Positions 1-64,000 of a DNA stretch of 64,000 nucleotides are shown here, piece by piece. The notes below the pieces were generated by a model, which made no database searches, was not told where the DNA came from, and saw nothing but the letters and a program-made list of their open reading frames with translations. Positions within the stretch are counted from its first letter, which is position 1. Every line of letters begins with the position of its first letter. This stretch comes from Candidatus Borrarchaeum weybense (GTDB taxonomy: Archaea > Asgardarchaeota > Sifarchaeia > Borrarchaeales > Borrarchaeaceae). Position numbers and translations under genes: made by a program. The stretch is taken from assembly GCA_019057385.1 (NCBI GenBank), contig JAHQJS010000007.1, positions 416,001 to 480,000 on the forward strand, given 5' to 3'.

Positions 1-213
1 AAGAAATGTCAAAGGTATTTGAGGAATGAATCGAGCGGGATAAGAATGAAATTTATGGGTGAGATATTGTGTAGTAAAATCCTTAAAGTCCCACTCTATT
101 TTATCCAGAATTTCTAATGATTCTGAACGACCATATTTTCTGTTAATTAGGTCTAAATACCCTTCGCAAGGTGTTTTTTTACCAAACATTGTCTGCCTGT
201 CTAGTGTCATCAT
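1..213 (-). CDS. N-terminal part of a site-specific DNA methyltransferase (N4-C/N6-A type), runs off the window start
   Basis: Not in the ORF track. Manual translation from ATG at 213: MMTLDRQTMFGKK...DKIEWDFKDFTTQYLTHKFHSYPARFIPQIPLTFL. The THxFHxYPARFIPQIP motif is typical of amino-methyltransferases. Confidence 0.75.
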   Translation of the reverse strand, partial: MMTLDRQTMFGKKTPCEGYLDLINRKYGRSESLEILDKIEWDFKDFTTQYLTHKFHSYPARFIPQIPLTFL

Positions 214-440
214 TATTCACGTACTTGCTATATATTCTATGTTATAAGAAATAATCATTATTAATACAACTGTACAAGAAGTCTACCGATGTATTCAATG
301 ATTTTAGCTTATAATTTTGACTCTCTGTTTTTTAGAAACGAGATTATTTTAGCTCTCAAATAAACTGGGTTATATGAAAGAAAAAATAGAAACAAATTTC
401 CCTTCGATTCCCTTTAATACAAAAGATTTTAGGCGAGACT

Positions 441-2021
441 TCATTTTATCTCTTCCCATAATGCCCTGCGGAGTACCTTACCTACACCTGTCATTGGGAG
501 GTTGTCTCGAAATTCGATGATTTTGGGCACTTTAAAGTATGCTATTCTTTCTTTGCAGAATATTACAATTTCATTGTCAGTAGTGCTCTGTCCTTCTTTT
601 AGTACAATATAGGCTTTAACCGTTTCTCCTCTGTATTCATCAGGAACGCCAATAACTGCTGCTGATTTTACTTTTGGATGCTCGTATAACACTTCTTCTA
701 CATCTCTGGGGTATACCTTGTAACCAGCAACATTGATCATGTCCTTCTTCCTGCCTACAATTGCAAAGTATCCTTCTTTATCCATGGTCGCAATATCGCC
801 CGTATGAAGTTCGCCGTTTACTATTGCGTTTTTTGTTTCTTCCGGTTTTTTCCAATAGCCTTTCATTACCATAGGACCGCTAACCAACAATTCTCCTCTC
901 TCACCGACAGGTACATCATTTCCATTTTCGTCGGCAATTCTTGCAAAACAGTCAATAACTGGAATGCCTATTAAACCACCCTTTTTTCGTGCAACTGGGC
1001 TGGTATGAGTAACCGGAGCAGCCTCTGTGAGGCCGTAGCCTTCCAGAAGATTACATCCCGTCTTCTCAGAAAACTCTTTCATCAATTGAACGGGAAGAGG
1101 CGCACCACCAGAAAGCATAAAGCGAACTGAACTCAGATCATATTTTTCGAGTTCTGGATAGTTAAGGAGCGCAATGTACATTGTTGGCACACCCGGCATG
1201 AAAGTAAGTTTATAGTTGGAAATCGCCTCAAGCACCTGTCTGGGATGAAATTTCGGTATTAAAACTATTGTTCCTGCGCTGGAAAGTGATGCAGTCATAG
1301 CTACTGTGAAGCCGAAGATGTGGGTGAGAGGGAGGACAGCTATCGTGCGCACCTTCCCCTCTTCAAAATTGAACCACTTGGCGGTCACTAGGGCATTCGA
1401 CACGAGGTTTAAATTTGTGAGAAGGACACCTTTCGGTATACCGGTCGTCCCTCCTGTATATGCTAAAACGGCAATATCTTCTGCTTTGATATCAACTTTT
1501 GGAGGTTCTTCCTGTGTTGTAGCAAGCAACTCGTAAAAATTAAAGGTGTTTGGAACAGGTTCTTTTCCAATGACAACTATATTTTTTAGAGACGTTTCCT
1601 CTAGAATATTCTTCACAATAGGATATAGTCCATCCAAGACAACTATGGTTTCAGCTTCCGAATCCTTAAGCAAAAACTTTATTTCTTTTTCTCGATATGC
1701 CACATTACAGGGAATAGCTATTGCGCCAATCATGTTCACGGCAAAGAAACTGATGAGATAAGCGGGAAGATTAGGAAGATATAGCGCAACCCTGTCCGCG
1801 TATTTCACTCCAAGAGTATGGAAAACTGTAGCAAACTTCTTAATTTGTGTATAAAATTGGTCGTAACTTATGCTTTCATCTTGGAAGATGTATGCCGTAT
1901 TATTAGGAAATGCCTCTGCAGCGTCTTTCACCAATTGATAAAGTGGAATTTTTGGATATTCTAAAGTTAGAGGAACGTTAGTAGGCCAATATGCAATCCA
2001 TGGTTTTGTTGGCATTTTCAA
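441..2021 (-). CDS. Long-chain fatty acid--CoA ligase (AMP-binding superfamily)
   Basis: YTGGTTGIPKG, GYGLTE, TGD and C-terminal GKV motifs; full length, 526 aa. Confidence 0.93.
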   Translation of the reverse strand: MKMPTKPWIAYWPTNVPLTLEYPKIPLYQLVKDAAEAFPNNTAYIFQDESISYDQFYTQIKKFATVFHTLGVKYADRVALYLPNLPAYLISFFAVNMIGAIAIPCNVAYREKEIKFLLKDSEAETIVVLDGLYPIVKNILEETSLKNIVVIGKEPVPNTFNFYELLATTQEEPPKVDIKAEDIAVLAYTGGTTGIPKGVLLTNLNLVSNALVTAKWFNFEEGKVRTIAVLPLTHIFGFTVAMTASLSSAGTIVLIPKFHPRQVLEAISNYKLTFMPGVPTMYIALLNYPELEKYDLSSVRFMLSGGAPLPVQLMKEFSEKTGCNLLEGYGLTEAAPVTHTSPVARKKGGLIGIPVIDCFARIADENGNDVPVGERGELLVSGPMVMKGYWKKPEETKNAIVNGELHTGDIATMDKEGYFAIVGRKKDMINVAGYKVYPRDVEEVLYEHPKVKSAAVIGVPDEYRGETVKAYIVLKEGQSTTDNEIVIFCKERIAYFKVPKIIEFRDNLPMTGVGKVLRRALWEEIK

Positions 2022-2118
2022 TTCATCTGACTATATTTGTAGTATGCTTGTTTATGAGAAGTATATTTAAATTTAATCTAATATCAGTAGTCTTAGATCA
2101 AAAGTCACGTTAAGGAAA

Positions 2119-2162
2119 ATTCTACCTGAAAATAGGTTTTTCCAAAGTGTTTCAGGTAGAAT
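2119..2162. repeat. 13-bp perfect inverted repeat in a divergent intergenic region
   Basis: ATTCTACCTGAAA (2119-2131) and TTTCAGGTAGAAT (2150-2162) with an 18-nt loop; function unknown. Confidence 0.5.
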
Positions 2163-2316
2163 AAGCTGAAGAAACGATGATTGTCACCAAAGATGGACCT
2201 GAAATTAAAAAACGCTTTAGTTTATCACGTAGTTCAGAGAATCGCGATTTCTATAATGAGTACCAAAGATGCAAATGAGGTCAAATTAAAAAACTAATAG
2301 AAAAGGTCTAAAACTT

Positions 2317-3756
2317 ATGACCAAAATGCAATCACTTTTTTCTCTAACTAGAGATTTAAGGACACGTCTTTTTATCAGCGTCTTAATTGTGTATGTCTAC
2401 TTTATTAACGGCTTTAAGTCTATCAACGAAGGCTCGCATCTTGCTTTAACTATGGCGATCGTGGAAGAACGTTCGTTTAGAATTAACAAATATATGTTTT
2501 GGACGGGATGGGCAGACTATAGCGAGTATCCTCCAGGAAGTAGAAATTATTATTCAGATAAAGCACCCGGATTGAGTTTTTTGGGAATTCCTTTCTATCT
2601 TCTAGGCAAGTTCGTTGCGTATAGTATATTCGGAAAATATGAGTTTGTATTTATTAGAGGGACGTTAGCAAGCTTCATGGTTTTATGCAGCAGTATACTT
2701 ACTGCACTTAGCGTTGTGGTAATCTTTGAACTCTGTAAATTATTTGAAATCAGTGAAAAAACGAGCCTTCTCACAGCATTATCATATGCCTTTGGTACAA
2801 TAGCTTTTGTCTATGGAGTAACTTTTTTCGCGCATGGAACTTCTGCATTTTTACTAGTTTCTGCTGCATATCTCACAGTTCATTATTTTAAAAATGAAAG
2901 GAAAGATAATACAAAAGTATTTCTTGCTGGCCTCGCTTTAGGATATTCTGTTTGTGTAGAATACCAGAATATACTTGCACTACCTCCATTTCTCTTGTTT
3001 TATTTGTATAAACGAGAATTTAAGAACTTGATATTATTTCTATTTCCTTACTTGGCTTGTTTAGGAACATTAGCGTGGTATCACAATACCATATTCGGTA
3101 GTCCTTTCGCAACTCCTTATATGTATCAAGGCTTTTCTGGGGAAGTCCAAAGTGTTCATGCATTTTCATATCCCCTTCATCTTGGTTTGTGGGGTTTGCT
3201 GTTTGGCACCTCTCATGGCTTATTTTATCTTTCGCCTTTTCTTCTATTTGCAATATATGGCTTTGTATTGTTTTTTAGACGTTATCCAAATGAAGCTATT
3301 TGGTTTAGTTCAACATTTTTACTTATGTTGCTTTTGTTCTCTATACATATTGGTTGGTCTGGAGGCGGCGCTTATGGTCCAAGGTATTTATTGAGTGTCA
3401 TTCCTTTCCTTGTCATTCCTGTCGGAATACTTTTAGATACGCCTTCCATTGCGAAAAATCGCAAGTTTCAAATAATTTTCTTCAGTACTTTAGCTTACAG
3501 TATGTTTGCCATAGCAACTGGCGCTGTTACCAACCCAACTCCTCCTATGTGGCCTCAAAATCCGTTTTTAGAGTACAATCTTCCTCTTTTGATCGAAGGG
3601 AACTTAAATAGTTTATTTTTTAAATATTTTTCTCCATATACAGTTATTTTAGTACCATTATTGCTTCTCATCATTAATCTGCGACAATTTCATATACTTA
3701 AATTAAGAAATAGATTGCTTGACACAATTAACGCTTTTAGAAAGGCTCTACCATAA
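2317..3756 (+). CDS. Multi-pass membrane glycosyltransferase, GT-C fold (PMT/ArnT-like)
   Basis: Many TM segments, YSDKAPG loop and GxxGGAYGPRYL motif. Confidence 0.72.
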   Translation: MTKMQSLFSLTRDLRTRLFISVLIVYVYFINGFKSINEGSHLALTMAIVEERSFRINKYMFWTGWADYSEYPPGSRNYYSDKAPGLSFLGIPFYLLGKFVAYSIFGKYEFVFIRGTLASFMVLCSSILTALSVVVIFELCKLFEISEKTSLLTALSYAFGTIAFVYGVTFFAHGTSAFLLVSAAYLTVHYFKNERKDNTKVFLAGLALGYSVCVEYQNILALPPFLLFYLYKREFKNLILFLFPYLACLGTLAWYHNTIFGSPFATPYMYQGFSGEVQSVHAFSYPLHLGLWGLLFGTSHGLFYLSPFLLFAIYGFVLFFRRYPNEAIWFSSTFLLMLLLFSIHIGWSGGGAYGPRYLLSVIPFLVIPVGILLDTPSIAKNRKFQIIFFSTLAYSMFAIATGAVTNPTPPMWPQNPFLEYNLPLLIEGNLNSLFFKYFSPYTVILVPLLLLIINLRQFHILKLRNRLLDTINAFRKALP

Positions 3757-3858
3757 CATGGTTTCATTAAGCTTTTTTCTGAAAAAACAAAAGTAATGTC
3801 AGTTTATTTACTGATATTTATCTGCCCACAATTTCTATAAGGTTGGGAGGTTCTACAC

Positions 3859-4010
3859 TTGCTAGATGACATAGACCAAAAAATTATTGATCTCTTAAAA
3901 AAAGACTCCCGTACTTCCTTTGTAAAAATTGCTGATGAAGTCGGACTTTCAGAAACTGCAATTAGAAAGAGAATTAAAAACCTGCAAGAATCAAAAACCA
4001 TTAGATTATT
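3859..4010 (+). pseudogene. Truncated Lrp/AsnC-family regulator (HTH only)
   Basis: LDDIDQKIIDLLKKDSRTSFVKIADEVGLSETAIRKRIKNL is an AsnC-type HTH. After 4010 the frame runs into antisense ligase sequence, so the effector-binding domain is missing. Confidence 0.8.
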
Positions 4011-4298
4011 AATCATGTTCACGGCAAAGAAACTAATAAGATAGCCTTCGTGATTTGGAAGATATAGCGCAACCTTGTCCGTGAATTTCACTCCGAAAGT
4101 ATGGAGTGTTGTCGCAAATTTCTTAATTTGTGCATATAATTGGTCGTAACTTGTGCTTTTATTTTGGAAGATGTATGCCGTATTATTAGGAAACGCCTCT
4201 GCAGCGTCTTTCACCAATTGATAAAGTGGAACTTTTGGATAATTTAAGGTTAGTGGGACATTGGCTGCCCAATATTCTATCCATGGTTTTGTTGTCAT
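4011..4298 (-). pseudogene. 5' fragment (~96 codons) of a second fatty acid--CoA ligase paralogue
   Basis: Close paralogue of the N-terminus of 441..2021 (KPWI.YW..NVPLTL.YPK.PLYQLVKDAAEAFPNNTAYIFQ). DNA similarity stops abruptly at 4011. Confidence 0.85.
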
Positions 4299-4473
4299 TT
4301 ATTAACCTCTTAACTAACCTATGCAGAACTACATGTTTTAGGGAATTATATTTAAATTTTGATTAAAGATCATTTGATTGCGATGTATAATTATAAACTT
4401 TACCTAGAGGTACATCAAAATCCAATAATTACTTGAGAATTGATGGGGCGATTAAACCTAAGGACGTAGTACG

Positions 4474-5001
4474 ATGACATTCGGAGTAATACGCTTTTTT
4501 AAAAGAAATAAAAATGATCTTAAAATGCTAAAGACTTTTTATAACTCTTTAGAGGAAGAAAAAACAACATTTTTATCATCCTGGAACACAATCACGAGCG
4601 CTAAATTCATGTTAATAAGTGAATATGAAGGAAACATTGTCGCTATTTCTGGTGTAACTCACAAAGATAATAGTTTTAGTTGTGTAAAAAAACAATATCA
4701 GGGACGTGGAATTGGAAAAAGTTTGGCTGCAAGGAAACTTAAGTACTGCAAGAAAATTGGAGTTAAAAAGATTAGAGCTGCAAGTTTCAATCCAATTTCT
4801 CAACACCTAGCGGAAAAAACCGGATATAAGGAACTTTTGCGTATAGATAAAACCGTGTATTATGAACTTCCTCTTTTGAAAGTTTCAAAAATAACATTAC
4901 CTATACGGCGTATTGGATATTTGCTATTTGGCTTTTGGATGAATCTTAGGTTAGCAGTAGCGAAAAAAACATTTAAAGGAATCGATTTTTTAAAAGGGTA
5001 G
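4474..5001 (+). CDS. GNAT-family N-acetyltransferase
   Basis: VKKQYQGRGIGKSL acetyl-CoA motif and NxxSxxLxEKxGY. Confidence 0.8.
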   Translation: MTFGVIRFFKRNKNDLKMLKTFYNSLEEEKTTFLSSWNTITSAKFMLISEYEGNIVAISGVTHKDNSFSCVKKQYQGRGIGKSLAARKLKYCKKIGVKKIRAASFNPISQHLAEKTGYKELLRIDKTVYYELPLLKVSKITLPIRRIGYLLFGFWMNLRLAVAKKTFKGIDFLKG

Positions 5002-5045
5002 CCATTGAAACAATATTCTGAAAATACTTTTTCCAATAGTTCTAG

Positions 5046-6542
5046 CTAGTTTTCTCTAAGATATTTAATCGTAAGCTTATATTTGTGATTTCTATTTGGT
5101 GTATTCACTCGAAAGTCTCCATTAATATTACGGATTTTACAATGATATCGGAAATTCCACCATCGCGCAATTTCCTTCGGCAAGGTAACCCAAGCATCTT
5201 CTTTTTTGGAAAGATATGCTAAATACTCACTATACACTTCATACCCTTCTTTATTTCCAGAAAAATGATTGTCTGGGTGCGTGTTTAAACTAGTTAGGCC
5301 ACCTACCTTCTCTATCCAGTCTGTTTTTCTTTTCCAAATTTTAAGAATCTGAGTTCGCGGTGTCTTGAGAAAACGAAAAAGCGCATCCTGCGGAATCGTT
5401 AAGGGTAATGTGATAAGCCCATTGGAAAAATATGGAAAAATAGAGCAGGATCCATTTCTAGGGGCAGTTTGTGATAATATTTCCGTGTCAGGGATGGACA
5501 TATCATAGTCAACATATTTTGCTACGATCTTCATTAATTTTGTACTTCTTAAATGACTCGGAGACCTAAATCCTTCAATTCTTACCGAAGGAATGAAGTT
5601 TTTAAAACGGCTTATCCCGTAGCTGATTCTTCTATCGATCTCTTTGGGCTTTAAGAAGGCTAATTTACCATCGTGATTATAGCCATGAAGACAAATTTCA
5701 TGTCCTCTCCTAAGAATCCATTCTAGAAAAGTAGGGGTTAACCGATAGCCCTTCGATAAAAAATACCACGAAGATTTCATTCCGAAGGCTCTTTCAAGTT
5801 TAGAGAGAAAAGATACATTTTTCACACCCGAGTAAGTATCAACATCATGTACTAGACAGGCGGCAAATTTCCGTTTAAAAGGCCAGAAATCCAGATAAGC
5901 TAGTTCTTTCTCAGTAACTAATTGAATACACTTTAGAAATAAATAGCGGATTAATTCAACATGTTGAACTATAGGCCATGGAGGAAACTTAATAGCGGAA
6001 TGACGTCTTTGTAGGAGGCCTGGAATTCTTATCCTTATGAAGGCCGGTAAAAGATGATACCTAAAAGGGATCTTGGCATACAGCGGAATTTTTGGAATAA
6101 AGTAATTTTCATACAAGTGATAATTTACTAGAAATTCCGGATCAATATTGAAAAGAATATTATTTTCTTTATCCCGAAGAATAAATGGGATCTTAGATCC
6201 CTCTTCATTGTACAAATAACACAATATCTCATCATCCCAATAATTTTCGAATGACGCAAAAGTGGGCAGCATTACAGAGCTTTCCCTAGGATTTGACCAG
6301 GATGGAACTAACTCTTTTTCCAATTTTATAAAGAATATTTGACTTCCTGGCTCGATCTTGTGTTCAACCGTGGGAAAAGGGTTGACGAAAATTGCTGGAG
6401 AGTTTTTATATTTTTTCAGGTTTTTCTTGTTTTGAATAACAATGTTACAAAGGTGTTCCATCGGTATTTTCCAAAACTCTACTAAAGATTTGCACGCTTC
6501 AATTACTTTCATTTTCTCAAACTGAAGATCCATTATTTTCAA
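5046..6542 (-). CDS. Polysaccharide deacetylase (NodB/CE4) domain protein
   Basis: HDVD, HEICLHGYNH, GFRSP and NTHPD motifs. Confidence 0.8.
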   Translation of the reverse strand: MKIMDLQFEKMKVIEACKSLVEFWKIPMEHLCNIVIQNKKNLKKYKNSPAIFVNPFPTVEHKIEPGSQIFFIKLEKELVPSWSNPRESSVMLPTFASFENYWDDEILCYLYNEEGSKIPFILRDKENNILFNIDPEFLVNYHLYENYFIPKIPLYAKIPFRYHLLPAFIRIRIPGLLQRRHSAIKFPPWPIVQHVELIRYLFLKCIQLVTEKELAYLDFWPFKRKFAACLVHDVDTYSGVKNVSFLSKLERAFGMKSSWYFLSKGYRLTPTFLEWILRRGHEICLHGYNHDGKLAFLKPKEIDRRISYGISRFKNFIPSVRIEGFRSPSHLRSTKLMKIVAKYVDYDMSIPDTEILSQTAPRNGSCSIFPYFSNGLITLPLTIPQDALFRFLKTPRTQILKIWKRKTDWIEKVGGLTSLNTHPDNHFSGNKEGYEVYSEYLAYLSKKEDAWVTLPKEIARWWNFRYHCKIRNINGDFRVNTPNRNHKYKLTIKYLREN

Positions 6543-6878
6543 CCAGTTTCATTGAATACAAAGTTACTTTTTCGGTTTCGATTTCAGAAAATCTCTTTAT
6601 ATAAATATTGTAGATCCTTTATTAGATGAGGAGTGTCATATGAATAATTCTGGACAGTAGACACAGGTTTTCCCCAAAAGAAGTTCATGGAATCCTGAAA
6701 CTGATAAATAATAGAATCTATAAGGAGTCAAAAAGAGACCTTAAAACAAGCCAATCCAGATTATTAGACTCAACGACACTAAACAAATGACGTCTTCGCG
6801 AACTGCGAAATGAAACGAACCCGCAAAGTAGTTCCTAAGTTCCTCCTCGAAGAAGTCGCCATCTTATTTGTGTCTATA

Positions 6879-7586
6879 TTATTTATGAAACTTTAGCTTG
6901 AATAATTCAATAAAATTTTTCAAAATCGATCTAACTATGTATAATGGATGCCTTGCAATTTCTTCCTCGATATGATTGAGTGGAATCTCATAAAATTTTA
7001 AAGACTTCGCGTTTAATAAACAAACTAATTCGACTTCTATAAAGGGTCCTTTTGCTGTTGTAAGTTTAACCAGTTTTTTTCCTACAGGCGTTCTAAATGC
7101 CTTTAGACAATTTACATCATTATAATGCATGTCAAAAAGAGTATTCACGAATTTTGTGTGGACTCTAGAAATCAAATTGCGAATGGAAGGGCGGCTAACT
7201 TTACTTTTTTGATGATATCGTACACCAAGAATGACTGTAAATTTATTGAGAAGTCTATAGGCGCGTTCAATAAAATTGAGACTAAAGGCAAGATCTACAG
7301 GATGAACAGTGACCATATCATAGTTAGCTCGAAGTATTCCGTAGCGATAGGCTTCTCCATAGGATGGAGTCGGCAAAAAGAACGCTTTTAAGTTCGGATA
7401 TTCAGTTTCTAATTCTTTTGCTATGACTGCAGTTCTATCAGTACTTCCATTTTCAACTAATATGATTTCAAAATTACACCCAAGTAATTTCGCAAGATAT
7501 TCATGAATTGTTTTAATATTTAAACGAAGATTGTTCTCCTCATTATGCGCAGGGATAACAATACTTACATTTTGTATCTTATACAT
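6879..7586 (-). CDS. GT2 glycosyltransferase (dolichol-phosphate sugar synthase-like)
   Basis: SIVIPAHNEE and ENGSTDRT; the DxD motif is degenerate (PVD). Confidence 0.82.
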   Translation of the reverse strand: MYKIQNVSIVIPAHNEENNLRLNIKTIHEYLAKLLGCNFEIILVENGSTDRTAVIAKELETEYPNLKAFFLPTPSYGEAYRYGILRANYDMVTVHPVDLAFSLNFIERAYRLLNKFTVILGVRYHQKSKVSRPSIRNLISRVHTKFVNTLFDMHYNDVNCLKAFRTPVGKKLVKLTTAKGPFIEVELVCLLNAKSLKFYEIPLNHIEEEIARHPLYIVRSILKNFIELFKLKFHK

Positions 7587-7700
7587 TAGCAGTGCCCTAG
7601 CCTAATGAAATTTGGATTGGTTTTAGTAAGTTAATTACATATAAATTTAATTATCTATTGGCTTAAGTTCTATGCAATCCTGCTAGGTGTAATGTCTATA

Positions 7701-7829
7701 TTATTCCCCCAAACTGACCGTCTTTTTCTCTGTTATGGAAGTATATGCTGCTTCAATAATCCTGATAACTTGTAAGCCAATGTTTCCATTAGTCATCGGC
7801 TGCTTTCTTTTTTCGACGCATTCTAAGAA
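7701..7829 (-). pseudogene. C-terminal remnant of a Gfo/Idh/MocA oxidoreductase
   Basis: Manual translation FLECVEKRKQPMTNGNIGLQVIRIIEAAYTSITEKKTVSLGE*, with no in-frame start. Resembles the C-terminus of 51492..52475 (FIKCVRENKTPIVNGIEGLKNL). Confidence 0.65.
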
Positions 7830-7863
7830 ATTGGGAGAAACTTTACACTATATGATCTAAAGC

Positions 7864-8250
7864 TCACCCTTCAAGTATTTTTTTGCCATATGCAACAAAT
7901 ATACTGACATTGGCATATTCATCTCCACAGCAGGACGGAGAACAGCAGTTTTCACCTACACAATCAACCATCACGTTTTTGAGCCCTGCTTCATCAAACC
8001 AACGTTTGACATCATCTCTCTTGAACCCCATCCAGCGATCATAGTGTTCTTTTTTCAGGAATTCGAAATTATGGGCATCTAGATCTGTGATTACTAACAT
8101 GCCACTAGGCTTTAAGATTCTCACTAATTCCTTAATTACAACTGATGGGCGCTCTACATGGTGCAGAAACATATTTGCAAACGCATAGTCAACAATTTCA
8201 GCTTCAATAGGAAGTTTTTCAGCATCTCCTCTGCAATAAGCAATTTTTTC
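7864..8250 (-). pseudogene. 5'-truncated copy of the SAM-dependent methyltransferase at 10625..11254
   Basis: Aligns to the C-terminal ~125 aa of 10625..11254 (ANMFLHHVE, DRWMGFKR, CVGENCC..SCCGDEY) and lacks SAM-binding motif I. Confidence 0.8.
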
Positions 8251-8362
8251 CTTTAATAAATAATAAGCCAAACAAAATACCTAAATACCAATTTATTTTG
8301 TCCAAAGATCTTAACATCATACAAAATACCTGTGATTTGAATATGAATTATAAGATAAATAA

Positions 8363-8896
8363 TTATAAGTCGTGTTCCCAAAGGCGTGGTACAATCTTTC
8401 GAAGAAAGTATTTATCGCCAAATAAAAAGATAAGCGCTATGAACCATTGATCTAAAAAGTTTAAGGATGGCCAAAAAATATCATTTATTAATATGCTGCA
8501 AAGTGTCAGAAACGTTACAAGAGCAAATCTGTAGGTAAAAAAAGAGGGTTCTTTCAGTAGTAAAGAAGGAAAGTCTTTCCACATCGCCTTATTATTGGTA
8601 TTTGGTGTTTCTGTGAATAAGTTTCGCAGGAAGGATATAACTGAAACTATTAGAAATAAACAGCCTGCTATATCTAAACTTAGAGCATATGTAGCAATTG
8701 TAGGTGGTTGACCACTAAGTGCATGCAGCCAAACTTCAGTCCAAATACCCAGAAAGGTGGTATTTAGATCCAAATCTAAAGAAAACATATATTTGAAAAA
8801 AATAGAAGGGATTAAAAACACTGTAGGAAGAGAAAGAAGAATCACGAGAAGCGAAAGTCCTTTAGCTAGATAGTCTTCTTTTATCACAAGTTTCAA
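8363..8896 (-). CDS. Hypothetical membrane protein
   Basis: About 4 hydrophobic segments; 4-nt overlap with the upstream gene. Confidence 0.55.
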   Translation of the reverse strand: MKLVIKEDYLAKGLSLLVILLSLPTVFLIPSIFFKYMFSLDLDLNTTFLGIWTEVWLHALSGQPPTIATYALSLDIAGCLFLIVSVISFLRNLFTETPNTNNKAMWKDFPSLLLKEPSFFTYRFALVTFLTLCSILINDIFWPSLNFLDQWFIALIFLFGDKYFLRKIVPRLWEHDL

Positions 8897-10461
8897 GCTC
8901 CTATGTATAAATATATAGCTGTATACGAATTTTTAGGATAAATTCTAGGTGCTCTGTGAAATTCTTCGAGCAGTTGACAGTCTTCTTCTAAAATATAATG
9001 CCATTTTATTACAGTATAAGTAACTAATATCGTTTTTTCGGTGGCTACTAAGTCATTTACAAGAGACTCAAAATGGGGTGCATCAATGATCTCATATTCA
9101 GGTGCAAGGAATTCGAAGTGCATTCTCTCTTCTCTGACTATTACAACAACATCTTCTGGAGAATAGTTTGTCTGCACATACTCAACCACTTGAGTAAATG
9201 GAGAAGGAATAGTATGCAGACCATTCACGCTATAGGCGGACTGTACAAACATAGAAATAAGTAAAGGTGAGACTAAAAGGTCTTTTAAAAAAATTCCTCT
9301 TTTCTTAAATCGAGTTGATAGATACTCAAATGGTGTTTTCATTCCCCAAATATACATCAAGAAAAAAGGAACCACGATAGGTAACAGATACCGTGAATAT
9401 ACTGTTGTTATCAAATGAGGAAATACCCAAGCAAAGAATGAGATAAACCAAAGTAATAAAAACTGATTTCTTCTATCAGATATATCACTTTTTAATAGAT
9501 AAAAAAGAAATCCAAGCAGAATAATCGGAAGAGGCAGTATTTTATAAATATCTCCCCAATATCCTAACCCAAAACTATCTCGAAATAACGCATTGTATAT
9601 AGCCCTGTTTTTCTGAATTATTTCAGTCATTGTAGCTCGTTGATCAGGAAAAATGCCATGAGTACGTAATTGTCTTTCATATGATCCGACAAGATTAGAA
9701 TAATACCTAGTCCAACCGCCCGAAAAATACACCGTAGGTAGAAGCCAAAATAGAACAGTAACGCCAAAAATAACCATTACCTTTAAGAATACAATTAATT
9801 CTTTTCTCCAAATCTTGGATCCCTCATTTCCGTCATAATAAATACGTGCTAATGCGATGAAGGGAATTAAAATTCCGATAGCAATATCAGTAGGTCGAAT
9901 TCCCAAATGTAATGCAAAAGCAAATGAACCAAGATAAAATTTCTTTTTGTCATGTATTCCAAGATATAGCCAATAGCTCGCTGTCGACAAGAAAAACACA
10001 TTGCATACATCACTTAAGTCTACAACACTATGAATCTAAACAAGGGGACTTACAATAAAAAGGATTGATGAAAGAGTCGCTAAGTCTTTCCTATCAAAGA
10101 ATTTAATTGTAAGTCGATAAATTGGCAGAATTGTAAGTGTACTTGTGATGGCACTTACCATTGTTAAAGAAAAAATATGGTTTCTTGTAGGTAAATATAT
10201 TAACCATGCAAGAAAAACAAATACGATATACCCAGGCAAGTGAGGACGACCATATGTTGGTCCATAGTCATTTAAAGCCTTGGCAAAGTTTATGGTATCC
10301 CATTCATCTAGAGAAATTGACAAAAATAAGACTCTGCTAATAAAGCAAATTGTTATCAGAATTAATTCTTCAACTGTGATGTATTTTAGCAATTGAGTAT
10401 ACACTTTGTGAAAGAAATTCTGAAGGACTAATTTGTTCTTAGCAAGTTTTATATGATCCAC
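8893..10461 (-). pseudogene. GT-C-like membrane glycosyltransferase interrupted by one in-frame TAG (10036-10038)
   Basis: ORFs 10036..10461 and 8893..9999 are in the same frame: ...SPLV*IHSVVDLSDVCNVFF... Motifs include DEWD..NFA..L, PHLPGY, GIRP and RYLLP. Confidence 0.75.
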
Positions 10462-10624
10462 TCATTCCACCATGAGTATCAAAATGTAGAGACATTATTC
10501 GTGTTGTTTTATAAAAATATATCTTAATATTCTAAATAAACATTAAAACTAGTAAATCCGCACTTTTTGACTGATTCATTAGAAAAATTGGTTATTAGCA
10601 TTTAATAAGAAATGTATTATTTTC

Positions 10625-11254
10625 TTAGATCACTTTTTTTCCAGATGCCACAAATATGCTGACACTTGCATATTCATCTCCACAACAAGATGGCGCACAG
10701 CAGTTTTCACCTACGCAATCAACCATAATCTCTTTGAGTCCTGCTTTAATGAACCAAAGCTTAACATCTTCTCTCTTAAATCCCATCCAACGATCATATT
10801 GCTCTTTTTTCAAGAATTCGAAATTATGTTCATCAATATCAGTAATTATTAACTTACCATCAGGCTTTAAGATCCTCACCATCTCATTAATTGCAACTGG
10901 TGGGCTCTCTACGTGGTGCAGAAACATATTTGCAAACACATAGTCAACAATTTCATCTTCAATAGGAAGTTTTTCAGCCTCTCCTTTGCGATAATCAATT
11001 TTACCATCACATTGGAATTTCTTCTTTAATTCTTGGAGCATTGCATCCGATTGGTCTATGGCAATTACCTTCAAACCTCTTTGAAGAAGTCCTTCTGTAA
11101 TAAAGCCTGTTCCAACTCCAATATCTGCAGCAAGTTGATCAGGTTGGATGCTTGCCACGGCAAACGCCTTTTCCCTTACTGCCTCAGAAAAGAAAGTTTC
11201 TCGCATCTTGTCCCATTGGGATGCCACATCATCAAAATATTTCTTGCTACTCAT
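10625..11254 (-). CDS. Class I SAM-dependent methyltransferase with a Cys-rich C-terminus
   Basis: ADIGVGTGF motif I, ANMFLHH, RILKPDG. Confidence 0.88.
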   Translation of the reverse strand: MSSKKYFDDVASQWDKMRETFFSEAVREKAFAVASIQPDQLAADIGVGTGFITEGLLQRGLKVIAIDQSDAMLQELKKKFQCDGKIDYRKGEAEKLPIEDEIVDYVFANMFLHHVESPPVAINEMVRILKPDGKLIITDIDEHNFEFLKKEQYDRWMGFKREDVKLWFIKAGLKEIMVDCVGENCCAPSCCGDEYASVSIFVASGKKVI

Positions 11255-11363
11255 AAGAATTACTCCTTTCTGTGATGTTTGCTCCTTATCTTTATGGCCT
11301 AAAGTTGATTTTCCCTAATATCTTCGCAATTCATTTTTAAAGGTAAATGACACACGTCAATTA

Positions 11364-11990
11364 GTGACTTTGATGGAATTCCTGAAATTAAAGATTAGAC
11401 ATAGAGGATGTTGGTCAAAACTCACTAAGAGTTATCCTACTGTGACAATGAGTGCGATAACCACCCAGCGTGAATCAGATACATGTTCTACAATTCTTCG
11501 GATAACGGGTGAGTCGGTTGAAATTCGGAATTTATTACAAGAACTTCGCAAGCACTCCGACATTGGAGATTTCCAATTGAAAGAAATCAGTAAGGAAGCG
11601 ACAATCCGTCTAGTTTGTTTATGTACCCCTATCATCGATCTAATACAGAAATTTGCATACATTAAACCAGATGGTGTCGCATACCGAAATGGTTTCGAAT
11701 TTTGGGAAGTTATACCCTTTTCTAAGGATTCAGGTAAGGGTTTACTCAAAGAATTAAAATCCCACCACGAGTTTGAAATAATCAAAGTCGGGAAAAGAGA
11801 CATAGAAACTCTAACTGAACGCCAAAAAGAAGTTATTCGAACAGCTTTTGAATTGGGATATTACGATTTCCCTCGAAAAATCACATTAACACAATTAAGT
11901 GAGAAGTTAAATATGTCACCGTCTACGCTAAGTGAAATTCTTAGGACGGTGCATAAAAAAATAGTACCATATGCCCTGGACGTTTTATAG
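11364..11990 (+). CDS. Bat/HTH_10-type archaeal transcription regulator
   Basis: C-terminal LTERQKEVIRTAFELGYYDFPRKITLTQLSEKLNMSPSTLSEILR; divergent from the methyltransferase. Confidence 0.88.
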   Translation: MTLMEFLKLKIRHRGCWSKLTKSYPTVTMSAITTQRESDTCSTILRITGESVEIRNLLQELRKHSDIGDFQLKEISKEATIRLVCLCTPIIDLIQKFAYIKPDGVAYRNGFEFWEVIPFSKDSGKGLLKELKSHHEFEIIKVGKRDIETLTERQKEVIRTAFELGYYDFPRKITLTQLSEKLNMSPSTLSEILRTVHKKIVPYALDVL

Positions 11991-12107
11991 AATAATAAAG
12001 TCTCCATCAGAATAATTGTTTATCTAGAGTAACTTGTTATTAATCTATGAACAGTAAGGCAACTAAACTGATAATTTAAAGGTGGATTTCTGTTTTACAA
12101 TTGCTTC

Positions 12108-12240
12108 GTGAACTACCACCCTACAAGTAGGGTGGCTTCCTGAATCATCCATTCCCCAGCGGGACATGTCAACCAGGCTCAACGGGCAGTCCCTGCCCTG
12201 ATGATAATGATGATGATCGTGCTTTTAAATAGTAAGTAGA
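12108..12240 (-). ncRNA. TnpB omega-RNA (right-end RNA) scaffold; predicted guide is the 3' flank GAAGCAATTGTAAAACAGAA
   Basis: Structured GC-rich segment overlapping the tnpB 3' end and ending at the RE; the 5' limit is approximate. Confidence 0.65.
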
Positions 12241-13335
12241 TCGATGTAAAACAGTGATGGCAGAATTATGGTCTCTCGCTAACACCAGTCCACAGTAAGG
12301 ACACCTGTGGATTCGGGTGGCCAGCGTTTTCGGTACCAGTTTTCCACACCGACTACACAGTTGTGTGGTGTGATAGGCACTCACATATTCTACCAGAGTA
12401 CCAGCTTCCTCCGCTTTGTACTCGGTAAAATGCATGAGTTGCCCCCATCCTGCGTCACTAATCGACTTAGCTAGATGATGGTTCTTCGCCATGTTGGTGA
12501 TCCTAAGTTTCTCATACACAATCAGGTCATAACTATCGACCAGTTTCCGACTGAGTTTGTGATGAAAGTCCTTCCGCTGATTGCGTATCTTCCTGTGTAC
12601 CCGTGCCATCTTCCTGTTCTGCTTGTGACGGTTATACGAGCCCTTAACCTTCCTGTCTTTCCTTCGCTGTTCTTTGGCTAATTGCTTCTCCGAGTGTCTC
12701 AACCAACGGGGGTTGTCTATTGTTTCGCCATTATTTAACGTTAACAAACTCTTCAACCCGACATCCACCCCTATCGCCTTCTGTAGCTCTCTTTTCTGAG
12801 ACTCAGGATCAGGATTATGCAGTGCTACTGCAAAACAAGCATACCAGTGGTCGACATCGCGTGTGATGGTGCAGGTCTTGACCTCGCCTTCAGATGGGAT
12901 AGGTCGGTGGAGTACGATGGTAATAGCTCCAATTTTCGAGAGTCGGAGTTTCTTGTTGTGGTAATCGAGGGCGAACCCACTTTGCGGGTAAGTGAAGGAA
13001 TCATACCGGTTTTTGCCTTTAAATCGTGGGTATCCGGCCTTTTCCCCCTTTTTAATGCGCCGAAAAAAGTGCTTGAAGCTCTTATCCAGTCGTCTCAGCA
13101 CGTCTTGCAGTACCTGCGAATGAACCGTTTTTAAAAATGGAGTGGTCTTTTTAGCGTCTTTTAATTGGTTGGCTTGCTCACCATACGTAACTGATTGTTT
13201 CTGAGTTTCCCAGGCATTTTTTCGCTCTGCCAGAGAGTTGTTATACAACAGTCGGCAAGTAGTAAGCCATTGAGTGAGAATAGTTGCCTGTGGTGTGGTG
13301 GGATACAAGCGAAATTTGTACGTACGTTTCATCAC
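12169..13335 (-). CDS. tnpB: RNA-guided endonuclease TnpB
   Basis: N-terminal RTYKFRLYPT, RuvC residues (GVDVG, VYEKL, RDHNSA) and a CxxC...CPYC zinc finger, all intact. Confidence 0.95.
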   Translation of the reverse strand: MMKRTYKFRLYPTTPQATILTQWLTTCRLLYNNSLAERKNAWETQKQSVTYGEQANQLKDAKKTTPFLKTVHSQVLQDVLRRLDKSFKHFFRRIKKGEKAGYPRFKGKNRYDSFTYPQSGFALDYHNKKLRLSKIGAITIVLHRPIPSEGEVKTCTITRDVDHWYACFAVALHNPDPESQKRELQKAIGVDVGLKSLLTLNNGETIDNPRWLRHSEKQLAKEQRRKDRKVKGSYNRHKQNRKMARVHRKIRNQRKDFHHKLSRKLVDSYDLIVYEKLRITNMAKNHHLAKSISDAGWGQLMHFTEYKAEEAGTLVEYVSAYHTTQLCSRCGKLVPKTLATRIHRCPYCGLVLARDHNSAITVLHRSTYYLKARSSSLSSGQGLPVEPG

Positions 13336-13445
13336 AGGTCTTCCTCTGTTCCCTTGAGCGTCATATCACTAACGATAGTATCCGCAAACAGCTATTTAAA
13401 CTGGGGGACACTACCGTGAAAGTAAAAACAGCAAAAAAACGCAAT

Positions 13446-14111
13446 TCATCCCCCCCAACAAGTTGGGGGGTCTTCTTGCGAAGACATTATAAATTCTTCT
13501 GTCGTGATAAGTTCGCAAGAAATATTTATTAGTTCTTCAATACCCTTTCCGTAGATCCCCGAAATCGCATCTTCAATGACTATCAACCTAAAACCCCGTT
13601 CACTTGCTTCATATATGGATGTTCTAGGGCAATTTGGGAAGTTACAGCCTGTAAAAACCAATGTTGTTATTCCTTTCTTTTGAAGGAAGTCTTCTAACGG
13701 CGTTTTGTAAAACGCTCCCCATCTGGGTTTATATATCACGAATTCGTTAGATGCTAACTCTTGGATTTCTCCACTCAGTAGTCTTTTTGCATCCAATTTA
13801 ACTTCATTAGGCTTTAGTTCTTTGACTAATTCAGCACCTTCAGAATTTGGAGCAACTACTTTTAATCCATCTTCCACTTTCTTTTTTCTACAGATATCAA
13901 CATTAGAACCATCTTCTTTGTAGAGTCTTATTATGTGGATTATTGGTTTACTCTTTTCTCTGAATCGTTTTAGAATTTTAACCATATTAGGAATTACATC
14001 ATCATAGGTTCCTTTAATCTCACAGATCGCATCTTTTAGCGAGAAATCATTTTGTGTATCAATTGTAAGCAATGCACTATTCTCATAATCTGGTTCTGTG
14101 TATTTAGCCAT
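13446..14111 (-). CDS. Isochorismatase-family cysteine hydrolase; last 14 codons come from the IS left end
   Basis: LLTIDTQNDF, KPRWGAF and GCNFPNCPRTS motifs. Confidence 0.88.
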   Translation of the reverse strand: MAKYTEPDYENSALLTIDTQNDFSLKDAICEIKGTYDDVIPNMVKILKRFREKSKPIIHIIRLYKEDGSNVDICRKKKVEDGLKVVAPNSEGAELVKELKPNEVKLDAKRLLSGEIQELASNEFVIYKPRWGAFYKTPLEDFLQKKGITTLVFTGCNFPNCPRTSIYEASERGFRLIVIEDAISGIYGKGIEELINISCELITTEEFIMSSQEDPPTCWGG

Positions 14112-14151
14112 AATATAGCCTCTTTTGAACGAAGATTATTATGAACGGCGT

Positions 14152-14676
14152 CTAGAAGATTGTTTTCTTTCTGTATTCGAGATATTCATTTCCGAACTTT
14201 TTTTCCAAATCCTTTTCTTCCATATACTTCCAGATCAGTATTAATGGAATCCATATTACCGCAGAAAGCAAGGTTAAAAAACTCTTTGCCATGAGTGGGA
14301 ATCCAACATGTATGAGCATAATACCAACATACATAGGATTTCTAAATTTAGAATATATTCCGTTAGTGACAAGATAATCTAGTTCTCTGAATCCTCTTTT
14401 TGATTTGGCAGATACTACAAACAGCACTAAGCCTAGTATTCCTATTGCTAGACCCAATGGCACCGCAATATAGTCCGATATGTTTATTCGAATTGGATCG
14501 AAAAAAGACATCAAAAACCATCCAACGTATCCAATGAAAATAATTATTGTTAGTACAATCTCAAACATCTTTGATTGTCCAAGGCTATATCCTTTGTATT
14601 CAAAGAAATGAGATATTGTATGCAAAAGGTATCCAATTAAACACAGTATAAATGCGATTAAGAAAATTTGATTCAT
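14152..14676 (-). CDS. PEMT/ICMT-family membrane methyltransferase
   Basis: LVTNGIYSKFRNPMY and EEKDL..KFG.EY..Y. Confidence 0.85.
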   Translation of the reverse strand: MNQIFLIAFILCLIGYLLHTISHFFEYKGYSLGQSKMFEIVLTIIIFIGYVGWFLMSFFDPIRINISDYIAVPLGLAIGILGLVLFVVSAKSKRGFRELDYLVTNGIYSKFRNPMYVGIMLIHVGFPLMAKSFLTLLSAVIWIPLILIWKYMEEKDLEKKFGNEYLEYRKKTIF

Positions 14677-14803
14677 ATTAACAGAAATAGTTTTCTACAT
14701 ATATATAAGATTATTTGAAAGATTCTGGAGAAATATAATTTCCTTAGAACGGATTAACGTTTAGTGAAAAATTCAGGATCAAAATTAAAAATTATACTGC
14801 TGC

Positions 14804-15145
14804 TTATGTTTCTTGGATCGCACGATCATAACTTTTTCTCACAAAAGGCATAATTTGATCCAAGTCTTTTTTGCGATTGATAGGTATCCTTGCCCAATTA
14901 TGAACTGTTTTTTTGCCAGTTTTAAAAGGAGTCGTCGAGAACTGTTGAGATAGTATCTCTTTCTCTTTTTTATCTAGTTTTGTAATAACTATGCCCTTTG
15001 TCACAAGAAACACGAAAAGCTTACCATTCGATTGATAGCAAGGGCAACCAAACATTTTCTTGATATCGATCTGCTTCCACTTAAGCACCTTCTCTTCAAA
15101 AGCTAATCTTAGATCTTTCATTTCATCTTCTGAATAATATTTCAA
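14804..15145 (-). CDS. TfoX/Sxy N-terminal-like small protein
   Basis: KKMFGCPCY..NGKLF motif. Confidence 0.65.
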   Translation of the reverse strand: MKYYSEDEMKDLRLAFEEKVLKWKQIDIKKMFGCPCYQSNGKLFVFLVTKGIVITKLDKKEKEILSQQFSTTPFKTGKKTVHNWARIPINRKKDLDQIMPFVRKSYDRAIQET

Positions 15146-15228
15146 TTAGAACCCCCGAAATTGATTTTCTGTGAACTACTAAGAGCTTATTATGAAATAA
15201 TTCAAAAAAAGAGTAAAAGTTAAATTTT

Positions 15229-15507
15229 TTACTTACTTTTCCATCTTTTAAGGGTTGGATAGTGCTTTTCAGCCTCTTTTTTTGCCTGCTCTTCTGTCAA
15301 TGAACCAAAAGAGAGTTGTAAGAGTAGTTCCGTTGCCCTTTCAATCATCTGCTCCAGTGTGGCCTCTGGATGCGTAAATTCTCCGTTCTGGAAACAGTCT
15401 TGACAGTAATCTTCGCTTTTACTTCCATCAGCGTTTGTTCCATAACCTTCTAACATTTCGAATGGCAAGCCACAAAACTGGCAAAATGGTCCTTTTTGCA
15501 TTTCCAT
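15229..15507 (-). CDS. Putative zinc-ribbon protein (Zn_ribbon_2 type)
   Basis: CQFCG.P...GTNADGS.SEDYCQDCFQNGEFT...PTLKRW. Confidence 0.85.
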   Translation of the reverse strand: MEMQKGPFCQFCGLPFEMLEGYGTNADGSKSEDYCQDCFQNGEFTHPEATLEQMIERATELLLQLSFGSLTEEQAKKEAEKHYPTLKRWKSK

Positions 15508-15660
15508 ATTCTCACCTCATTTTTTTAGCTATTATTATTAAATAGTTCTTATAGTTTTTCTTTCCTTAGTAAAGAGTTGATTTACGAAATGCTATCGGTA
15601 TACACTGTGTTATAGACTTTTGATTAGTTCAGAAAAAAGCGTAAAACCCCATTTATGTCA

Positions 15661-15933
15661 CTATCTTTGCAATCTTTTAAGTTGAATGAACATTCTAGCC
15701 TTTTCTTTAGCTCGCTCTTTTGATATATTCATTTGTTTTACCAAAATACTAGCCACTACTTCAATCATTTGTTCTGTTGAGAGCTTATGATGTGTCAACT
15801 TACCATTCTGAAAACATAATCGACAATAATCATTGTTTATACTACCATCAGCGTTTGTCCCAAAATCTTCTGTCTTCTCGATTGGCTTCCTACAGATACG
15901 ACAAAAGAATCCTTTCGACAATCTTAATTCCAC
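15661..15933 (-). CDS. Putative zinc-ribbon protein, tandem paralogue of 15229..15507
   Basis: CRIC.KP...GTNADGS.NNDYCRLCFQNG. Confidence 0.8.
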   Translation of the reverse strand: MELRLSKGFFCRICRKPIEKTEDFGTNADGSINNDYCRLCFQNGKLTHHKLSTEQMIEVVASILVKQMNISKERAKEKARMFIQLKRLQR

Positions 15934-16012
15934 AGGGGGTTCTCATTTCATATACAATTATTCATTCGATGTTATATTATCTTGTAAGTGATTAAATTTA
16001 AATAAATATTAG

Positions 16013-17161
16013 TCATAGAAAACGCAAAAGTCCTGTTTGATCTTCATCAACATCTAGATTTTCTCGAATGAACTCCTCTATTTCATCATTGACATTTCGA
16101 ATTTCCTGTAATTCATTTCTTTTTGCTATAGCTACAATAGATTCCTTCAAATTTTGTATATTCATTCCTGCCCAATATTTCTTACTCCAAGCTTTACCTA
16201 ACATTTGTTGCCTATACGCTTCATTTAGAAGTTTTTCAGCAATTGAATAATTCATTCTTCTAAAATCCTGTGGAATAAACCTTTTCACTCGGTAAGGCAA
16301 TTCATATTTCTCGCATAAATTGAGCATTTTTTTATTAATCTTTTTATGATAGCTTGTCTTTGGAGTGTATTTTCCTTCATATGATTCTGGATTGTATTTA
16401 AAGTCATAAAGTTCTTCGTACTTTTCAATTAATTCAGGATATCTTTCGTTCAAATGTTTCAAAAACCATTTGGCTTGTAAATCTCTCATAGTAACTCCGC
16501 TGCCAAATAGAATAAAATCTGCTCCTGTCTCTTTGATCTTCTTTGCCATCGCCTCTAAATGTTCATCTGAATCACACAGGTATGGTACAATTGGAATAAA
16601 TGATACTCCTGCTTGAATGTAATTCGTCTGGTCTTTTATTGTTCGAATTACATCAAATCTTTCTTTAGGTGTTGGAACTCTAGGTTCCAAGAACTTTGAT
16701 ATCTCTTGATCGTTTGTTGTAATTGTCACACAAATACTACACCAAGAGTCTTTTCCAATCTTTTCTAATATATCGAGATCTCTTAAAACCAGTTTTGATT
16801 TTGTTCCTACACTAACGGGATATTTATGCTTTGAAAAGACTTCTAAACATTGCCTAGTATTCTTGTATTTCGCTTCTGCAGGTTGATAAGGATCATTGGA
16901 CCCAGTAGCCACAACATCTGGTAGTAGTTTTCTTGCTCTTGTTAGTCTTTTATCAAGCATTTCTTTGATATTTTTCTTAACAATAATAGTATTCTCAAAA
17001 TCAGTAGGCATCCGGTATTTCGCACTTCTTGAATCACAATAGATACAGCCAAATTGACAGCCATTGTATGTATTGATGGTATATTTGCACCAATACCAGC
17101 TATCGATATACTTGAAGACATTTAATATCGATTTGAACTCTTTTTCAATATATTCTACCAT
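16013..17161 (-). CDS. Radical SAM protein (spore photoproduct lyase-like, putative DNA repair)
   Basis: INTYNGCQFGCIYC (CxxxCxxC), DPYQPAE, TKS.LVLRD. Confidence 0.85.
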   Translation of the reverse strand: MVEYIEKEFKSILNVFKYIDSWYWCKYTINTYNGCQFGCIYCDSRSAKYRMPTDFENTIIVKKNIKEMLDKRLTRARKLLPDVVATGSNDPYQPAEAKYKNTRQCLEVFSKHKYPVSVGTKSKLVLRDLDILEKIGKDSWCSICVTITTNDQEISKFLEPRVPTPKERFDVIRTIKDQTNYIQAGVSFIPIVPYLCDSDEHLEAMAKKIKETGADFILFGSGVTMRDLQAKWFLKHLNERYPELIEKYEELYDFKYNPESYEGKYTPKTSYHKKINKKMLNLCEKYELPYRVKRFIPQDFRRMNYSIAEKLLNEAYRQQMLGKAWSKKYWAGMNIQNLKESIVAIAKRNELQEIRNVNDEIEEFIRENLDVDEDQTGLLRFL

Positions 17162-17221
17162 AAATTATCACTAGGAGTTTTTCTTTTACTCTTAAGAAAA
17201 AATCGAAAAAAAGGTAACATA

Positions 17222-17569
17222 TTAAGACCTAATCATTACTAAAAGCATCTTGTACGGCGTTACTGCTCTTAGGGCATGTGGGTCGTTAGCGGGCATTATA
17301 ATCATTTCACCTGCATTAACACGATAAGCTTCGCCTGAGATGGTTATCTCTGCTTCACCATCAAGAATACAAACTAAAGCATCAAATGGCGCCGTATGCT
17401 CACTTAATCCCTCCCCTTCGTCAAAAGAGAATACAGTTACGGTTCCTGTTTCTTTATCCATAATGGTTCTACTCACTACAGAGCCCTCTTGGTAAGCTAC
17501 TAATTCGCTTAGGTTTTTGACAACTGCTAAGAGCTTTTCATCACTTTTAATTCTTTTAATATTTTGCAT
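17222..17569 (-). CDS. Cupin domain protein
   Basis: FDEGEGLSEHTAP...GEAEITI...MPANDPHAL. Confidence 0.88.
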   Translation of the reverse strand: MQNIKRIKSDEKLLAVVKNLSELVAYQEGSVVSRTIMDKETGTVTVFSFDEGEGLSEHTAPFDALVCILDGEAEITISGEAYRVNAGEMIIMPANDPHALRAVTPYKMLLVMIRS

Positions 17570-17660
17570 GATTTCTCACCTATAATTTTAAACAAAAGTT
17601 CATCGTAAAGTTGCAAACATGTTTTTAACCTAAGTATTTAAGAAGAATTAGTTTTAATCT

Positions 17661-18173
17661 TTGGTTATGGCAATCAAAGATGTCTTATTAATCGGGAATC
17701 CTAAATTGAGGCAAGAATCATCAGAAGTCACGGATTTCAACTTAGAACTTAAGGAAATACTCCAGGATCTTAAAGATACTCTTATTCATCTTCAGAAAAC
17801 AAAAAAGATCGGCAGAGGGCTAGCTGCGCCTCAGATAGGTCATATGAAGAAGGTCATCCTTTTTCTATTACCAGAACAACCATTCATTATGGTTAACCCT
17901 AAAATAACTTGGAAAAGTGACGAAATGTTTCAAGTGTGGGATAGCTGCTTCTGTTTCGATGTTGCATTTTTTGTCCAAGTTGAGAGGAACAAAAGCATTA
18001 AAGTTGAGTATCAAGATGAGAATGGAGATATTAAAACAGAAGAATTCGTTGGAGACCTATCCGAATTAGTACAGCATGAAATTGATCATCTTTATGGAAT
18101 CTTAGCTACAGATCATCTTAAGGATGTAACTAAGATTATAATGAGAGATGAATGGGAGAAAATTGTAACTTAA
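17661..18173 (+). CDS. def: Peptide deformylase-family protein (variant motif 2)
   Basis: GRGLAAPQIG and QHEIDHLYG; the EGCLS motif reads DSCFC. Confidence 0.8.
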   Translation: MVMAIKDVLLIGNPKLRQESSEVTDFNLELKEILQDLKDTLIHLQKTKKIGRGLAAPQIGHMKKVILFLLPEQPFIMVNPKITWKSDEMFQVWDSCFCFDVAFFVQVERNKSIKVEYQDENGDIKTEEFVGDLSELVQHEIDHLYGILATDHLKDVTKIIMRDEWEKIVT

Positions 18174-18327
18174 TGAAATAAACAATATTCTAAGTCAATT
18201 TTTTATTGAAAATATTCACAAATATTTTATATTCACGCCTTATAGGAATAACAAATAAATCTGGATGCAATTATACTTCACTGGACTTCCCATTTCGATT
18301 TTTATAGCATATTAAGGGGGGATTGGG

Positions 18328-19590
18328 ATAGAGATTAAATTAAAGATAGGTAAGGACTTTAAGACAATATCTATACCAGACGATAAGATCCTTGATGTAT
18401 TAACTGGTCCAGAAATTCCAGAGCTTGACCAAGAGGAAATAAAAGATCAAATAGTAGAGGCCGTCAGAAATTCATTGCCTGAAAACATTGAGACAAAAAA
18501 GATAGTTATTCTAGTTGCTGATCACACAAGGCTTTGGACAAAAGGAAATCTCTATGTACCAGTAATTTTGAACATTCTTCTTGAAGAAGGTGCAATAAAT
18601 GAAAATATAAAAGTTATTATCGCTCTCGGAACGCATGTTGATACACCTATTGAAAGAATGCATGAACTTGTAGGAGAAGAAACGATAAAGAAAGTAGAAG
18701 TTATTAATTCTGCTAATATGAATACTGATCGTCTGACTTATATAGGAAAAACTACCCACGACACGTCATTATATTTGACTAGTGAGGCCTGTGAGGCAGA
18801 CCATATTATAATGTATGGCGGAGTTCTTCACCATGTAATAGCAGGATTTGGTGGGGGTAGAAAATATATACATCCTGGCATAGCAGGTTATGATTCCATT
18901 CAACAAAATCATTCTCTAACGATAAGGGCGGACGGGTCCCTTCATCCAAAAGTATGTCAAGCAATCCTTGAAGGAAACCCAGTTCACGAAGACATGAATG
19001 AAGGTGCTGAGATGTTTCTACGAGATCGTACTTCTCTCCTCATCAATGTAGCTGAGAATGGGGATGGAAAGATATTCTATGTTGCTAAAGGTGACTGGAA
19101 AAAGGCTTTCGCTGAAGGATGCGAACAAGTAAATCGAGCAGGAAGAGTATTTATAAGCCGAAAAGCCGATTTCGTTATTTTCTCAGCTGGAGGGTATGAA
19201 AAAGACGGACAATTATATCAATCTACTAAGGCCTTGTTTAATAGTTATGGTGCAGTGCGAGATGGCGGACAAATTATTATGTTCGCTGAGGCAAGAGAAG
19301 GGATAGGGAATATTGAGTTTGGAGAAGCTCTTAAAACATATAAAGGAAATATGAACGTTCTAGGGAAAAAACTTATAGAAAAATACAGTATGCCGTCATA
19401 TATTGCGTATCGGATTATTGATATCCTGTCACGTTATAACGTAACGCTAGTATCAAACCTTTCACAGGAAGAAACAGAGGCATTCGGTTTTAACTACACT
19501 AATAATATTGATGAATACGTGAAAAATCTTAAGGGGAAAGGATATATCATTCCTTCTGCTGAAAATATTCTACCTCTCATCGAAGAATGA
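18328..19590 (+). CDS. Nickel-pincer lactate racemase/epimerase family (LarA-like); probable non-canonical ATA start
   Basis: DHTR, ALGTH, HHVIAGFGGGRK..PG and Q.TKAL. The open frame extends 49 codons upstream of the track start with a LarA-like N-terminus (IEIKLKIG...ISIPDDKILDVL). Confidence 0.8.
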   Translation: MEIKLKIGKDFKTISIPDDKILDVLTGPEIPELDQEEIKDQIVEAVRNSLPENIETKKIVILVADHTRLWTKGNLYVPVILNILLEEGAINENIKVIIALGTHVDTPIERMHELVGEETIKKVEVINSANMNTDRLTYIGKTTHDTSLYLTSEACEADHIIMYGGVLHHVIAGFGGGRKYIHPGIAGYDSIQQNHSLTIRADGSLHPKVCQAILEGNPVHEDMNEGAEMFLRDRTSLLINVAENGDGKIFYVAKGDWKKAFAEGCEQVNRAGRVFISRKADFVIFSAGGYEKDGQLYQSTKALFNSYGAVRDGGQIIMFAEAREGIGNIEFGEALKTYKGNMNVLGKKLIEKYSMPSYIAYRIIDILSRYNVTLVSNLSQEETEAFGFNYTNNIDEYVKNLKGKGYIIPSAENILPLIEE

Positions 19591-19651
19591 AAAGAGATTT
19601 AATTAATAGTTATCTCTATCCAGAAAGAACTCCATAAACGGGGCATCACTA

Positions 19652-20335
19652 GTGGCAAAAAGAATTGGTATTTTAGGCGGAATAAGCTATGAATCAACGA
19701 TAAAATACTATGAGTTAATCCTTAGAACATATTACGAACAAAATATGGACTATTACTATCCAGAAATTGTAATCTTCAGCCTAGATTTCCAGAAATTCAC
19801 TAATTTTGAAAATGAAAACAAGCGAATGTACATAAAATATATCCTTGAAGGCATTAATTCATTAGAAAAGGCAGGTGCAGAGTTTGTTTTAATGGCAGCT
19901 AATTCACCTCACGCTGTTTTCGAAGAATTGGAAATATTATCAAATATTCCTCTTCTTAGCATAGTTAAAGTATCTGCAGAAAAAGCAAAGCAAGAAGGCA
20001 TGAAAAAACTGTTGCTTCTGGGAATTAAATTTACTATGCAATCTTCATTTTATCAAAATGCTTGTAAGAAACTTGGAATTGAGGTTAAAGTCCCAACAGA
20101 GGACGAACAGAATGATATCAACAGAATAATTTTTGACGAGTTAGTGATAGGTGTTTTCAAGAACGAAAGTAAAAATAGACTTCTAGAGATAATAGGCAAT
20201 TATGAAGTTGATGGCGTTATTTTAGGCTGTACGGAACTACCGTTGATTCTTAAACAAAAAGATGCTGACGTAAAGTTGCTTAATACTTTAAAAATTCACG
20301 CAGAAGCGGCCTTGAATTATTCTTTGTCCTCTTGA
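19652..20335 (+). CDS. Aspartate/glutamate racemase-family protein
   Basis: IGILGGISYESTIKYY and ILGCTELPL; the first catalytic Cys position reads AANSPH. Confidence 0.85.
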   Translation: MAKRIGILGGISYESTIKYYELILRTYYEQNMDYYYPEIVIFSLDFQKFTNFENENKRMYIKYILEGINSLEKAGAEFVLMAANSPHAVFEELEILSNIPLLSIVKVSAEKAKQEGMKKLLLLGIKFTMQSSFYQNACKKLGIEVKVPTEDEQNDINRIIFDELVIGVFKNESKNRLLEIIGNYEVDGVILGCTELPLILKQKDADVKLLNTLKIHAEAALNYSLSS

Positions 20336-20621
20336 AGGTGAATGCGTACTAAATTCCAAGAAATTAATTGCATGAAAGGGCAGTTTCACGAAATTGCTAT
20401 AATACGTATATCACATAGCTTAACTTTTTTTGAAATACAATACTATGTGATAAGAAAAATGATTAAGAAGCGCTTCGCTAATTTCTTATTAAAATTGAAA
20501 TTTGGCTCCTTTAAGGAACAATATACACAAATAGCAAGTTTAAGTAGTACTGATGATATTAACGGCTATATAACTCATTTTAAAAAACTCCTCTTGCATG
20601 CATATTAAAATGTACACTTCT

Positions 20622-21293
20622 CTACAAAAAGTCAAATCCAATTGATGAGAGAAATCGCAGGAGAACCTTTTTCACATTTTCACCTGAAAGTTCAGAGATG
20701 GGAAACGTGCCCAAGTAACTTGGACGAGTCCATAATTGCAAACGCTTACGTAATTCATGTGCTGGAATAGCCGTCTGAAGATCTTGTTTATTCGCGCAGA
20801 TAATGTATGGTTTTTTGATTTTTGTTTCGATGATGTCAAGTATTCTTCTTGCTTCTTTTAAGTAATTATCATCTGAAGTTTTACACGAGTCAAGAACTAC
20901 AATGACGCCTCGTGCACCAGCCCACCATATATTCCATAGATTTTGGTATCTTTCTTGTCCACCGAGTTCCCAATGTACAAATTCCAGTTCATGTTCATGT
21001 TTATTTGTTCCTGTTTTTCTTAAAGAAAATTTATAAAACGCCACTCCAGGTGTGGGCTTATACACAGACGCTTCTTTTTTGTGATCTTTATCAACGCTAG
21101 AATTTCTTCCAACAGAGGTGGGATTACGCTTGGATGTCTCATAGCCACCCTCATAAGCCTTTCTTTCACCGTTGAAAATTTCTTCGAGACGGCTGCCTAA
21201 CTCTGATTTACCAGCATTTGCTGGGCCCATTAACAATATTTTAATCACGTCTTCTTTTCCAAGTGGCGGTGAACGTTTATCATTAACTGCCAT
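20622..21293 (-). CDS. Small Ras-superfamily GTPase with atypical G3/G5 and a long G1-G2 insertion
   Basis: G1 GPANAGKS, G2 PTPG, G3 WELGGQ, G4 NKQD, G5 SEL. Confidence 0.85.
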   Translation of the reverse strand: MAVNDKRSPPLGKEDVIKILLMGPANAGKSELGSRLEEIFNGERKAYEGGYETSKRNPTSVGRNSSVDKDHKKEASVYKPTPGVAFYKFSLRKTGTNKHEHELEFVHWELGGQERYQNLWNIWWAGARGVIVVLDSCKTSDDNYLKEARRILDIIETKIKKPYIICANKQDLQTAIPAHELRKRLQLWTRPSYLGTFPISELSGENVKKVLLRFLSSIGFDFL

Positions 21294-21814
21294 TCGAATT
21301 CCGCTCTGTATTTATATTATGGGGCTAGCCTTCGTTTTTAGAATAAAAATAGCACCATATTATATAAATCCCATACACAAAGAAGCCTGTTGTTGTTCTA
21401 TTATAGTCGTGGGTCATCATATTCACTCAGTTATTCAAAAACTATCAGTGGTCGCAATAAAGTGGAAAAAATCAGTGATTTTGATCTCTTTCAACTTTAA
21501 AACGCGGCATCTGGCATGACACTCTAGCACCATTATAGGATTGATCTGTTTTTCCATCATATTGCAATTTTTTGTTAAAATATCGGAATGATTGAAGGGC
21601 GGTTTCGTGAAATTCAAGTGGTTTAAACCTGCCTAATTTACCTATACGGGTTCTCTTTATTCTTCTTATCAATTTCGAATTTATAGCGCACTAATTTGCT
21701 TTTCTATTTCTCAAGCATCTAAAAGTATTGATGATAAATTTACCAGAATTTTTATTATTCTTGAGTGAATGGATAATTCGAAGGGAAGTATATACACCAT
21801 AAGGATAAATCAAT

Positions 21815-24800
21815 ATGAGAAAGAATTATATTTTCATCATCGTTCTGATCAGTCTATTAGCATCTAGTATGATTGTTAACGATGCGATGCGTGTTTATGC
21901 TCAGACTGATATTGAGGATTTCGTTGATAACAATTCAAGTGATATAGACACTTCACCAGATATAGGCAATCATTATGATTTTGATAAAGAGAAAGCCAAT
22001 GATTCTGATTTTGATACCTTAAATGAATCCTTAATTGTGACTCCTCCCATAAAAGATTTCGTTGATAACAATTCAAGTGACGTAGATTCTTCTTCGAATT
22101 TAGGGGCGCATTCTAATTTTACAGCCATGCAATATGGTCCAGACTCAATATATGATAACATAACTGAGGTGAATAACGCTGGCATGGTCAATACGACGCT
22201 CATTGATGCAGAATCCTTTGAAGGAGCTTGGCCTCCATCTGATCCATCTGACTGGACTGAAACTGGACGATGGAACAAAGAAAGCGATTTTGTGCCTTCT
22301 GGTGGTGGAACCTATTCAGCGGATATTGAACATTCTGGGGGTTATTATTCAGAGTCAGGAGATTTGATCACCGCTGATTTAGATTGCTCTGATGCGGCAG
22401 CAATATATGTGAGTTTCTATTTTAGAGAAGCCGTTAGCGCGGATACCGAGTTTCAGCTATACTTTTGGAATGGGGCGACGTGGGTTAACATCGAAGATTT
22501 GGGTCAGGGTTATTCGCCAGGTTGGAACCTTTGGGAAATGGAAGTCACCGACAGTCAATATTTCAAGTCAGATTTCAAAATTCGTTGGAGAGCAAATGCG
22601 ATTGAGAGCGGTGAAAACGCGAATGTTGATTTGGTTACCGTAAAAAAGGAAACACCCCTCCCCGATAATTACGCATTAAATTTAGAAGTACAATTTACTG
22701 CAGTTCCCTATTCTCTAGCCAGTGAAACACTCTGTATCTATATGGGTTATAATGGCACTGAAGCTATTAGGGTAGATTATTGGAATGGAACTGGCTGGGA
22801 GAATGTTTTCACGTATTTAAATAACAGTTCTTGGAATAACGCATCAGTCTCAGTAACGAATTCTAATTTTACCATTAGATTTAATGGCACTATAGAATCA
22901 GGTGATACCACGCAGGATTATTATCTGATAGATTGTGTTATTTTGAGACTTGAGGGTGATGGCCATAACGAATTTGTTGTTCAAAATCAAGATTCGGATG
23001 TTGATGGAACTGGGGATGCAGGAGAAATTATTGATTTCTCCAATATGACTGCTTCCGACACTAATATGACCCTTTTGAACGAGACAATTGAAACTGGCGG
23101 CGATCCCAACGAATATTCTATTGATTTGACTGGCGGATATATTAGTTGCGCTACTGCTGATATAGGTGTAGCAGCTGGAACTATTTCATTCTGGATTCAA
23201 TTTGATTCGACAACTTCAGGCAGACCCGTTGGAATGAATGGCAATGAAGAATTAAGACTTAGTAATAGCATTTTATATGCTGATTGGGGAGAAAGCGGAC
23301 CAAGTTTTACTTCTGATACTACCTTTACAATAGGTACATGGTATTTCGTGGCAGTCACATGGGATGAAACAGCAAACGATCTTTTTCTATATGTTGGAAC
23401 AGAAACAACAACACCTTCTTTAGATGCAGGTAGTTCCGCTGCGGGAAGTTGGACAGGAACGACATCAACTATTCCTCAAGCTGCAGTCTATTGGGGAAAT
23501 GGATATGGTTTTTCTGAACCAGTAAATGGGCACATGGATGATATACGTTTTTACGATACAGTAAGAACCTTGAGCGAAATCCGTAGTGATTATAACCAGA
23601 CTCTAACAGGAACTGAAACAGATCTCGTGAATTATTATAAATTAGAGAATGATTATACCGATTCTGCTGCTGGAAATGATGATGGGACTCTTTCTGGCTC
23701 TGGTGCTTTCTCAACCGATGTACCCTCATGGGAGGTTGGTAGTGGTGGTACTAATTTTATTTTAGACCAAGAAGTTCAATGGACTAATATTCCCTCGAAT
23801 TTGCTAAATGAGTATCTATGTATAAAAACGGGAACGTTTTCAGGAACGGAGAAGATATTGGTTGATGCCTGGAATGGAACTGACTGGGAAAACCTCTTTG
23901 ACGATTTGGACGCTAACTGGAATAATGTTTCAATTGCTGATTACCTGACTAGTTCCACTTTTACCATAAGATTTAGGGATGACAACACCACAGAAGATAG
24001 CAGCATTCATGATACATGGGAAATCGATGTTGCACTAATTCACATTTGGAACGAAGACGAGGTTTACAAATTAGACCTAGAGGTTCAATTTGAAGAACCG
24101 CTATTTGCTGATGAATATTTTGAAAAATTATGTATAAAAACAGGAGCATTCTCAGGAATAGAGGATCTTTTAGTTGATGTATGGGATGGTTCACAATGGC
24201 AGGAGGTTCCTGATTTAAATCCATTAAATCCAAATGTTTGGAATAATGCGAGTGTCGCATCATATCTAATAAGCAGTACGGAGAACTTCACAATTCGGTA
24301 TAGGGGAGGTTCTGAGACTTCAGACGATGTACCGGATACATGGCAAATAGATGCTGTTTTACTACATACTTACACTCCATTTGATGATGCGCCCCCAAAC
24401 ATTTCTTGGGGATCAAATCAATTTACAAATGATATAGGAACTCACCAGGTTCATATAGATGTTGACGCAGAAGATATATATTTCGGATCTGGTATTGATA
24501 CGGTTTGGTATCGCATTTGGAACGTTTCATCTGGAATCGAATGGGTTCCTGATCATAATAATGTTTCTTTATCCTTGTCTTCTGGTTATGAGATCGATAT
24601 CAATGTTTCAACTTGGCATCCCTCAACTGAGTACTATGTAGAGGCGTTTGCGACTGACAACTCAGCCCTGAAAAATGAAAATACTACTCAAAATATCACT
24701 GGAGATGAATACAGGTACTTCACGATTGTACACGGCATTGACGTGAGTCAACCAACGGTAACTTACTCGGGGGGTTCAATACAAGAACTAGACATTTCTG

Positions 24801-26410
24801 TTGCAAACGTTAGCTGTAGTTATGCAGCACATGGACCGTTAACTATCAGCAACACCGCACCAGACGTTCATAACTACACAATTTATACTATTGGAGAATT
24901 ATCAACAGGTATTACTGGATTTTTATATCCTTATCAAGAGATGTGGCAAGCTTTCGATGTTGACATCTCTAGTCTGCCTGATGGCGATTATTATGTTCAA
25001 TGCGATTTTGAAGATTCGTGGGGACATACGGGGACAAGCCCCCCTTCCATCAGTTTCACAAAAACAACTGATACCAGCAATGGTGGAGGCAATGGTGGCG
25101 GAGATGGTTCTAGTGATGGAGGTGGTAGCGATGGAACAAGCACGAATACCTTCCTTCTCAATTTCCTGAACAATTTTTACGGCACTAAGCCTGGCCAAAC
25201 AGTAACATTATCAGGAACTATCAGTTCAAATGAAAATGGAAAACTTCTAACGATCACCTTTGAGGGTGAAACGTACACGGCGTATACATTCAATAATGGT
25301 GAATTCGAAGTTACGCTCACGGCACCAAATACCTATGGCAGTTACACTGTTACTGCAAAATTTGCAGGCGATTCAAGCTGGGAAAGTACGAGTACGACTT
25401 GTCAACTCCTTGTTGTAGAAAAAGAAACACAAATGACTATTGATATCGATGGTAACCTAGCTATTGGCGAGCAAATTACGATCCAAACTACCTTGACAAC
25501 AGAAAATGGAGATCTAATGCCTGGTGAGAAGATCACCATCTATATCTATGAGCGAACAAATTCCGTCTCAACTAGTACGCTCTTGACGTCTTCAGGTGTA
25601 AGAGTGTTTTCGGTAGATACACGATATTGGGATTTAATCGCAACATATGAGATTACAACCGATGAGAATGGCAAAGCGACTATTGAGTTGACGATTTCTA
25701 CTGATCAGGATGTACAGATCGTAGCAGAATACGCAGGCAAAATTGAAGGCGAAGGCGGAGAGAACTTAGGTCCATCAATTGTAACATATGTGGAAGGCGA
25801 AACAGGGCCTTTTATTTTAATGTCAAGTGAAATGTTGTATCTTTTCGGAGGAATATTGGCAACAGTCTTAGTGATAGGCTTAATTGTAGTGAAGAAAACG
25901 GATCTCCTTTCAGTTATTATCCAACGGGAGAAAATAGAAGAGACTGTTATACTATCACAAGATCTACTTGATCCAACTCGTTTCGGAATAAAAGCGGTAT
26001 TTATGATTGTGTTTGATCCAGTTATAGGCCCTATGATTAAAGAAAGTCGATTTTTTGATTTTCAAGTTGAGTTTTTCAACGACCTTAAGGATCCTTCAAA
26101 GCTTACACTCTTTTATTCAATGAGTGCAACAAAAGAGCAGTTTAAACTTGAAGAAAAGAATGAACACATTTTTGTAAAATCTGCAACAACATTGATAATC
26201 AATGAAGCAGATATGACAGTTTCTGGCGAAACAGTAGCTCCAAACCTGATCATAGTAATTGCAAAGAAAGGATGTAATGAGAATTTTGTGTGGAAGTTCA
26301 TAAATACAGTCTTGGTAGGATGGTCTGACCATCAGGGATATCTGGTACATCAAATGGATCGTTTGGATTCTGAAAATATGATAGATTTAGGTATCCTCAG
26401 TCTTTTTTAA
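21815..26410 (+). CDS. 1531-aa single-pass surface protein: nested beta-sandwich modules, LamG/ConA-like domain, Ig-like domains, Gly linker, TM, longin/uDENN-like cytoplasmic domain
   Basis: Signal peptide; LamG motifs (TISFWI, WYFVAVTW, GHMDDIRFYD..RTLSEI); TM YLFGGILATVLVIGLIVV; tail with IKAVFMIVFDPVIGP. Confidence 0.8.
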   Translation: MRKNYIFIIVLISLLASSMIVNDAMRVYAQTDIEDFVDNNSSDIDTSPDIGNHYDFDKEKANDSDFDTLNESLIVTPPIKDFVDNNSSDVDSSSNLGAHSNFTAMQYGPDSIYDNITEVNNAGMVNTTLIDAESFEGAWPPSDPSDWTETGRWNKESDFVPSGGGTYSADIEHSGGYYSESGDLITADLDCSDAAAIYVSFYFREAVSADTEFQLYFWNGATWVNIEDLGQGYSPGWNLWEMEVTDSQYFKSDFKIRWRANAIESGENANVDLVTVKKETPLPDNYALNLEVQFTAVPYSLASETLCIYMGYNGTEAIRVDYWNGTGWENVFTYLNNSSWNNASVSVTNSNFTIRFNGTIESGDTTQDYYLIDCVILRLEGDGHNEFVVQNQDSDVDGTGDAGEIIDFSNMTASDTNMTLLNETIETGGDPNEYSIDLTGGYISCATADIGVAAGTISFWIQFDSTTSGRPVGMNGNEELRLSNSILYADWGESGPSFTSDTTFTIGTWYFVAVTWDETANDLFLYVGTETTTPSLDAGSSAAGSWTGTTSTIPQAAVYWGNGYGFSEPVNGHMDDIRFYDTVRTLSEIRSDYNQTLTGTETDLVNYYKLENDYTDSAAGNDDGTLSGSGAFSTDVPSWEVGSGGTNFILDQEVQWTNIPSNLLNEYLCIKTGTFSGTEKILVDAWNGTDWENLFDDLDANWNNVSIADYLTSSTFTIRFRDDNTTEDSSIHDTWEIDVALIHIWNEDEVYKLDLEVQFEEPLFADEYFEKLCIKTGAFSGIEDLLVDVWDGSQWQEVPDLNPLNPNVWNNASVASYLISSTENFTIRYRGGSETSDDVPDTWQIDAVLLHTYTPFDDAPPNISWGSNQFTNDIGTHQVHIDVDAEDIYFGSGIDTVWYRIWNVSSGIEWVPDHNNVSLSLSSGYEIDINVSTWHPSTEYYVEAFATDNSALKNENTTQNITGDEYRYFTIVHGIDVSQPTVTYSGGSIQELDISVANVSCSYAAHGPLTISNTAPDVHNYTIYTIGELSTGITGFLYPYQEMWQAFDVDISSLPDGDYYVQCDFEDSWGHTGTSPPSISFTKTTDTSNGGGNGGGDGSSDGGGSDGTSTNTFLLNFLNNFYGTKPGQTVTLSGTISSNENGKLLTITFEGETYTAYTFNNGEFEVTLTAPNTYGSYTVTAKFAGDSSWESTSTTCQLLVVEKETQMTIDIDGNLAIGEQITIQTTLTTENGDLMPGEKITIYIYERTNSVSTSTLLTSSGVRVFSVDTRYWDLIATYEITTDENGKATIELTISTDQDVQIVAEYAGKIEGEGGENLGPSIVTYVEGETGPFILMSSEMLYLFGGILATVLVIGLIVVKKTDLLSVIIQREKIEETVILSQDLLDPTRFGIKAVFMIVFDPVIGPMIKESRFFDFQVEFFNDLKDPSKLTLFYSMSATKEQFKLEEKNEHIFVKSATTLIINEADMTVSGETVAPNLIIVIAKKGCNENFVWKFINTVLVGWSDHQGYLVHQMDRLDSENMIDLGILSLF

Positions 26411-26542
26411 TTGGAATAAAACGATCTAGCGTGTTTCTGTTTTTTCTGTTTTATCTTTTTTTAAGAAGAAGGGAACAATGGGACAACTGCATTCTCATCA
26501 AATTAAAAAAGGAGTTAGTTGTGTGCTATTTTTCCACTTCAT

Positions 26543-26947
26543 AAGATTACCTCAAGGAGACCCCCCAACGTGTTGGGGAGAGAAATTGAGGTCAGGTATT
26601 TGACCATACAACCCTTTCTGCGGGGACAGGGGTTGGTGTACCCGATCTCGGGTGGTGTTTTAATGACGGGTACTCTCAAGTTCCGTCGCTCCCAACACCA
26701 GGGAGTTGGTTCTCTTCGCCAAGGTTATCAGTCAGTATTATACGGTGATCACTGAGAGTTTCCTCTCTGTTTAAACCACCGTTTACAGAGCAAGGGACTA
26801 GAGAAGCATCCCTTGGTGTGTTCTTTAACTCTCCTGGTAACGTAGATACCGCCATGGTTGTTTCACCACGACCTCTCTTAGGCTAATCAACCAATTGCCC
26901 TTGATCCTCACGGAACAAGCCCCTTAACAAGTTAAGGGGTGATTGAC
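26543..26947 (+). mobile_element. 405-bp non-coding IS200/IS605 miniature (IscB lineage), inserted 3' of TTCAT
   Basis: LE hairpin GACCCCCCAACGTGTTGGGG, nearly identical to the LE of the tnpB element; RE hairpin CCCCTTAACAAGTTAAGGGG ending TTGAC. Excision restores EEGYEVEK*. Confidence 0.85.
26640..26947 (-). ncRNA. Stand-alone IscB-type omega-RNA (HEARO-like)
   Basis: Minus strand reads GTCAATCACCCC...GGGGCTTG...GTTGATTAGCCTAAG...CTACGTT...ACACCAAGGGATGCTTCTCTAGTCCCTTGCTCTG...TTAAACA...AACCTTGGCGAAGAGAAC, matching HEARO landmarks in order. No IscB (PLMP/HNH) ORF follows. The 3' limit is approximate. Confidence 0.8.
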
Positions 26948-27060
26948 AACCTTCTTCTTCCCACTCATGTATCCTATGTTTGAGGCTTTTCACATTTCTA
27001 TAGCCGTATGCTTTTAGAAATAGTGTTGCATGAGCACTCTATGACCACTTCCGGCAATAT

Positions 27061-27180
27061 GTGAGCTACCTCGTGCTAAAGCATCGAGGCTTCCTGCTTC
27101 TACGACAGACTCGATCCCCTTGCGGGTTACAGAGGGGTTATCTCCACAGGCGTAAATCCCCTACGCCCCGTAGGTACTCA
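27061..27180 (-). ncRNA. Stand-alone TnpB-type omega-RNA; predicted guide ATATTGCCGGAAGTGGTCAT
   Basis: GTACCTACGGGGCGTAGGGGATTTACGCCTGTGGAGA...GTCGTAGAAGCAGGAAG followed by the RE hairpin, typical of IS605-type right-end RNAs. TTTATATA box at ~27203-27210 upstream. Confidence 0.7.
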
Positions 27181-27265
27181 TAGGGGATATTACAAAAAAA
27201 ACTATATAAACACCATACAATTCATCATTAGGCCAAAGCATTGGTGCTTTCTTGCTTAATTGTCT
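27061..27265 (-). mobile_element. 205-bp non-coding IS200/IS605 miniature (TnpB lineage), inserted 3' of TTAC
   Basis: RE GAAG-CCTCGATGCTTTAGCACGAGG-TAGCTCAC; degenerate LE (GCAAGAAAG...GATGAATTG). Excision restores EIIT-YC. Confidence 0.8.
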
Positions 27266-27458
27266 GTAATAATTTCAGTATCTTTGTCCTTAGAGTACGA
27301 GTTTTTTTAAAAAAAATATATTTAAAGTAAAAACTTGAGAAAATTGTTTTATAACAAGATTGATCTTCGAATATCGCAGTTATTATCGCGATTTTCTCAG
27401 ATCACTAAAGAATAATTGATCATTGAATTTTTGATTCACGGCTTAAGCGTGAGGTAGT

Positions 27459-30400
27459 TCATTCTTCGAAGCTGTATGTTCTTATTTTTACTACAACGAA
27501 CTCTCCTTTGTCTTTTGAAAAGATGCCGTTGAGATAATTCTTATCAACTAGAATTTGAATTATACTCTCTGCTTCCTCTGCTGAAGTTCCGAATTCTGCA
27601 GCGATATCACTAAACTTAACTCGTTTCTTGTCTTCTTCGCCTATATAATCTAAGATCTGATAATCTAGTTGGTCTTTAATCAAATTGTTTTCATTGAGTT
27701 CTATTTTACAGTTAGGACAACGTTCATTTGCTCGAACGTACCCTAAATAGAGATCTTTATGGCCATACACCTTGCAATAGGGACATCTGATATATTCCTC
27801 ACCAGACTGGATGTCGAGCCCACAAATGACGCATTTCACTCTCTTTTGACCACAATTTGGACACTCGTCAGCTTCTTCGGGAATAACAAAACCGCATTTC
27901 ACACATAATGTTTGTCTCTCATACATTTTCGCCTCAGCTTCTCTTGATCGAAGATATTCAATCGGTAAAATATCTTTATAATCTTTAGCAAGTGTCGAAA
28001 ACACTATTGACGCATCAGCATATTTGCCTGCTTCCATTGACTCATCTGCAGTAAGTAATGAAGTAATTGCAGTTAAATATCTTTCTGCTACGTTTTGTTT
28101 TTCCCTATCTTTTGCCTTTGTGAAAAGCGTAACAGCTTTACGAACATTGTTCAAGGCTTCTTTGAAGTTCTTTTTCATTAACAATTCGACAGCATAATCA
28201 AAATACATTTTACCAGCTGTTTCATATGTTTCGGCAAGTCTATAGGCCCTTTCTGCAAGAACATAAGATTTTAGACGTCGATATTTTTCCCCTAAGTTGA
28301 ACCATAGTTCAATAGCTTTTTCCAAACTTATTTTTTCTTCAACTAGTTTGGCAAGGTCGATATACATAGACTCTGCAACAAGACATGTTTCAGCAGCCTC
28401 TTCTATTTTACCTACTTTAATAAAGTCTCGTACTGCAGTCTCATAATCTCTTCCTTCTCTAGCCCCTACGGCACTCTTGTATCTTCGTCTCTTACGTGAA
28501 TACACAAGAGCTGCTAAGCCAATAACGGCAAGTAATCCACCCATTCCAACCATTATTTCCATATCTGGAAGGGCTGGCTGTATAGTTACCACAAAACTTT
28601 TTGTTGCACTTACATAATCGTTTTTCTCAGCAGTTAGAATGCACAAGTACGTCGCTGTAGCAATGCTACTAGTATCAATATCTGCTGTATAAAGCCCTCC
28701 ACCAAGTTCGTCAAATGTAATCCAGGTTCTATTGCCAATATTCAATACAACATTAGCGCCTTCAACGCCTTTTTCGAATTCATCTGTTACATTCACCGAA
28801 ATCGTCATTATTGTACCCTGTCTGAAAGTATTGCTAGCCAATGAATGTAATAGGTATAAACGGTGTGAAGGAGTCGTATCACCATCACCGCCACCACCGC
28901 TGCTTCCACCGCCATCACTACTTCCACCATCTCCACCGCCACGGTCACCACCACCACCACCGGACTCGGTCACAGTGTAAGTGTAAGCTGAACTGGTATT
29001 ACTATTTCCTGCACTATCGAAAACTTGGAAGAAGTAAACTACAACAGTTCCCGCAGATTGGGCGGGGATCGTTCCGCTATATGAATTACCGTATTGCATA
29101 AGAATTGAGGGCCTTGGTGAGCCGTTTACTGTATAATTTAAGTATACATTTAAGACGGGCGGATCTACGAATGGTAAATCATCAGGGTTAGGTATTGTGA
29201 TAGTAACGTCATCATTATCATCAGGATTCGCAACTGATTGTTGTGGAACAAAAGGATCTGGAAGTTCAGGAGGAATATCATCGACTATCAGAGTATTCCC
29301 GTTTTCAGTTTCTCCCGAAATTTCGAGGTTATCAAAGGCAATTATATCAATGAAATATATCTCTGATGATCTACCTGTAGAATCCCAAGTATTGGTATAG
29401 ATGTCATCTCCAGATGTGGCATCACTGTGCGTCCCGTCATCATATAACCGTATTATAGCAATATCTATTTCATTTGGGAATTGAATATAAGCAGTTACGT
29501 TTTTGACACCTGAAGGAAAGTCTATAACATATGCGGTTATGAGAAACTCTGTGCCTGAAGTACCTGCAGAAGGATTAGTTTGAACATTAGAAACTACAGG
29601 AGGATCATCGTCAATTATAAATGTTGCTACGTTCTCTGTTTCTCCTTGGTTCTCAACATTATCAAAAGCGATGATATCTATATAATATTCTCCCGAAAGT
29701 TGCCCAAATGAGTCCCAGGTACCTCCATAGGTACCATCTCCAGCTATCCCATCATTATGATTCCCATCGTCATAAAGACGCACACTATCTATTGTAGTTT
29801 CATCCGGTAGTTGGATATAAGCAGTTACGTTCTTGATTCCAGAGTCACCATCAAAAACATCAGCAGTAATATTGAAAAGTGTGCCAGATTTTTCTGCAGT
29901 TGGATCAACTAAGGCATTGGAAATAGTTGGTGCTGTATTGTCTATTAAGAAAATATCACCGTTTTCTTCTTCCCATTGGTTATTTGCATTGTCAAAGGCA
30001 ATTATATCAACGAAATATGTTCCTTCAGGTTGTCCAGAGGAGTCCCAATTGTTTCCATAGGTGCCATCTCCGGCGGCTCCATCATTATGGTTTCCATCAT
30101 CGAATAACTGTAAGATAACAATATTAATCTCATTTGGATGTTGAATGTATGCTGTTACGTTCTTGACACCCGAGAGTGTGTCTGTTACAAAAGCAGTTAC
30201 ATTAAAAGTAGTTCCTGAAGTTCCAATATTTGGATTTACCACAACATTGATTGAGGGAATTACTGGAGGTGTATCATCAACAATCAGAGTTTCTGCATTT
30301 TCAATTTCACCTTGATTGTTATCATTATCAGTTGCGACTATATCGATATAATACAATCCTTCTGATTCACCAGCAGAATTCCAGCTGTTTCCGTAGATAT

Positions 30401-33400
30401 CATCTCCTGCCAGTCCATCATTATGATTACCATCATCATATAACTGTAATATTGCAATATTTGTTTCATCTGGCAGCTGAATGTAGGCGAAAACATCTCT
30501 GACACCAGAAACGTCGGTAACAGTGGCAGTTATATTGAAAAGTGTTCCAGATTGTCCTATAGCAGGAATTACTTGTATGTTAGTTACACTTGGAGGATTG
30601 TTTATTATGAAAATATCCCCATCTTCTACTGATCTTTGATTTTCTACATTATCGAAAGCAATTATATCAACGAAATATGTTCCTTCAGGTTGTCCAGAGG
30701 AGTCCCAATTGTTTCCATAGGTGCCATCTCCGGCGGCTCCATCATTATGGTTTCCATCATCAAATAACTGTAAGATAACAATATTAATCTCATTTGGACG
30801 TTGAATATAAGCTGTCACATTTTTTACTCCTGATTGCACATCTGTTACAATTGCAGTTATTACAAAAATAGTTCCAGTTTCTCCCTGTGACGGCGTTACT
30901 TGGATATTTTGCGATAATGCTTCAGGAGGAGTCTTATCGATGCCAAAGAATCTAGCATTTGTTCCTGAAAGCTGAATTTCGTTTCCGAGTGAATCATTTG
31001 CGAAAATTTCTACCCTATAATAATTGACAATTGAACGCCACCCTGAAGTGTCTATATTAAGAGTATAATCAGGACCAAGCAGAGTTTGATTATTATATGC
31101 AGGGACATAAACACTTGAAGAGATATTATAAATTCTAAACCAAACCGTATCAACAACATTCTGCAAATCAGTTGCGTCCACATCAATAACGACCTGATCG
31201 ATCCACCAGGTATCATTGGCAAAATTATTCGTGTCCCAGGTTAAAACAGGTGGCGCATTATCAACTCTAAAGAATCGGGCATCGATCCCTGCTAGTTGCA
31301 TTTCATTACCGGCAGAATCGTTCGCAAAAACTTCTACTCTGTAGTAGGTAGAAGCAGAATTCCACCAAGAGGTGTCTATTGTAGTATTAAAATGAGGACC
31401 TAACAAACTAGCGTTATTGTGGCCTGGAACGTATTCACTAGCAGAGATATTGAAAATTCTATACCAGACTGTGTTCAATTGTAATAAATCGATTGCATCC
31501 ACATCGATAACGACTTCACCATTCCACCAGGTATCATTTGCAAAATTTTCAGTATCCCAATTTAGAGTAGGCAGATCAAGATCAATTCTAAAGAATCGTG
31601 CATCGATTCCGATCAGTTGCGTTTCATAACCTGAGGTATCGTTAGCAAAGACCTCTACTCTGTAATATATATCTGCAGAATGCCAGCTGGAAGTATCGAT
31701 AGTTGTATTGAAATCAGGACTTGAAAGGCTGGCATTATTGTGTCCGGGAACATAGTCACTTGAGGAAACATTATAGATTCGATACCAAACGAATTCGACA
31801 GTTTGTTCCAAATCTACTGCATCTACATCAATGACAACCTGACTATTCTGCCAAGTATCATTAACAAAATTATTGGTGTCCCAATTCAGGGTAGGTGGAT
31901 TTCGATCTATTCCAAAGAACCTAGCTTCCGTTCCAGTTAGTTGTGCTTCATTTCCTATTGTATCATTAGCAAAAACTTCTACTCGATAGTAGATATTTGC
32001 AGAGTGCCACGTAGATGTGTCAAGATTTAGACTATAATCAGGGCCAGTTAATGTTTGATTATTATGTGCGGCAAGATATTCACTCGAAGTGAAATTATAG
32101 ATCCGATACCATACAGAATGAACCGTTTGTTCAGAATCAAATGCGTCTATATCAATAACGACTTGATCGGTCCACCAGGTATCATTGGCAAAGTTACCTA
32201 CATCCCAATCCAATGAGGGCGCCACATTATCAATCCTATAGAACCGAGCATCGTTTCCAAGTAATTGTGCTTCATTACCAGCTGTATCATTTGCAAAAAC
32301 TTCTACTTTATAATAGATGTCAGCAGAATGCCACCCTGAGGTATCGATATCAATAGTGTAATCAGGGCCTGTTAGCGTTTGATTATTGTGATTAGGAACA
32401 TAGTCACTTGAGGACACATTGTAGATTCGATACCATATTGTGTGAATACTAGATTCTGAGTCGAAAGCACCCACGTCGATTGTAACCGGGTCAATCCACC
32501 AGGTATCGTTAGCAAAATTGTTGGTATCCCAATTAAGCGTAGGCGGATCTCGATCGATACCAAAGAACCGTGCATTGATCCCGATCAGTTGTGCTTCATT
32601 TCCTAATGTATCATTGGCGAAGATTTCTACTATGTAATAGATGTCAGCAGAATGCCACCCTGAGGTATCAATAATAGTCGTGTAATCAGGGCCTGTTAGG
32701 GTTTGATTATTGTGATTTGGAACATAGTCACTTGAGGACACATTGTAGATTCGATACCAGACTGTGTCGACTAATTGTAGAGAATCAATGGCAGCTACAT
32801 CGATTGTGACTTGATCTATCCACCAGGAATCATTAGCAAAATTATTGGTATCCCAATTTAATGTAGGAGGTGCATTATCAACCCTAAAGAATCGAGCATC
32901 ATTTCCGATAAGTTGGGCTTCATTACCAGCAGTATCATTAGCAAAGACTTCTACACTATAATAGATGTCAGCAGAACGCCATCCAGAGGTATCGATATCA
33001 ATACTGAAATCAGGACCTGTTAGAGTTTGATTATTGTGATTGGGAACATAGTCACTTGAGGAAACATTGTAGATTCGATACCAAACCGTACTTAATTCTA
33101 ATAAATCAGAGACGTCCACATCGATTGTGACTTGATCGGTCCACCAGGTATCATTAATAAAATTATTCGTGTCCCAAACAAGGCTTGGAGGGTCTTGATC
33201 GATTCTAAAGAAACGTGCAGCAAGCCCTATCAACTGTGCCTCATTGCCTAACGTATCGTTGGCAAAAACTTCAACCCTATAATAGATGTCAGCAGAATGC
33301 CACCCAGACGTATCAATATCAATAGTGAAATCAGGGCCTACTAGGGTTTGATTATTATAGTTAGGAACATAGTCACTTGAGGACACATTATAGATTCGAT

Positions 33401-36400
33401 ACCAGACTGTGTCGACTGATTGTAGAGACTCAATGGCAGCTACATCAATTGTGACTTGATCAATCCACCAGGTATCGTTAACAAAATTATTTGTATCCCA
33501 AACAAGGTTTGGAGGGTCTTGATCGATTCTGAAGAAACGTGCATCTAAGCCGATTAATTGCGCTTCATTACCTAATGTGTCATTTGCAAATATTTCTACT
33601 CTATAATAGATGGCAGCGGAACGCCATCCAGAGGTATCGATATCAATAGTGAAATCAGGGCCTGTTAGGGTTTGATTATTATAGTTAGGAACATAGTCAC
33701 TTGAGGAAACATTATAGATTCGATACCAGACTGTGTCGACTGATTGTAGAGACTCAATGGCAGCTATATCAATTGTGACTTGATCGGTCCACCAGGTATC
33801 ATTAGCAAAGTTGTTGGTATCCCATGTTAATAGAGGTGGAGTATTATCTACCCTAAAGAATCGAGCATCATTTCCGATAAGTTGAACTTCATTACCAGCC
33901 GTATCATTTGCAAAAACTTCAACCCTATAATAGATATCAGCTGAATGCCACCCTGAGGTGTCAATAATGGTTGTGAACTCAGGTCCAGAGAGAGTTTGAT
34001 TATTGTGATTAGGAACATAGTCGCTTGAGGAAACATTGTAGATTCGATACCAGACGGTATGAATAAGATGTTCAGAATCGGTTGCATCTACATCAATGGT
34101 TACTTGATCGATCCACCAGGTATCATTAACAAAATTATTGGTGTCCCAATTCAAAGTAGGTGGATCTCGATCAACTCCAAAGAATCGTGCATCTAATCCA
34201 ACCAATTGTGCTTCATTGCCTAATGTATCGTTGGCAAAAACGTCTACTCTATAATAGATGTCAGCAGAATGCCATCCAGAGATGTCAATGATAGTAGTAT
34301 AGCCAGGGCCTAGCAAAGTCTCGTTATTTTGTCCTAGAACGTACTCACTAGCAGAAACATTATAGATTCTATACCAGACTGTGTCAACTGTGTTTACTAA
34401 ATCAGAAACGTCAACATCGATTGTGACTTGATCGATCCACCAAGTATCATTAACAAAATTATTTGTATCCCAAACAAGGTTTGGAGGCTCATGATCGATC
34501 CTAAAGAAGCGTGCATTAGCATCTGTTAACTGAACTTCATTTCCAGCCGTATCGTTAGCAAAAACTTCAACCCTATAATAGATATCTACGGAATGCCATC
34601 CAGAGATATCAATAACAGTTGTAAACTCAGGGCTCAACAAACTTACATTATTGTGACCCTGAACAAATTGACTTGAAGAAACATTATAGATTCGATACCA
34701 CACTGTACTTAATTGTAGCAAATCAGCTGCATCCACATCTATTACAACTTGGTCGATCCACCATGTATCATTTGCAAAATTGTTAGTGTCCCAGTTTAAT
34801 GTAGGAGGCGTATTATCAACTCTAAAGAATCGAGCGTCTGCGCCTAATAATTGCGCCTCATTGCCTAATGAATCGTTTGCAAAGATTTCTACTATGTAAT
34901 AAATGTCTGCAGAATACCAGCTCGATATATCAACATTCAGAGTGTAATCAGGGCCAGATAGAGTTTGATTATTGTGGCCAGGAACATAGTCACTCGAAGA
35001 GACATTGTAGATTCTATACCAGACTGTGTCGACTAATTGCACAGAATCAATGGCATCCACATCAATAACAACCTGATTTGTCTGCCATGTATCATTTTCA
35101 AAGTTGTTCGTATCCCAACTCAAAATAGGGGGCGAATTATCAACTCTATAGAATCGGGCATCGAATCCGATCAGTTGGGCTTCATTTCCTAATGTATCGT
35201 TGGCAAAAACTTCAACCCTGTAATAGATGTCAGCAGAATGCCACCCTGAAGTATCTATAATTGTCGAATAATCAGGACCTACCAGGGTCTGATTATTATA
35301 CACGGGAATATACTGGCTTGAGGAAACATTGTAGATTCTATACCAAACCTTGTGTACGGTATTTTCTGAGTCAGAGACATCCACATCTATTGTAACCTGG
35401 TCGGTCCACCAGGTATCATTAGCAAAGTTGTTCGTATCCCAATCTAATATAGGTGCCGCATTATCAACTCTAAAGAATCGAGCATCAATTCCAATTAATT
35501 GGGCTTCATTACCAGCGGTATCGTTGGCAAAAACTTCTACTCGGTAATATACATCTGCAGAATGCCAGCCTGATATATCAACATTAAGAGTGAAATCAGG
35601 GCCTATCAAAGTCTGATTATTGTGACCCAACACGTAGTTACTTGAGGATACATTGTAGATTCGATACCAAACTGTATGAACATCATGTTGTGAATCAGAC
35701 GCGTCTATATCGATAGTAACTTGATCGTTCCACCAGGTATCATTAACAAAATTATTGGTGTCCCAATTCAAAGTAGGTGGATCTCGATCAACTCCAAAGA
35801 ATCGTGCATCTAATCCAACCAATTGTGCTTCATTGCCTAATGTATCGTTGGCAAAAACGTCTACTCTATAATAGATGTCAGCAGAATGCCATCCAGAGAT
35901 GTCAATGATAGTAGTATAGCCAGGGCCTAGCAAAGTCTCGTTATTTTGTCCTAGAACGTACTCACTAGCAGAAACATTATAGATTCTATACCAGACTGTG
36001 TCTATTGTTTGTTCCGAATCAAGTGCATCTACATCAATAACGACTTGATCAGTCCACCAGGTATCGTTGACAAAATTGCCTACGTCCCAATTTAATGAGG
36101 GTGCCGCATTATCAACTCTATAGAATCGGGCATCGAATCCGATCAGTTGGGCTTCATTTCCTAATGTATCGTTAGCAAAAACTTCGACCCTGTAATAGAT
36201 ATCTGCAGAATGCCACCCTGACGTATCTATTATCGCGGAATAATCAGGACCCACTAAAGTTTCATTGTTGTATCCTGAAACATACTCACTTGAGGAAACG
36301 TTGTAGATTCTATACCAAACTGTGTCTATTGATTGTTCCGAATCTGATGTGTCAATATCAATTATGACTTGATCGGTCCACCAAGTATCATTGGCGAAAT

Positions 36401-38120
36401 TATTGGTGTCCCAGTTCAAGACTGGTTGTTGATTGTCTACATACACGAAAACACTGGAGGAATTCGAAACAGGGGTTGTGTTTGTATTGTTTGCCCAGAT
36501 TGTGTAGTTATAGCAGTAACCATCTAAAAGCAGTGTTGTATCATCTGGTATGCTTATAGAATCGCTCTGCAAACCTCCAGTGAAATCAGCCTCCGCAATA
36601 ATTGTCCCATTCCTGTAGACGATATAATGATCCAAATCAAAAGGAGTTGTTGATGTAATATCCCAATCAAACGTTTGTATTCCTGAAATCCAACTAAGAT
36701 TTAATGGTGGCGAAATATAGTCAATGTTAACTGGATCAACAATAAAAGAATAATACAGACCAAAATTATCGTTTATTGCATGAGCTCCGAGCGTGGTATT
36801 ATAATAGAAATAATATTCGATAGTAGCTTTAGCTGCTTGCCCTGGAATTGTTCCAGTATAAATGAAATCTTCACAATAACTATTCATAACTATCGAATCG
36901 TTGTGAGTTGTCCAGTCTCCATTAATTGAATAGAAAAGAATAAGCGTATCAATTTCTAGGTCATTAGAAATCGTCGCATTAATTTGGACATCTTCATTTA
37001 GGATTGGTATTTTGGGAATTCTTTGTGTATCAGGATTATGACTAAAACTCGCTTGCAAAATATCTATAGAGAATAAGATGGCTTTTTCATCGTTTAAAGC
37101 ATATGTGATTCCTGAAGTGGTGTTTCCAAATGCCTCAATTCGATATAACGAACCTTCTTTCCAACTGCTTACATTTAGTTCAGTCGCATATGTAGGGCTA
37201 GCAAGAATCGTATTGTCTATTACGATCGATCCTTGTGCCCCTGATGTTTCGTTTATTACGCGATACCAAACCGTATCCATAACAGAATCAGGATCAATGC
37301 ACTCAATATCAACCCATACAGTACTATAATGGAATGAGTTGTTTAACGGCTCTGCCCACTCAAGTTCAATTCCTGTTTCATCATTTTCATCAGCTGGATT
37401 TGTTGTAGAAGATTGCGTATCTTGAGTATCTACTGAACTTTGAGAGATAGAAGATGAAACATCTAGAAGACCAGAATACAGAAGATAAGAATTATCTGAA
37501 TTTTTTATTTTTACATTTACATCGCACAAATCAGAGCGACCGAAAGTGTCTAACGTCTTCACTAGAATTGTTTGCTCACCGTCAGAAAGGCTTTTTGTAT
37601 TCCAGGTGAAAGTATATTTCCCGAAATAGTCGTCACCACCTTCTTGTTCCATCAAACTCCATGAAACGCCTTCGTCAAAACTAACCTTGACGTAGCAAAG
37701 CGGGTGTCTAGATTCTACTTCTGCTTCAATTTCTACGGTTCCAGAGACCGATTGGTTGTTTTGTGGATTGTACACATTTACTTGGGGGGGCATTCCGCTA
37801 ACAACAACAAAAATTGCCATTCCACTTAGAAGCAACACTAATGAAAGAGTTAAAATTCTAAGTTTTGTAAATCTCATTTTTTTCGTTTGTATTAGACGAA
37901 AACGTTGGAATGAATGATTAAATGAATGTAAAAAACCTATGACGACAAAGGGGGCAATAATCCAACAAGCTAATGAGAGAATTGGGAAATAAGTTAACAT
38001 TTTCATTATTGAAGGGCTTAAACTAAATGATGAAGGCAAAAGATAAATTAACAAATACTTTGTTAACCAATATGATCCCTTCTCTAAATGTGAGGGATCC
38101 ATCTGTAAAAGAGTTATCAA
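27459..38120 (-). CDS. 3553-aa giant surface protein: Ig-like domains, 17 tandem repeats, 5 choice-of-anchor-X-like domains, Gly linker, TM; cytoplasmic solenoid + Zn ribbon + RING-like + PCI/winged helix
   Basis: Repeats are visible directly. TM MVGMGGLLAVIGLAALVY is followed by RKRRR. Tail has CVKC..CPNC, CVIC..CPYC..H..CPNC and VKFSDIAAEF..VDKNYLNGIF. Alternative start ATG at 37877 (MRFTKLRILTLSLVLLLSG, signal-peptide-like). Confidence 0.85.
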   Translation of the reverse strand: MITLLQMDPSHLEKGSYWLTKYLLIYLLPSSFSLSPSIMKMLTYFPILSLACWIIAPFVVIGFLHSFNHSFQRFRLIQTKKMRFTKLRILTLSLVLLLSGMAIFVVVSGMPPQVNVYNPQNNQSVSGTVEIEAEVESRHPLCYVKVSFDEGVSWSLMEQEGGDDYFGKYTFTWNTKSLSDGEQTILVKTLDTFGRSDLCDVNVKIKNSDNSYLLYSGLLDVSSSISQSSVDTQDTQSSTTNPADENDETGIELEWAEPLNNSFHYSTVWVDIECIDPDSVMDTVWYRVINETSGAQGSIVIDNTILASPTYATELNVSSWKEGSLYRIEAFGNTTSGITYALNDEKAILFSIDILQASFSHNPDTQRIPKIPILNEDVQINATISNDLEIDTLILFYSINGDWTTHNDSIVMNSYCEDFIYTGTIPGQAAKATIEYYFYYNTTLGAHAINDNFGLYYSFIVDPVNIDYISPPLNLSWISGIQTFDWDITSTTPFDLDHYIVYRNGTIIAEADFTGGLQSDSISIPDDTTLLLDGYCYNYTIWANNTNTTPVSNSSSVFVYVDNQQPVLNWDTNNFANDTWWTDQVIIDIDTSDSEQSIDTVWYRIYNVSSSEYVSGYNNETLVGPDYSAIIDTSGWHSADIYYRVEVFANDTLGNEAQLIGFDARFYRVDNAAPSLNWDVGNFVNDTWWTDQVVIDVDALDSEQTIDTVWYRIYNVSASEYVLGQNNETLLGPGYTTIIDISGWHSADIYYRVDVFANDTLGNEAQLVGLDARFFGVDRDPPTLNWDTNNFVNDTWWNDQVTIDIDASDSQHDVHTVWYRIYNVSSSNYVLGHNNQTLIGPDFTLNVDISGWHSADVYYRVEVFANDTAGNEAQLIGIDARFFRVDNAAPILDWDTNNFANDTWWTDQVTIDVDVSDSENTVHKVWYRIYNVSSSQYIPVYNNQTLVGPDYSTIIDTSGWHSADIYYRVEVFANDTLGNEAQLIGFDARFYRVDNSPPILSWDTNNFENDTWQTNQVVIDVDAIDSVQLVDTVWYRIYNVSSSDYVPGHNNQTLSGPDYTLNVDISSWYSADIYYIVEIFANDSLGNEAQLLGADARFFRVDNTPPTLNWDTNNFANDTWWIDQVVIDVDAADLLQLSTVWYRIYNVSSSQFVQGHNNVSLLSPEFTTVIDISGWHSVDIYYRVEVFANDTAGNEVQLTDANARFFRIDHEPPNLVWDTNNFVNDTWWIDQVTIDVDVSDLVNTVDTVWYRIYNVSASEYVLGQNNETLLGPGYTTIIDISGWHSADIYYRVDVFANDTLGNEAQLVGLDARFFGVDRDPPTLNWDTNNFVNDTWWIDQVTIDVDATDSEHLIHTVWYRIYNVSSSDYVPNHNNQTLSGPEFTTIIDTSGWHSADIYYRVEVFANDTAGNEVQLIGNDARFFRVDNTPPLLTWDTNNFANDTWWTDQVTIDIAAIESLQSVDTVWYRIYNVSSSDYVPNYNNQTLTGPDFTIDIDTSGWRSAAIYYRVEIFANDTLGNEAQLIGLDARFFRIDQDPPNLVWDTNNFVNDTWWIDQVTIDVAAIESLQSVDTVWYRIYNVSSSDYVPNYNNQTLVGPDFTIDIDTSGWHSADIYYRVEVFANDTLGNEAQLIGLAARFFRIDQDPPSLVWDTNNFINDTWWTDQVTIDVDVSDLLELSTVWYRIYNVSSSDYVPNHNNQTLTGPDFSIDIDTSGWRSADIYYSVEVFANDTAGNEAQLIGNDARFFRVDNAPPTLNWDTNNFANDSWWIDQVTIDVAAIDSLQLVDTVWYRIYNVSSSDYVPNHNNQTLTGPDYTTIIDTSGWHSADIYYIVEIFANDTLGNEAQLIGINARFFGIDRDPPTLNWDTNNFANDTWWIDPVTIDVGAFDSESSIHTIWYRIYNVSSSDYVPNHNNQTLTGPDYTIDIDTSGWHSADIYYKVEVFANDTAGNEAQLLGNDARFYRIDNVAPSLDWDVGNFANDTWWTDQVVIDIDAFDSEQTVHSVWYRIYNFTSSEYLAAHNNQTLTGPDYSLNLDTSTWHSANIYYRVEVFANDTIGNEAQLTGTEARFFGIDRNPPTLNWDTNNFVNDTWQNSQVVIDVDAVDLEQTVEFVWYRIYNVSSSDYVPGHNNASLSSPDFNTTIDTSSWHSADIYYRVEVFANDTSGYETQLIGIDARFFRIDLDLPTLNWDTENFANDTWWNGEVVIDVDAIDLLQLNTVWYRIFNISASEYVPGHNNASLLGPHFNTTIDTSWWNSASTYYRVEVFANDSAGNEMQLAGIDARFFRVDNAPPVLTWDTNNFANDTWWIDQVVIDVDATDLQNVVDTVWFRIYNISSSVYVPAYNNQTLLGPDYTLNIDTSGWRSIVNYYRVEIFANDSLGNEIQLSGTNARFFGIDKTPPEALSQNIQVTPSQGETGTIFVITAIVTDVQSGVKNVTAYIQRPNEINIVILQLFDDGNHNDGAAGDGTYGNNWDSSGQPEGTYFVDIIAFDNVENQRSVEDGDIFIINNPPSVTNIQVIPAIGQSGTLFNITATVTDVSGVRDVFAYIQLPDETNIAILQLYDDGNHNDGLAGDDIYGNSWNSAGESEGLYYIDIVATDNDNNQGEIENAETLIVDDTPPVIPSINVVVNPNIGTSGTTFNVTAFVTDTLSGVKNVTAYIQHPNEINIVILQLFDDGNHNDGAAGDGTYGNNWDSSGQPEGTYFVDIIAFDNANNQWEEENGDIFLIDNTAPTISNALVDPTAEKSGTLFNITADVFDGDSGIKNVTAYIQLPDETTIDSVRLYDDGNHNDGIAGDGTYGGTWDSFGQLSGEYYIDIIAFDNVENQGETENVATFIIDDDPPVVSNVQTNPSAGTSGTEFLITAYVIDFPSGVKNVTAYIQFPNEIDIAIIRLYDDGTHSDATSGDDIYTNTWDSTGRSSEIYFIDIIAFDNLEISGETENGNTLIVDDIPPELPDPFVPQQSVANPDDNDDVTITIPNPDDLPFVDPPVLNVYLNYTVNGSPRPSILMQYGNSYSGTIPAQSAGTVVVYFFQVFDSAGNSNTSSAYTYTVTESGGGGGDRGGGDGGSSDGGGSSGGGGDGDTTPSHRLYLLHSLASNTFRQGTIMTISVNVTDEFEKGVEGANVVLNIGNRTWITFDELGGGLYTADIDTSSIATATYLCILTAEKNDYVSATKSFVVTIQPALPDMEIMVGMGGLLAVIGLAALVYSRKRRRYKSAVGAREGRDYETAVRDFIKVGKIEEAAETCLVAESMYIDLAKLVEEKISLEKAIELWFNLGEKYRRLKSYVLAERAYRLAETYETAGKMYFDYAVELLMKKNFKEALNNVRKAVTLFTKAKDREKQNVAERYLTAITSLLTADESMEAGKYADASIVFSTLAKDYKDILPIEYLRSREAEAKMYERQTLCVKCGFVIPEEADECPNCGQKRVKCVICGLDIQSGEEYIRCPYCKVYGHKDLYLGYVRANERCPNCKIELNENNLIKDQLDYQILDYIGEEDKKRVKFSDIAAEFGTSAEEAESIIQILVDKNYLNGIFSKDKGEFVVVKIRTYSFEE
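29280..30935 (-). repeat. Five ~110-aa choice-of-anchor-X-like repeats
   Basis: L(Y/F)DDG.H.D..(A/S)GD..Y...W.S occurs five times; units 1 and 3 share an identical DNA patch 660 bp apart. Confidence 0.8.
30940..36440 (-). repeat. 17 tandem ~324-bp (~108 aa) Ig-like coding repeats
   Basis: Unit D..PP.L.WDTNNF.NDTWW.DQV.ID....VWYRIYNVSSS.YV...NN.TL.GP......WHSADIYYRVEVFANDT.GNEAQL.G..ARFF, counted 17 times. Confidence 0.92.
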
Positions 38121-38501
38121 GGCATGCCCCCAATATTAACTAAAGCGCTGTAATTTCTTTCAGTTTGACTTTTCTCTCTTCTCAAAGACTTTATTTATAT
38201 AATTATGTTTTTTATAGAACTACACCAAATATCTGAGCCAAAAAAAAAGATCTTATCGCATGAAGGGGATTTTCAGAGGGCTTAAGAAACAATTGTACAA
38301 ATTGAACAATCGAAAATAGAACATTGTCTCTTTTCCTAACTACGTCTGCTTTGTTTTTCATGTTGAGTTACTTTAGATAAATAAAAATTAGCCATAATCA
38401 AAAGATAAGATATAATAAATTAAATGGCGCTATAGAAAGAGGGAGATAATTTCATATTAAAATTTAGTATTTTAGGATGAGTATTCGACAATACGGTAGT
38501 A

Positions 38502-40739
38502 GTGAATTCTATGGGGATTCTCAGTAAATTCAAGAGATTTATTCAACAATCTAAGGACAAATCCACCAAAGATTTGTTTAATAATCTATTAACCGTCCTT
38601 TCGAATCCTGAAGATGAGTTTGTCTACGTCAGGACATTATCTTTAGTGGATGAGAGTCACCCTGATCCAATTAAAGATTCAATTGTCGAGAATCTAAAAT
38701 TACACTTGAAAGTTATTAGCGGCGAAGTTGAGCAAGAGGAAATTTTAGATATTCTTTTTCAACTTAGTCAATCATGGGATTTACTTTCATATGACTTGGA
38801 TAATAAAGGAATGCATAAAGAAGCAAAAATAGCAGAAATGTTCAAACATCTCACAGCAAATGTTATTGAAGTTCTAACACTCCAAAAAAATACTCCATTC
38901 CGCTTAGCTCGATGTGCAGAAATTGCAGAAGAATTTTTTGAAAAGGATCTTTTGAAAAGTTTCTGTTATACAACTGGAGTTTCTTTTCTTCAGTTTTCAT
39001 CTCTAGTCAATGATGATATTACCAAAAAGAACTTTTTAGAAGAAGCAACTCACTATCATAAACTTGCTATAAGTCTATCTGAAGATATTGACGAAGCCTA
39101 TGCACTGAACTCTAATAGCCTTGGAATCATTTTTCTTCAATTAAGCGAAATAGAGATGGATAAAACCAAAAAAAGAGAACTTGTACAGGACGCAATTAAT
39201 AGTATGAAAGAAGCGCTAGATGCAGTATTATTACTTTCCGATATAGAAAAAATCGAAGATTTCTCAATTTCAGTCGCCCATGCTTATTCAAAACTTATTG
39301 CCCTCGATGTGAGTCTCAGAATAAAAAAAGACGCTTATCAGGCAATGATTAAGTATTATCACAAAGCTCTTGAAATTGCACAAGAAAAAAACAAAGTAAG
39401 TGATCAAATAGAATATGAATATTCAATAGGATCAATTTTTCTCTATTTAGCAGGTATTGAAAACGATATAAAGAAAAGAACTGGGTATATATCCGAAGCT
39501 GAGTTGTATTTTCAGAGAGTTACCGAAATTGCTCAGAAGAATAAACATCTTGAAGGACTTCAAGATTATCTCAAAGGCCTGGAAGAGTTTGGCTATTCTT
39601 TGTTTTTAGAAATAGTCGAAACTGAGCCTACTATCGAAGGAAAGAAAATTTTACTCGAAAAACTCATTCGAATCCGAGAAAACACGTATCAAGTCAATTC
39701 AGAGTTAAAATCAAGTAACAAAAGAGAATTACTGCAAGAAACTAAGACAATTAGTGAAATGTACGAAAAACTGACTAATATGTACTTAAACCTTAGTGCT
39801 AAGAGTATGACACTAAGAAAGGCAGTAGAATTTCAGTCAAAATCGTTAGAATATGCTCTTGTTTTGAAAGACATAGCTGAGGTTAGAGAGAGAAGCAATA
39901 TTCTTTCAAATCAAATAGAGTGGTTGATAACTGTAGAATCTAATATTTCAGTAATGCAAGACCTTTTAATGAGTGCTATTCAAACATTTAAAAATCTGCT
40001 GAGCATAATTAACACTTTAAATGATAAAACTGTGGAAGAAGTTAGTTATTGTACTTTAGCATTGCTCCAAAGCGTATTTGCTGTAAATGAACCAGATTCT
40101 GAAGAAAAAAACTCTAAATTAACTAGCGCTTTGAACTTTTCCTCTGAAGGATTGAAGAGAGCGATAGAAAACAAAAATGCACAAGGAATTGCTCGCAATT
40201 ATTATGTCATGGGAACGATTTTAACTAACGTATTATCTTACACTGATCAACTACAAAAAGAAAATCTTTACATTAAGGCAAAAAACTGTCTCTATGAGTC
40301 ATTAAAACTATCTTTTTCAATGAATGATGAAAAACAATCGCAAAAATGCTATCAAGTTCTCGGTAGGTTGTCAATGAGTTTCAGCAAAGTGTCTGAGGCT
40401 CAAGATAAAATCGAAATAATGGAAGAAGCTTTAGGCTACTGGGATAAGGCATTAGAAATAGCATTAAAATTGAATGATTTCGTTTCATTGCCTATTTATT
40501 CATTTGCAGCAGGGAAATGCTGGTTCGCTTATACTAAGCTAGAAAACGATCCTAGAATACAAAGCAATTATTGTTCAAATGCCTTACAAAAATTTGATGA
40601 GACGATCAAATATGGTAGAAGGTTAGGAAATACAGATATCATGCTTAAAGCTAGTGAAAATATGCTAGACGTAATGGCTTTTGAAAATAAGGTGTTATTA
40701 GAGACTAAAACTCAGATTCGGACCTTTAAAATAGACTAG
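38502..40739 (+). CDS. All-helical TPR-like repeat protein
   Basis: Recurrent A...Y.KAL.IA and Y..G...L patterns over 745 aa; divergent from the giant gene. Confidence 0.7.
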   Translation: MNSMGILSKFKRFIQQSKDKSTKDLFNNLLTVLSNPEDEFVYVRTLSLVDESHPDPIKDSIVENLKLHLKVISGEVEQEEILDILFQLSQSWDLLSYDLDNKGMHKEAKIAEMFKHLTANVIEVLTLQKNTPFRLARCAEIAEEFFEKDLLKSFCYTTGVSFLQFSSLVNDDITKKNFLEEATHYHKLAISLSEDIDEAYALNSNSLGIIFLQLSEIEMDKTKKRELVQDAINSMKEALDAVLLLSDIEKIEDFSISVAHAYSKLIALDVSLRIKKDAYQAMIKYYHKALEIAQEKNKVSDQIEYEYSIGSIFLYLAGIENDIKKRTGYISEAELYFQRVTEIAQKNKHLEGLQDYLKGLEEFGYSLFLEIVETEPTIEGKKILLEKLIRIRENTYQVNSELKSSNKRELLQETKTISEMYEKLTNMYLNLSAKSMTLRKAVEFQSKSLEYALVLKDIAEVRERSNILSNQIEWLITVESNISVMQDLLMSAIQTFKNLLSIINTLNDKTVEEVSYCTLALLQSVFAVNEPDSEEKNSKLTSALNFSSEGLKRAIENKNAQGIARNYYVMGTILTNVLSYTDQLQKENLYIKAKNCLYESLKLSFSMNDEKQSQKCYQVLGRLSMSFSKVSEAQDKIEIMEEALGYWDKALEIALKLNDFVSLPIYSFAAGKCWFAYTKLENDPRIQSNYCSNALQKFDETIKYGRRLGNTDIMLKASENMLDVMAFENKVLLETKTQIRTFKID

Positions 40740-40843
40740 TGGACTAGTCCTCTTAATTTAAGTGTTTTTTGTTCTGTATCATAAAAAAAGAGAGGTTTTG
40801 AAATATTTCTCTAGATTGTTCAAGTACCTACTAAAAGCCTATT

Positions 40844-41041
40844 TCATGTGTAAAGATGTTCAGGGGGTTTATTTACTCCAAATATTCTGATAAATTCTTT
40901 ATGCACGTAGAGTGGCTTAAATTCATACATTATCAGATTCCAATCGATCATTTCTCTAATGAAATATTTCATTTCGAGTTTAAATGAAATATCATCATCC
41001 TCAAACCATTTAATATATGGCGCTGGAGGCAAAGATATCAC
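40844..41041 (-). CDS. Small hypothetical protein
   Basis: GTG start preceded by AAGGTGA; fills the gap downstream of 41109..42455. Confidence 0.45.
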   Translation of the reverse strand: MISLPPAPYIKWFEDDDISFKLEMKYFIREMIDWNLIMYEFKPLYVHKEFIRIFGVNKPPEHLYT

Positions 41042-41108
41042 TTTTCATCACCTTCATTGTTTATATTGCTTGAAATCGATATAAGTTGATACAAGTTTGA
41101 TTGCGAAA

Positions 41109-42455
41109 TTATCTAATCATCAATTTTTCGAATTCTTCCATTTTATCTAACAAAGTAATCCGAAGTTCTTGTAGCATCGTTCTATACTCTCTAAGAGTAG
41201 AAACTAAATTCGCTTGGATATTTACAAGTGAAACTTGTTCTTCCTTTAGTGTTCTGAGTTTATCACCTAAATCTTTGGAAGAGTTCTCCAACATCTTCTT
41301 AACACCAACTAATGTACTTGAGTCTAATGAAGTACTTTGTGTTGGTAAAGCTGAAATAATCGTCTTTTTTGTATTGTCTATATCTAAAGATATTGCTTCT
41401 AGATTTTTTGTTAACCTATCAACATATGCAATTTTTAAGCTATCAATCGTTGAATGTAATGTTTTGAGACTTTCTTCGGAATCGCTACTTACTGTACTAA
41501 AGCTTTTTATTAATTGATCCAATGAATCATTTACTCGGCCTTCTAGAACCTCAAATCGACTTGAAAGTTCATCTCTTAATGTTTCAAATTTCCAGTGGAT
41601 CGTGTCATAAATCTCAGAGATCTTTTTACCTGATTCTAATTGATTTTCCTGGGCTTTATTAAAATCAGCTACTAATTCACTTAAGATAGTGTATGTTTTT
41701 TCGAATTCATCTAATTGACTTGAAAATTCTGCCGTATATGTGTCTCTCATATTTTGAATGTTTTGATTCGCTGACTTCAAGTTCTCAATAATTTTATCTC
41801 TTGATTCAGTAGATTCAATTATCATCTGTCTTAAATTCTCAAGAACAGTATCTTCTGTTGCTTTAAAGCGATTTAACATGCTGGTATCTAAATTTGACAC
41901 TTCTTTGGAAATCCTTTGGTCAAGTGCTACTAAATTTGCAGTTAGTTCTGTTTTGTCTATACCATATCCTTTAGTATGTTCTTCAAAGACTGTAGAAAGG
42001 TTTTCAGTCATAGAAATCATTTTTTCTAGTTGAGTGCCGGTGTTATTCCTAACATCATCAAGTTTAGCAACTAAATCTATCTTCAGCTTGTCAATCCCTT
42101 GAGAAGTCTCTTTCTTGATAAGCGAAATTTGGTTTTGAGTATCCTCATTATGAGAGCTCAATTCAGTAAATTGGGATTTCAATAATTCAACTGTTTGGCC
42201 AATCTTTTTTTCTAATTGATCAGTCTGACTTAGTATATCTTTACGAAGTCTGCCAGTTTTTACGGCGCGACTCTTATTATATTTCTCCATCGTTTTCATT
42301 ATTTCATTTAACGTCTTATTTATTTTATCAAGAGTTGTTCCGTTCTTACTAACATCTTTTTCTACCTTTTCTATCCGTTTAATGATATCAACCATTTTAC
42401 TTTCGATTAGGTCATCTTCGCCTTGTTTTTCTTTCGACGACAAGTATCTCACCAA
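41109..42455 (-). CDS. Long coiled-coil/helical protein
   Basis: Heptad-rich, E/K/L/S-rich, almost proline-free; no enzyme motif seen. Confidence 0.7.
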   Translation of the reverse strand: MVRYLSSKEKQGEDDLIESKMVDIIKRIEKVEKDVSKNGTTLDKINKTLNEIMKTMEKYNKSRAVKTGRLRKDILSQTDQLEKKIGQTVELLKSQFTELSSHNEDTQNQISLIKKETSQGIDKLKIDLVAKLDDVRNNTGTQLEKMISMTENLSTVFEEHTKGYGIDKTELTANLVALDQRISKEVSNLDTSMLNRFKATEDTVLENLRQMIIESTESRDKIIENLKSANQNIQNMRDTYTAEFSSQLDEFEKTYTILSELVADFNKAQENQLESGKKISEIYDTIHWKFETLRDELSSRFEVLEGRVNDSLDQLIKSFSTVSSDSEESLKTLHSTIDSLKIAYVDRLTKNLEAISLDIDNTKKTIISALPTQSTSLDSSTLVGVKKMLENSSKDLGDKLRTLKEEQVSLVNIQANLVSTLREYRTMLQELRITLLDKMEEFEKLMIR

Positions 42456-42655
42456 TTCAAATTAAACTTAACTTTGAGTATTTTACTATAATTTTTTGTA
42501 TTCTATTTTGGATTTTTTGATAGAACAGAAATTCACATAACTATTTACTTGCTAAGATCTATTTCTACTGAGTCTAACCTTTAAAAACTAAATAGACAGA
42601 TCAATATAATATCCAATTCGTTAACTTGATGTAGAAATTTTTGTAGTTCCTATTT

Positions 42656-44125
42656 GTGATTATAATGAAACACAGTCGTATAATTTACAGGATATCTTGC
42701 CTATTTATTATCATTGGATTGATGCTATGTTCATGCACAGTCCATGCTGTGTTCTCAATAGATGGTTCGCAATCCAATTCTACATCGATAATTTCAAATG
42801 ACGTAAGCGATCACCCTAAAAGCTCCACAACTGTGTCATCAATTAAATTCTGTTCTTATGTTAAGGGAACTGGTAGTTATACAGAGGTTGACGATGCTAT
42901 CTTTACACCAAATGGTCGGTTGTTTATTTACTTTGAAATCTATGATGCTTTTCGACATCAAATTACAACTACTATTACTGTAACAGCCCCAGATGGTTCA
43001 ATCTATCTTGAGGAAACAGAAAAAGAAAGTCCACTTTTTTATACTTATGCAAAGTGGTGGGAAAAAGAAATTGATAGCTTTGACTTTAATGGGGAATATC
43101 GAGTACAAATTCAAGTTACTGACAGAACTAAAAACCAAAACTTCATTGAAACAGGATCCTTTTTTGTTCGTGATGCTGCACCTTTAATTGCAATAACTAT
43201 GGAAGATCTTCCTGTGCAAATGGGCATAGGTACTTATCAGAGAATAAAAGTTAATCTCTATAACTTGGATCCGAGCTTCGTTGGAACGTCTACTATAACT
43301 GTTCGTCTGTCAGGTTCTGCTTTTGGTTTTCCTGATGGCAATGCAAGAGCCATCACATTGGGACCCAATGAGCGCCGTGATATTTATTTCACTGTTATTC
43401 CAAATAGTTTTGGAATAAAAACCCTTCGTGTTGAAATTCTGTTTAAAGAAAATGTGATTTCATATGAGGATTACTCCATTTCAGTTACCGTTGGGTACAT
43501 ATATGCAATTCCAATTGCAGCTATTATTGGAATCATTTTAATCTTCTTCTTTAAAAGATCGAAGCCACAGATTCAAATTACTGAGATGAAAAGTAGTGTT
43601 ATCTCGTCTATAGACGAATCTGATGAACAAGATGTCATAAAAGATGACATTCTACCGAGAGATATTTCTAAAGAAATTACAGAACCTTCACCTACTGAAA
43701 CGATATTACTTAACAGAGAAATGCTCTCAAAGTCTCCTATAGATCATCAATATGAAGATTCTAATACAAAAAAATATTTTGAGTTAGATACAACAGCAAA
43801 GGACACACATAAGAAACTTGTTAAATCATTAATTAAGCATAAGAAGGAAGCAGAAGGTATCAAGCTCCCTAAAATAGAAAAAGAAATTCTGAAGAAAGAA
43901 ATTCTATGTGCAAATTGTGGTAATTTAATGCCTGAAGGTACGTCAATCTGTCCCGCATGCCAGTCGGATCAGATTTCATGCCCTATTTGCTTAAGACCTA
44001 TTATTTTTGGTGAGACGATAATCAAATGTTCTTATTGTGGAGTTTTTTCTCACGAAGATCATTACATTCAATGGGTAGCTACAAAAGGATATTGCCCTAA
44101 ATGTAAAACAAAAATAAGGGGTTAA
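42656..44125 (+). CDS. Type I membrane protein with two Ig-like domains, TM, linker, Zn ribbon and C-terminal RING-like finger
   Basis: Signal peptide; TM YIYAIPIAAIIGIILIFFF; CANC..CPAC, then CPIC-x12-CSYC-x4-H-x2-H-x3-W-x6-CPKC. Confidence 0.82.
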   Translation: MIIMKHSRIIYRISCLFIIIGLMLCSCTVHAVFSIDGSQSNSTSIISNDVSDHPKSSTTVSSIKFCSYVKGTGSYTEVDDAIFTPNGRLFIYFEIYDAFRHQITTTITVTAPDGSIYLEETEKESPLFYTYAKWWEKEIDSFDFNGEYRVQIQVTDRTKNQNFIETGSFFVRDAAPLIAITMEDLPVQMGIGTYQRIKVNLYNLDPSFVGTSTITVRLSGSAFGFPDGNARAITLGPNERRDIYFTVIPNSFGIKTLRVEILFKENVISYEDYSISVTVGYIYAIPIAAIIGIILIFFFKRSKPQIQITEMKSSVISSIDESDEQDVIKDDILPRDISKEITEPSPTETILLNREMLSKSPIDHQYEDSNTKKYFELDTTAKDTHKKLVKSLIKHKKEAEGIKLPKIEKEILKKEILCANCGNLMPEGTSICPACQSDQISCPICLRPIIFGETIIKCSYCGVFSHEDHYIQWVATKGYCPKCKTKIRG

Positions 44126-44144
44126 GATAGATTATTTCTTCATT

Positions 44145-47100
44145 CTAGTCGCTTTTAAAGAATGTTAGTTGCAAATGTTTTTCTTCTTTACTCCAAATAA
44201 ATGTTCCATCGATTTCTAGTCTCTGAAGTAGTACTAAGCGAAAAATCAACTTCAGTATGGATTCTCTTGAGAAATTATACTTACTAGTAAGTATTTCAAC
44301 TGTTGATTGTACACCGTTACAATTCAATTCTTTCAAAAGACTTTCAGTAGAGTTTACAACAGTGTTTAAGGCAGTTTTGTTAAGATTCAAACAATCACAA
44401 AGCGCAACAAAAGCTTCTTCAAATTTTTCTGCATCTATTAGAGCTCTTCCTTTTAATAGAGCTTTCTCAATTTCTCCAGAATACTCTTTAGAGATATTAA
44501 ATTTCAGAATGTCAAAATCTTTTAGGATTTCCTGTATACGAGCAGTTGTTTGCTGGGAATTTTTATAGAGATCTTTTAAGAAGAGTAATGCGTGTTCATC
44601 AATTTCTTCTTTACCATCCGCACTTTTTCTTTGATTAATGATCTCTTCATACTGTTCCTTCACAAGAGCATTTTCTAATTCAGAAAACAGTGACTCTTGA
44701 GCTTCTAATTGTGTTTCTAAATCAAGAGTTTGTGACAACGTAGGTGACTTTTCGATAAATCTTTTAATATACTCCACTGATTTTTGTATCGCTTTTATTG
44801 TCTCTTTTGCGTCCTTCTGAATCATAAGTCTTTTCTGTATTTCCTTGTAGCCCTCGACGAATTCTTTTTCGTCTTTTAACATTTCAAATTGTTTTGTCGC
44901 ATTATTATAGTATTTCTCAGCCTTTTGTATTGCGAAAATTGTAGCATAATCGCTCGCTAAATCTAAATTTTTAGAAATTTCATTGATCTGTGATAATATC
45001 TTTTCTTTCAAAGGATCATTAAGTGCAATTTTTGATAAGTATTCATCCTCAATTGCTTGGATTTCTTCAATCTCTTTGATTACTGAATCCATTAAGTTAT
45101 TTCTTTTCTCAGAAATGAGTTTAATTCTGTTTTCTAGATTTGTTAACCTTTTTTCTATTGATTTATAGCGTATGAGTTTCTCAATGACTGGTGAATAGTT
45201 TATTTGTTCAATATGTGTCTGTAAACTTAACAATTTATCTTGAAACAAATTCAACAACTGGCCTGGCAAATCTTTTTTTATTCTTTCAATTTCTTCAAGA
45301 AGCATAGTCTTTTTCGCTTCAGGTTGAACATCATGGTAATAAGGTCTCGGGATCTGTTCATCTCTAATTATTACTCCTTTTCCTTCCATGAGTTGAAGCA
45401 AATATGCTACGTTTGTAGAACGTGAAGGGACACAAAAGAAATTACGACTGAGTTCAGAGATGCCTAGCGCTCCTTCGCTTTCAGCTAATAGATTATAAAG
45501 CTTGTCTTCCCACACTGTGCTTGTTTTAAATCGAAACTTTTCATTAATGTTCTCCAAGAGACCCATTTGAACAAGGTTTTCAATCCATTGTTTGCATGCC
45601 TTCTTATCAACCGTTATTTTTTTGGCATCTTCTAATTCAAACAAATCAGTCAGAAAGTTATTTGCTAGTTTGCCAATTTCTTGGCCCATTTTTTTTCCAA
45701 TCCATAAGTTTGGAAGGATTAGACCAATCTTTTTCAAATCTTCAATCATTCTTGCAGAAGACATGGCAATTTTAAGACGATCCTCTAATTCTTGTACGAC
45801 TTCTTTCTTTACATCTGCTGTTAAGCCTTTACTATTAAGTTTCATTATATGATGAAATGTTTGATCATCTAGTTCTCTTACTAATAGCAAACGACTAATC
45901 GGAACTTCTCGATATGTTTTTCTGTATTGATCTGAAATAACCGGCCCTCTAGAAAGAATAAATGTGAAGTCTGATTTCCTTTCCGTCATAGCGTCAAGTA
46001 TTTTAAGTTTATTAAATTTTAAAGAAAGCATCGTTGATTTTATGCTTTCCTTTGAAAGATTAACACAAATCAATACCTTTGAGCTAATACTTGGATTCTC
46101 TTTTGTACTAAATTCGAGAGAGAACACTGCTTTGCTATCATCAAGAGTAGAAACTTTGCCAAAATTAACTGATCCAAATATAGTCTGGAAATAATTCTTA
46201 AAACTTGATATTGCAGCTTCAATAGATACTTCTGGTTCAAGTATGACTGAAGATTCATCCTTCTGGAGCTCTACAGTAGTTAATATTGGTTGTTTCTTTC
46301 TTTTTGATACTTCTTCAAATTTTATCCCACTTCGTATGAATTGACGTTTCACTACTCCTTCTGTTATCTCCTGAATCTTCTCTAAAGCGGCTTTGTAAAT
46401 TAGAATTTGACAAGCTTTGAGTACTCGTCTTGAGTTGCCTTTCAAACTCTCATGAATGAAATGAATTGCATCATCTGAAAATGGATAACATCCTTCAATT
46501 TCTGCAGTTCGTGTGCTTGATAAATAGGAAAGAATCAATTGTTGAGTATCATCTGCAGAAATAAGAGGCGGGACTTCTATATGATATAAGAACCGCTCAG
46601 GCAACGCTTTTTGAAATCTAGATACTGCATATTGCCAGGCTTGAGGAGAAACTGACAAAGTAATCATAAACGGAATGTGGTGAATTTCAGTTCCTTTGTG
46701 ATAGATGCGCCCTATATTATCCAAGAACTCACGAAAGTCGTGTAATCGTGCCTCACGCTTCTCTAACCCTATAACAAGCAGTTCTTGTTCAACTTCATCA
46801 AATGCTAAATGAATGAAGTTATATTTTAGACGCTCGACTAGATTCTTACCAACTAAATTCAGAATCATTGTTTTTCTAAGAAGTTCGTTATTAATATTAG
46901 AAATAAAGCCTGATTTTGTTACTTCTTTGATTATTTTTTCAGTGATTTCTTTATCCGAGGGGTCTACAATATTTGGTAAGTTTTCTAAAATTTGAGTTAG
47001 CTGATCTTTGAAAGATCCTTTAAATACATGCCGTAGTCCAAGTCCTTTGATTTCAGCAGGAAAACCCTCAGCATCGTAGTTTAAATTGCCTTCTCGTAAT

Positions 47101-47321
47101 TCTTGATTAAATTTCATTAGTAATGTTGTCTTACCAACACCAAAATCTCCATGAAGTGCTAAGGCTCCTGGTTTTCCATGTAAAGAAACATTTATTGCAA
47201 GATCCTTTAAAGCAGACATTGCCCCTTTTTGGGCTGTCGTCAAAGTAAAAATATTTGATAATCCACTGGGAAGAATAGGAAAAGGATTTTCATTTAGATA
47301 AAATATTTTGTAGGGATTAAT
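44145..47321 (-). CDS. Large AAA+/P-loop ATPase with winged-helix-like and coiled-coil C-terminal regions; probable ATT start
   Basis: Walker A GDFGVGKT, Walker B HLAFDE, ALPERF, lid YPFSDDAI...GNSRRVLKAC. The frame extends 26 codons upstream (INPYKIFYLNENPFPILP) behind GGGGGGT. Confidence 0.78.
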   Translation of the reverse strand: MNPYKIFYLNENPFPILPSGLSNIFTLTTAQKGAMSALKDLAINVSLHGKPGALALHGDFGVGKTTLLMKFNQELREGNLNYDAEGFPAEIKGLGLRHVFKGSFKDQLTQILENLPNIVDPSDKEITEKIIKEVTKSGFISNINNELLRKTMILNLVGKNLVERLKYNFIHLAFDEVEQELLVIGLEKREARLHDFREFLDNIGRIYHKGTEIHHIPFMITLSVSPQAWQYAVSRFQKALPERFLYHIEVPPLISADDTQQLILSYLSSTRTAEIEGCYPFSDDAIHFIHESLKGNSRRVLKACQILIYKAALEKIQEITEGVVKRQFIRSGIKFEEVSKRKKQPILTTVELQKDESSVILEPEVSIEAAISSFKNYFQTIFGSVNFGKVSTLDDSKAVFSLEFSTKENPSISSKVLICVNLSKESIKSTMLSLKFNKLKILDAMTERKSDFTFILSRGPVISDQYRKTYREVPISRLLLVRELDDQTFHHIMKLNSKGLTADVKKEVVQELEDRLKIAMSSARMIEDLKKIGLILPNLWIGKKMGQEIGKLANNFLTDLFELEDAKKITVDKKACKQWIENLVQMGLLENINEKFRFKTSTVWEDKLYNLLAESEGALGISELSRNFFCVPSRSTNVAYLLQLMEGKGVIIRDEQIPRPYYHDVQPEAKKTMLLEEIERIKKDLPGQLLNLFQDKLLSLQTHIEQINYSPVIEKLIRYKSIEKRLTNLENRIKLISEKRNNLMDSVIKEIEEIQAIEDEYLSKIALNDPLKEKILSQINEISKNLDLASDYATIFAIQKAEKYYNNATKQFEMLKDEKEFVEGYKEIQKRLMIQKDAKETIKAIQKSVEYIKRFIEKSPTLSQTLDLETQLEAQESLFSELENALVKEQYEEIINQRKSADGKEEIDEHALLFLKDLYKNSQQTTARIQEILKDFDILKFNISKEYSGEIEKALLKGRALIDAEKFEEAFVALCDCLNLNKTALNTVVNSTESLLKELNCNGVQSTVEILTSKYNFSRESILKLIFRLVLLQRLEIDGTFIWSKEEKHLQLTFFKSD

Positions 47322-47636
47322 GAATTGACCCCCCGTAATTTTTTAACAATTACCCGTCTTTACGTTTGTCAAGGTATTATCTAAGTATATCGCGTATCAA
47401 TATAATCAATATCCCCATAGTATTATAATCTTACGATTTTCGTAAGGACTTCTAAATACTGAATTTAGAAAATCGCTAATTTTTCTGCACCAAAATAAAA
47501 ATTTCTTATAATCTACTAAAAATCAATCTTGTTTTGATTTTGTATTTTGATCTTACCTTAATTCCAAAGTTGTGTTAGCTTAACTCGGCTTTTTCTTAGA
47601 AATAGCTCAGTTTTTTGATTTAATTCTTCGTGAAAT

Positions 47637-48218
47637 TTATCTATCAATCATCAGCGAGTCTCTCACTTTACTTTCCCTAATTTTAGCTTTATTCTTTTGT
47701 GCTTGTTCTACTAGCATATTATTTAGTGTTCTAAAAATAAATTCTACATTTTCCCCTGTTTTTGCTGATGCTTCGAAAAATGGACAGTCTATTTCCTTTG
47801 CTATCTTTTCTCCTTCTTTCGAAGAAATTATCCTTGCTTCCTCTAAATCCGATTTATTTCCAACCAGTATGATAGGTATCCCTGCGCTGTGCTTTTTCAC
47901 TTCTTGATACCATTTTTTGACATTCTTGAATGATCCCTCATTTGTAATATCATAGACTATTAACGCACCTCGAGCTCCTTGAAAATAATGAGAACGTATA
48001 TTTGTAAAACGTTCTTGTCCCCCAGTATCCCAAATAAATAACCTCGTCTGGATATCTTCAATAGTGTACCTCTTGATCCTAAAATCAACTCCGATTGTAA
48101 CTTTATAATTTTCAACAAAGACTTTTGTAGTACATCTTAAACTAAGTGCAGTTTTTCCAACGCTTCCATCGCCTACAATGATTACTTTGAAAATATAGCT
48201 CATCGGATACTTTTCCAC
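47637..48218 (-). CDS. Rab-like small GTPase
   Basis: GDGSVGKT, TIGVDF, IWDTGGQERF, YFQGA, IVYDIT, NKSD, SAK; no C-terminal Cys. Confidence 0.92.
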   Translation of the reverse strand: MEKYPMSYIFKVIIVGDGSVGKTALSLRCTTKVFVENYKVTIGVDFRIKRYTIEDIQTRLFIWDTGGQERFTNIRSHYFQGARGALIVYDITNEGSFKNVKKWYQEVKKHSAGIPIILVGNKSDLEEARIISSKEGEKIAKEIDCPFFEASAKTGENVEFIFRTLNNMLVEQAQKNKAKIRESKVRDSLMIDR

Positions 48219-48301
48219 CAGTAACTTGTGTCTCTTGCCCCTCTTTTGTTAATTTGTTTCAAAAGAATTTTTGTATTTATGAATTATCCTGTTAATTTCA
48301 C

Positions 48302-50014
48302 CTACATTAAACTTGTGATATGTTCTATTTTATTCTTAATATCAATTAACCATGAAAACTTAGAACGAAGAAATTTAGAAAAAACTGTTTCTAGAAACTG
48401 TGGTTGGGTGAAAGGTGACTCAATATTATTTAAGAAATGGTACCATTGTTCTGCTATACTTAGAGCGTCCATGTTTACGAGATAATCTATTATTGAAGGA
48501 TATATTCTAAAAGATCTTGCAGAATTATTCAAAACTGTTATTTTATGTTCAGTCTGCTGTATTTTGGTTTTTAATTTCTTCTCATTATTACTAATTTCTC
48601 TTAAATTAGAAATAATTTGATTTCTAATTGACTCATTTTCTGATTTACCTAGGTCATTTTTCAAAGAAGACTTTTTACTTTCCCAAGATTCAATTTGATG
48701 ATTTAATTCTTCTACTTCACGAATTATCTGAGTATTTAATTCATCATACTTGAGTAAAAATTGATTGTAGGAATTTAGTTTGAGAACTCTATGAATTTGA
48801 TTGTAAGCATTAAATTGCAAAACTCCAGTGTAATAATCTTTGTTAAACCATGTAAAAATAGGTGGAAACCGAAAATCAATAATCTCTGCAATCTTTTCTG
48901 CTATTGACGTATAAAGAGACCCTGCTTGACCTCCAGCGTAAAAGGAGACACCAAGTCCATCGAAAGTTATGTAGTGTCGGGGTATTGCTCTTGGACTGAT
49001 TCTTTTAGCAATTCCACTTAAATTGGGGTTTTCTTGGTTCTCAAAGTCATAACTATATAATGTCTTACATGAAAGACATTTTTCCTCTAATTGATTTCCT
49101 CTTTGTTGAAGGGGAACTTTTCCTTCACATGATTTACAATGATACCAAAAAGGAGCATAATCTTTCAGGATTTTATCTAGATTATATTGATCAGCAAAGC
49201 GATTGTAAAGTGTTATATAGTCAGTACTACAGGACAAGAGACGACTAAATGATTCTTCAAAGGCGCTTAACCCATCTGAGTATTTAAAGAAAACTATTGA
49301 GCAATTCATTAAATCATTAATGATTTTTGAGAGAATAATCGCATTCATATCCGCGAAATTTTCTGCATTTTGATAAGCTTCTTCTAAAAGATCTACAAGA
49401 TCACCCCATTTCTTTTGGAAGGGTATCTCAATGTTTTGTTTAAAATCTGAAATGTTCTGACTGGAAAATTCCCGTTCCAGTTCTCTAAGGCAAGTTTCAT
49501 AATGAGTCTGAATATACTTAACAATATTTTCCCAGGTCTCTTGAGAGGGTTTTTGGATTGCGTACATGCATTTTTTTCTGTCTTTTTTTGCTATTTTTAA
49601 ACCTACCTTTAAGTAGCCACTCTTAGAAAGATGCGGAAAGCGATTGGACGCAAACCACTCATCATCGGCAAAATCAGTATCTACTACACTAAAAAGGCAT
49701 ACAACTGAATGTCCCTGCTTCTCTAAATGTTGTGCAATATGTTCAAGCAATATTGTTTTCTTAAAAATTCCACTATAAGGCAAAAAGTTGGGCTGATGAG
49801 CAGTTTCGAGTAAAATCGTATTTTTTTTAACAAGTTTCTTAAGGACGTCTTGGAGAGAATTTTGTAGTGTTCTTGTGTTCTGATGAAATTTCGCAATGTG
49901 TCTTGTAAGTTCTTTGCTTACATTTACATTCTTTATTGTTCGAGGGTTTTGTTCGGAAAACTCAATTATCTTTGAGACTAATTTGTTCAGAAACTCTGTC
50001 ATACAACTCCTCAT
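48302..50014 (-). CDS. BshC/WbqC-like putative ligase with Zn ribbon and coiled-coil insert
   Basis: TAHQPNFLPY, DTDF, CKSC..CLSC, SPRAIPR, YAGG..G..Y. Confidence 0.55.
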   Translation of the reverse strand: MRSCMTEFLNKLVSKIIEFSEQNPRTIKNVNVSKELTRHIAKFHQNTRTLQNSLQDVLKKLVKKNTILLETAHQPNFLPYSGIFKKTILLEHIAQHLEKQGHSVVCLFSVVDTDFADDEWFASNRFPHLSKSGYLKVGLKIAKKDRKKCMYAIQKPSQETWENIVKYIQTHYETCLRELEREFSSQNISDFKQNIEIPFQKKWGDLVDLLEEAYQNAENFADMNAIILSKIINDLMNCSIVFFKYSDGLSAFEESFSRLLSCSTDYITLYNRFADQYNLDKILKDYAPFWYHCKSCEGKVPLQQRGNQLEEKCLSCKTLYSYDFENQENPNLSGIAKRISPRAIPRHYITFDGLGVSFYAGGQAGSLYTSIAEKIAEIIDFRFPPIFTWFNKDYYTGVLQFNAYNQIHRVLKLNSYNQFLLKYDELNTQIIREVEELNHQIESWESKKSSLKNDLGKSENESIRNQIISNLREISNNEKKLKTKIQQTEHKITVLNNSARSFRIYPSIIDYLVNMDALSIAEQWYHFLNNIESPFTQPQFLETVFSKFLRSKFSWLIDIKNKIEHITSLM

Positions 50015-50050
50015 ATATTTTTACGTGAAATAAATTAAATCATTTCACGA

Positions 50051-51445
50051 CTAAAAATCCTTCGGATTCCTTCCAACACCTCTATAGACTAACTTTGCCT
50101 TTAATACATCAATCGGATCAAAAACATTTCTTGCGTCAACAATCACGCCAGGCATCTTCATTCTTTTACTAAAATCATCAAGATTTAGATTTTTAAAAAC
50201 AGTATGAGCCGTGATCATCACAACACAATCCGCTTTTGTGATCGCTTCTTCCAGAGTTTTTGCGAAATCAAGATTAAAAAACTTCAACACTTCATCTCTG
50301 TTTAATAGAGGATCGTATGCAACTAATTCAGCACCTATACTCCTCAATTTTTCAATAATTACACTTGCTGGAGTATTTACACAAGATTTAGAATCGCTTC
50401 TGAAAGTTAAGCCAAATATAGCTATTCTCGCCGTCTCAGGGTTTTTTCCAGCCTCTTTTAATCCATCAGTGACTAGGTCAATAAGGTGCAAAGGCATCCT
50501 TTCATTAATTCTTCTTGCAGTTTCCATCAGCGGAGAAGTTATTCCTACCTTAGTAGCGGCATCCATGACAAAATAGGGATAATAGGGAATACAGTGTCCT
50601 CCAACTCCTGCTCCTGGAATGTGTATATGTGAAAACGGTTCTGTATTTGCTGTTGCAATAATTTCAAAGATATCTAATCCTAAATTTTCTGCAATTAGCG
50701 CAAGTTCATTTGCCAATGCGATGTTTACATCACGATATACGCCTTTAAAGAGCTTAACAGCTTCTGCTGTTTTTGCATCTCTCACTTTAATCAATTCATT
50801 TTTAATTACGCTCTTATAAAGAGCAATTACAGCATTTGCACTTTTTTCATTTATTCCGCCAACTATTTTGGGGTATTTTACTGTAAAGTCTGCTATAATG
50901 CTGCCTGACATGACTCTTTCAGGACTGAATGCTAGACCAAAATCAACGCCCGCTTTTAATCCTGAACGTCTTTCTAAGATTTCTTTGACAAGCCCTTCTG
51001 TCGTTCCTGGTGGTACAGAACTTTCAAGAATAACCACATCATTTTGCGAAAGACCTTTACCGATGTATTCAGTGACATTTATTATAGCTGATAAATCAGG
51101 GGTTTTATATTGGGTAAGAATAGTAGGAACAGCTATTATCTTCACATCACTATTAATTGCACCCTTGAGAGTATCGGTAGTGGCCGTTATCCTTCCTTCT
51201 TCATAACTCTTCTTGAACATCTCCATTAGTTCTGGCTCATTTTCGATATAACAAATACCACTATTAATTAAGTCTACGCGTTCTTCGTCTTTATCTACTC
51301 CAATAACTTTCGCACCCACATTTGCAAATATTGATGCAATAGGAAAACCAATATTTCCAAGACCGAAAACTGTTATTGTAACATCACCATTTTTTACAGA
51401 ATTCAAGATATTCTCTTTTGATTGAGAAAAGATCTTAACCAACAT
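50051..51445 (-). CDS. UDP-N-acetylhexosamine 6-dehydrogenase (WecC/WbpA family)
   Basis: GLGNIG, AVPT, ESSVPPGTT, SPER, PGAGVGGHCIP. Confidence 0.92.
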   Translation of the reverse strand: MLVKIFSQSKENILNSVKNGDVTITVFGLGNIGFPIASIFANVGAKVIGVDKDEERVDLINSGICYIENEPELMEMFKKSYEEGRITATTDTLKGAINSDVKIIAVPTILTQYKTPDLSAIINVTEYIGKGLSQNDVVILESSVPPGTTEGLVKEILERRSGLKAGVDFGLAFSPERVMSGSIIADFTVKYPKIVGGINEKSANAVIALYKSVIKNELIKVRDAKTAEAVKLFKGVYRDVNIALANELALIAENLGLDIFEIIATANTEPFSHIHIPGAGVGGHCIPYYPYFVMDAATKVGITSPLMETARRINERMPLHLIDLVTDGLKEAGKNPETARIAIFGLTFRSDSKSCVNTPASVIIEKLRSIGAELVAYDPLLNRDEVLKFFNLDFAKTLEEAITKADCVVMITAHTVFKNLNLDDFSKRMKMPGVIVDARNVFDPIDVLKAKLVYRGVGRNPKDF

Positions 51446-51491
51446 AAACCGCCTCTTTTCCTTATACTTAACGCTTATTCTTTAATTCATG

Positions 51492-52475
51492 CTAAAATTT
51501 GGCATTTGCTGATTTTAAAGCATTCAAGGCAATTTCTAAGTTTTTTAAACCTTCAATTCCGTTAACTATTGGAGTCTTATTTTCTCTTACACATTTTATA
51601 AAATGTTCTAACTCAAGTTTTAATGGTTCTTGCGTCTCTATCTCTGGTTTTTCTATCTTTGGATCACCAGATTTTGAAATAAGGTCTAAATAATCTTTAT
51701 AGTCGGTTTCGAGCATTTTACCATACACTAGAATATCTTGCGTAATATAGTCTACAGTTGCGAATCCATCAGAAAATGTCAAACTAAGATTTCTAATTTT
51801 TGTGGGTGTCAATCTGTTTACTTCAATGCTACCAAGTATACCTGTTTCAAATTCGAGAAGGATAGATGCATAATCTTCATATTTTGTTGTTTTTGGACCT
51901 ATCTTTGCATAAACGTTCTTTACTTTCTTTTCAGTTAAAAAACGCATGACATCAATATCGTGAATTGCTAGATCTATTAGAACGCCAGTATCGCGTGCCC
52001 TATGTATATATGGACCGATTCGCCTTGCCGAAAGGGAAATAATTTCTCCTAAATATTCTTCTTCTATAAGCTCTTTCATCTTAAGAATTGCAGGATTAAA
52101 GCGTTCAATATGTCCTACCATAAGAATTAATTCTTTTTGTTCAGCACTTTTGATTAAAGATTTAGCCTCAGCTACACTAATTGTTATTGGTTTTTCAACA
52201 AGAACATGTTTCTTGTAAGAAAATACATCCATGATTACTTTCTTATGAAGTGGAGTTGGTACTGCTATACTTGCTGCATCAATATCCTCATTTTTTAGCA
52301 ATTCACTATAGCCAACATAGCCATTTACATTGAATTGTTTACTAAGTTGTTTCACGAGTTTTTCGTTAACATCCGAGAATGCAATTAATTCTACTCCTTT
52401 CATTTTTGAATAAACACGCATATGATTTTTGCCCATATACCCAGCGCCAATAACTCCCACCTTAATCGTTTCCAA
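51492..52475 (-). CDS. Gfo/Idh/MocA oxidoreductase (WbpB-like nucleotide-sugar 3-dehydrogenase)
   Basis: GAGYMG, VEKP, GHIERFNPA, DLAIHDID. Confidence 0.9.
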   Translation of the reverse strand: METIKVGVIGAGYMGKNHMRVYSKMKGVELIAFSDVNEKLVKQLSKQFNVNGYVGYSELLKNEDIDAASIAVPTPLHKKVIMDVFSYKKHVLVEKPITISVAEAKSLIKSAEQKELILMVGHIERFNPAILKMKELIEEEYLGEIISLSARRIGPYIHRARDTGVLIDLAIHDIDVMRFLTEKKVKNVYAKIGPKTTKYEDYASILLEFETGILGSIEVNRLTPTKIRNLSLTFSDGFATVDYITQDILVYGKMLETDYKDYLDLISKSGDPKIEKPEIETQEPLKLELEHFIKCVRENKTPIVNGIEGLKNLEIALNALKSANAKF

Positions 52476-52891
52476 GGACTAACCTCAGTTATGCTATTTC
52501 ATTCTTACTAATTTTAAATTTTAATGGCATGTTTTAGATAAATCAAACATCTTTCTTTCGAAATAGTCTATAATTGAAACCTAATATCACTAGTTGCATC
52601 AAAAAGTGCACAGATTATAAATTTTGGGGAAGATATTCGCAGAATTTCAAGACACATATATTGCCGAATGGCTTTGTTAAAACTTAGATTGATTACTAAA
52701 TAAGAGAGTTTTTGATAAAATCCCTGCTAAAATGATTTAAAAGAATTAAAATATTTAAGAAATATACTCATTGATCCCCTAAAAGTAATTTATGACTTGT
52801 TGTTTATTAATTCTAATTAAAACAAATTTTTGCGGAAATAACGAGATCCTTGATTTAAATCATACAATCTGTTTGGTTAGGCAACCAAAAC

Positions 52892-53599
52892 CTACCATCG
52901 GACAATCCATAGTAATTCAAATGCTTCACAGAAACGTACATTCTGAGAATAACCTCTAATCTTCGCAAGTCCTTCGACCAAATCGCATTCCATATAATAA
53001 CTTGAACTTTGTGATGCGTAAACTCGAATTGCATCCAATTTTGTTTCAATCGTATCCTCAACATTGACATAAACTTGGGGAGTGAAAGAAGGAAGTATGC
53101 TCGGAGTCTCGTAAAGAAGAACTTGGGGAGTCTTTCTACAGGCGACTCTAGTTGCAAGAAACGCTCCTAAATGATCTTGATGTCTTTCATGTTCAGAATG
53201 CGAATATACTATATCTGGATTAATTTGTTTAACAAGTGCTTCAATAGCTAGTATAGTAGCCCTTAAATTCTCGAAAATATAAGTATCCTCTAAATCTGCA
53301 AAACTTAAAGACTTTATGCCAACTATACTTGCCGCTCTTCTAACTTCGGACTCTCTTATAAGTGGATTACCATGTTGTCCTCCACCCGTTAGAATTAAAC
53401 CATGGATAATATCTCCCCTCGCTTTATGCTTAGCTAAAGTAGCTCCACATCCAATTTCAATATCATCAGGATGCGCCCCAATAGCTAGAACTACTTTTTG
53501 TTGCCTATTTGAGTTTGTCTTTACTTTTGTATTCGAGAAATTCTTGTAATTAGTTTTTGTCAACAGATCTCTCTCAAAGTTCATTTCGTTAATATCCAT
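52892..53599 (-). CDS. PIG-L/LmbE-family deacetylase
   Basis: AHPDDIEIGCG and HQDH. Confidence 0.9.
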   Translation of the reverse strand: MDINEMNFERDLLTKTNYKNFSNTKVKTNSNRQQKVVLAIGAHPDDIEIGCGATLAKHKARGDIIHGLILTGGGQHGNPLIRESEVRRAASIVGIKSLSFADLEDTYIFENLRATILAIEALVKQINPDIVYSHSEHERHQDHLGAFLATRVACRKTPQVLLYETPSILPSFTPQVYVNVEDTIETKLDAIRVYASQSSSYYMECDLVEGLAKIRGYSQNVRFCEAFELLWIVRW

Positions 53600-53773
53600 G
53601 AGTATCTACCATGAGAAGAGTTTCTAGCGCTTATTAAGAATGAAATATATTATTTCTTACTTTTAAATACATATTACATTTGTGTAGATACCCTTCCATT
53701 TTCTTAAAATAGTTAATTAGTAAGAAAACTGTTAGTTTATACTTTTTTTGTCACGATTTCAAATAGAGACGTT

Positions 53774-54889
53774 TCATTTTAATCCTTCGAGTTCCTTTTG
53801 GCTTTCTTGAATTACATTAACAATATATTCTTGATCTTCGCGTTGTAGATAGGCATGGATCGGTATGCATAGCACCGTTTCAGATGCTTTTTCTGCAACT
53901 GGGAATTGTCCATACTTAAACCCATAAAGTCTTCGAAAAATAGGCTGAAGGTGAAGTGAAGGAAAGGCGATCCTAGTTTCTACTCCTGCATTTTCAAGAA
54001 TGGATTGTAAAGCGTCTCGTTGTGCTTGATTACTTGTAAGAACTGAAAAGAGCATATAGGAATGCAAATTATATGATCTTACAGTTTGTGGGCGAATAAA
54101 GTCAAATTCGCGAAAGATATCGATGTAATATTCAGCTAACTCTTTTTTGTGTTTTAATATATGATGAATTCGTTTTATTTGAACTAATCCTATTGCTGCA
54201 ACAAGATCCATCATTTTATAGTTCCAACCGATTTCTACATGATGATATCTCCCATCTTGTCCGTGATTGAGTAAAATTCGTGCTTTTTTTGCGAGTTCAT
54301 CATCATTTGTTGTTAACATTCCACCCTCGCCTGTTACAATATTTTTATTTGGATAGAATGAAAATGTCCCTGCATCGCCCAAATTTCCTGCTAGTTTCTT
54401 CTTGTATAATGAACCGTGAGCTTCCGCAGCGTCTTCTAAGACAAACAAATCGTATTCTTTTGCAATGCGGATTATTTCATCCATTTCAGCACATTGTCCA
54501 GCATAATGAACTGGTATTATAGCCCGTGTATTTGAGGTTATAGCTTCTTCAATAAGCAGAGGATTGATGTTTAATGTTTCAGGATCAATATCAACAAAAA
54601 CTGGTTTTGCGCCAAGTAAAACTATAACATTCGCGGTTGCGGCGAAAGTAAAGGGAGAGGTTATAATTTCATCCTTTGGTTTAATACCCTTAGCTGCTAA
54701 ACCTACCTGTAGTGCTGCTGTGCCTGAATTAAATGCAATTGCATGATTTGTTCCAACATATTCTGCAAAGGATTTTTCAAACTTTTCAACATATTCACCC
54801 TGACTCAATCTTTTTTCTTTCAATACTTGAGTTACAGCGGCAATCTCTTCAGCTTCAATGATAGGTTCAGCTATATTTATTCTTCGCAT
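53774..54889 (-). CDS. DegT/DnrJ/EryC1/StrS sugar aminotransferase
   Basis: NSGTAAL, EDAAEAHG, SFYPNKNIVTGEGG. Confidence 0.93.
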   Translation of the reverse strand: MRRINIAEPIIEAEEIAAVTQVLKEKRLSQGEYVEKFEKSFAEYVGTNHAIAFNSGTAALQVGLAAKGIKPKDEIITSPFTFAATANVIVLLGAKPVFVDIDPETLNINPLLIEEAITSNTRAIIPVHYAGQCAEMDEIIRIAKEYDLFVLEDAAEAHGSLYKKKLAGNLGDAGTFSFYPNKNIVTGEGGMLTTNDDELAKKARILLNHGQDGRYHHVEIGWNYKMMDLVAAIGLVQIKRIHHILKHKKELAEYYIDIFREFDFIRPQTVRSYNLHSYMLFSVLTSNQAQRDALQSILENAGVETRIAFPSLHLQPIFRRLYGFKYGQFPVAEKASETVLCIPIHAYLQREDQEYIVNVIQESQKELEGLK

Positions 54890-55191
54890 TCTTCCTACAA
54901 CCGTTAAGAAACTTTTGTTGATTTTACGTAAAGTATTTTTTACCCATAGTATCTATTATAATTGCAACTATGCTTCTACCACTACCTTGCGTAGAAGAAG
55001 GGGTTGAGATTTTATTAGAACTGAAATAAAGTATATCCATTTTTAATACATATAGAATATGTAGAGATACTTCTGTATGTATATCCGCTATGAATTTACA
55101 CAATTTATAAAACTCAAAAATGATTTTTGAGTTAAGTATCTGAAATTATTTCGTAAAAAGAGCTACTAAATAAACGAAGGTCGGGTTTTTA

Positions 55192-55971
55192 TTGAAATTA
55201 ACAGATTTTTTACAAAATTTATTTCTCTTATCGTGCTTATTTGGCGCAGCCTTATTTATATTTAGTTTCATTACTCAAACACCATTTGTGGGAATCATTG
55301 CGATTGTTATATTTGCAATAAGCATTCCTTTTCTACTAATAAAACCTCAACAATATTCTATAGATGAATTATTTGAAAACCTATTTTTGACAAATTTATT
55401 AAACTTGAACAACTTTCTTGAATCTCTCAACATCAAAGGGACCGGGATTTATCTTCCTCCTAAAGCAAATGAACCAGACAATTATGTCTTTGTTCCATAT
55501 GACAAGTATGATCCTTTAGGCAAATTATCATCAATAGAAAACAATAGAAAAAAAAGCATACTTTTCAAAGAAGGGATTTTGTTACGCTCAACAGGTTCTC
55601 CCATCATAAATTCCTTAGAAAAGAAATACGATGTCAATTTTTCAATGTTGGATTTAGAATCACTAAAAGAGACTCTTTCTGAACTTTTTGTGAATGAATT
55701 GGGCTTAGTGAATGATGTCTATGTAGAGATTTTAGAAAACAAAGTTTATTGTATCTTTCTTGGATCAATTTATTTGAATCTTTGTAAAAAAATCCATATT
55801 GAAATGCCTGAGCTTTGCACGAAACTTGGATGTCCACTAAGTGGTGCTACAGCGAGCATCCTTGCTAATATCACAGATAGATATGTTTCGATTGAAAACT
55901 GCGAAATTAATTATAGAGAAAGAAAAATTGAAACAGTATATAGATTACTTGTCAAACGCTATATGGTGTAA
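55192..55971 (+). CDS. Archaeal membrane protein with two N-terminal TMs and a Cys-containing V4R-like C-terminal domain
   Basis: N-terminal hydrophobic hairpin; C...C..LGCPLSGA.A.IL motif. Confidence 0.55.
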   Translation: MKLTDFLQNLFLLSCLFGAALFIFSFITQTPFVGIIAIVIFAISIPFLLIKPQQYSIDELFENLFLTNLLNLNNFLESLNIKGTGIYLPPKANEPDNYVFVPYDKYDPLGKLSSIENNRKKSILFKEGILLRSTGSPIINSLEKKYDVNFSMLDLESLKETLSELFVNELGLVNDVYVEILENKVYCIFLGSIYLNLCKKIHIEMPELCTKLGCPLSGATASILANITDRYVSIENCEINYRERKIETVYRLLVKRYMV

Positions 55972-56141
55972 GTTTTGAACTAAAATGTATAAAACCAGTC
56001 AGAAATGCTGTTCTTCATTTTAAAAGAGCAAAAATTATCTATTCTTAATACTTTAAATAACGAATGACGAAGAGCAGAGAAAATACTACAATTCTGCTTA
56101 AATTACATATGTAAATGAACTACCTACAAAGGTGAATTTTT

Positions 56142-57302
56142 GTGGATATTGAGGATTTAGCACTTTTTGGAGGTGAACCAGTAAGAAAAACACCTATTTC
56201 ACTTTCTAAACCTTTCATAACTCAAGAAGAGATAGACAATGTAATAGAAGTACTTAGATCAAATTGGATCGTACAAGGTCCAAGAGTTGAAGAATTTGAG
56301 AATAATTTTGCAGAATATGTGGGAACAGAGTATGCTATTGCTGTTAGTTCAGGATCAGCAGCATTGCATCTAGCATTACTTTCTATAGGTGTGAAACCTA
56401 ATACTGAAGTTCTTATTCCGGATATAACCTGCATATCAGTACCCAACGCAGTATCTTACGTTGGAGCATTTCCTAGGTTTGTAGATGTTAATATGAACAC
56501 TTATAACATTTCATTGGAAGCGTTAGAAAGAAACATTTCAAACAAGACTAGTGCTGTTATTCCTATTCACCTTTATGGTCATCCTGCCAGTTTAGATGAG
56601 ATTCTAGACCTTTCAAATAAATATGGATTCTTTGTGATTGAAGACTGTGCTCAAGCTCATGGAGCGGAATATAAAGGCAAAAAGGTGGGATCATTTGGAG
56701 ATATTGGAATTTTTAGTACGTATGCAACAAAAAATATGACAACTGGTGAGGGAGGCATTCTTGTGACTAATAGACGAGAGATTGCAAAAAAGGTTAGATT
56801 TCTAAGAGATCAGGATAAATCATCAAATATTCCAATTCTTGCTTATAATTACAAGATAACTGATATAGAAGCCGCAATCGGATTAGCTCAATTAAATAAG
56901 TTGGATAAACTTAATGCGCAAAGAATTAGCAATGCTATGCTTCTTTCATCTCATCTTAAAGATATAGATGGTGTCAAGATTCCTTTTATTTCAAATTATG
57001 TCAAACACGTATTTCATAGATACACATTATTTTTCGAACCGCAAAGATTCAAAGGATCAAGAGATGAACTAGCTAGTGCACTTGAAGCTGAAGGTATTAA
57101 GAATGGTATACTGTACACGCCTCCAGCACATCGTTACCCATATTATCATAAAAAATACAATTTCAATGACAAACAATTTGAAAATGCTGACTTAATCTCA
57201 AAGTCTATTTTGTCAATTCCTGTCCATCCAAATCTTGAAAAACAAGATTTAATTGATATTGTGAATGCTACCAAAAAAGTAACAATGCAATATTGTAAAT
57301 AA
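56142..57302 (+). CDS. DegT/DnrJ/EryC1/StrS sugar aminotransferase (second copy)
   Basis: LALFGGEPV, SSGSAALH, EDCAQAHG, TKNMTTGEGG. Confidence 0.93.
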   Translation: MDIEDLALFGGEPVRKTPISLSKPFITQEEIDNVIEVLRSNWIVQGPRVEEFENNFAEYVGTEYAIAVSSGSAALHLALLSIGVKPNTEVLIPDITCISVPNAVSYVGAFPRFVDVNMNTYNISLEALERNISNKTSAVIPIHLYGHPASLDEILDLSNKYGFFVIEDCAQAHGAEYKGKKVGSFGDIGIFSTYATKNMTTGEGGILVTNRREIAKKVRFLRDQDKSSNIPILAYNYKITDIEAAIGLAQLNKLDKLNAQRISNAMLLSSHLKDIDGVKIPFISNYVKHVFHRYTLFFEPQRFKGSRDELASALEAEGIKNGILYTPPAHRYPYYHKKYNFNDKQFENADLISKSILSIPVHPNLEKQDLIDIVNATKKVTMQYCK

Positions 57303-57329
57303 ATTTAATATAAATTTCCTAAATCATTT

Positions 57330-58559
57330 TTATACATTTCTAATATGAGGATACGAATTAATCAAAAACATATTAAACCATAACGATCCAATTAAACAAA
57401 ACACAAGGGAAACAGTCATAAAAATATATAAATTTCTTTCATTTTGTATTTCAGCGATTTTTAAACTTGCAATGATGATAACAGGAATGATGAAAAAAAT
57501 CCACGCACGATAAGCTTGTTGGGCATAGGTTCTTCCAGAAAATAGACTGTCGATAACTATATTGAGTACAAAATTGATGAACATTGAGATTATCCAAAAA
57601 ATAAGAAAAATGTGGGAAGTTTCTTTTTGATATTTTCTAAGAAATGGAATGAAACTTATGATCCCAACAAGTGTGATTATTAGAGAGCCTGCATTCATTG
57701 CAACTAAATTCAGTAATGAAGAAGATCCTTGGGTTGTGGTATAATGCTCGGTAAATCCTTCGGGTGTTGGTGTTGATGTGCCACTCAAAGAGATTAATAA
57801 TGCTTCAATATTTAATGCAAGAAAATTGCCTATAAAGCCTGCATAATCAACTTCTTTTCCCCAGAAAATCCAGATAAAAGATAAACCAATGCTTAATATT
57901 ATGAAACGAAGAGATCGTGAAACTGGTAGTATTTCTCTTATCCTCGTTTTGAATGTTCGTGGAAGTCCAAATGCTAGTAATGTAAAAAGAAGCGGAATCA
58001 ATGTCATTGTTGAAGTGAGATTATGCATCGAACATAAGCAGTAAAACAGGATAAAGCAAATAGAGGCTTGACTCCATTCTCTTTTTGGATAAGGGTCTTT
58101 AAAGAGGTAGAAAAAAGTTAGTAGCATTAAGTATACAGCAAAACCCTCTGGAACAAGATATGACTGCCGTAAGACTATGATTTCCATCGCTGAAAAGAAA
58201 ATTGTTGAAATGAATGCGGCTTTTTCATTTTTAAAAAACTCTCGCACAAGCAAATACATAGGTAAAATCGACAGTGAGTTAAACAATGGTGGAAATAGCA
58301 AAGAATATTGCAGAAGGGGCAATCCTGTTAATGTATATACTACAATTAAAAGTGAATAAAAACCTGGATGGCCACGTCTGAATACTTCGTTACTTAGATA
58401 TAACTCTCCAGTTGTATAATCTAAAATCCCATCATAATACTCCCATGGATCGTAAAATGGTAAACTGCCTAAAAGTAGGAAAGGAATTAATCTAAGGAGA
58501 ACTGCGATTATATAGCTAATTATCAAACCAATGAATAGATTTTGTTTTTCTAACTTAAT
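57330..58559 (-). CDS. Multi-pass membrane protein, GT-C-like; possible ATT start at 58559
   Basis: DPWEY loop, many TM segments, H..T motif. The frame is open 11 codons above the track start, behind AAGGAG. Confidence 0.6.
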   Translation of the reverse strand: MKLEKQNLFIGLIISYIIAVLLRLIPFLLLGSLPFYDPWEYYDGILDYTTGELYLSNEVFRRGHPGFYSLLIVVYTLTGLPLLQYSLLFPPLFNSLSILPMYLLVREFFKNEKAAFISTIFFSAMEIIVLRQSYLVPEGFAVYLMLLTFFYLFKDPYPKREWSQASICFILFYCLCSMHNLTSTMTLIPLLFTLLAFGLPRTFKTRIREILPVSRSLRFIILSIGLSFIWIFWGKEVDYAGFIGNFLALNIEALLISLSGTSTPTPEGFTEHYTTTQGSSSLLNLVAMNAGSLIITLVGIISFIPFLRKYQKETSHIFLIFWIISMFINFVLNIVIDSLFSGRTYAQQAYRAWIFFIIPVIIIASLKIAEIQNERNLYIFMTVSLVFCLIGSLWFNMFLINSYPHIRNV

Positions 58560-58740
58560 CTACTCCTTGAAATCATTTGAAACTTATAGTAATATTCGAA
58601 AATGAACATTTTTTAACATTATATAATCTTAAAAGATCTCCTGTAAAATCTATTTAAAATATATTTATTATTATGTGTCTTTTGATCATTGGAATATTAT
58701 GATCCGAAAAAAATTACATGGTTTCTTTTGAGGTCACTTC

Positions 58741-59886
58741 ATGAAAATCTTACAAGTTACTCCTTATTTTTTCCCTAGTGTGGGAGGCATAGAGAATCAT
58801 GTAGAAAATTTGGCGAAACATCTTGTTAAAAACGGACATGAAGTCACTATCTTTACTTCAAATACTCATTCTGCTTTACAATATGAAAGAAGAAACGGAA
58901 TCGAGATTTTTCGATTTGATCCTCTGCTTGTTTTATTTAAGAATCCTATCTCTTTAAAAATTCTATCCAAACTTGAAACCATAAAAAAGTACGATGTAGT
59001 CCATGCCCATGATGAACATGGCTTTCTTACAAATTTAACAGCTTTCATACGAAAAATTTGCAGGATTCCTTTAGTTGTCACATGTCATGGAGATCTTGTC
59101 CCTGAGACCTTTTTTGAGAACATCATAATAACTACGTATGAAAAAACATTGCTTTCTTTTACTTTTAAAAACGCTGATTCAATAATTGCTCTTTCGAATG
59201 CGCATAAGATCAGCCTACAAAGATTTAATGTGTCTGCAAAAAAAATCTCTGTGATACCTAATGCTGTAATTTCTCCGAATCTTGATACTATAAAGGGATC
59301 AAAATTCATTAAAAAACATCGCTTACAAGGAAAAAAAATAATATTATTTGTAGGACAACTTCTTCAAAGGAAAGGTATTCAATATTTATTAAAAGCGATG
59401 AGAAATATCAAAAAACATGATCTAAACTCAATTTTAATCATTATTGGAAAAGGTCCCTTTCAATCTGAGTTAGAAAATATCTCGAAAAAACTAGGCATTG
59501 AAAAATATGTTAGATTTTTTGGTTTTGTTACAAAGGATGAATTATTAGAAGCTTATGCAGCAGCAACGGTCTTTGTTTTACCATCTCTTGCAGAAGGTTT
59601 GCCAACAGTAATATTAGAAGCAATGGCTTTTTCTAAGCCTGTAGTAGCAACCAAAATCAAGAGTTATCCTAAATCATTTGACAAGGTTTTAAAATTTGCT
59701 CCAACAAAAGATTTTGAAGCATTAGCGAGTGAAATTATTTCAATTCTAAAAGATCAAAGCTTGGCTCATAAATTGGGGAGATTAGGTGCTTCATTGGTTG
59801 AGAAAGAATTTAGCTGGCCTAGTGTGACTACTAAAACTATTGCATTATATAGGTCACTTCGATATAAAATTGCAAATAGAATCTAA
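58741..59886 (+). CDS. GT4 glycosyltransferase
   Basis: GGIE, FVGQL..RKG, EGLPTVILEAMA. Confidence 0.92.
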   Translation: MKILQVTPYFFPSVGGIENHVENLAKHLVKNGHEVTIFTSNTHSALQYERRNGIEIFRFDPLLVLFKNPISLKILSKLETIKKYDVVHAHDEHGFLTNLTAFIRKICRIPLVVTCHGDLVPETFFENIIITTYEKTLLSFTFKNADSIIALSNAHKISLQRFNVSAKKISVIPNAVISPNLDTIKGSKFIKKHRLQGKKIILFVGQLLQRKGIQYLLKAMRNIKKHDLNSILIIIGKGPFQSELENISKKLGIEKYVRFFGFVTKDELLEAYAAATVFVLPSLAEGLPTVILEAMAFSKPVVATKIKSYPKSFDKVLKFAPTKDFEALASEIISILKDQSLAHKLGRLGASLVEKEFSWPSVTTKTIALYRSLRYKIANRI

Positions 59887-59944
59887 GAGTAATATTAAAA
59901 ATTTCCTTTAATTTATTAAAACAGAGCCTGGAGAAAAAAATAAT

Positions 59945-61138
59945 ATGAGAATAGGAATCGTTGCAATGAGCGGAATATATCCTGCAAGCATCGGTGGACC
60001 TGAAGTCTATATTTATTATTTATCACGAGAGTTGGCATCTCAAAATAATGAACTACATATATTTACTAGGGTAGAAAATCGGAATGATTTAAACAAGTTA
60101 AAACACATTTCTGAAGAAATCCCTAATGTTCAAATCTATCCTTTGGTTATGAAGTATAATATTTCAAATTTATTGAATCTGCCCGTATTTCTACGTCAAT
60201 TTAAACAAATAACACAGATGTTTAAAAAAACTGTAAAAAAACTAGATGTGATCCACTATAATGCACCTCCTGTTGATATAGCATTTATTTTCGCATTATT
60301 TGCAAAGCGGCATTCAAAAATTCAAACATATTTTTTGCATCATGGACTCTTCGCTGAAATGGGCGACATTCTTTCAAATTATGGAATGCCAGCTCAATTT
60401 GAGATAGTTTTCCAAAATCTTTTTAGATTTCTTGCAAAAATGAAGTTCTTTACTCGTGTTATTGTTCCAAATAATTATGCTCTTAATTTAGCAATCAAAA
60501 ATGGGGTCTCTAAGGCTCAGACATGTCGAATTCGTGTTGGAGTAGATATATCAAGATTTCAAAAAGCAGATCCTTTTAATCTAAAAGGAAAACCAAAAAT
60601 ATTATTTGTTGGACGACTTGCTAAGATTAAAGGTATTGATGTCCTTTTGAAGGCGTTTAATAAATTACTTCCCAAATATCCAGAATCAATACTATATATT
60701 CTAGGAAAAGGCGAATATAGACATTATTTAGAACGACTAGCTCAAAAGTTAGACATTGAGAAATCAGTTAATTTTCTAGGTTTCGTGTCTGATGATGATC
60801 TTCCTCGATACTTAAAATCATGTGATATCTTTGTTGTCTCTTCTTTTAGAGAAAACCAACCGATTACAATTCTAGAAGCAATGGCTTCTCAAATTCCAGT
60901 CATCGCAACGAATATTGAAGGAATCGATGAAATCATAAAACACGAAGAAAATGGGCTTTTAGTCCCAAAAAATGACATAGAATCACTTGCAATCGAAATA
61001 ATTAGACTTTTAGAAGACAGGCAGCTTTTTGATGCTCTGACAAAAAATGGTTTTACTACTGTTGAGAAAAATCATTCTTACAAACATATTGGGTCAAAAT
61101 TCACAGAATTATTTGAAGAATTACTAAAGAATCGATAA
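59945..61138 (+). CDS. GT4 glycosyltransferase
   Basis: GGPE, FVGRL..IKG, ENQPITILEAMA. Confidence 0.92.
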   Translation: MRIGIVAMSGIYPASIGGPEVYIYYLSRELASQNNELHIFTRVENRNDLNKLKHISEEIPNVQIYPLVMKYNISNLLNLPVFLRQFKQITQMFKKTVKKLDVIHYNAPPVDIAFIFALFAKRHSKIQTYFLHHGLFAEMGDILSNYGMPAQFEIVFQNLFRFLAKMKFFTRVIVPNNYALNLAIKNGVSKAQTCRIRVGVDISRFQKADPFNLKGKPKILFVGRLAKIKGIDVLLKAFNKLLPKYPESILYILGKGEYRHYLERLAQKLDIEKSVNFLGFVSDDDLPRYLKSCDIFVVSSFRENQPITILEAMASQIPVIATNIEGIDEIIKHEENGLLVPKNDIESLAIEIIRLLEDRQLFDALTKNGFTTVEKNHSYKHIGSKFTELFEELLKNR

Positions 61139-61227
61139 TTTAGTTGTAATAAAGACACTTTGAAATTATAACCTATTTTATAAAAACTGCTGAGAATCGT
61201 TTTAATTAATATAAAAAGTGTTTACGA

Positions 61228-62352
61228 ATGAAAATTCCAGGAGAATTAAGTGAAGTTTGTAATAATATTGCTACAATTTGTCCTTGGAACATCTTAGCAA
61301 TAGTTCTTATTGGATCCTTTTCTACAGCAGAAGGTACCTTTTTCCAAATTCATAAAGATGAAAAAAAGTCACTTAGTGACTATGATCTTGAAATTCTTGT
61401 GAAATTTTATGACCCTTTTCTTCTAAAAAAAGCCAATTTTATTGCTAGTCAATCCAATTTAAAAATTTCAATCGGAATAATGCCGATTAGCCAACTTAGT
61501 AAATTAAAAATGATTCAAACATATGATATGAAAATGAAAGGCGTTTTCATAATTGGCAATAAAGAATTGTTAGATAGTATACCAATGGAAGTTCCTTCAG
61601 ACATTCCAAAATATGAAGCGATTCGTCGTTTATTAAACAGCGTTATGGAGATGAATGAAGCAATCGGAAGTTGTGAATATCTTAACTCTTCAAAACGCTC
61701 TAATCTCACTGTAAAGATTAAATATTCAATAGCGAAGTCTTATTTAGCGTGTTGCACAGCTTTACTCACATTAGTAGGAAAATATCTACCTACATACCAA
61801 GAGCGTAATCAATTATTCTCTAAGTTATTTAAATCATACTTTAAAGAATTGCATAGAAAATACCCTTCTTTCCCAATCAAAGTCCGTTTGGCGTTGAAGT
61901 TTAAATTGAACACAAAATCCACTGAATTGAGCGAATTCCCACAAGAATGGTTTGAAGCACGAGATTATCTTTTAAGTACACTTAAGTATGTTTTATCAAA
62001 ATATTTTAGAGCCTCAAATACAAACCTTTTCAACTTATTAAAAAATTTAGAAGTTTTACCACCAAAACCATTCCTTAATATCGCTTATGCGTTAAGTTTG
62101 CTTTTTAAAAAGAAAATACCACCAATTAGGGCATTTTTTATTACATCAATGCTTGAAATACAAACTGCTGGTGTGTATTTGATAAAATCCATAAATGAGG
62201 ATGGATCTATTAATGAAGAACTATTGAATAAGGCTCGTGAAAAGATAAAGAAGTTTTATCCGATCAATAAACGCTCTATAAAAGATTGGAATTCAATAAA
62301 AAATGTAATTGTCCATGCATGGAATATTGCACCTGATTATTCGATGGATTAG
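61228..62352 (+). CDS. Pol-beta-superfamily nucleotidyltransferase-like protein with a helical C-terminal domain
   Basis: IVLIGSFSTAEG...SDYDL (hGS...DxD). Confidence 0.65.
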   Translation: MKIPGELSEVCNNIATICPWNILAIVLIGSFSTAEGTFFQIHKDEKKSLSDYDLEILVKFYDPFLLKKANFIASQSNLKISIGIMPISQLSKLKMIQTYDMKMKGVFIIGNKELLDSIPMEVPSDIPKYEAIRRLLNSVMEMNEAIGSCEYLNSSKRSNLTVKIKYSIAKSYLACCTALLTLVGKYLPTYQERNQLFSKLFKSYFKELHRKYPSFPIKVRLALKFKLNTKSTELSEFPQEWFEARDYLLSTLKYVLSKYFRASNTNLFNLLKNLEVLPPKPFLNIAYALSLLFKKKIPPIRAFFITSMLEIQTAGVYLIKSINEDGSINEELLNKAREKIKKFYPINKRSIKDWNSIKNVIVHAWNIAPDYSMD

Positions 62353-62361
62353 GAGATTAAA

Positions 62362-63474
62362 TTGTCTGAAAAACTATTGGTTATAGTGATTGATGCATTC
62401 CGATATTCTTACTTGAATAAAAAACTGACTCCTAATCTGTTTGAATTGGCTGAAGCAGGATCCTTTGCTAAGTTAGAAAGCGTTTTGGGTTATTCTGATA
62501 CTGCTAAATTTTCCATGATCACAGGAGCGTATCCTGAAGAAACTGGTATCTGGGCAGAATTTATTTTAAAGCAAAAAACATCTCCAACTCGCCTTGAATA
62601 TTTACCTTTAGATTATTTCCCACATTTGATTAGCGCACCTATAAAATTGCTTTTTTCCAGTTTTTTAAATTTAAATTTAAGAAACATTCCTCTGAATCTT
62701 TTGAAATATTTTGAGCCCGCAAAAGAACATAAGCATATGGTAACTCTTTTTGATCTTTTTAATAAACATTCCATTTCTTACTTTGATTACGAAGAGAGAA
62801 ATCTTAAAATTCTTGAGCGAGGAGTTATAAAAAAGATTGAAAGTACGGATATCGATGTTGTTTTTCTTAAAATTCCCGATTTAGATCTTCAAGGTCATAT
62901 ATGGGGAGTTAATTCGTCATCCACAATAAAACGAATTGTTAGTGTTGATAAACATATTAAACGCATTTTAAACTCTTTCAAATCAGAGGTATGGAATGAG
63001 GAGTTTAACACGATTATAATGTCTGACCATGGTATGGTTCAAGTAAAACAATATATTGATCTAGCAAATGTTCTCAGGCGTTTTTGTAAGGAAGAAAAAG
63101 ATTTTATTGCATTTTATGACGCTACTCTTGCTCGCTTTTGGTTCAAGAATGCTTATGCCAAAGATAAAGTGTCTAATTATCTTAACAGTCTTAAAATTGG
63201 AAAAATCTTAGATGAAACAGAACTGAAAGAATTTGGAGTCTATTTTCCAGATAAAAGATATGGTGAATTGATCTTTCTTCTTGACCCTGGATACATCATT
63301 TTTCCAAATTTTTATGAGGTTTTACCCTTCCCGCCTAGAGGAATGCACGGATATGACCCAAAATTCAAAGATATGTTAGGAATACTCATTTGTTCCAATG
63401 ATTTAAGCAAGAATACTGTAAAAATTGTGGATATTTTCCGCATAATTCTAGAAATGCTAAATATCTCATATTAA
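62362..63474 (+). CDS. Alkaline phosphatase superfamily protein (nucleotide pyrophosphatase/phosphodiesterase-like)
   Basis: IDAFR, D..GH, SDHGM, GMHGY. Confidence 0.85.
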   Translation: MSEKLLVIVIDAFRYSYLNKKLTPNLFELAEAGSFAKLESVLGYSDTAKFSMITGAYPEETGIWAEFILKQKTSPTRLEYLPLDYFPHLISAPIKLLFSSFLNLNLRNIPLNLLKYFEPAKEHKHMVTLFDLFNKHSISYFDYEERNLKILERGVIKKIESTDIDVVFLKIPDLDLQGHIWGVNSSSTIKRIVSVDKHIKRILNSFKSEVWNEEFNTIIMSDHGMVQVKQYIDLANVLRRFCKEEKDFIAFYDATLARFWFKNAYAKDKVSNYLNSLKIGKILDETELKEFGVYFPDKRYGELIFLLDPGYIIFPNFYEVLPFPPRGMHGYDPKFKDMLGILICSNDLSKNTVKIVDIFRIILEMLNISY

Positions 63475-64000
63475 CTCAAGAATTTTTGAAATGTAATACG
63501 TAATAAGGCAAAAACAATTTTCAAACCATCTAAGATTGTTGTTCCCTTTTCGATTGCTTCTTGTACCAAATTATCTTTGATTGGAACCTCAACAATCTTC
63601 AACTGCGATTTAGCAGCCTCGATTATCATTTCACTCTCTATTTCAAATCTATTGCTTCGCAAATTAAGATCAAGCAATTTGTCACGTCTAATAGCTCTAA
63701 AACCGCATTGTGATTCCTTAACTGGGTTACTAAAACCAGTAAATAGATTGGTTATAAAAGTCAATATTTGATTTCCAAATACTTTGTATTCAGGTATAGC
63801 AGATTTGCCGTCTTGGATGAATCGACTTCCAATTGCCAAATCCGCTTTTCCGTGCAAAATAGGTTCAGCCAACTTAGGAATGAAATCTGGATTATCTTGG
63901 CCATCTGCGTCAATAAAAACAATAACTTCAGTTTTATTATTTTTTAGTGTTTCAATTGCTGTTCTAATAGCATTACCCTTACCTAAGTTCTTTTTGTGTT
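63471..64000 (-). CDS. GT2 glycosyltransferase (DPM-synthase-like), 5' part outside the window
   Basis: Frame stays open to the window end: NLGKGNAI...FIDADGQD...GSRF...ESQCGFRA. Confidence 0.88.
   Translation of the reverse strand, partial: HKKNLGKGNAIRTAIETLKNNKTEVIVFIDADGQDNPDFIPKLAEPILHGKADLAIGSRFIQDGKSAIPEYKVFGNQILTFITNLFTGFSNPVKESQCGFRAIRRDKLLDLNLRSNRFEIESEMIIEAAKSQLKIVEVPIKDNLVQEAIEKGTTILDGLKIVFALLRITFQKFLS

What the first reader, a model, noticed from the sequence alone, without database searches (positions are those of the whole stretch)
20622..48218. Candidate Asgard receptor-GTPase-RING signalling locus
Seen: a 28-kb block starts and ends with small GTPase genes. Between them, apart from the IS relics and one 65-aa ORF, it holds three single-pass surface proteins with distinct cytoplasmic tails (longin/uDENN-like; solenoid-Zn ribbon-RING-PCI-like; Zn ribbon-RING), a TPR protein, a coiled-coil protein and a large ATPase, with no metabolic genes. 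Known: longin/DENN domains regulate small GTPases, RING domains act as E3 ligases, and PCI domains scaffold complexes in eukaryotes; Asgard genomes encode these domains. Inference: they may form a transmembrane signalling or membrane-remodelling module coupling extracellular binding to GTPase switching and ubiquitin-like tagging.
Basis: partly seen in the sequence, partly recalled or inferred. Interest (0 to 1): 0.85.

Follow-up and report, generated by a model that had tools for sequence, protein, structure and literature searches.

The report
Asgard surface receptors with longin/RING tails
They are separate parts lying together in a variable, genus-specific stretch rather than one conserved signalling machine, although the longin-GTPase link and the membrane-anchored RING family are each worth testing.

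Summary
All nine genes are present as described. The framing does not exceed chance. About 38 small GTPases sit in 4.18 Mb, so a neighbour within 27 kb is expected 20-35% of the time. "No metabolic genes" holds only because an MBL-rhodanese gene between S1 and S2 was destroyed by IS insertions.

Domain calls mostly hold:
- The S1 tail models as a longin fold (pLDDT 73, Z 9.7).
- The S3 finger is a true RING-H2 relative. The S2 finger lacks one ligand.
- PCI and TPR stay sub-threshold.

The locus is not a conserved module. The run from S2's 5' end through TPR, o65, CC, S3 and ATPase to G2 is syntenic only within the genus. TPR and ATPase were not found in the other class genomes, nor the ATPase in 400 Asgard genomes. 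G1 is missing beside the closest full-length S1 ortholog.

Two smaller links stand:
- G1-family Arf-like GTPases form a class-wide operon with a protein whose longin domain is homologous to the S1 tail.
- The RING tails belong to a mostly membrane-anchored RING family found in 196 of 400 Asgard genomes, related to the ubiquitin-ESCRT cluster RING.

Unchecked notes from this scan describe similar surface-longin-GTPase sets in other Asgard genomes.

The parts
20622..21293 (-). G1: Arf-like small GTPase (223 aa). It has motifs GPANAGKS, PTPG, WELGGQ and NKQD, and a ~25-aa insert after the P-loop helix. It is a divergent member of a class-specific family.
   Evidence: Pfam Arf 4.2e-15. Alignment A4 with 11 paralogs and orthologs at 37-43% identity. 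No ortholog in genome or metagenome collections.
21815..26410 (+). S1: type I surface protein (1531 aa). It has a signal peptide, a LamG domain, one 108-aa VWYRIxN module shared with S2, Ig-like domains, a Gly/Ser stalk and a TM helix at residues 1341-1363.
   Evidence: Full-length ortholog at 85% identity in L043.
25904..26407 (+). S1 cytoplasmic tail (residues 1364-1531): longin-fold domain.
   Evidence: AF2 on alignment A3 gave pLDDT 73, pTM 0.70 and topology b-b-a-b-b-b-a-a. Foldseek top hits were SEA-complex and GATOR1 complex chains, Ego3, Ragulator, MglB and Ykt6. VIA Z was 9.7 to 8.3 for LAMTOR, VAMP7, Sec22b, AP sigma and zeta-COP. hhalign to the 253-aa operon family gave 92.6%, E 4.6e-7. 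Only 7 hits among 1.84e9 representatives. No Pfam hit.
26528..27104 (-). Relic of an MBL-fold plus rhodanese gene, interrupted by IS200/605-type leftovers that include a HEARO (IscB omega) RNA at 26705-26947.
   Evidence: Rfam HEARO 129.6 bits. tblastn of the intact L043 and L040 gene matches only 26949-27104. The ...YEVEK stop lies at about 26528.
27459..38120 (-). S2: giant surface protein (3553-aa ORF; the likely start is Met82, which begins a signal peptide). It has about 18 tandem 108-aa repeats, 5 copies of a second ~110-aa repeat, and a TM helix at residues 3187-3208.
   Evidence: The start at Met82 is my inference from the sequence.
27462..28496 (-). S2 cytoplasmic tail (residues 3209-3553): helical TPR/SNAP-like repeats, a zinc ribbon, a RING-like finger with 7 of 8 ligands (27705-27836), and a C-terminal winged-helix-like region.
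   Evidence: All Pfam matches are sub-threshold: TPR_2 1e-4, DZR 8e-5, zf-RING_2 1e-4 (22.9 versus 27.3 bits), DDRGK 1.6e-4, PCI 2.2e-3. PDB hits: Arkadia 0.0065, DDRGK1 homolog 0.41. In-genome phmmer to S3, C5:229320 and C4:124201.
38502..40739 (+). 745-aa all-helical protein, probably TPR-like, restricted to the genus.
   Evidence: No Pfam hit at 0.01. Atlas features score 0.93 with TPR clusters, at low recognition. Orthologs at 74-75% identity in L036 and L038. Found only in G003 among the five genomes of its order.
40844..41041 (-). 65-aa conserved small gene lying 67 bp downstream of the coiled-coil gene.
   Evidence: tblastn finds the full length at 69-74% identity in L036 and L038.
41109..42455 (-). 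448-aa coiled-coil protein, divergent from S3 across a 200-bp gap.
   Evidence: Apolipoprotein-type low-complexity coiled-coil hits only. Orthologs at 51-68% identity.
42656..44125 (+). S3: type I membrane protein (489 aa). It has a signal peptide, an ectodomain, a TM helix near residues 280-300, a charged linker, a zinc ribbon and a complete C4H2C2 RING (43976-44107).
   Evidence: zf-RING_2 scores 29.7 bits against a cut-off of 27.3 when the finger is scanned alone. Orthologs at 71-75% identity keep the same neighbours.
44145..47243 (-). 1032-aa P-loop ATPase (Walker A GDFGVGKT) of the AAA_22 / Orc1-like / BrxD-like class, with a long helical C-terminal half.
   Evidence: Pfam NACHT, AAA_16 and AAA_22 all sub-threshold. 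Atlas features 0.96 with 200 shared. No PADLOC hit. Apart from the ortholog in genus genome G003, 400 Asgard genomes gave only three weak hits near E 1e-6.
47637..48218 (-). G2: Rab/Ras-like small GTPase (193 aa), co-directional with the ATPase (393-bp gap) and with the upstream sugar-modification operon (83-bp gap).
   Evidence: Pfam Ras 9.9e-57. Ortholog at 76% identity in the same position in L036.

Best explanation
The 28-kb stretch is a genus-specific, rearrangement-prone region. Several independent membrane-signalling genes lie side by side in it. It is not one co-evolved system.

What is shown:
1. S1 is a type I surface protein whose cytoplasmic tail is a longin-fold domain. The domain belongs to a family restricted to this Asgard class, as far as the searches reached.
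2. The soluble 253-aa member of that family is encoded in a conserved operon directly behind an Arf-like GTPase of the same family as G1.
3. S2 and S3 carry C-terminal zinc-ribbon plus RING modules. These belong to a mostly membrane-anchored RING family found in about half of the sampled Asgard genomes. The family's small soluble member sits next to ubiquitin in the ubiquitin-ESCRT cluster.

What is inferred:
1. The S1 tail docks or regulates an Arf-like GTPase at the membrane, with G1 as the local candidate. This would work as longin domains do in SRX-SRbeta, adaptor sigma or zeta-COP with Arf1, and NPRL2 with Rag.
2. S3, and perhaps the partly degenerate S2, act as membrane-anchored E3 ligases using the genome's E1 and E2 enzymes and ubiquitin, by analogy with eukaryotic transmembrane RING-H2 ligases.

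The helical 745-aa protein, the coiled-coil protein with its 65-aa partner, the ATPase and G2 are real genes under purifying selection. No evidence beyond shared descent ties them to the receptors.
For: Longin tail:
- AF2 model with longin topology.
- Among the 50 Foldseek rows shown, and nearly all of the 50 VIA rows, the matches are longin/roadblock-fold proteins or complexes containing them; top Z is 9.7.
- hhalign of the S1-tail family against the 253-aa family gives 92.6%, E 4.6e-7. Alignment A3 extends across the whole domain.

GTPase-longin operon:
- The GTPase gene lies immediately upstream of the 253-aa gene in G000 (two copies), G001, G002, G003 and G005, which is a different family in the class.
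- Two S1 orthologs are followed at 18-52 bp by a Rab-like GTPase.

RING tails:
- The profile hits RNF4 (1e-7), RNF24, EL5, Arkadia, Hrd1, gp78 and RNF13.
- 18 of 19 members hit zf-RING_2.
- In-genome paralogs are C5:229320 (signal peptide, TM, zinc ribbon, RING) and C4:124201, which lies beside ubiquitin, JAB, UEV, Vps28 and EAP30.
- 196 of 400 Asgard genomes carry the module. Most sampled frames have TM segments by a crude hydropathy scan.
- The genome has four E2 genes, two of them adjacent to E1-like genes.
- An Asgard E1/E2/RING cascade has been reconstituted in vitro (bioRxiv 10.1101/2023.07.25.550441).

Not one module:
- TPR was not found in G001, G002 or G004.
- The ATPase was not found in G001, G002, G004 or G005; 400 phylum genomes gave only G003 plus three weak hits.
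- G1 is unique to this genome and missing in L043.
- Sugar-operon homologs sit in other contexts in G001.
- The block has at least seven transcription units.
- A metabolic gene relic lies between S1 and S2.
Against: - S2's 5' end, TPR, o65, CC, S3, ATPase and G2 keep the same order in at least four species-level lineages at 50-76% protein identity. Some functional linkage among them therefore cannot be excluded.
- Three divergent gene pairs could share regulatory regions: G1<>S1, S2<>TPR and CC<>S3.
- A second TM-RING gene, C5:229320, also has a divergent coiled-coil neighbour.
- S1 and S2 are the only genes in the genome carrying the 108-aa VWYRIxN module.
- No binding or enzymatic activity was tested.
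- The longin model rests on a shallow alignment of 22 rows, and Z of about 9 is only moderately above background.
- The S1 paralog and the 437-aa longin family have no GTPase neighbours.
Confidence: 0.55

Rival explanations
1. The whole block is one integrated transmembrane system in which surface binding by S1, S2 and S3 is coupled to GTPase switching (G1, G2) and RING-dependent tagging. The TPR, coiled-coil and ATPase proteins would serve as scaffold and motor.
For: - The order from S2's 5' end to G2 is kept in four lineages down to about 70% identity.
- The divergent promoter pairs could allow co-regulation.
- S1 and S2 share a unique ectodomain module.
- Domain identities are compatible with the model.
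Against: - Synteny is limited to one genus, where it is expected by descent.
- TPR and ATPase were not found in a 100%-complete congener, nor the ATPase in the sister family or in 400 Asgard genomes.
- G1 is absent from the closest full-length S1 ortholog locus, and other S1 orthologs carry a different GTPase on the other side.
- The flanking GTPases are within chance expectation.
- S1 and S2 were separated by a now-destroyed metabolic gene.
Confidence: 0.12
2. The block is a variable cell-surface (adhesin) island. S1, S2 and S3 are mainly adhesion or S-layer-associated glycoproteins. Their tails serve anchoring, sorting or turnover of the proteins themselves, for example self-ubiquitylation for ESCRT-dependent removal. 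No signal is passed to neighbouring gene products.
For: - The ectodomains are huge, repetitive and rich in N-x-S/T, and relatives' assemblies break inside the S2 repeats.
- IS relics sit at the S1/S2 junction.
- The region is rearranged among congeners.
- The RING paralog sits in the ubiquitin-ESCRT cluster.
Against: - The longin tail is better conserved than a simple anchor needs: 66-79% identity in the tail, with 41 invariant positions.
- The tail is homologous to a domain that is operonic with a GTPase.
Confidence: 0.2
3. The genus-specific core (helical 745-aa protein, coiled-coil plus 65-aa protein, BrxD/Orc1-like ATPase) is a conflict or defence-type NTPase system that happens to lie among surface-protein genes.
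For: - Atlas features place the ATPase N-half near AAA_22/BrxC_BrxD clusters at 0.94-0.96.
- The phyletic range is narrow and the region is variable.
Against: - No PADLOC model matches the ATPase. Only coiled-coil-type weak hits were found for the CC and helical proteins.
- No nuclease or other effector domain was found.
- No integrase or phage genes lie nearby.
- These proteins evolve at the same rate as the adjacent sugar-operon genes.
Confidence: 0.07

Closest known systems
Longin-domain partners of Arf/Rag-type GTPases: SRalpha SRX with SRbeta, adaptor sigma or zeta-COP with Arf1, NPRL2/NPRL3 of GATOR1 with RagA, Ragulator LAMTOR with Rag
   Same: - The S1 tail model has the b-b-a-b-b-b-a-a longin core.
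- Its best structural matches are these proteins or complexes containing them.
- A homologous domain is encoded in an operon with an Arf-like GTPase.
- NPRL2-like longin domains and their fusions are already noted as abundant in Asgard (bioRxiv 10.1101/2020.10.19.343400).
   Different: - Here the longin domain is the C-terminal tail of a 1531-aa type I surface protein.
- It has no sequence match to any Pfam longin family.
- No Arg finger is conserved across the family (alignment A3).
- Binding is untested.
- A published survey states that small GTPase genes of the Asgard strain MK-D1 are generally not in operons with longin or roadblock genes (PMC10933270). The operon found here is therefore unusual.
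Eukaryotic transmembrane RING-H2 E3 ligases: PA-TM-RING family (RNF13, RNF128/GRAIL), RNF24, Hrd1/synoviolin, gp78/AMFR
   Same: - S3 has the same layout: signal peptide, ectodomain, one TM helix, then a cytosolic RING-H2-type finger.
- The profile of the Asgard finger hits RNF24, Hrd1, gp78 and RNF13 among solved RINGs.
   Different: - There is no PA domain.
- The ligand pattern is C4H2C2 (C-x2-C-x12-C-x2-C-x4-H-x2-H-x10-11-C-x2-C) rather than C3H2C3.
- A zinc ribbon precedes the RING.
- S2 lacks the sixth ligand.
- E3 activity is untested.
- This is an analogy of architecture. Orthology is not shown.
Small RING E3 of the Asgard ubiquitin-ESCRT gene cluster; the biochemically reconstituted Asgard cascade is from Helarchaeia
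   Same: - The in-genome 127-aa RING protein beside ubiquitin, JAB, UEV, Vps28 and EAP30 matches the S3 tail (6e-8) and the S2 RING region (8.5e-7) by phmmer.
- It has the same C4H2C2 pattern with the H..HLxEW and CPxC motifs.
   Different: - S2 and S3 are membrane proteins with large ectodomains.
- They lie far from the ubiquitin cluster, on a different contig.
- Their substrates are unknown.
Prokaryotic RING finger family 1 (Pfam PF14446 Prok-RING_1) and TackOD1 (PF18551)
   Same: 18 of 19 family members hit Prok-RING_1, best E 3.9e-8. Some members hit TackOD1.
   Different: The window proteins' own scores are below the curated cut-offs, and zf-RING_2 fits better. TackOD1 was defined as an output domain of two-component systems, which are not present here.

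Membership tests
Longin domain (fold class) | b1-b2-a1-b3-b4-b5-a2-a3 topology with a five-stranded sheet between helices | tested here: met
   The AF2 model of S1 residues 1380-1531 has E13-22, E26-34, H48-60, E63-67, E71-78, E98-105, H110-122 and H128-141, with pLDDT 73.
Longin domain (fold class) | Structural similarity to solved longin domains that stands above other folds | tested here: inconclusive
   VIA Z is 9.7-8.3 for both roadblock (LAMTOR) and longin (VAMP7, Sec22b, AP sigma, zeta-COP) chains, and these are tied. The Foldseek best E is 1.1e-3. Z of about 9 is only moderately above the tool's stated background of 7-8.
Longin domain (fold class) | Sequence match to a curated longin family | tested here: not met
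   No Pfam family matches the S1 tail at E up to 5. None matches the 253-aa or 437-aa relatives. There is no PDB sequence hit.
Longin domain (fold class) | Binds a small GTPase | not testable with these tools
   This needs pull-downs or nucleotide-exchange and GTPase assays. The only indirect support is the conserved operon of the homologous 253-aa protein with a G1-family GTPase.
DENN-family GEF (uDENN-DENN-dDENN) | A central DENN and a downstream dDENN domain following the longin-like uDENN | tested here: not met
   The tail is only 168 aa and ends after the longin core. There is no Pfam DENN hit.
RING-type E3 ligase finger | Eight Zn ligands in cross-brace spacing | tested here: met
   S3 has C-x2-C-x12-C-x2-C-x4-H-x2-H-x11-C-x2-C. 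Seven ligand positions are invariant across 19 diverse members, and the eighth (the second His) is in 18 of 19. S2 is the exception, with Leu at the sixth ligand, so the feature is not met for S2.
RING-type E3 ligase finger | Score above the curated Pfam threshold for a RING model | tested here: met
   The S3 finger alone scores 29.7 bits on zf-RING_2 against a cut-off of 27.3, and 18 of 19 family members match. The S2 tail scores 22.9 bits, below the cut-off.
RING-type E3 ligase finger | Homology to RINGs of proven E3 ligases | tested here: met
   The profile hits RNF4 at 1e-7, RNF24 at 2e-7, EL5 at 3.7e-7, and Arkadia, RNF165, Hrd1 and gp78.
RING-type E3 ligase finger | E2 binding and ubiquitin transfer | not testable with these tools
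   The genome does encode ubiquitin, four UQ_con proteins and E1-like ThiF proteins adjacent to two of them.
PCI domain | Helical-repeat N-part followed by a winged helix that matches PCI profiles | tested here: inconclusive
   For S2 tail residues 274-336, Pfam DDRGK scores 21.8 bits (cut-off 27.8) and PCI scores 18.6 bits (cut-off 22). The PDB DDRGK1 homolog 1wi9 hits at E 0.41.
TPR protein (745-aa gene) | Repeated 34-residue TPR motifs detected by profile | tested here: inconclusive
   The best Pfam TPR hits have E of 0.05 or worse. Atlas features score 0.93 to TPR clusters, but with low recognition.
Conserved multi-gene system (gene-neighbourhood criterion) | The same gene families are co-located in distantly related genomes | tested here: not met
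   The order is kept only within the genus. TPR was not found in G001, G002 or G004, nor the ATPase in those, in G005 or in 400 phylum genomes. G1 is unique, and G1 is absent in L043.

The most novel reading that the evidence does not exclude
S1-type proteins may be receptor-coupled regulators of Arf-like GTPases. An extracellular lectin/Ig ectodomain would be wired through one TM helix to a longin domain that recruits or switches a G1-family GTPase. In parallel, the membrane-anchored ZnR-RING family (S2, S3 and hundreds of relatives) would be a pre-eukaryotic set of transmembrane ubiquitin ligases that feed surface proteins into the ubiquitin-ESCRT pathway. Together these would show that receptor-to-GTPase and receptor-to-ubiquitin wiring existed in Asgard archaea before eukaryotes.
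Probability: 0.2. Interest if true: 0.8.

Novelty: new variant of a known kind. Interest (0 to 1): 0.5.

Why it matters
Asgard genomes hold dozens of small GTPases and longin or roadblock proteins. Published work says the genome layout rarely tells which regulator goes with which GTPase (PMC10933270).

This genome offers a matched, testable pair: an Arf-like GTPase in an operon with a longin protein. It also offers a homologous longin domain placed on the inside of a surface receptor, with a paralogous GTPase next door.

Separately, a C-terminal RING module that is mostly membrane-anchored, multi-copy and found in about half of the sampled Asgard genomes is related to the RING of the ubiquitin-ESCRT cluster. 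That gives concrete candidates for how ubiquitin tagging could reach membrane proteins in the closest archaeal relatives of eukaryotes.

The negative result also matters. The 28-kb locus itself should not be treated as one system.

Tried and rejected
- Single-sequence AF2 of the S1 tail gave an unusable model with pLDDT 38.
- Complex prediction of G1 with the S1 tail returned "no answer", with a score of 0.00 and the controls not run. This is evidence neither for nor against binding.
- The exhaustive search with the S1 tail found only 7 proteins. One, a 3236-aa adhesin on a contig with bacterial-type neighbours, matched through 9 short repeats and was set aside as spurious.
- The profile search for the 253-aa family found only 19 close relatives, so no deeper alignment was possible.
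- Pfam, NCBIfam and PADLOC gave nothing above threshold for the 745-aa, 448-aa, 65-aa and 1032-aa proteins.
- G1 searches in genome contigs and metagenome contigs found no ortholog.
- The 570-aa gene downstream of G2 was not found in G001-G005, so the syntenic position in congeners could not be defined.
- CC_448 against the 724-aa coiled-coil neighbour of the third TM-RING gene showed no detectable homology, E 0.41.
- A literature search for transmembrane RING proteins in Asgard returned nothing specific.
- A uDENN reading was rejected because no DENN core follows the longin domain.
- A mobile-island reading for the whole block was considered. Apart from the IS/omega relics at 26.5-27.3 kb, I saw no integrase or tRNA. 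The higher GC of 22-38 kb coincides with the S1 and S2 genes and may reflect their ectodomain repeat composition; this was not tested.

Full report
**Setting.** The window is G000:C7:416001-480000 of a 4.18-Mb Asgard (Promethearchaeota) genome in 8 contigs. Its GTDB class holds only six species genomes, and its order holds five, all in one genus. The genome has 37 Pfam Ras-family matches. My own HMM found 42 GTPase-like ORFs, about 38 of them clear small GTPases, with 14 on the 905-kb contig C7.

**Observation.**
- G1 (20622-21293, minus strand) is Arf-like.
- S1 (21815-26410, plus strand) has a signal peptide, a LamG domain, Ig-like domains, one TM helix and a 168-aa tail.
- S2 (27459-38120, minus strand) has about 18 tandem 108-aa repeats, five repeats of a second type, one TM helix and a 345-aa tail.
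- S3 (42656-44125, plus strand) has a signal peptide, one TM helix and a 190-aa tail.
- Between them lie a 745-aa helical protein, a 65-aa ORF, a 448-aa coiled-coil protein and a 1032-aa P-loop ATPase.
- G2 (47637-48218, minus strand) is Rab/Ras-like.
- The IS relics include a full HEARO (IscB omega) RNA at 26705-26947 without an IscB ORF.

The 65-aa ORF is a real gene. It is conserved over its full length at 69-74% identity in two other species.

**Is the pattern more than chance?** No.
- At the observed GTPase density, a second GTPase within 27 kb is expected with probability of about 0.2 genome-wide and 0.34 on contig C7. At least six tighter GTPase groups exist in the genome.
- The absence of metabolic genes is partly an artefact. 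In relatives (L039, L040, L043 and probably L008), an MBL-fold plus rhodanese gene lies convergent to S1. In the window only residues 326-377 of about 382 survive, at 26949-27104. The last codons (YEVEK-stop) sit near 26528, and IS/omega elements are inserted between them.
- The block has at least seven transcription units on alternating strands.

**The S1 tail.**
- Pfam finds nothing.
- An exhaustive phmmer scan of 1.84 billion representatives finds only seven proteins. In five the domain is the C-terminal tail of a large protein with Ig, LamG or other surface-type domains. One is an 82-aa fragment, and one match to a bacterial-type adhesin was set aside.
- Within the genome there is one paralog (C7:30802-35778, 1658 aa). 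Weaker matches go to the N-termini of two 252-aa and two roughly 430-aa proteins.
- Profile-profile comparison of the tail family with the 253-aa family gives 92.6% probability, E 4.6e-7. A joint alignment runs across the whole domain.
- With that alignment AF2 gives pLDDT 73 and pTM 0.70, with topology b-b-a-b-b-b-a-a.
- Foldseek's best 50 rows are longin/roadblock-fold proteins or complexes that contain them: the SEA complex, GATOR1 complexes, Ego3, Ragulator, MglB, Ykt6, zeta-COP and a DENND10-containing complex.
- VIA-align gives Z of 9.7-8.3, with roadblock and longin chains tied.

I accept a longin-type fold at moderate confidence. I reject the uDENN label because no DENN core follows the domain.

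**The GTPase link.**
- G1's closest relatives are 183-198-aa Arf-like GTPases (WELGGQ, NKQD) at 37-43% identity.
- In G000 (two near-identical copies), G001, G002, G003 and the sister-family genome G005, such a GTPase gene is immediately followed by the 253-aa longin-like gene. This is a conserved operon, and it is the best independent evidence that this longin family works with this GTPase family.
- It is notable because a published survey found that small GTPase genes of strain MK-D1 are generally not in operons with longin or roadblock genes (PMC10933270).

For S1 itself the picture is mixed.
- G1 lies head-to-head with S1 across a 521-bp gap, but G1 has no ortholog in any collection searched.
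- The closest full-length S1 ortholog (L043, 85% identity) has the racemase-gene homolog directly upstream and no G1.
- Two other orthologs (L039, L040) are followed at 52 and 18 bp by a Rab-like GTPase that is missing in the window.
- The S1 paralog and its orthologs sit next to Memo and helicase genes, with no GTPase nearby.

Small GTPases are about 1-1.5% of genes. Two independent adjacencies among about five orthologs is therefore more than I would expect by chance, by my rough post hoc estimate of order 1e-2. The partner is not fixed.

**The RING tails.**
- S3 has a complete C-x2-C-x12-C-x2-C-x4-H-x2-H-x11-C-x2-C finger preceded by a zinc ribbon.
- S2 has the same layout but Leu at the sixth ligand and Tyr in place of the Trp. 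This agrees with an earlier first-reader note.
- Scanned alone, the S3 finger passes Pfam zf-RING_2 at 29.7 bits against a cut-off of 27.3.
- In a 19-member alignment that also includes 16 sequences from other Asgard genomes, 18 hit zf-RING_2 and 18 hit Prok-RING_1.
- The family profile hits RNF4, RNF24, EL5, Arkadia, RNF165, RNF126, Hrd1, gp78 and RNF13 among solved structures.
- In the genome, the module also occurs in a third single-pass receptor-like protein (C5:229320-230483) and in a 127-aa protein at C4:124201-124584.
- The latter lies beside ubiquitin, a JAB deubiquitinase, a UEV/E2-like protein, Vps28 and an EAP30 protein. This is the ubiquitin-ESCRT cluster, whose RING E3 has been shown active in another Asgard class (bioRxiv 10.1101/2023.07.25.550441).
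- Four UQ_con genes exist, two of them adjacent to E1-like genes.
- Across 400 Asgard genomes, 196 have the module at E of 1e-6 or better, with up to 13 matches per genome. Most sampled frames show one or more hydrophobic TM-like segments upstream of the RING by a crude hydropathy threshold.

S2 and S3 are therefore members of a large, mostly membrane-anchored RING family. The PCI-like end of S2 remains a sub-threshold winged-helix hint.

**Conservation of the locus.**
- DNA and protein searches find TPR, CC, S3 and ATPase on one 7.9-kb contig of G003, at about 90% nucleotide identity.
- Look-ups of S3 orthologs show the order S2 5' end, TPR, o65, CC, S3, ATPase, G2 and the sugar operon in a near-identical assembly (L037, 99-100%) and in a species at about 75% identity (L036). 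L038, at about 70% identity, shows the same order as far as its contig reaches, into the ATPase.
- The block's proteins diverge at about the same rate as the neighbouring sugar-operon enzymes: 50-76% against 68-73% identity. They are therefore real, constrained genes.
- TPR and ATPase were not found in G001, G002 or G004 (the last scored 100% complete), and the ATPase was not found in G005. Among 400 phylum genomes only G003 and three weak ATPase hits near E 1e-6 appeared.
- Homologs of the sugar genes sit in unrelated contexts in G001.
- Relatives' contigs break inside the S2 repeats, so adjacency of G1-S1 to S2 cannot be checked elsewhere.

Synteny within a genus is expected by descent and does not show selection for linkage.

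**Other genes.**
- The ATPase has Walker A GDFGVGKT and only sub-threshold AAA_16, AAA_22 and NACHT matches. Language-model features place it near archaeal AAA_22/Orc1-like and bacterial BrxC/BrxD-like clusters at 0.94-0.96. PADLOC finds nothing for it.
- The 745-aa protein resembles TPR clusters by features only.

I give a defence or conflict reading low odds.

**Small links worth recording.**
- S1 and S2 are the only genes in the genome with the 108-aa VWYRIxN ectodomain module, at 42-44% identity.
- The third TM-RING gene also has a divergent coiled-coil neighbour, as S3 does, but without detectable homology.

**Verdict.** The most useful products are:
- the conserved Arf-like GTPase plus longin operon, with its receptor-fused relative;
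- the phylum-wide family of membrane-anchored ZnR-RING proteins tied to the ubiquitin-ESCRT RING.

Unchecked notes of this scan report similar surface protein, longin and Arf/Rag GTPase sets in other Asgard genomes. This fits the narrower reading but is not independent evidence.

Noticed in passing
window 26705-26947 (-), with flanks 26528-27295: A complete HEARO (IscB omega) RNA at 129.6 bits, with no IscB ORF. It sits inside the remains of an MBL-rhodanese gene that is intact in relatives. The same short elements (window about 26536-26950 and 27060-27270) recur many times in all four congeners.
   Followed up: partly
G000:C3:144637-146692 and G000:C7:209132-211187: Two near-identical copies of a three-gene run: a 183-aa Arf-like GTPase, a 252-aa longin-like protein and a 259-aa protein that I read from its sequence alone as a corrinoid (B12-binding) protein. 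This is either a segmental duplication or assembly redundancy (contamination is estimated at 7%). The GTPase-longin pair is conserved across the class.
   Followed up: partly
G000:C4:124201-128987 (L031:4201-8987): A ubiquitin-ESCRT cluster containing a small RING, ubiquitin, a JAB protease, a 338-aa coiled-coil protein, a UEV/E2-like protein, Vps28 and EAP30. It is preceded by two FIST-domain genes.
   Followed up: partly
G000:C7:223999-225312 and G000:C5:16591-17877: A third architecture of the same longin-like domain: proteins of about 430 aa with the domain at the N-terminus and an uncharacterised C-terminal half. They are conserved in G001, G003 and G004 and have no GTPase neighbour.
   Followed up: no
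window 40844-41041 (-): The 65-aa ORF downstream of the coiled-coil gene is conserved at 69-74% identity over its full length in two other species. It is therefore a genuine small protein gene of unknown function.
   Followed up: yes
window 27459-38120 (-), protein residues 1-110: The longest ORF of S2 starts at a TTG and includes two hydrophobic segments before the first repeat. A start at Met82 (MRFTKLRILTLSLVLLL...) would give a normal signal peptide, so the annotated length may be about 80 residues too long.
   Followed up: no
L043:4951-6291: In the closest S1-ortholog contig, a 447-aa multi-copy gene occupies the place of the window's LarA-like gene (18475-19590). It is 81-82% identical to two copies elsewhere in G000 and is probably a transposase. 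This is further evidence that the region is rearrangement-prone.
   Followed up: no
window 48302-54889 (-): A sugar-modification operon downstream of G2, with a 570-aa protein, a UDP-sugar dehydrogenase, a GFO/IDH/MocA oxidoreductase, PIG-L and others. It is syntenic with the block in L036, but its genes lie in other contexts in G001. The 570-aa protein was not found in G001-G005.
   Followed up: partly

Follow-up and report, generated by a model that had tools for sequence, protein, structure and literature searches.

A membrane-anchored tail of TPR-like helices, zinc ribbon, RING finger and winged helix on a giant Asgard surface protein

In a window of 64,000 nucleotides (the whole stretch of DNA analysed) from a Promethearchaeota (Asgard) genome, the segment 27459..28565 (-) was confirmed to encode the cytoplasmic tail of a type-I surface protein 3,553 aa long. 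In order, the tail comprises a transmembrane (TM) helix, TPR-like helices over approximately 180 aa, a zinc ribbon of CxxC/CxxC pattern, a finger of the RING-H2 type and a winged helix, and all five parts had been correctly named in a preliminary description of this DNA. To our mind there is about an even chance that the tail serves as a RING-based docking platform, anchored in the membrane and linked to the ubiquitin system, as a non-canonical or non-catalytic partner (scaffold or pseudo-E3).

On this docking-platform reading, the tail would be built round a zinc-ribbon and RING-H2 module, to which the lineage would have added the TPR-like helices (~180 aa) in front and a PCI-type winged helix behind. 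The RING, without one of its site I ligands and the Trp of its E2-binding face, would sit under the membrane and couple the extracellular rod to the ubiquitin machinery. The tail would thus be a scaffold or pseudo-E3 partner and not a stand-alone ligase, the TPR-like helices and the winged helix may recruit more proteins, and the mode of action is likened to that of the degenerate RINGs which hold IFT-A, GATOR2 and HOPS together.

Gene, topology and ectodomain

The whole gene occupies 27459..38120 (-) as an ORF of 3,553 codons, which opens at a TTG. Translation probably begins at the ATG of residue 82 (codon 37875..37877), the first codon of the signal-peptide-like MRFTKLRILTLSLVLLLSG. The final 368 codons of the ORF, together with the stop codon at 27459..27461 (-), make up the tail segment; in the tail numbering used below, tail 273 is residue 3457 of the giant protein. 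The TM helix (28500..28556 (-), hydrophobic residues 3189-3207) is directly followed by SRKRRRYK, a positive-inside arrangement. There are 96 N-x-S/T sequons in the ectodomain and none in the tail. By its sequence, the giant Asgard protein is predicted to be N-glycosylated, to cross the membrane once and to stand at the cell surface.

The ectodomain (28557..37877 (-)) is a beta-sandwich rod with a Gly-rich linker and Pfam matches to Big_3_3 and Big_7. It contains 17 tandem Ig-like repeats of 108 aa, one earlier copy, five repeats of approximately 110 aa and several single domains, and the earlier estimate of roughly 30 beta-sandwich domains was about right. The tail structures discussed below are metal-free models predicted with AF2, and every Pfam match of the giant tail falls under its curated cut-off.

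The zinc ribbon and RING module

The zinc ribbon (27840..27914 (-), tail 219-243) has the pattern C-x2-C-x10-C-x2-C with Cys 222, 225, 236 and 239. The RING-H2-type finger follows at 27693..27839 (-) (tail 244-292), as identified from RING/U-box superposition and RING-H2 profiles, with the pattern C-x2-C-x12-C-x2-C-x4-H-x2-L-x10-C-x2-C at tail 246-287. Site I is predicted to consist of C246, C249 and H270, with Leu273 in the place of the remaining His, and site II of C262, C265, C284 and C287. Seven of the eight Cys/His ligands are therefore kept at RING spacing, one short of a full set. The lost ligand 6 corresponds to the codon of Leu273 (residue 3457) at 27750..27752 (-), and the aromatic Tyr277 stands where the family has its E2-contact Trp. 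The contrast drawn earlier between HKDLYLGY in the giant and HEDHYIQW in a 489-aa protein of the window, with ligand and Trp both lost, was reproduced exactly.

In an alignment of 130 relatives, whose consensus has all eight ligands, 116 have His at ligand 6 and approximately 9 have Glu, Leu occurs in this protein and its orthologue only, and the Trp is kept in 114; the combined loss is unique to this orthologue group. HKDLYLGY is identical across three orthologues, and two orthologues share both changes, each of them with the Leu. At dN/dS values of 0.042 (RING), 0.059 (ribbon) and 0.039 (winged helix), the finger is under strong purifying selection despite the lost zinc ligand.

The preliminary description had left room for the finger not being a cross-brace RING, and that doubt failed on both the profile and the structural matches. 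The finger model superposes on the Prp19 U-box (Z 7.1-8.0, 1.9 Å over 56 residues), on the Slx1 RING (Z 8.1), on RNF165 (1.5 Å over 48 residues) and on TRAF6 (1.5 Å over 58 residues), and the RING-H2 profile alignments take in the helix, Trp and CP-x-C positions. The modelled finger thus has a predicted cross-brace RING/U-box fold. With zf-RING_2 (PF13639), the tail scored 22.8 bits (E 1.1e-4), under the cut-off of 27.3 bits; the same model was matched by 118 of the 130 relatives at E<=0.01, at best with 4.2e-9.

The ribbon and RING belong together in a family. When they were used as a query, 399 proteins were found at E<=1e-3 among 1.84 billion, almost all of which align to tail 215-298 alone, and the named members are all Asgard. 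The module is present in 143 of the 201 genomes of the phylum, with up to 27 matches per genome. In 120 module-bearing relatives, a TM precedes the module in 80 and follows it in none; a median of 12 residues comes after it, with more than 30 in just 7, and the giant tail is atypical in having 82. Among the named (Asgard) members, the module is usually the C-terminal cytoplasmic end of a membrane protein. The giant tail has the family's ribbon (C-x2-C-x(9-11)-C-P-x-C), its 6-residue spacer and its RING ending in C-P-x-C, behind a TM near the C-terminus, and the module profile finds it at 6.8e-26. The Pfam models DZR and zf-RING_2 / Prok-RING_1 match the module family, DZR covering the ribbon and the first half of the finger.

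The 489-aa protein (42656..44125 (+)), a single-pass paralogue with an intact ribbon and RING tail, is a candidate partner only. Its module is 36% identical to that of the giant over 81 aa and is likewise placed behind a TM; it ends 6 residues past the RING, without TPR or winged helix, and keeps the His and the Trp. Within the genus, the giant tail was found in genome G041 (69% complete) and the 489-aa orthologue in G020 (77% complete), and G050 (100% complete) yielded neither of them. Co-occurrence across these three genomes does not support obligate pairing. No HEARO RNA was found in the orthologous contig L019.

A second reading is that the tail works as a membrane-anchored ubiquitin ligase of the RING-H2 type with full activity, like RNF24, gp78/AMFR, Hrd1 and ZNRF3. 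In its favour, the genome carries ubiquitin genes and four E2 genes, and the RING of its ubiquitin operon is of the same subtype. The ectodomain would then sense contact, the TPR-like helices and the winged helix would choose substrates, and either Asp272 would complete zinc site I or site I would be dispensable as in U-boxes. According to 10.1101/2023.07.25.550441, which also cites Hennell James 2017, Asgard and other archaeal E1/E2/RING cascades are functional in vitro, in favour of such a ligase. A profile of the RING alone was topped by catalytic RING-H2 E3s, some of them membrane-bound in eukaryotes: RNF24, RNF126 and EL5 were matched at ~3e-9 and further RING-H2 ligases down to 2e-4, and WDR24 reached just 7.7e-4. 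By sequence, the RING alone is thus closer to catalytic ligases than to coat RINGs, which argues against a non-catalytic role. Moreover, several E2-contact features are kept, namely the Ile of CVIC (position C1+2), the Pro that follows C7 in CPNC, and a Lys straight after C8, at the linchpin position. Since Asp272 adjoins the lost ligand and Glu stands at ligand 6 in approximately 9 of the 130 relatives, a carboxylate may complete site I, and E3 activity of the finger may have survived. The strong purifying selection and the zinc-free U-boxes among the top structural matches point in the same direction. However, the joint loss of ligand 6 and Trp is unique among the 130 relatives, and the two substitutions are located on the face of site I and the central helix which, as is established for RING-E2 structures, RINGs use to bind E2. 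Full ligase activity is rather unlikely in our estimation. Zinc occupancy, partners and an absence of catalysis are what we infer for the finger under the docking-platform reading.

The helices, the winged helix and the likeness to coat-type C-termini

The TPR-like helical repeats (27915..28448 (-), tail 41-218) form a generic TPR/SNAP-like solenoid fold of stacked helices in the AF2 model, within the 198 residues that separate the TM from the first ribbon Cys. The helical repeats described earlier behind the TM were thus recovered, and both of the repeat motifs quoted for them are present in the sequence. In a Pfam scan of the tail, TPR_2 (PF07719) matched one repeat at 22.2 bits, against a cut-off of 27. 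The helices aligned with the P58IPK TPR at Z 10.9 (2.8 Å over 98 residues), with IFT-A TPRs at approximately Z 10, with Sec17 at Z 8.8 and with CHIP at Z 8.5, helical Z values below ~13 being weak. As far as the models go, the helical part is a generic TPR fold without specific coat signal. When the helices alone were searched with phmmer against 150 relatives, only orthologues and one Heimdall protein (34 bits) were obtained, and the winged helix alone gave orthologues only; the helices are thus poorly conserved beyond the orthologues. Therefore, the long alignments of the tail to the relatives P0011, P0040 and P0053 are carried by the zinc module.

The whole tail and its ribbon and RING repeatedly came out nearest to the C-termini of IFT-A (WDR19/IFT144, IFT122) and GATOR2 (MIOS, WDR24), which ranked first in the profile search, in both Foldseek searches and in ESM Atlas. 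The best solved-structure matches of the profile search were WDR19/IFT144 (1.8e-11), MIOS (9e-10), IFT122 (3.3e-8) and WDR24 (4.2e-8). Foldseek, a check that had been proposed for this tail, placed IFT-A, GATOR2 and SEAC chains first, with the whole tail as well as with the part from ribbon to winged helix alone; WDR19 was aligned over ~100 columns at 4.0 Å rmsd and 21-26% identity. The ESM Atlas shape search had IFT-A and MIOS clusters on top. TM-scores to coat-type chains were all below 0.5 in Foldseek and Atlas. Coat-domain Pfam models also matched family members (Zf_IFT144_1st in 10, zinc_ribbon_16 in 30 and zf-RING_16 in 32).

The tail has a C-terminal zinc finger followed by a RING, as in protocoatomer proteins. 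Of the coat-type layout proposed in the preliminary description, the ribbon and RING and the whole tail held up as nearest to IFT-A and GATOR2; the helices, as modelled, match IFT-A TPRs no better than P58IPK, and no beta-propeller was present in the AF2 model of the tail, the region N-terminal to it consisting of the TM and the extracellular Ig-like rod. A generic TPR with no similarity to coat solenoids had been named beforehand as evidence against that proposal, and half of this was observed: the helices are generic, with Sec17 and CHIP scoring not much lower than P58IPK and IFT-A. Homology of the giant tail to coat proteins was called unproven at the outset and is still unproven, given the sub-threshold Pfam matches, the generic TPR and the missing propeller.

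Could the tail nevertheless be a true precursor-type relative of the protocoatomer TPR-ZnF-RING C-termini (IFT-A, GATOR2/SEA, HOPS/CORVET, alpha-COP), that is, a coat-like assembly element under the membrane? The matches to WDR19, MIOS, IFT122 and WDR24 cover ribbon and RING alike, with a 6-residue spacer common to the family, WDR19 and MIOS; the coat chains come first in Foldseek with or without the helices, in agreement with the Atlas ranking; coat-domain models match some family members; and small GTPases and a longin-tailed surface protein adjoin the giant gene. However, the score is roughly what a generic ribbon match (~23 bits) and a match to a RING add up to, Cys-rich profiles inflate scores, and the RING by itself prefers catalytic E3s. 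Furthermore, the generic helices are conserved just in the orthologues and one Heimdall protein, there is no propeller, no TM-score reaches 0.5, and repeat architectures readily converge (10.64898/2026.10.28.762692). We therefore regard coat descent as improbable.

The winged helix (27462..27632 (-), tail 313-369) is joined to the RING by a helix at 27633..27692 (-) (tail 293-312), which had low confidence in the short model, and is itself predicted with moderate confidence (pLDDT 75-86 in its helices). Among the matches listed from 48,161 chains, nearly all were PCI-type winged helices (CSN, lid, eIF3, PCID2, DDRGK1/UFL1) rather than members of DNA-binding families. These matches had middling Z values of 5.4-7.1 over 48-60 residues, at an rmsd of mostly 2.1-4.1 Å (6.5 Å for eIF3c), with 24-25% identity for the DDRGK1/UFL1 winged helices. 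The ribbon and RING part the winged helix from the helices, and the CSN/lid alignments over tail 115-358 had an rmsd of 11-14 Å, for which a match to a whole PCI domain was rejected. The earlier label "PCI-like" is thus apt for the fold subtype of the winged helix only; it is not borne out by Pfam, in which PCI (PF01399; 18.5-20.6 bits, cut-off 22) and DDRGK (PF09756; 21.7-24 bits, cut-off 27.8) both stay under their cut-offs. Both models also give matches in control genomes, the PCI model in 4 of 14. A role in UFMylation was dropped, since the DDRGK match is sub-threshold and fires in controls and no Ufm1 match was found in this genome (scored 100% complete).

It is very improbable that the winged helix binds DNA in a membrane-tethered regulator released by cleavage, or that the "RING" is two sequential zinc ribbons without RING function, since weak Pfam matches (MarR_2, FeoC, YjcQ), the proximity of the final 76 aa to generic bacterial wHTH clusters in a language-model search and the DZR span over the ribbon and half the finger are set against the nearly all PCI-type matches listed from the unbiased 48,161 chains, the RING/U-box superposition at 1.5-1.9 Å and the RING-H2 profile alignment. 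That language-model result (ESM Atlas feature search; DUF2582, IclR and DsrD clusters, 0.90-0.91, few shared features) neither backs nor refutes PCI. 

The scaffold analogy in the docking-platform reading is supported by the IFT-A/GATOR2 C-termini as nearest whole-tail analogues and by the winged helix, which as modelled matches the oligomerising PCI type.

Meaning and comparison with known systems

RING E3s and ubiquitin operons were already known from Asgard archaea. What is new here is the five-part tail on a 3.5-kaa surface rod, a strongly conserved RING without one zinc ligand, and the finding that IFT-A/GATOR2 C-termini are the nearest solved or predicted analogues in each whole-tail or ribbon and RING search. 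We found no paper in the literature linking Asgard proteins to IFT-A/GATOR2 C-terminal domains; in a 2026 preprint, Asgard-eukaryote solenoid clusters include RING E3s and ciliary TPR proteins (10.64898/2026.10.28.762692). We think it doubtful that the Asgard ribbon and RING, here with TPR-like helices and a degenerate zinc site, was the prokaryotic source of the TPR-ZnF-RING C-termini of IFT-A, GATOR2/SEA, HOPS/CORVET and COPI. If it was, the assembly end of protocoatomers started as the cytoplasmic tail of ubiquitin-linked archaeal surface receptors, and the origin of this end of coat-like complexes becomes open to testing. If the likeness is not descent, the protein remains a clear example from prokaryotes of a receptor-like molecule coupled to a ubiquitin-type module, and the giant and the 489-aa protein offer a natural degenerate/intact RING pair for biochemistry.

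The nearest system in the same genome is the 128-aa operon RING (G000:C4:124396), encoded beside ubiquitin and an E2 and found by the module profile at 3.8e-17. It belongs to the small RING finger E3s of archaeal/Asgard ubiquitin operons (zf-RING_2 / Prok-RING_1 type) and shares with the module family the subtype C-x2-C ... C-P-x-C-x4-H-x2-H-L-x-E-W ... C-P-x-C. It is a soluble protein that has the full eight ligands and the Trp but neither ribbon nor TPR nor winged helix, whereas the finger of the giant is tethered to the membrane, encoded at a distance from any ubiquitin operon, and without ligand 6 and Trp.

Several of the eukaryotic RING-H2 E3s RNF24, EL5/ATL, gp78/AMFR, Hrd1 and ZNRF3 are membrane-anchored with a cytoplasmic RING-H2. 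By sequence, the RING half matches them best (3e-9 to 2e-4). The giant differs from them in having a C-P-x-C knuckle for ligands 3 and 4 in place of C-x-H, in the ribbon just before the RING, and in the missing ligand 6. The PCI proteins of the proteasome lid, CSN and eIF3 share with the giant tail the helical repeats upstream of a winged helix; unlike in a PCI domain, ribbon and RING intervene between the two.

The C-terminal domains of IFT-A and GATOR2/SEA serve assembly contacts and not ligase activity (10.1101/2022.08.09.503213), and the IFT-A RINGs, as protein-protein contacts, are grouped with those of COPI, HOPS, CORVET and GATOR2 (10.1101/2022.08.09.503213; PMC4678705). In our comparison, IFT-A (IFT144/WDR19, IFT122, IFT121) and GATOR2/SEA (MIOS, WDR24, WDR59) have the same order of TPR-like helices, ribbon and RING as the giant tail, often with a degenerate RING, and the spacer from the final Cys of the ribbon to the opening Cys of the RING has 6 residues in WDR19, in MIOS and in the family consensus alike. 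However, the IFT-A and GATOR2 proteins are soluble and combine N-terminal beta-propellers with long solenoids, whereas the giant protein has a TM, an extracellular rod and an extra PCI-type winged helix.

The giant surface protein and its cytoplasmic tail

At 3,553 codons, 27459..38120 (-) was the window's longest ORF, and the studied range (27459..28565) covered its final 368 codons and the stop at the 3' end. The window (G000:C7:416001-480000) belongs to a 4.18-Mb genome in 8 contigs, and its G+C was 31-43%. Since the close homologues of the window proteins were labelled Promethearchaeota, Lokiarchaeia, Freyarchaeota or Heimdallarchaeota, the host is an Asgard archaeon. Met82 is the most likely start of the giant; a segment resembling a signal peptide or anchor begins there, and the 81 codons ahead of it in the listed ORF, which opens with TTG (37878..38120, (-)), are probably untranslated. 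In the ectodomain, a tandem array of 17 repeats of 108 aa was preceded by one more copy and accompanied by 5 repeats of ~110 aa each and further beta-sandwich domains, with Pfam matches to Big_3_3 and Big_7. The hydrophobic helix (residues 3189-3207) was followed by SRKRRRYK, and 96 N-x-S/T sequons were found in the ectodomain versus 0 in the tail. Judging from the positive-inside rule and the sequon distribution, the final 346 residues should be cytoplasmic. The giant is a type-I surface protein.

The tail structure was predicted with AlphaFold2 from a 130-row alignment (tail residue 1 being protein residue 3185), and a second model covered residues 215-369; both were metal-free. The whole-tail model had a mean pLDDT of 76.7, with 82-98 over residues 110-300, and the second reached 86-97 in the zinc part and 75-86 in the helices of the last domain. 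The cytoplasmic tail carries, in order, TPR-like stacked helices (tail 41-218), a zinc ribbon (Cys 222, 225, 236 and 239; C-x2-C-x10-C-x2-C), a RING finger (C246, C249, C262, C265, H270, L273, C284 and C287, with a short helix at 271-281) and, beyond a linking helix (293-309) of low confidence in the short model, a PCI-type winged helix (about 313-369, moderate confidence). Both helical motifs cited in the preliminary description were present. When 48,161 chains were searched independently of Foldseek, PCI-type winged helices (Z 5.4-7.1 over 48-60 residues) made up nearly all of the listed matches to model residues 95-155; they came from subunits of CSN, the proteasome lid and eIF3, from PCID2, from DDRGK1/UFL1 and from the isolated PCI domains 1ufm/1wi9. 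The terminal PCI/winged helix proposed earlier is thus fairly described, as far as the model goes, at the level of fold subtype, whereas its assignment to the PCI family is unjustified, since the Pfam PCI score, like that of DDRGK, was below the cut-off and both Pfam models also matched in unrelated control genomes. Ufm1 was not found in the genome search.

Arf- and Ras-like small GTPases were encoded near the giant gene. A 1,531-aa neighbour (21815..26410 (+)), adjoined by an Arf/Roc-like GTPase gene (20622..21293 (-)), contained one copy of the giant's Ig-like repeat type (…TVWYRIWNVSSG…), a LamG domain and a TM. Its cytoplasmic tail, about 150 aa, was unlike the giant's; therefore, the giant surface proteins of this locus bear different eukaryote-like cytoplasmic tails. 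Directly after the 489-aa RING protein, the ranges 44145..47243 (-) and 47637..48218 (-) encoded a 1,032-aa protein with weak N-terminal NACHT/AAA_16 P-loop matches and a clear Ras/Rab-like GTPase (E 1e-56). Just downstream of the giant gene, a full-length HEARO RNA (Rfam; the IscB-associated omega RNA) was located at 26705..26947 (-) (129.6 bits, E 1.5e-26), inside the gap 26411..27458, where no ORF of at least 80 aa was found. Because no IscB-sized ORF adjoined it, this RNA looks like an orphan guide-RNA element; HEARO had no match in the orthologous contig L019.

An Asgard family of ribbon-RING proteins

At E<=1e-3, a HMMER search through all 1.84 billion representatives retrieved 399 proteins, and with few exceptions the alignment was confined to tail residues 215-298. 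The consensus of this module, the zinc ribbon and RING pair, was C..CG(x9)CP.CG(x5)C.VC...I..G.....CP.C....H..HLLEW.K.KG.CP.C. Among 120 full-pattern matches, a hydrophobic helix lay ahead of the module in 80 and behind it in none, and a median of 12 residues came after the module. The pair defines a large family, every named member of which is Asgard, and the giant tail belongs to it. The module was detected in 143 of the 201 sampled genomes of the phylum at E<=1e-5, with a maximum of 27 matches per genome. Its distribution was patchy: it occurred in all sampled genomes of many families (e.g. 41/41 and 21/21) and was not found in any of 43 genomes of one family or 5 of another, and many module-free genomes were >95% complete. 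The giant's genome encoded three full modules (the giant, the single-pass 489-aa protein at 42656..44125 (+), and a 391-aa two-TM protein on contig 5) and two RING-only proteins. Two to four tandem modules per protein were seen in the relatives P0005, P0006, P0007, P0075 and P0146. A 417-aa Heimdallarchaeota protein, P0045, shared the giant's helical region besides the module; it had two internal helical repeats (34 bits).

The finger-alone profile matched RNF24, RNF126 and EL5 at about 3e-9, followed by Arkadia/RNF165, RNF38, AMFR, Hrd1 and ZNRF3, and the alignments to RING-H2 proteins took in the central helix, the Trp and the final CP-x-C. The finger model superposed on the Prp19 U-box (Z 7.1-8.0, 1.9 Å over 56 residues), the Slx1 RING (Z 8.1), RNF165 (1.5 Å over 48 residues) and TRAF6 (1.5 Å over 58 residues). 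Therefore, a cross-brace finger of the RING-H2 kind is well supported by the predicted, metal-free model, and profiles and superpositions alike bear out the RING-like finger of the preliminary description.

The giant's genome contained ubiquitin genes along with four UQ_con (E2) genes, and at two places a RING gene adjoined them. Of these two ubiquitin-type gene clusters, the one at G000:C4:124396-127150 (L008, L015, L014) combined genes for ubiquitin, an E2-like protein and a soluble RING of 128 aa, and the one at G000:C4:694469-700268 (L009, L013, L018, L017) combined an E2 gene with two ubiquitin-like matches and a gene for a 377-aa RING protein with five TMs. The 128-aa operon RING and the module RING were of the same C-P-x-C-x4-H-x2-H-L-x-E-W subtype; the giant's RING is paralogous to the ubiquitin-operon RING of its own genome. 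Asgard E1/E2/RING cascades have been reconstituted in vitro (10.1101/2023.07.25.550441).

The lost ligand and the proposed role of the tail

At the sixth metal ligand (Leu273 in the giant), 116 of the 130 aligned relatives had His and 9 had Glu, and Leu occurred only in the giant and its orthologue P0003; the Trp after this ligand was present in 114/130. All other paralogues in the giant's genome kept both His and Trp; as stated earlier, the giant reads HKDLYLGY versus HEDHYIQW in the 489-aa protein. In a cross-brace, the sixth ligand belongs to site I together with C246, C249 and H270; known RING-E2 structures place this site on the E2-binding face of RINGs. Two orthologues kept HKDLYLGY unchanged: the estuary-sediment metagenome contig L019 encoded one of 1,907 aa, and the other was a fragment from a genome of the same genus (L020). 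The dN/dS values against L019 were RING 0.042, ribbon 0.059, winged helix 0.039 and helices 0.146, with dS near saturation. Since the motif is kept in orthologues and dN/dS is low, the finger is not decaying. The reported loss of one site-I ligand and the E2-face Trp is real, specific to this lineage in the 130-relative alignment and selectively maintained.

We propose that the giant tail would serve as a docking platform joining the extracellular rod to the ubiquitin machinery; it would more likely be a non-canonical or non-catalytic partner there than a ligase in its own right. The main rival, that the tail is an active membrane E3, sets against this loss the retention of Ile248, Pro285 and the Lys after the last Cys, as well as Asp272 adjoining the lost ligand; because of these residues, the finger may have residual E3 activity. 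In the docking platform, the TPR and winged helix would recruit or oligomerise partners. The 489-aa protein nearby, with its intact RING, is a candidate for pairing with the giant, and co-occurrence of the two within the genus gave no support for obligate pairing.

Likeness to IFT-A and GATOR2 proteins

With the tail-alignment profile, the best solved-structure matches were WDR19/IFT144 (1.8e-11, ribbon and RING aligned), MIOS (9e-10), IFT122 (3.3e-8) and WDR24 (4.2e-8), ranking above or level with ordinary RING E3s. The Foldseek check suggested in the preliminary description placed IFT-A chains on top for the whole tail (2.4e-5 to 2e-4), then GATOR2 and SEAC. For the ribbon-RING-winged-helix part, WDR19 ranked first (5.4e-5, about 100 columns, 4.0 Å, 21-26% identity), followed by MIOS, WDR59, WDR24 and SEAC and then ordinary RINGs. 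IFT-A and MIOS clusters also ranked highest in an ESM Atlas shape search. The coat-type layout noted earlier found support in these rankings; the helices resembled generic TPRs, and the giant has no beta-propeller. All TM-scores were <0.5, and adding a RING match to an unspecific ribbon match (about 23 bits, as with L40e or rubrerythrin) would give about the observed profile score. The RING-alone profile favoured catalytic E3s, giving WDR24 just 7.7e-4. The tail helices matched IFT-A TPRs no better than P58IPK, with Sec17 and CHIP TPRs 1.4-2.4 Z lower, and no relatives of them were detected past the orthologues and one Heimdall protein.

No paper tying Asgard RING modules to IFT-A or GATOR2 was found in the literature. 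A 2026 preprint (10.64898/2026.10.28.762692) described solenoid clusters common to Asgard archaea and eukaryotes, among them RING E3s, a HOPS/CORVET-like cluster and ciliary TPR proteins, but warned of convergence. The eukaryotic IFT-A-type domains are TPR-ZF-RING ends serving subunit contacts, and the propeller-solenoid-RING layout is common to COPI, HOPS/CORVET and SEA (10.1101/2022.08.09.503213; PMC4678705). Because of the low TM-scores, the summed profile score, the E3-like RING, the generic helices and the missing propeller, the likeness is limited to the domain order and the ribbon-RING pair. The tail may possibly be homologous to coat-type proteins, and the ribbon-to-RING spacer is 6 residues in the Asgard family consensus, WDR19 and MIOS alike.
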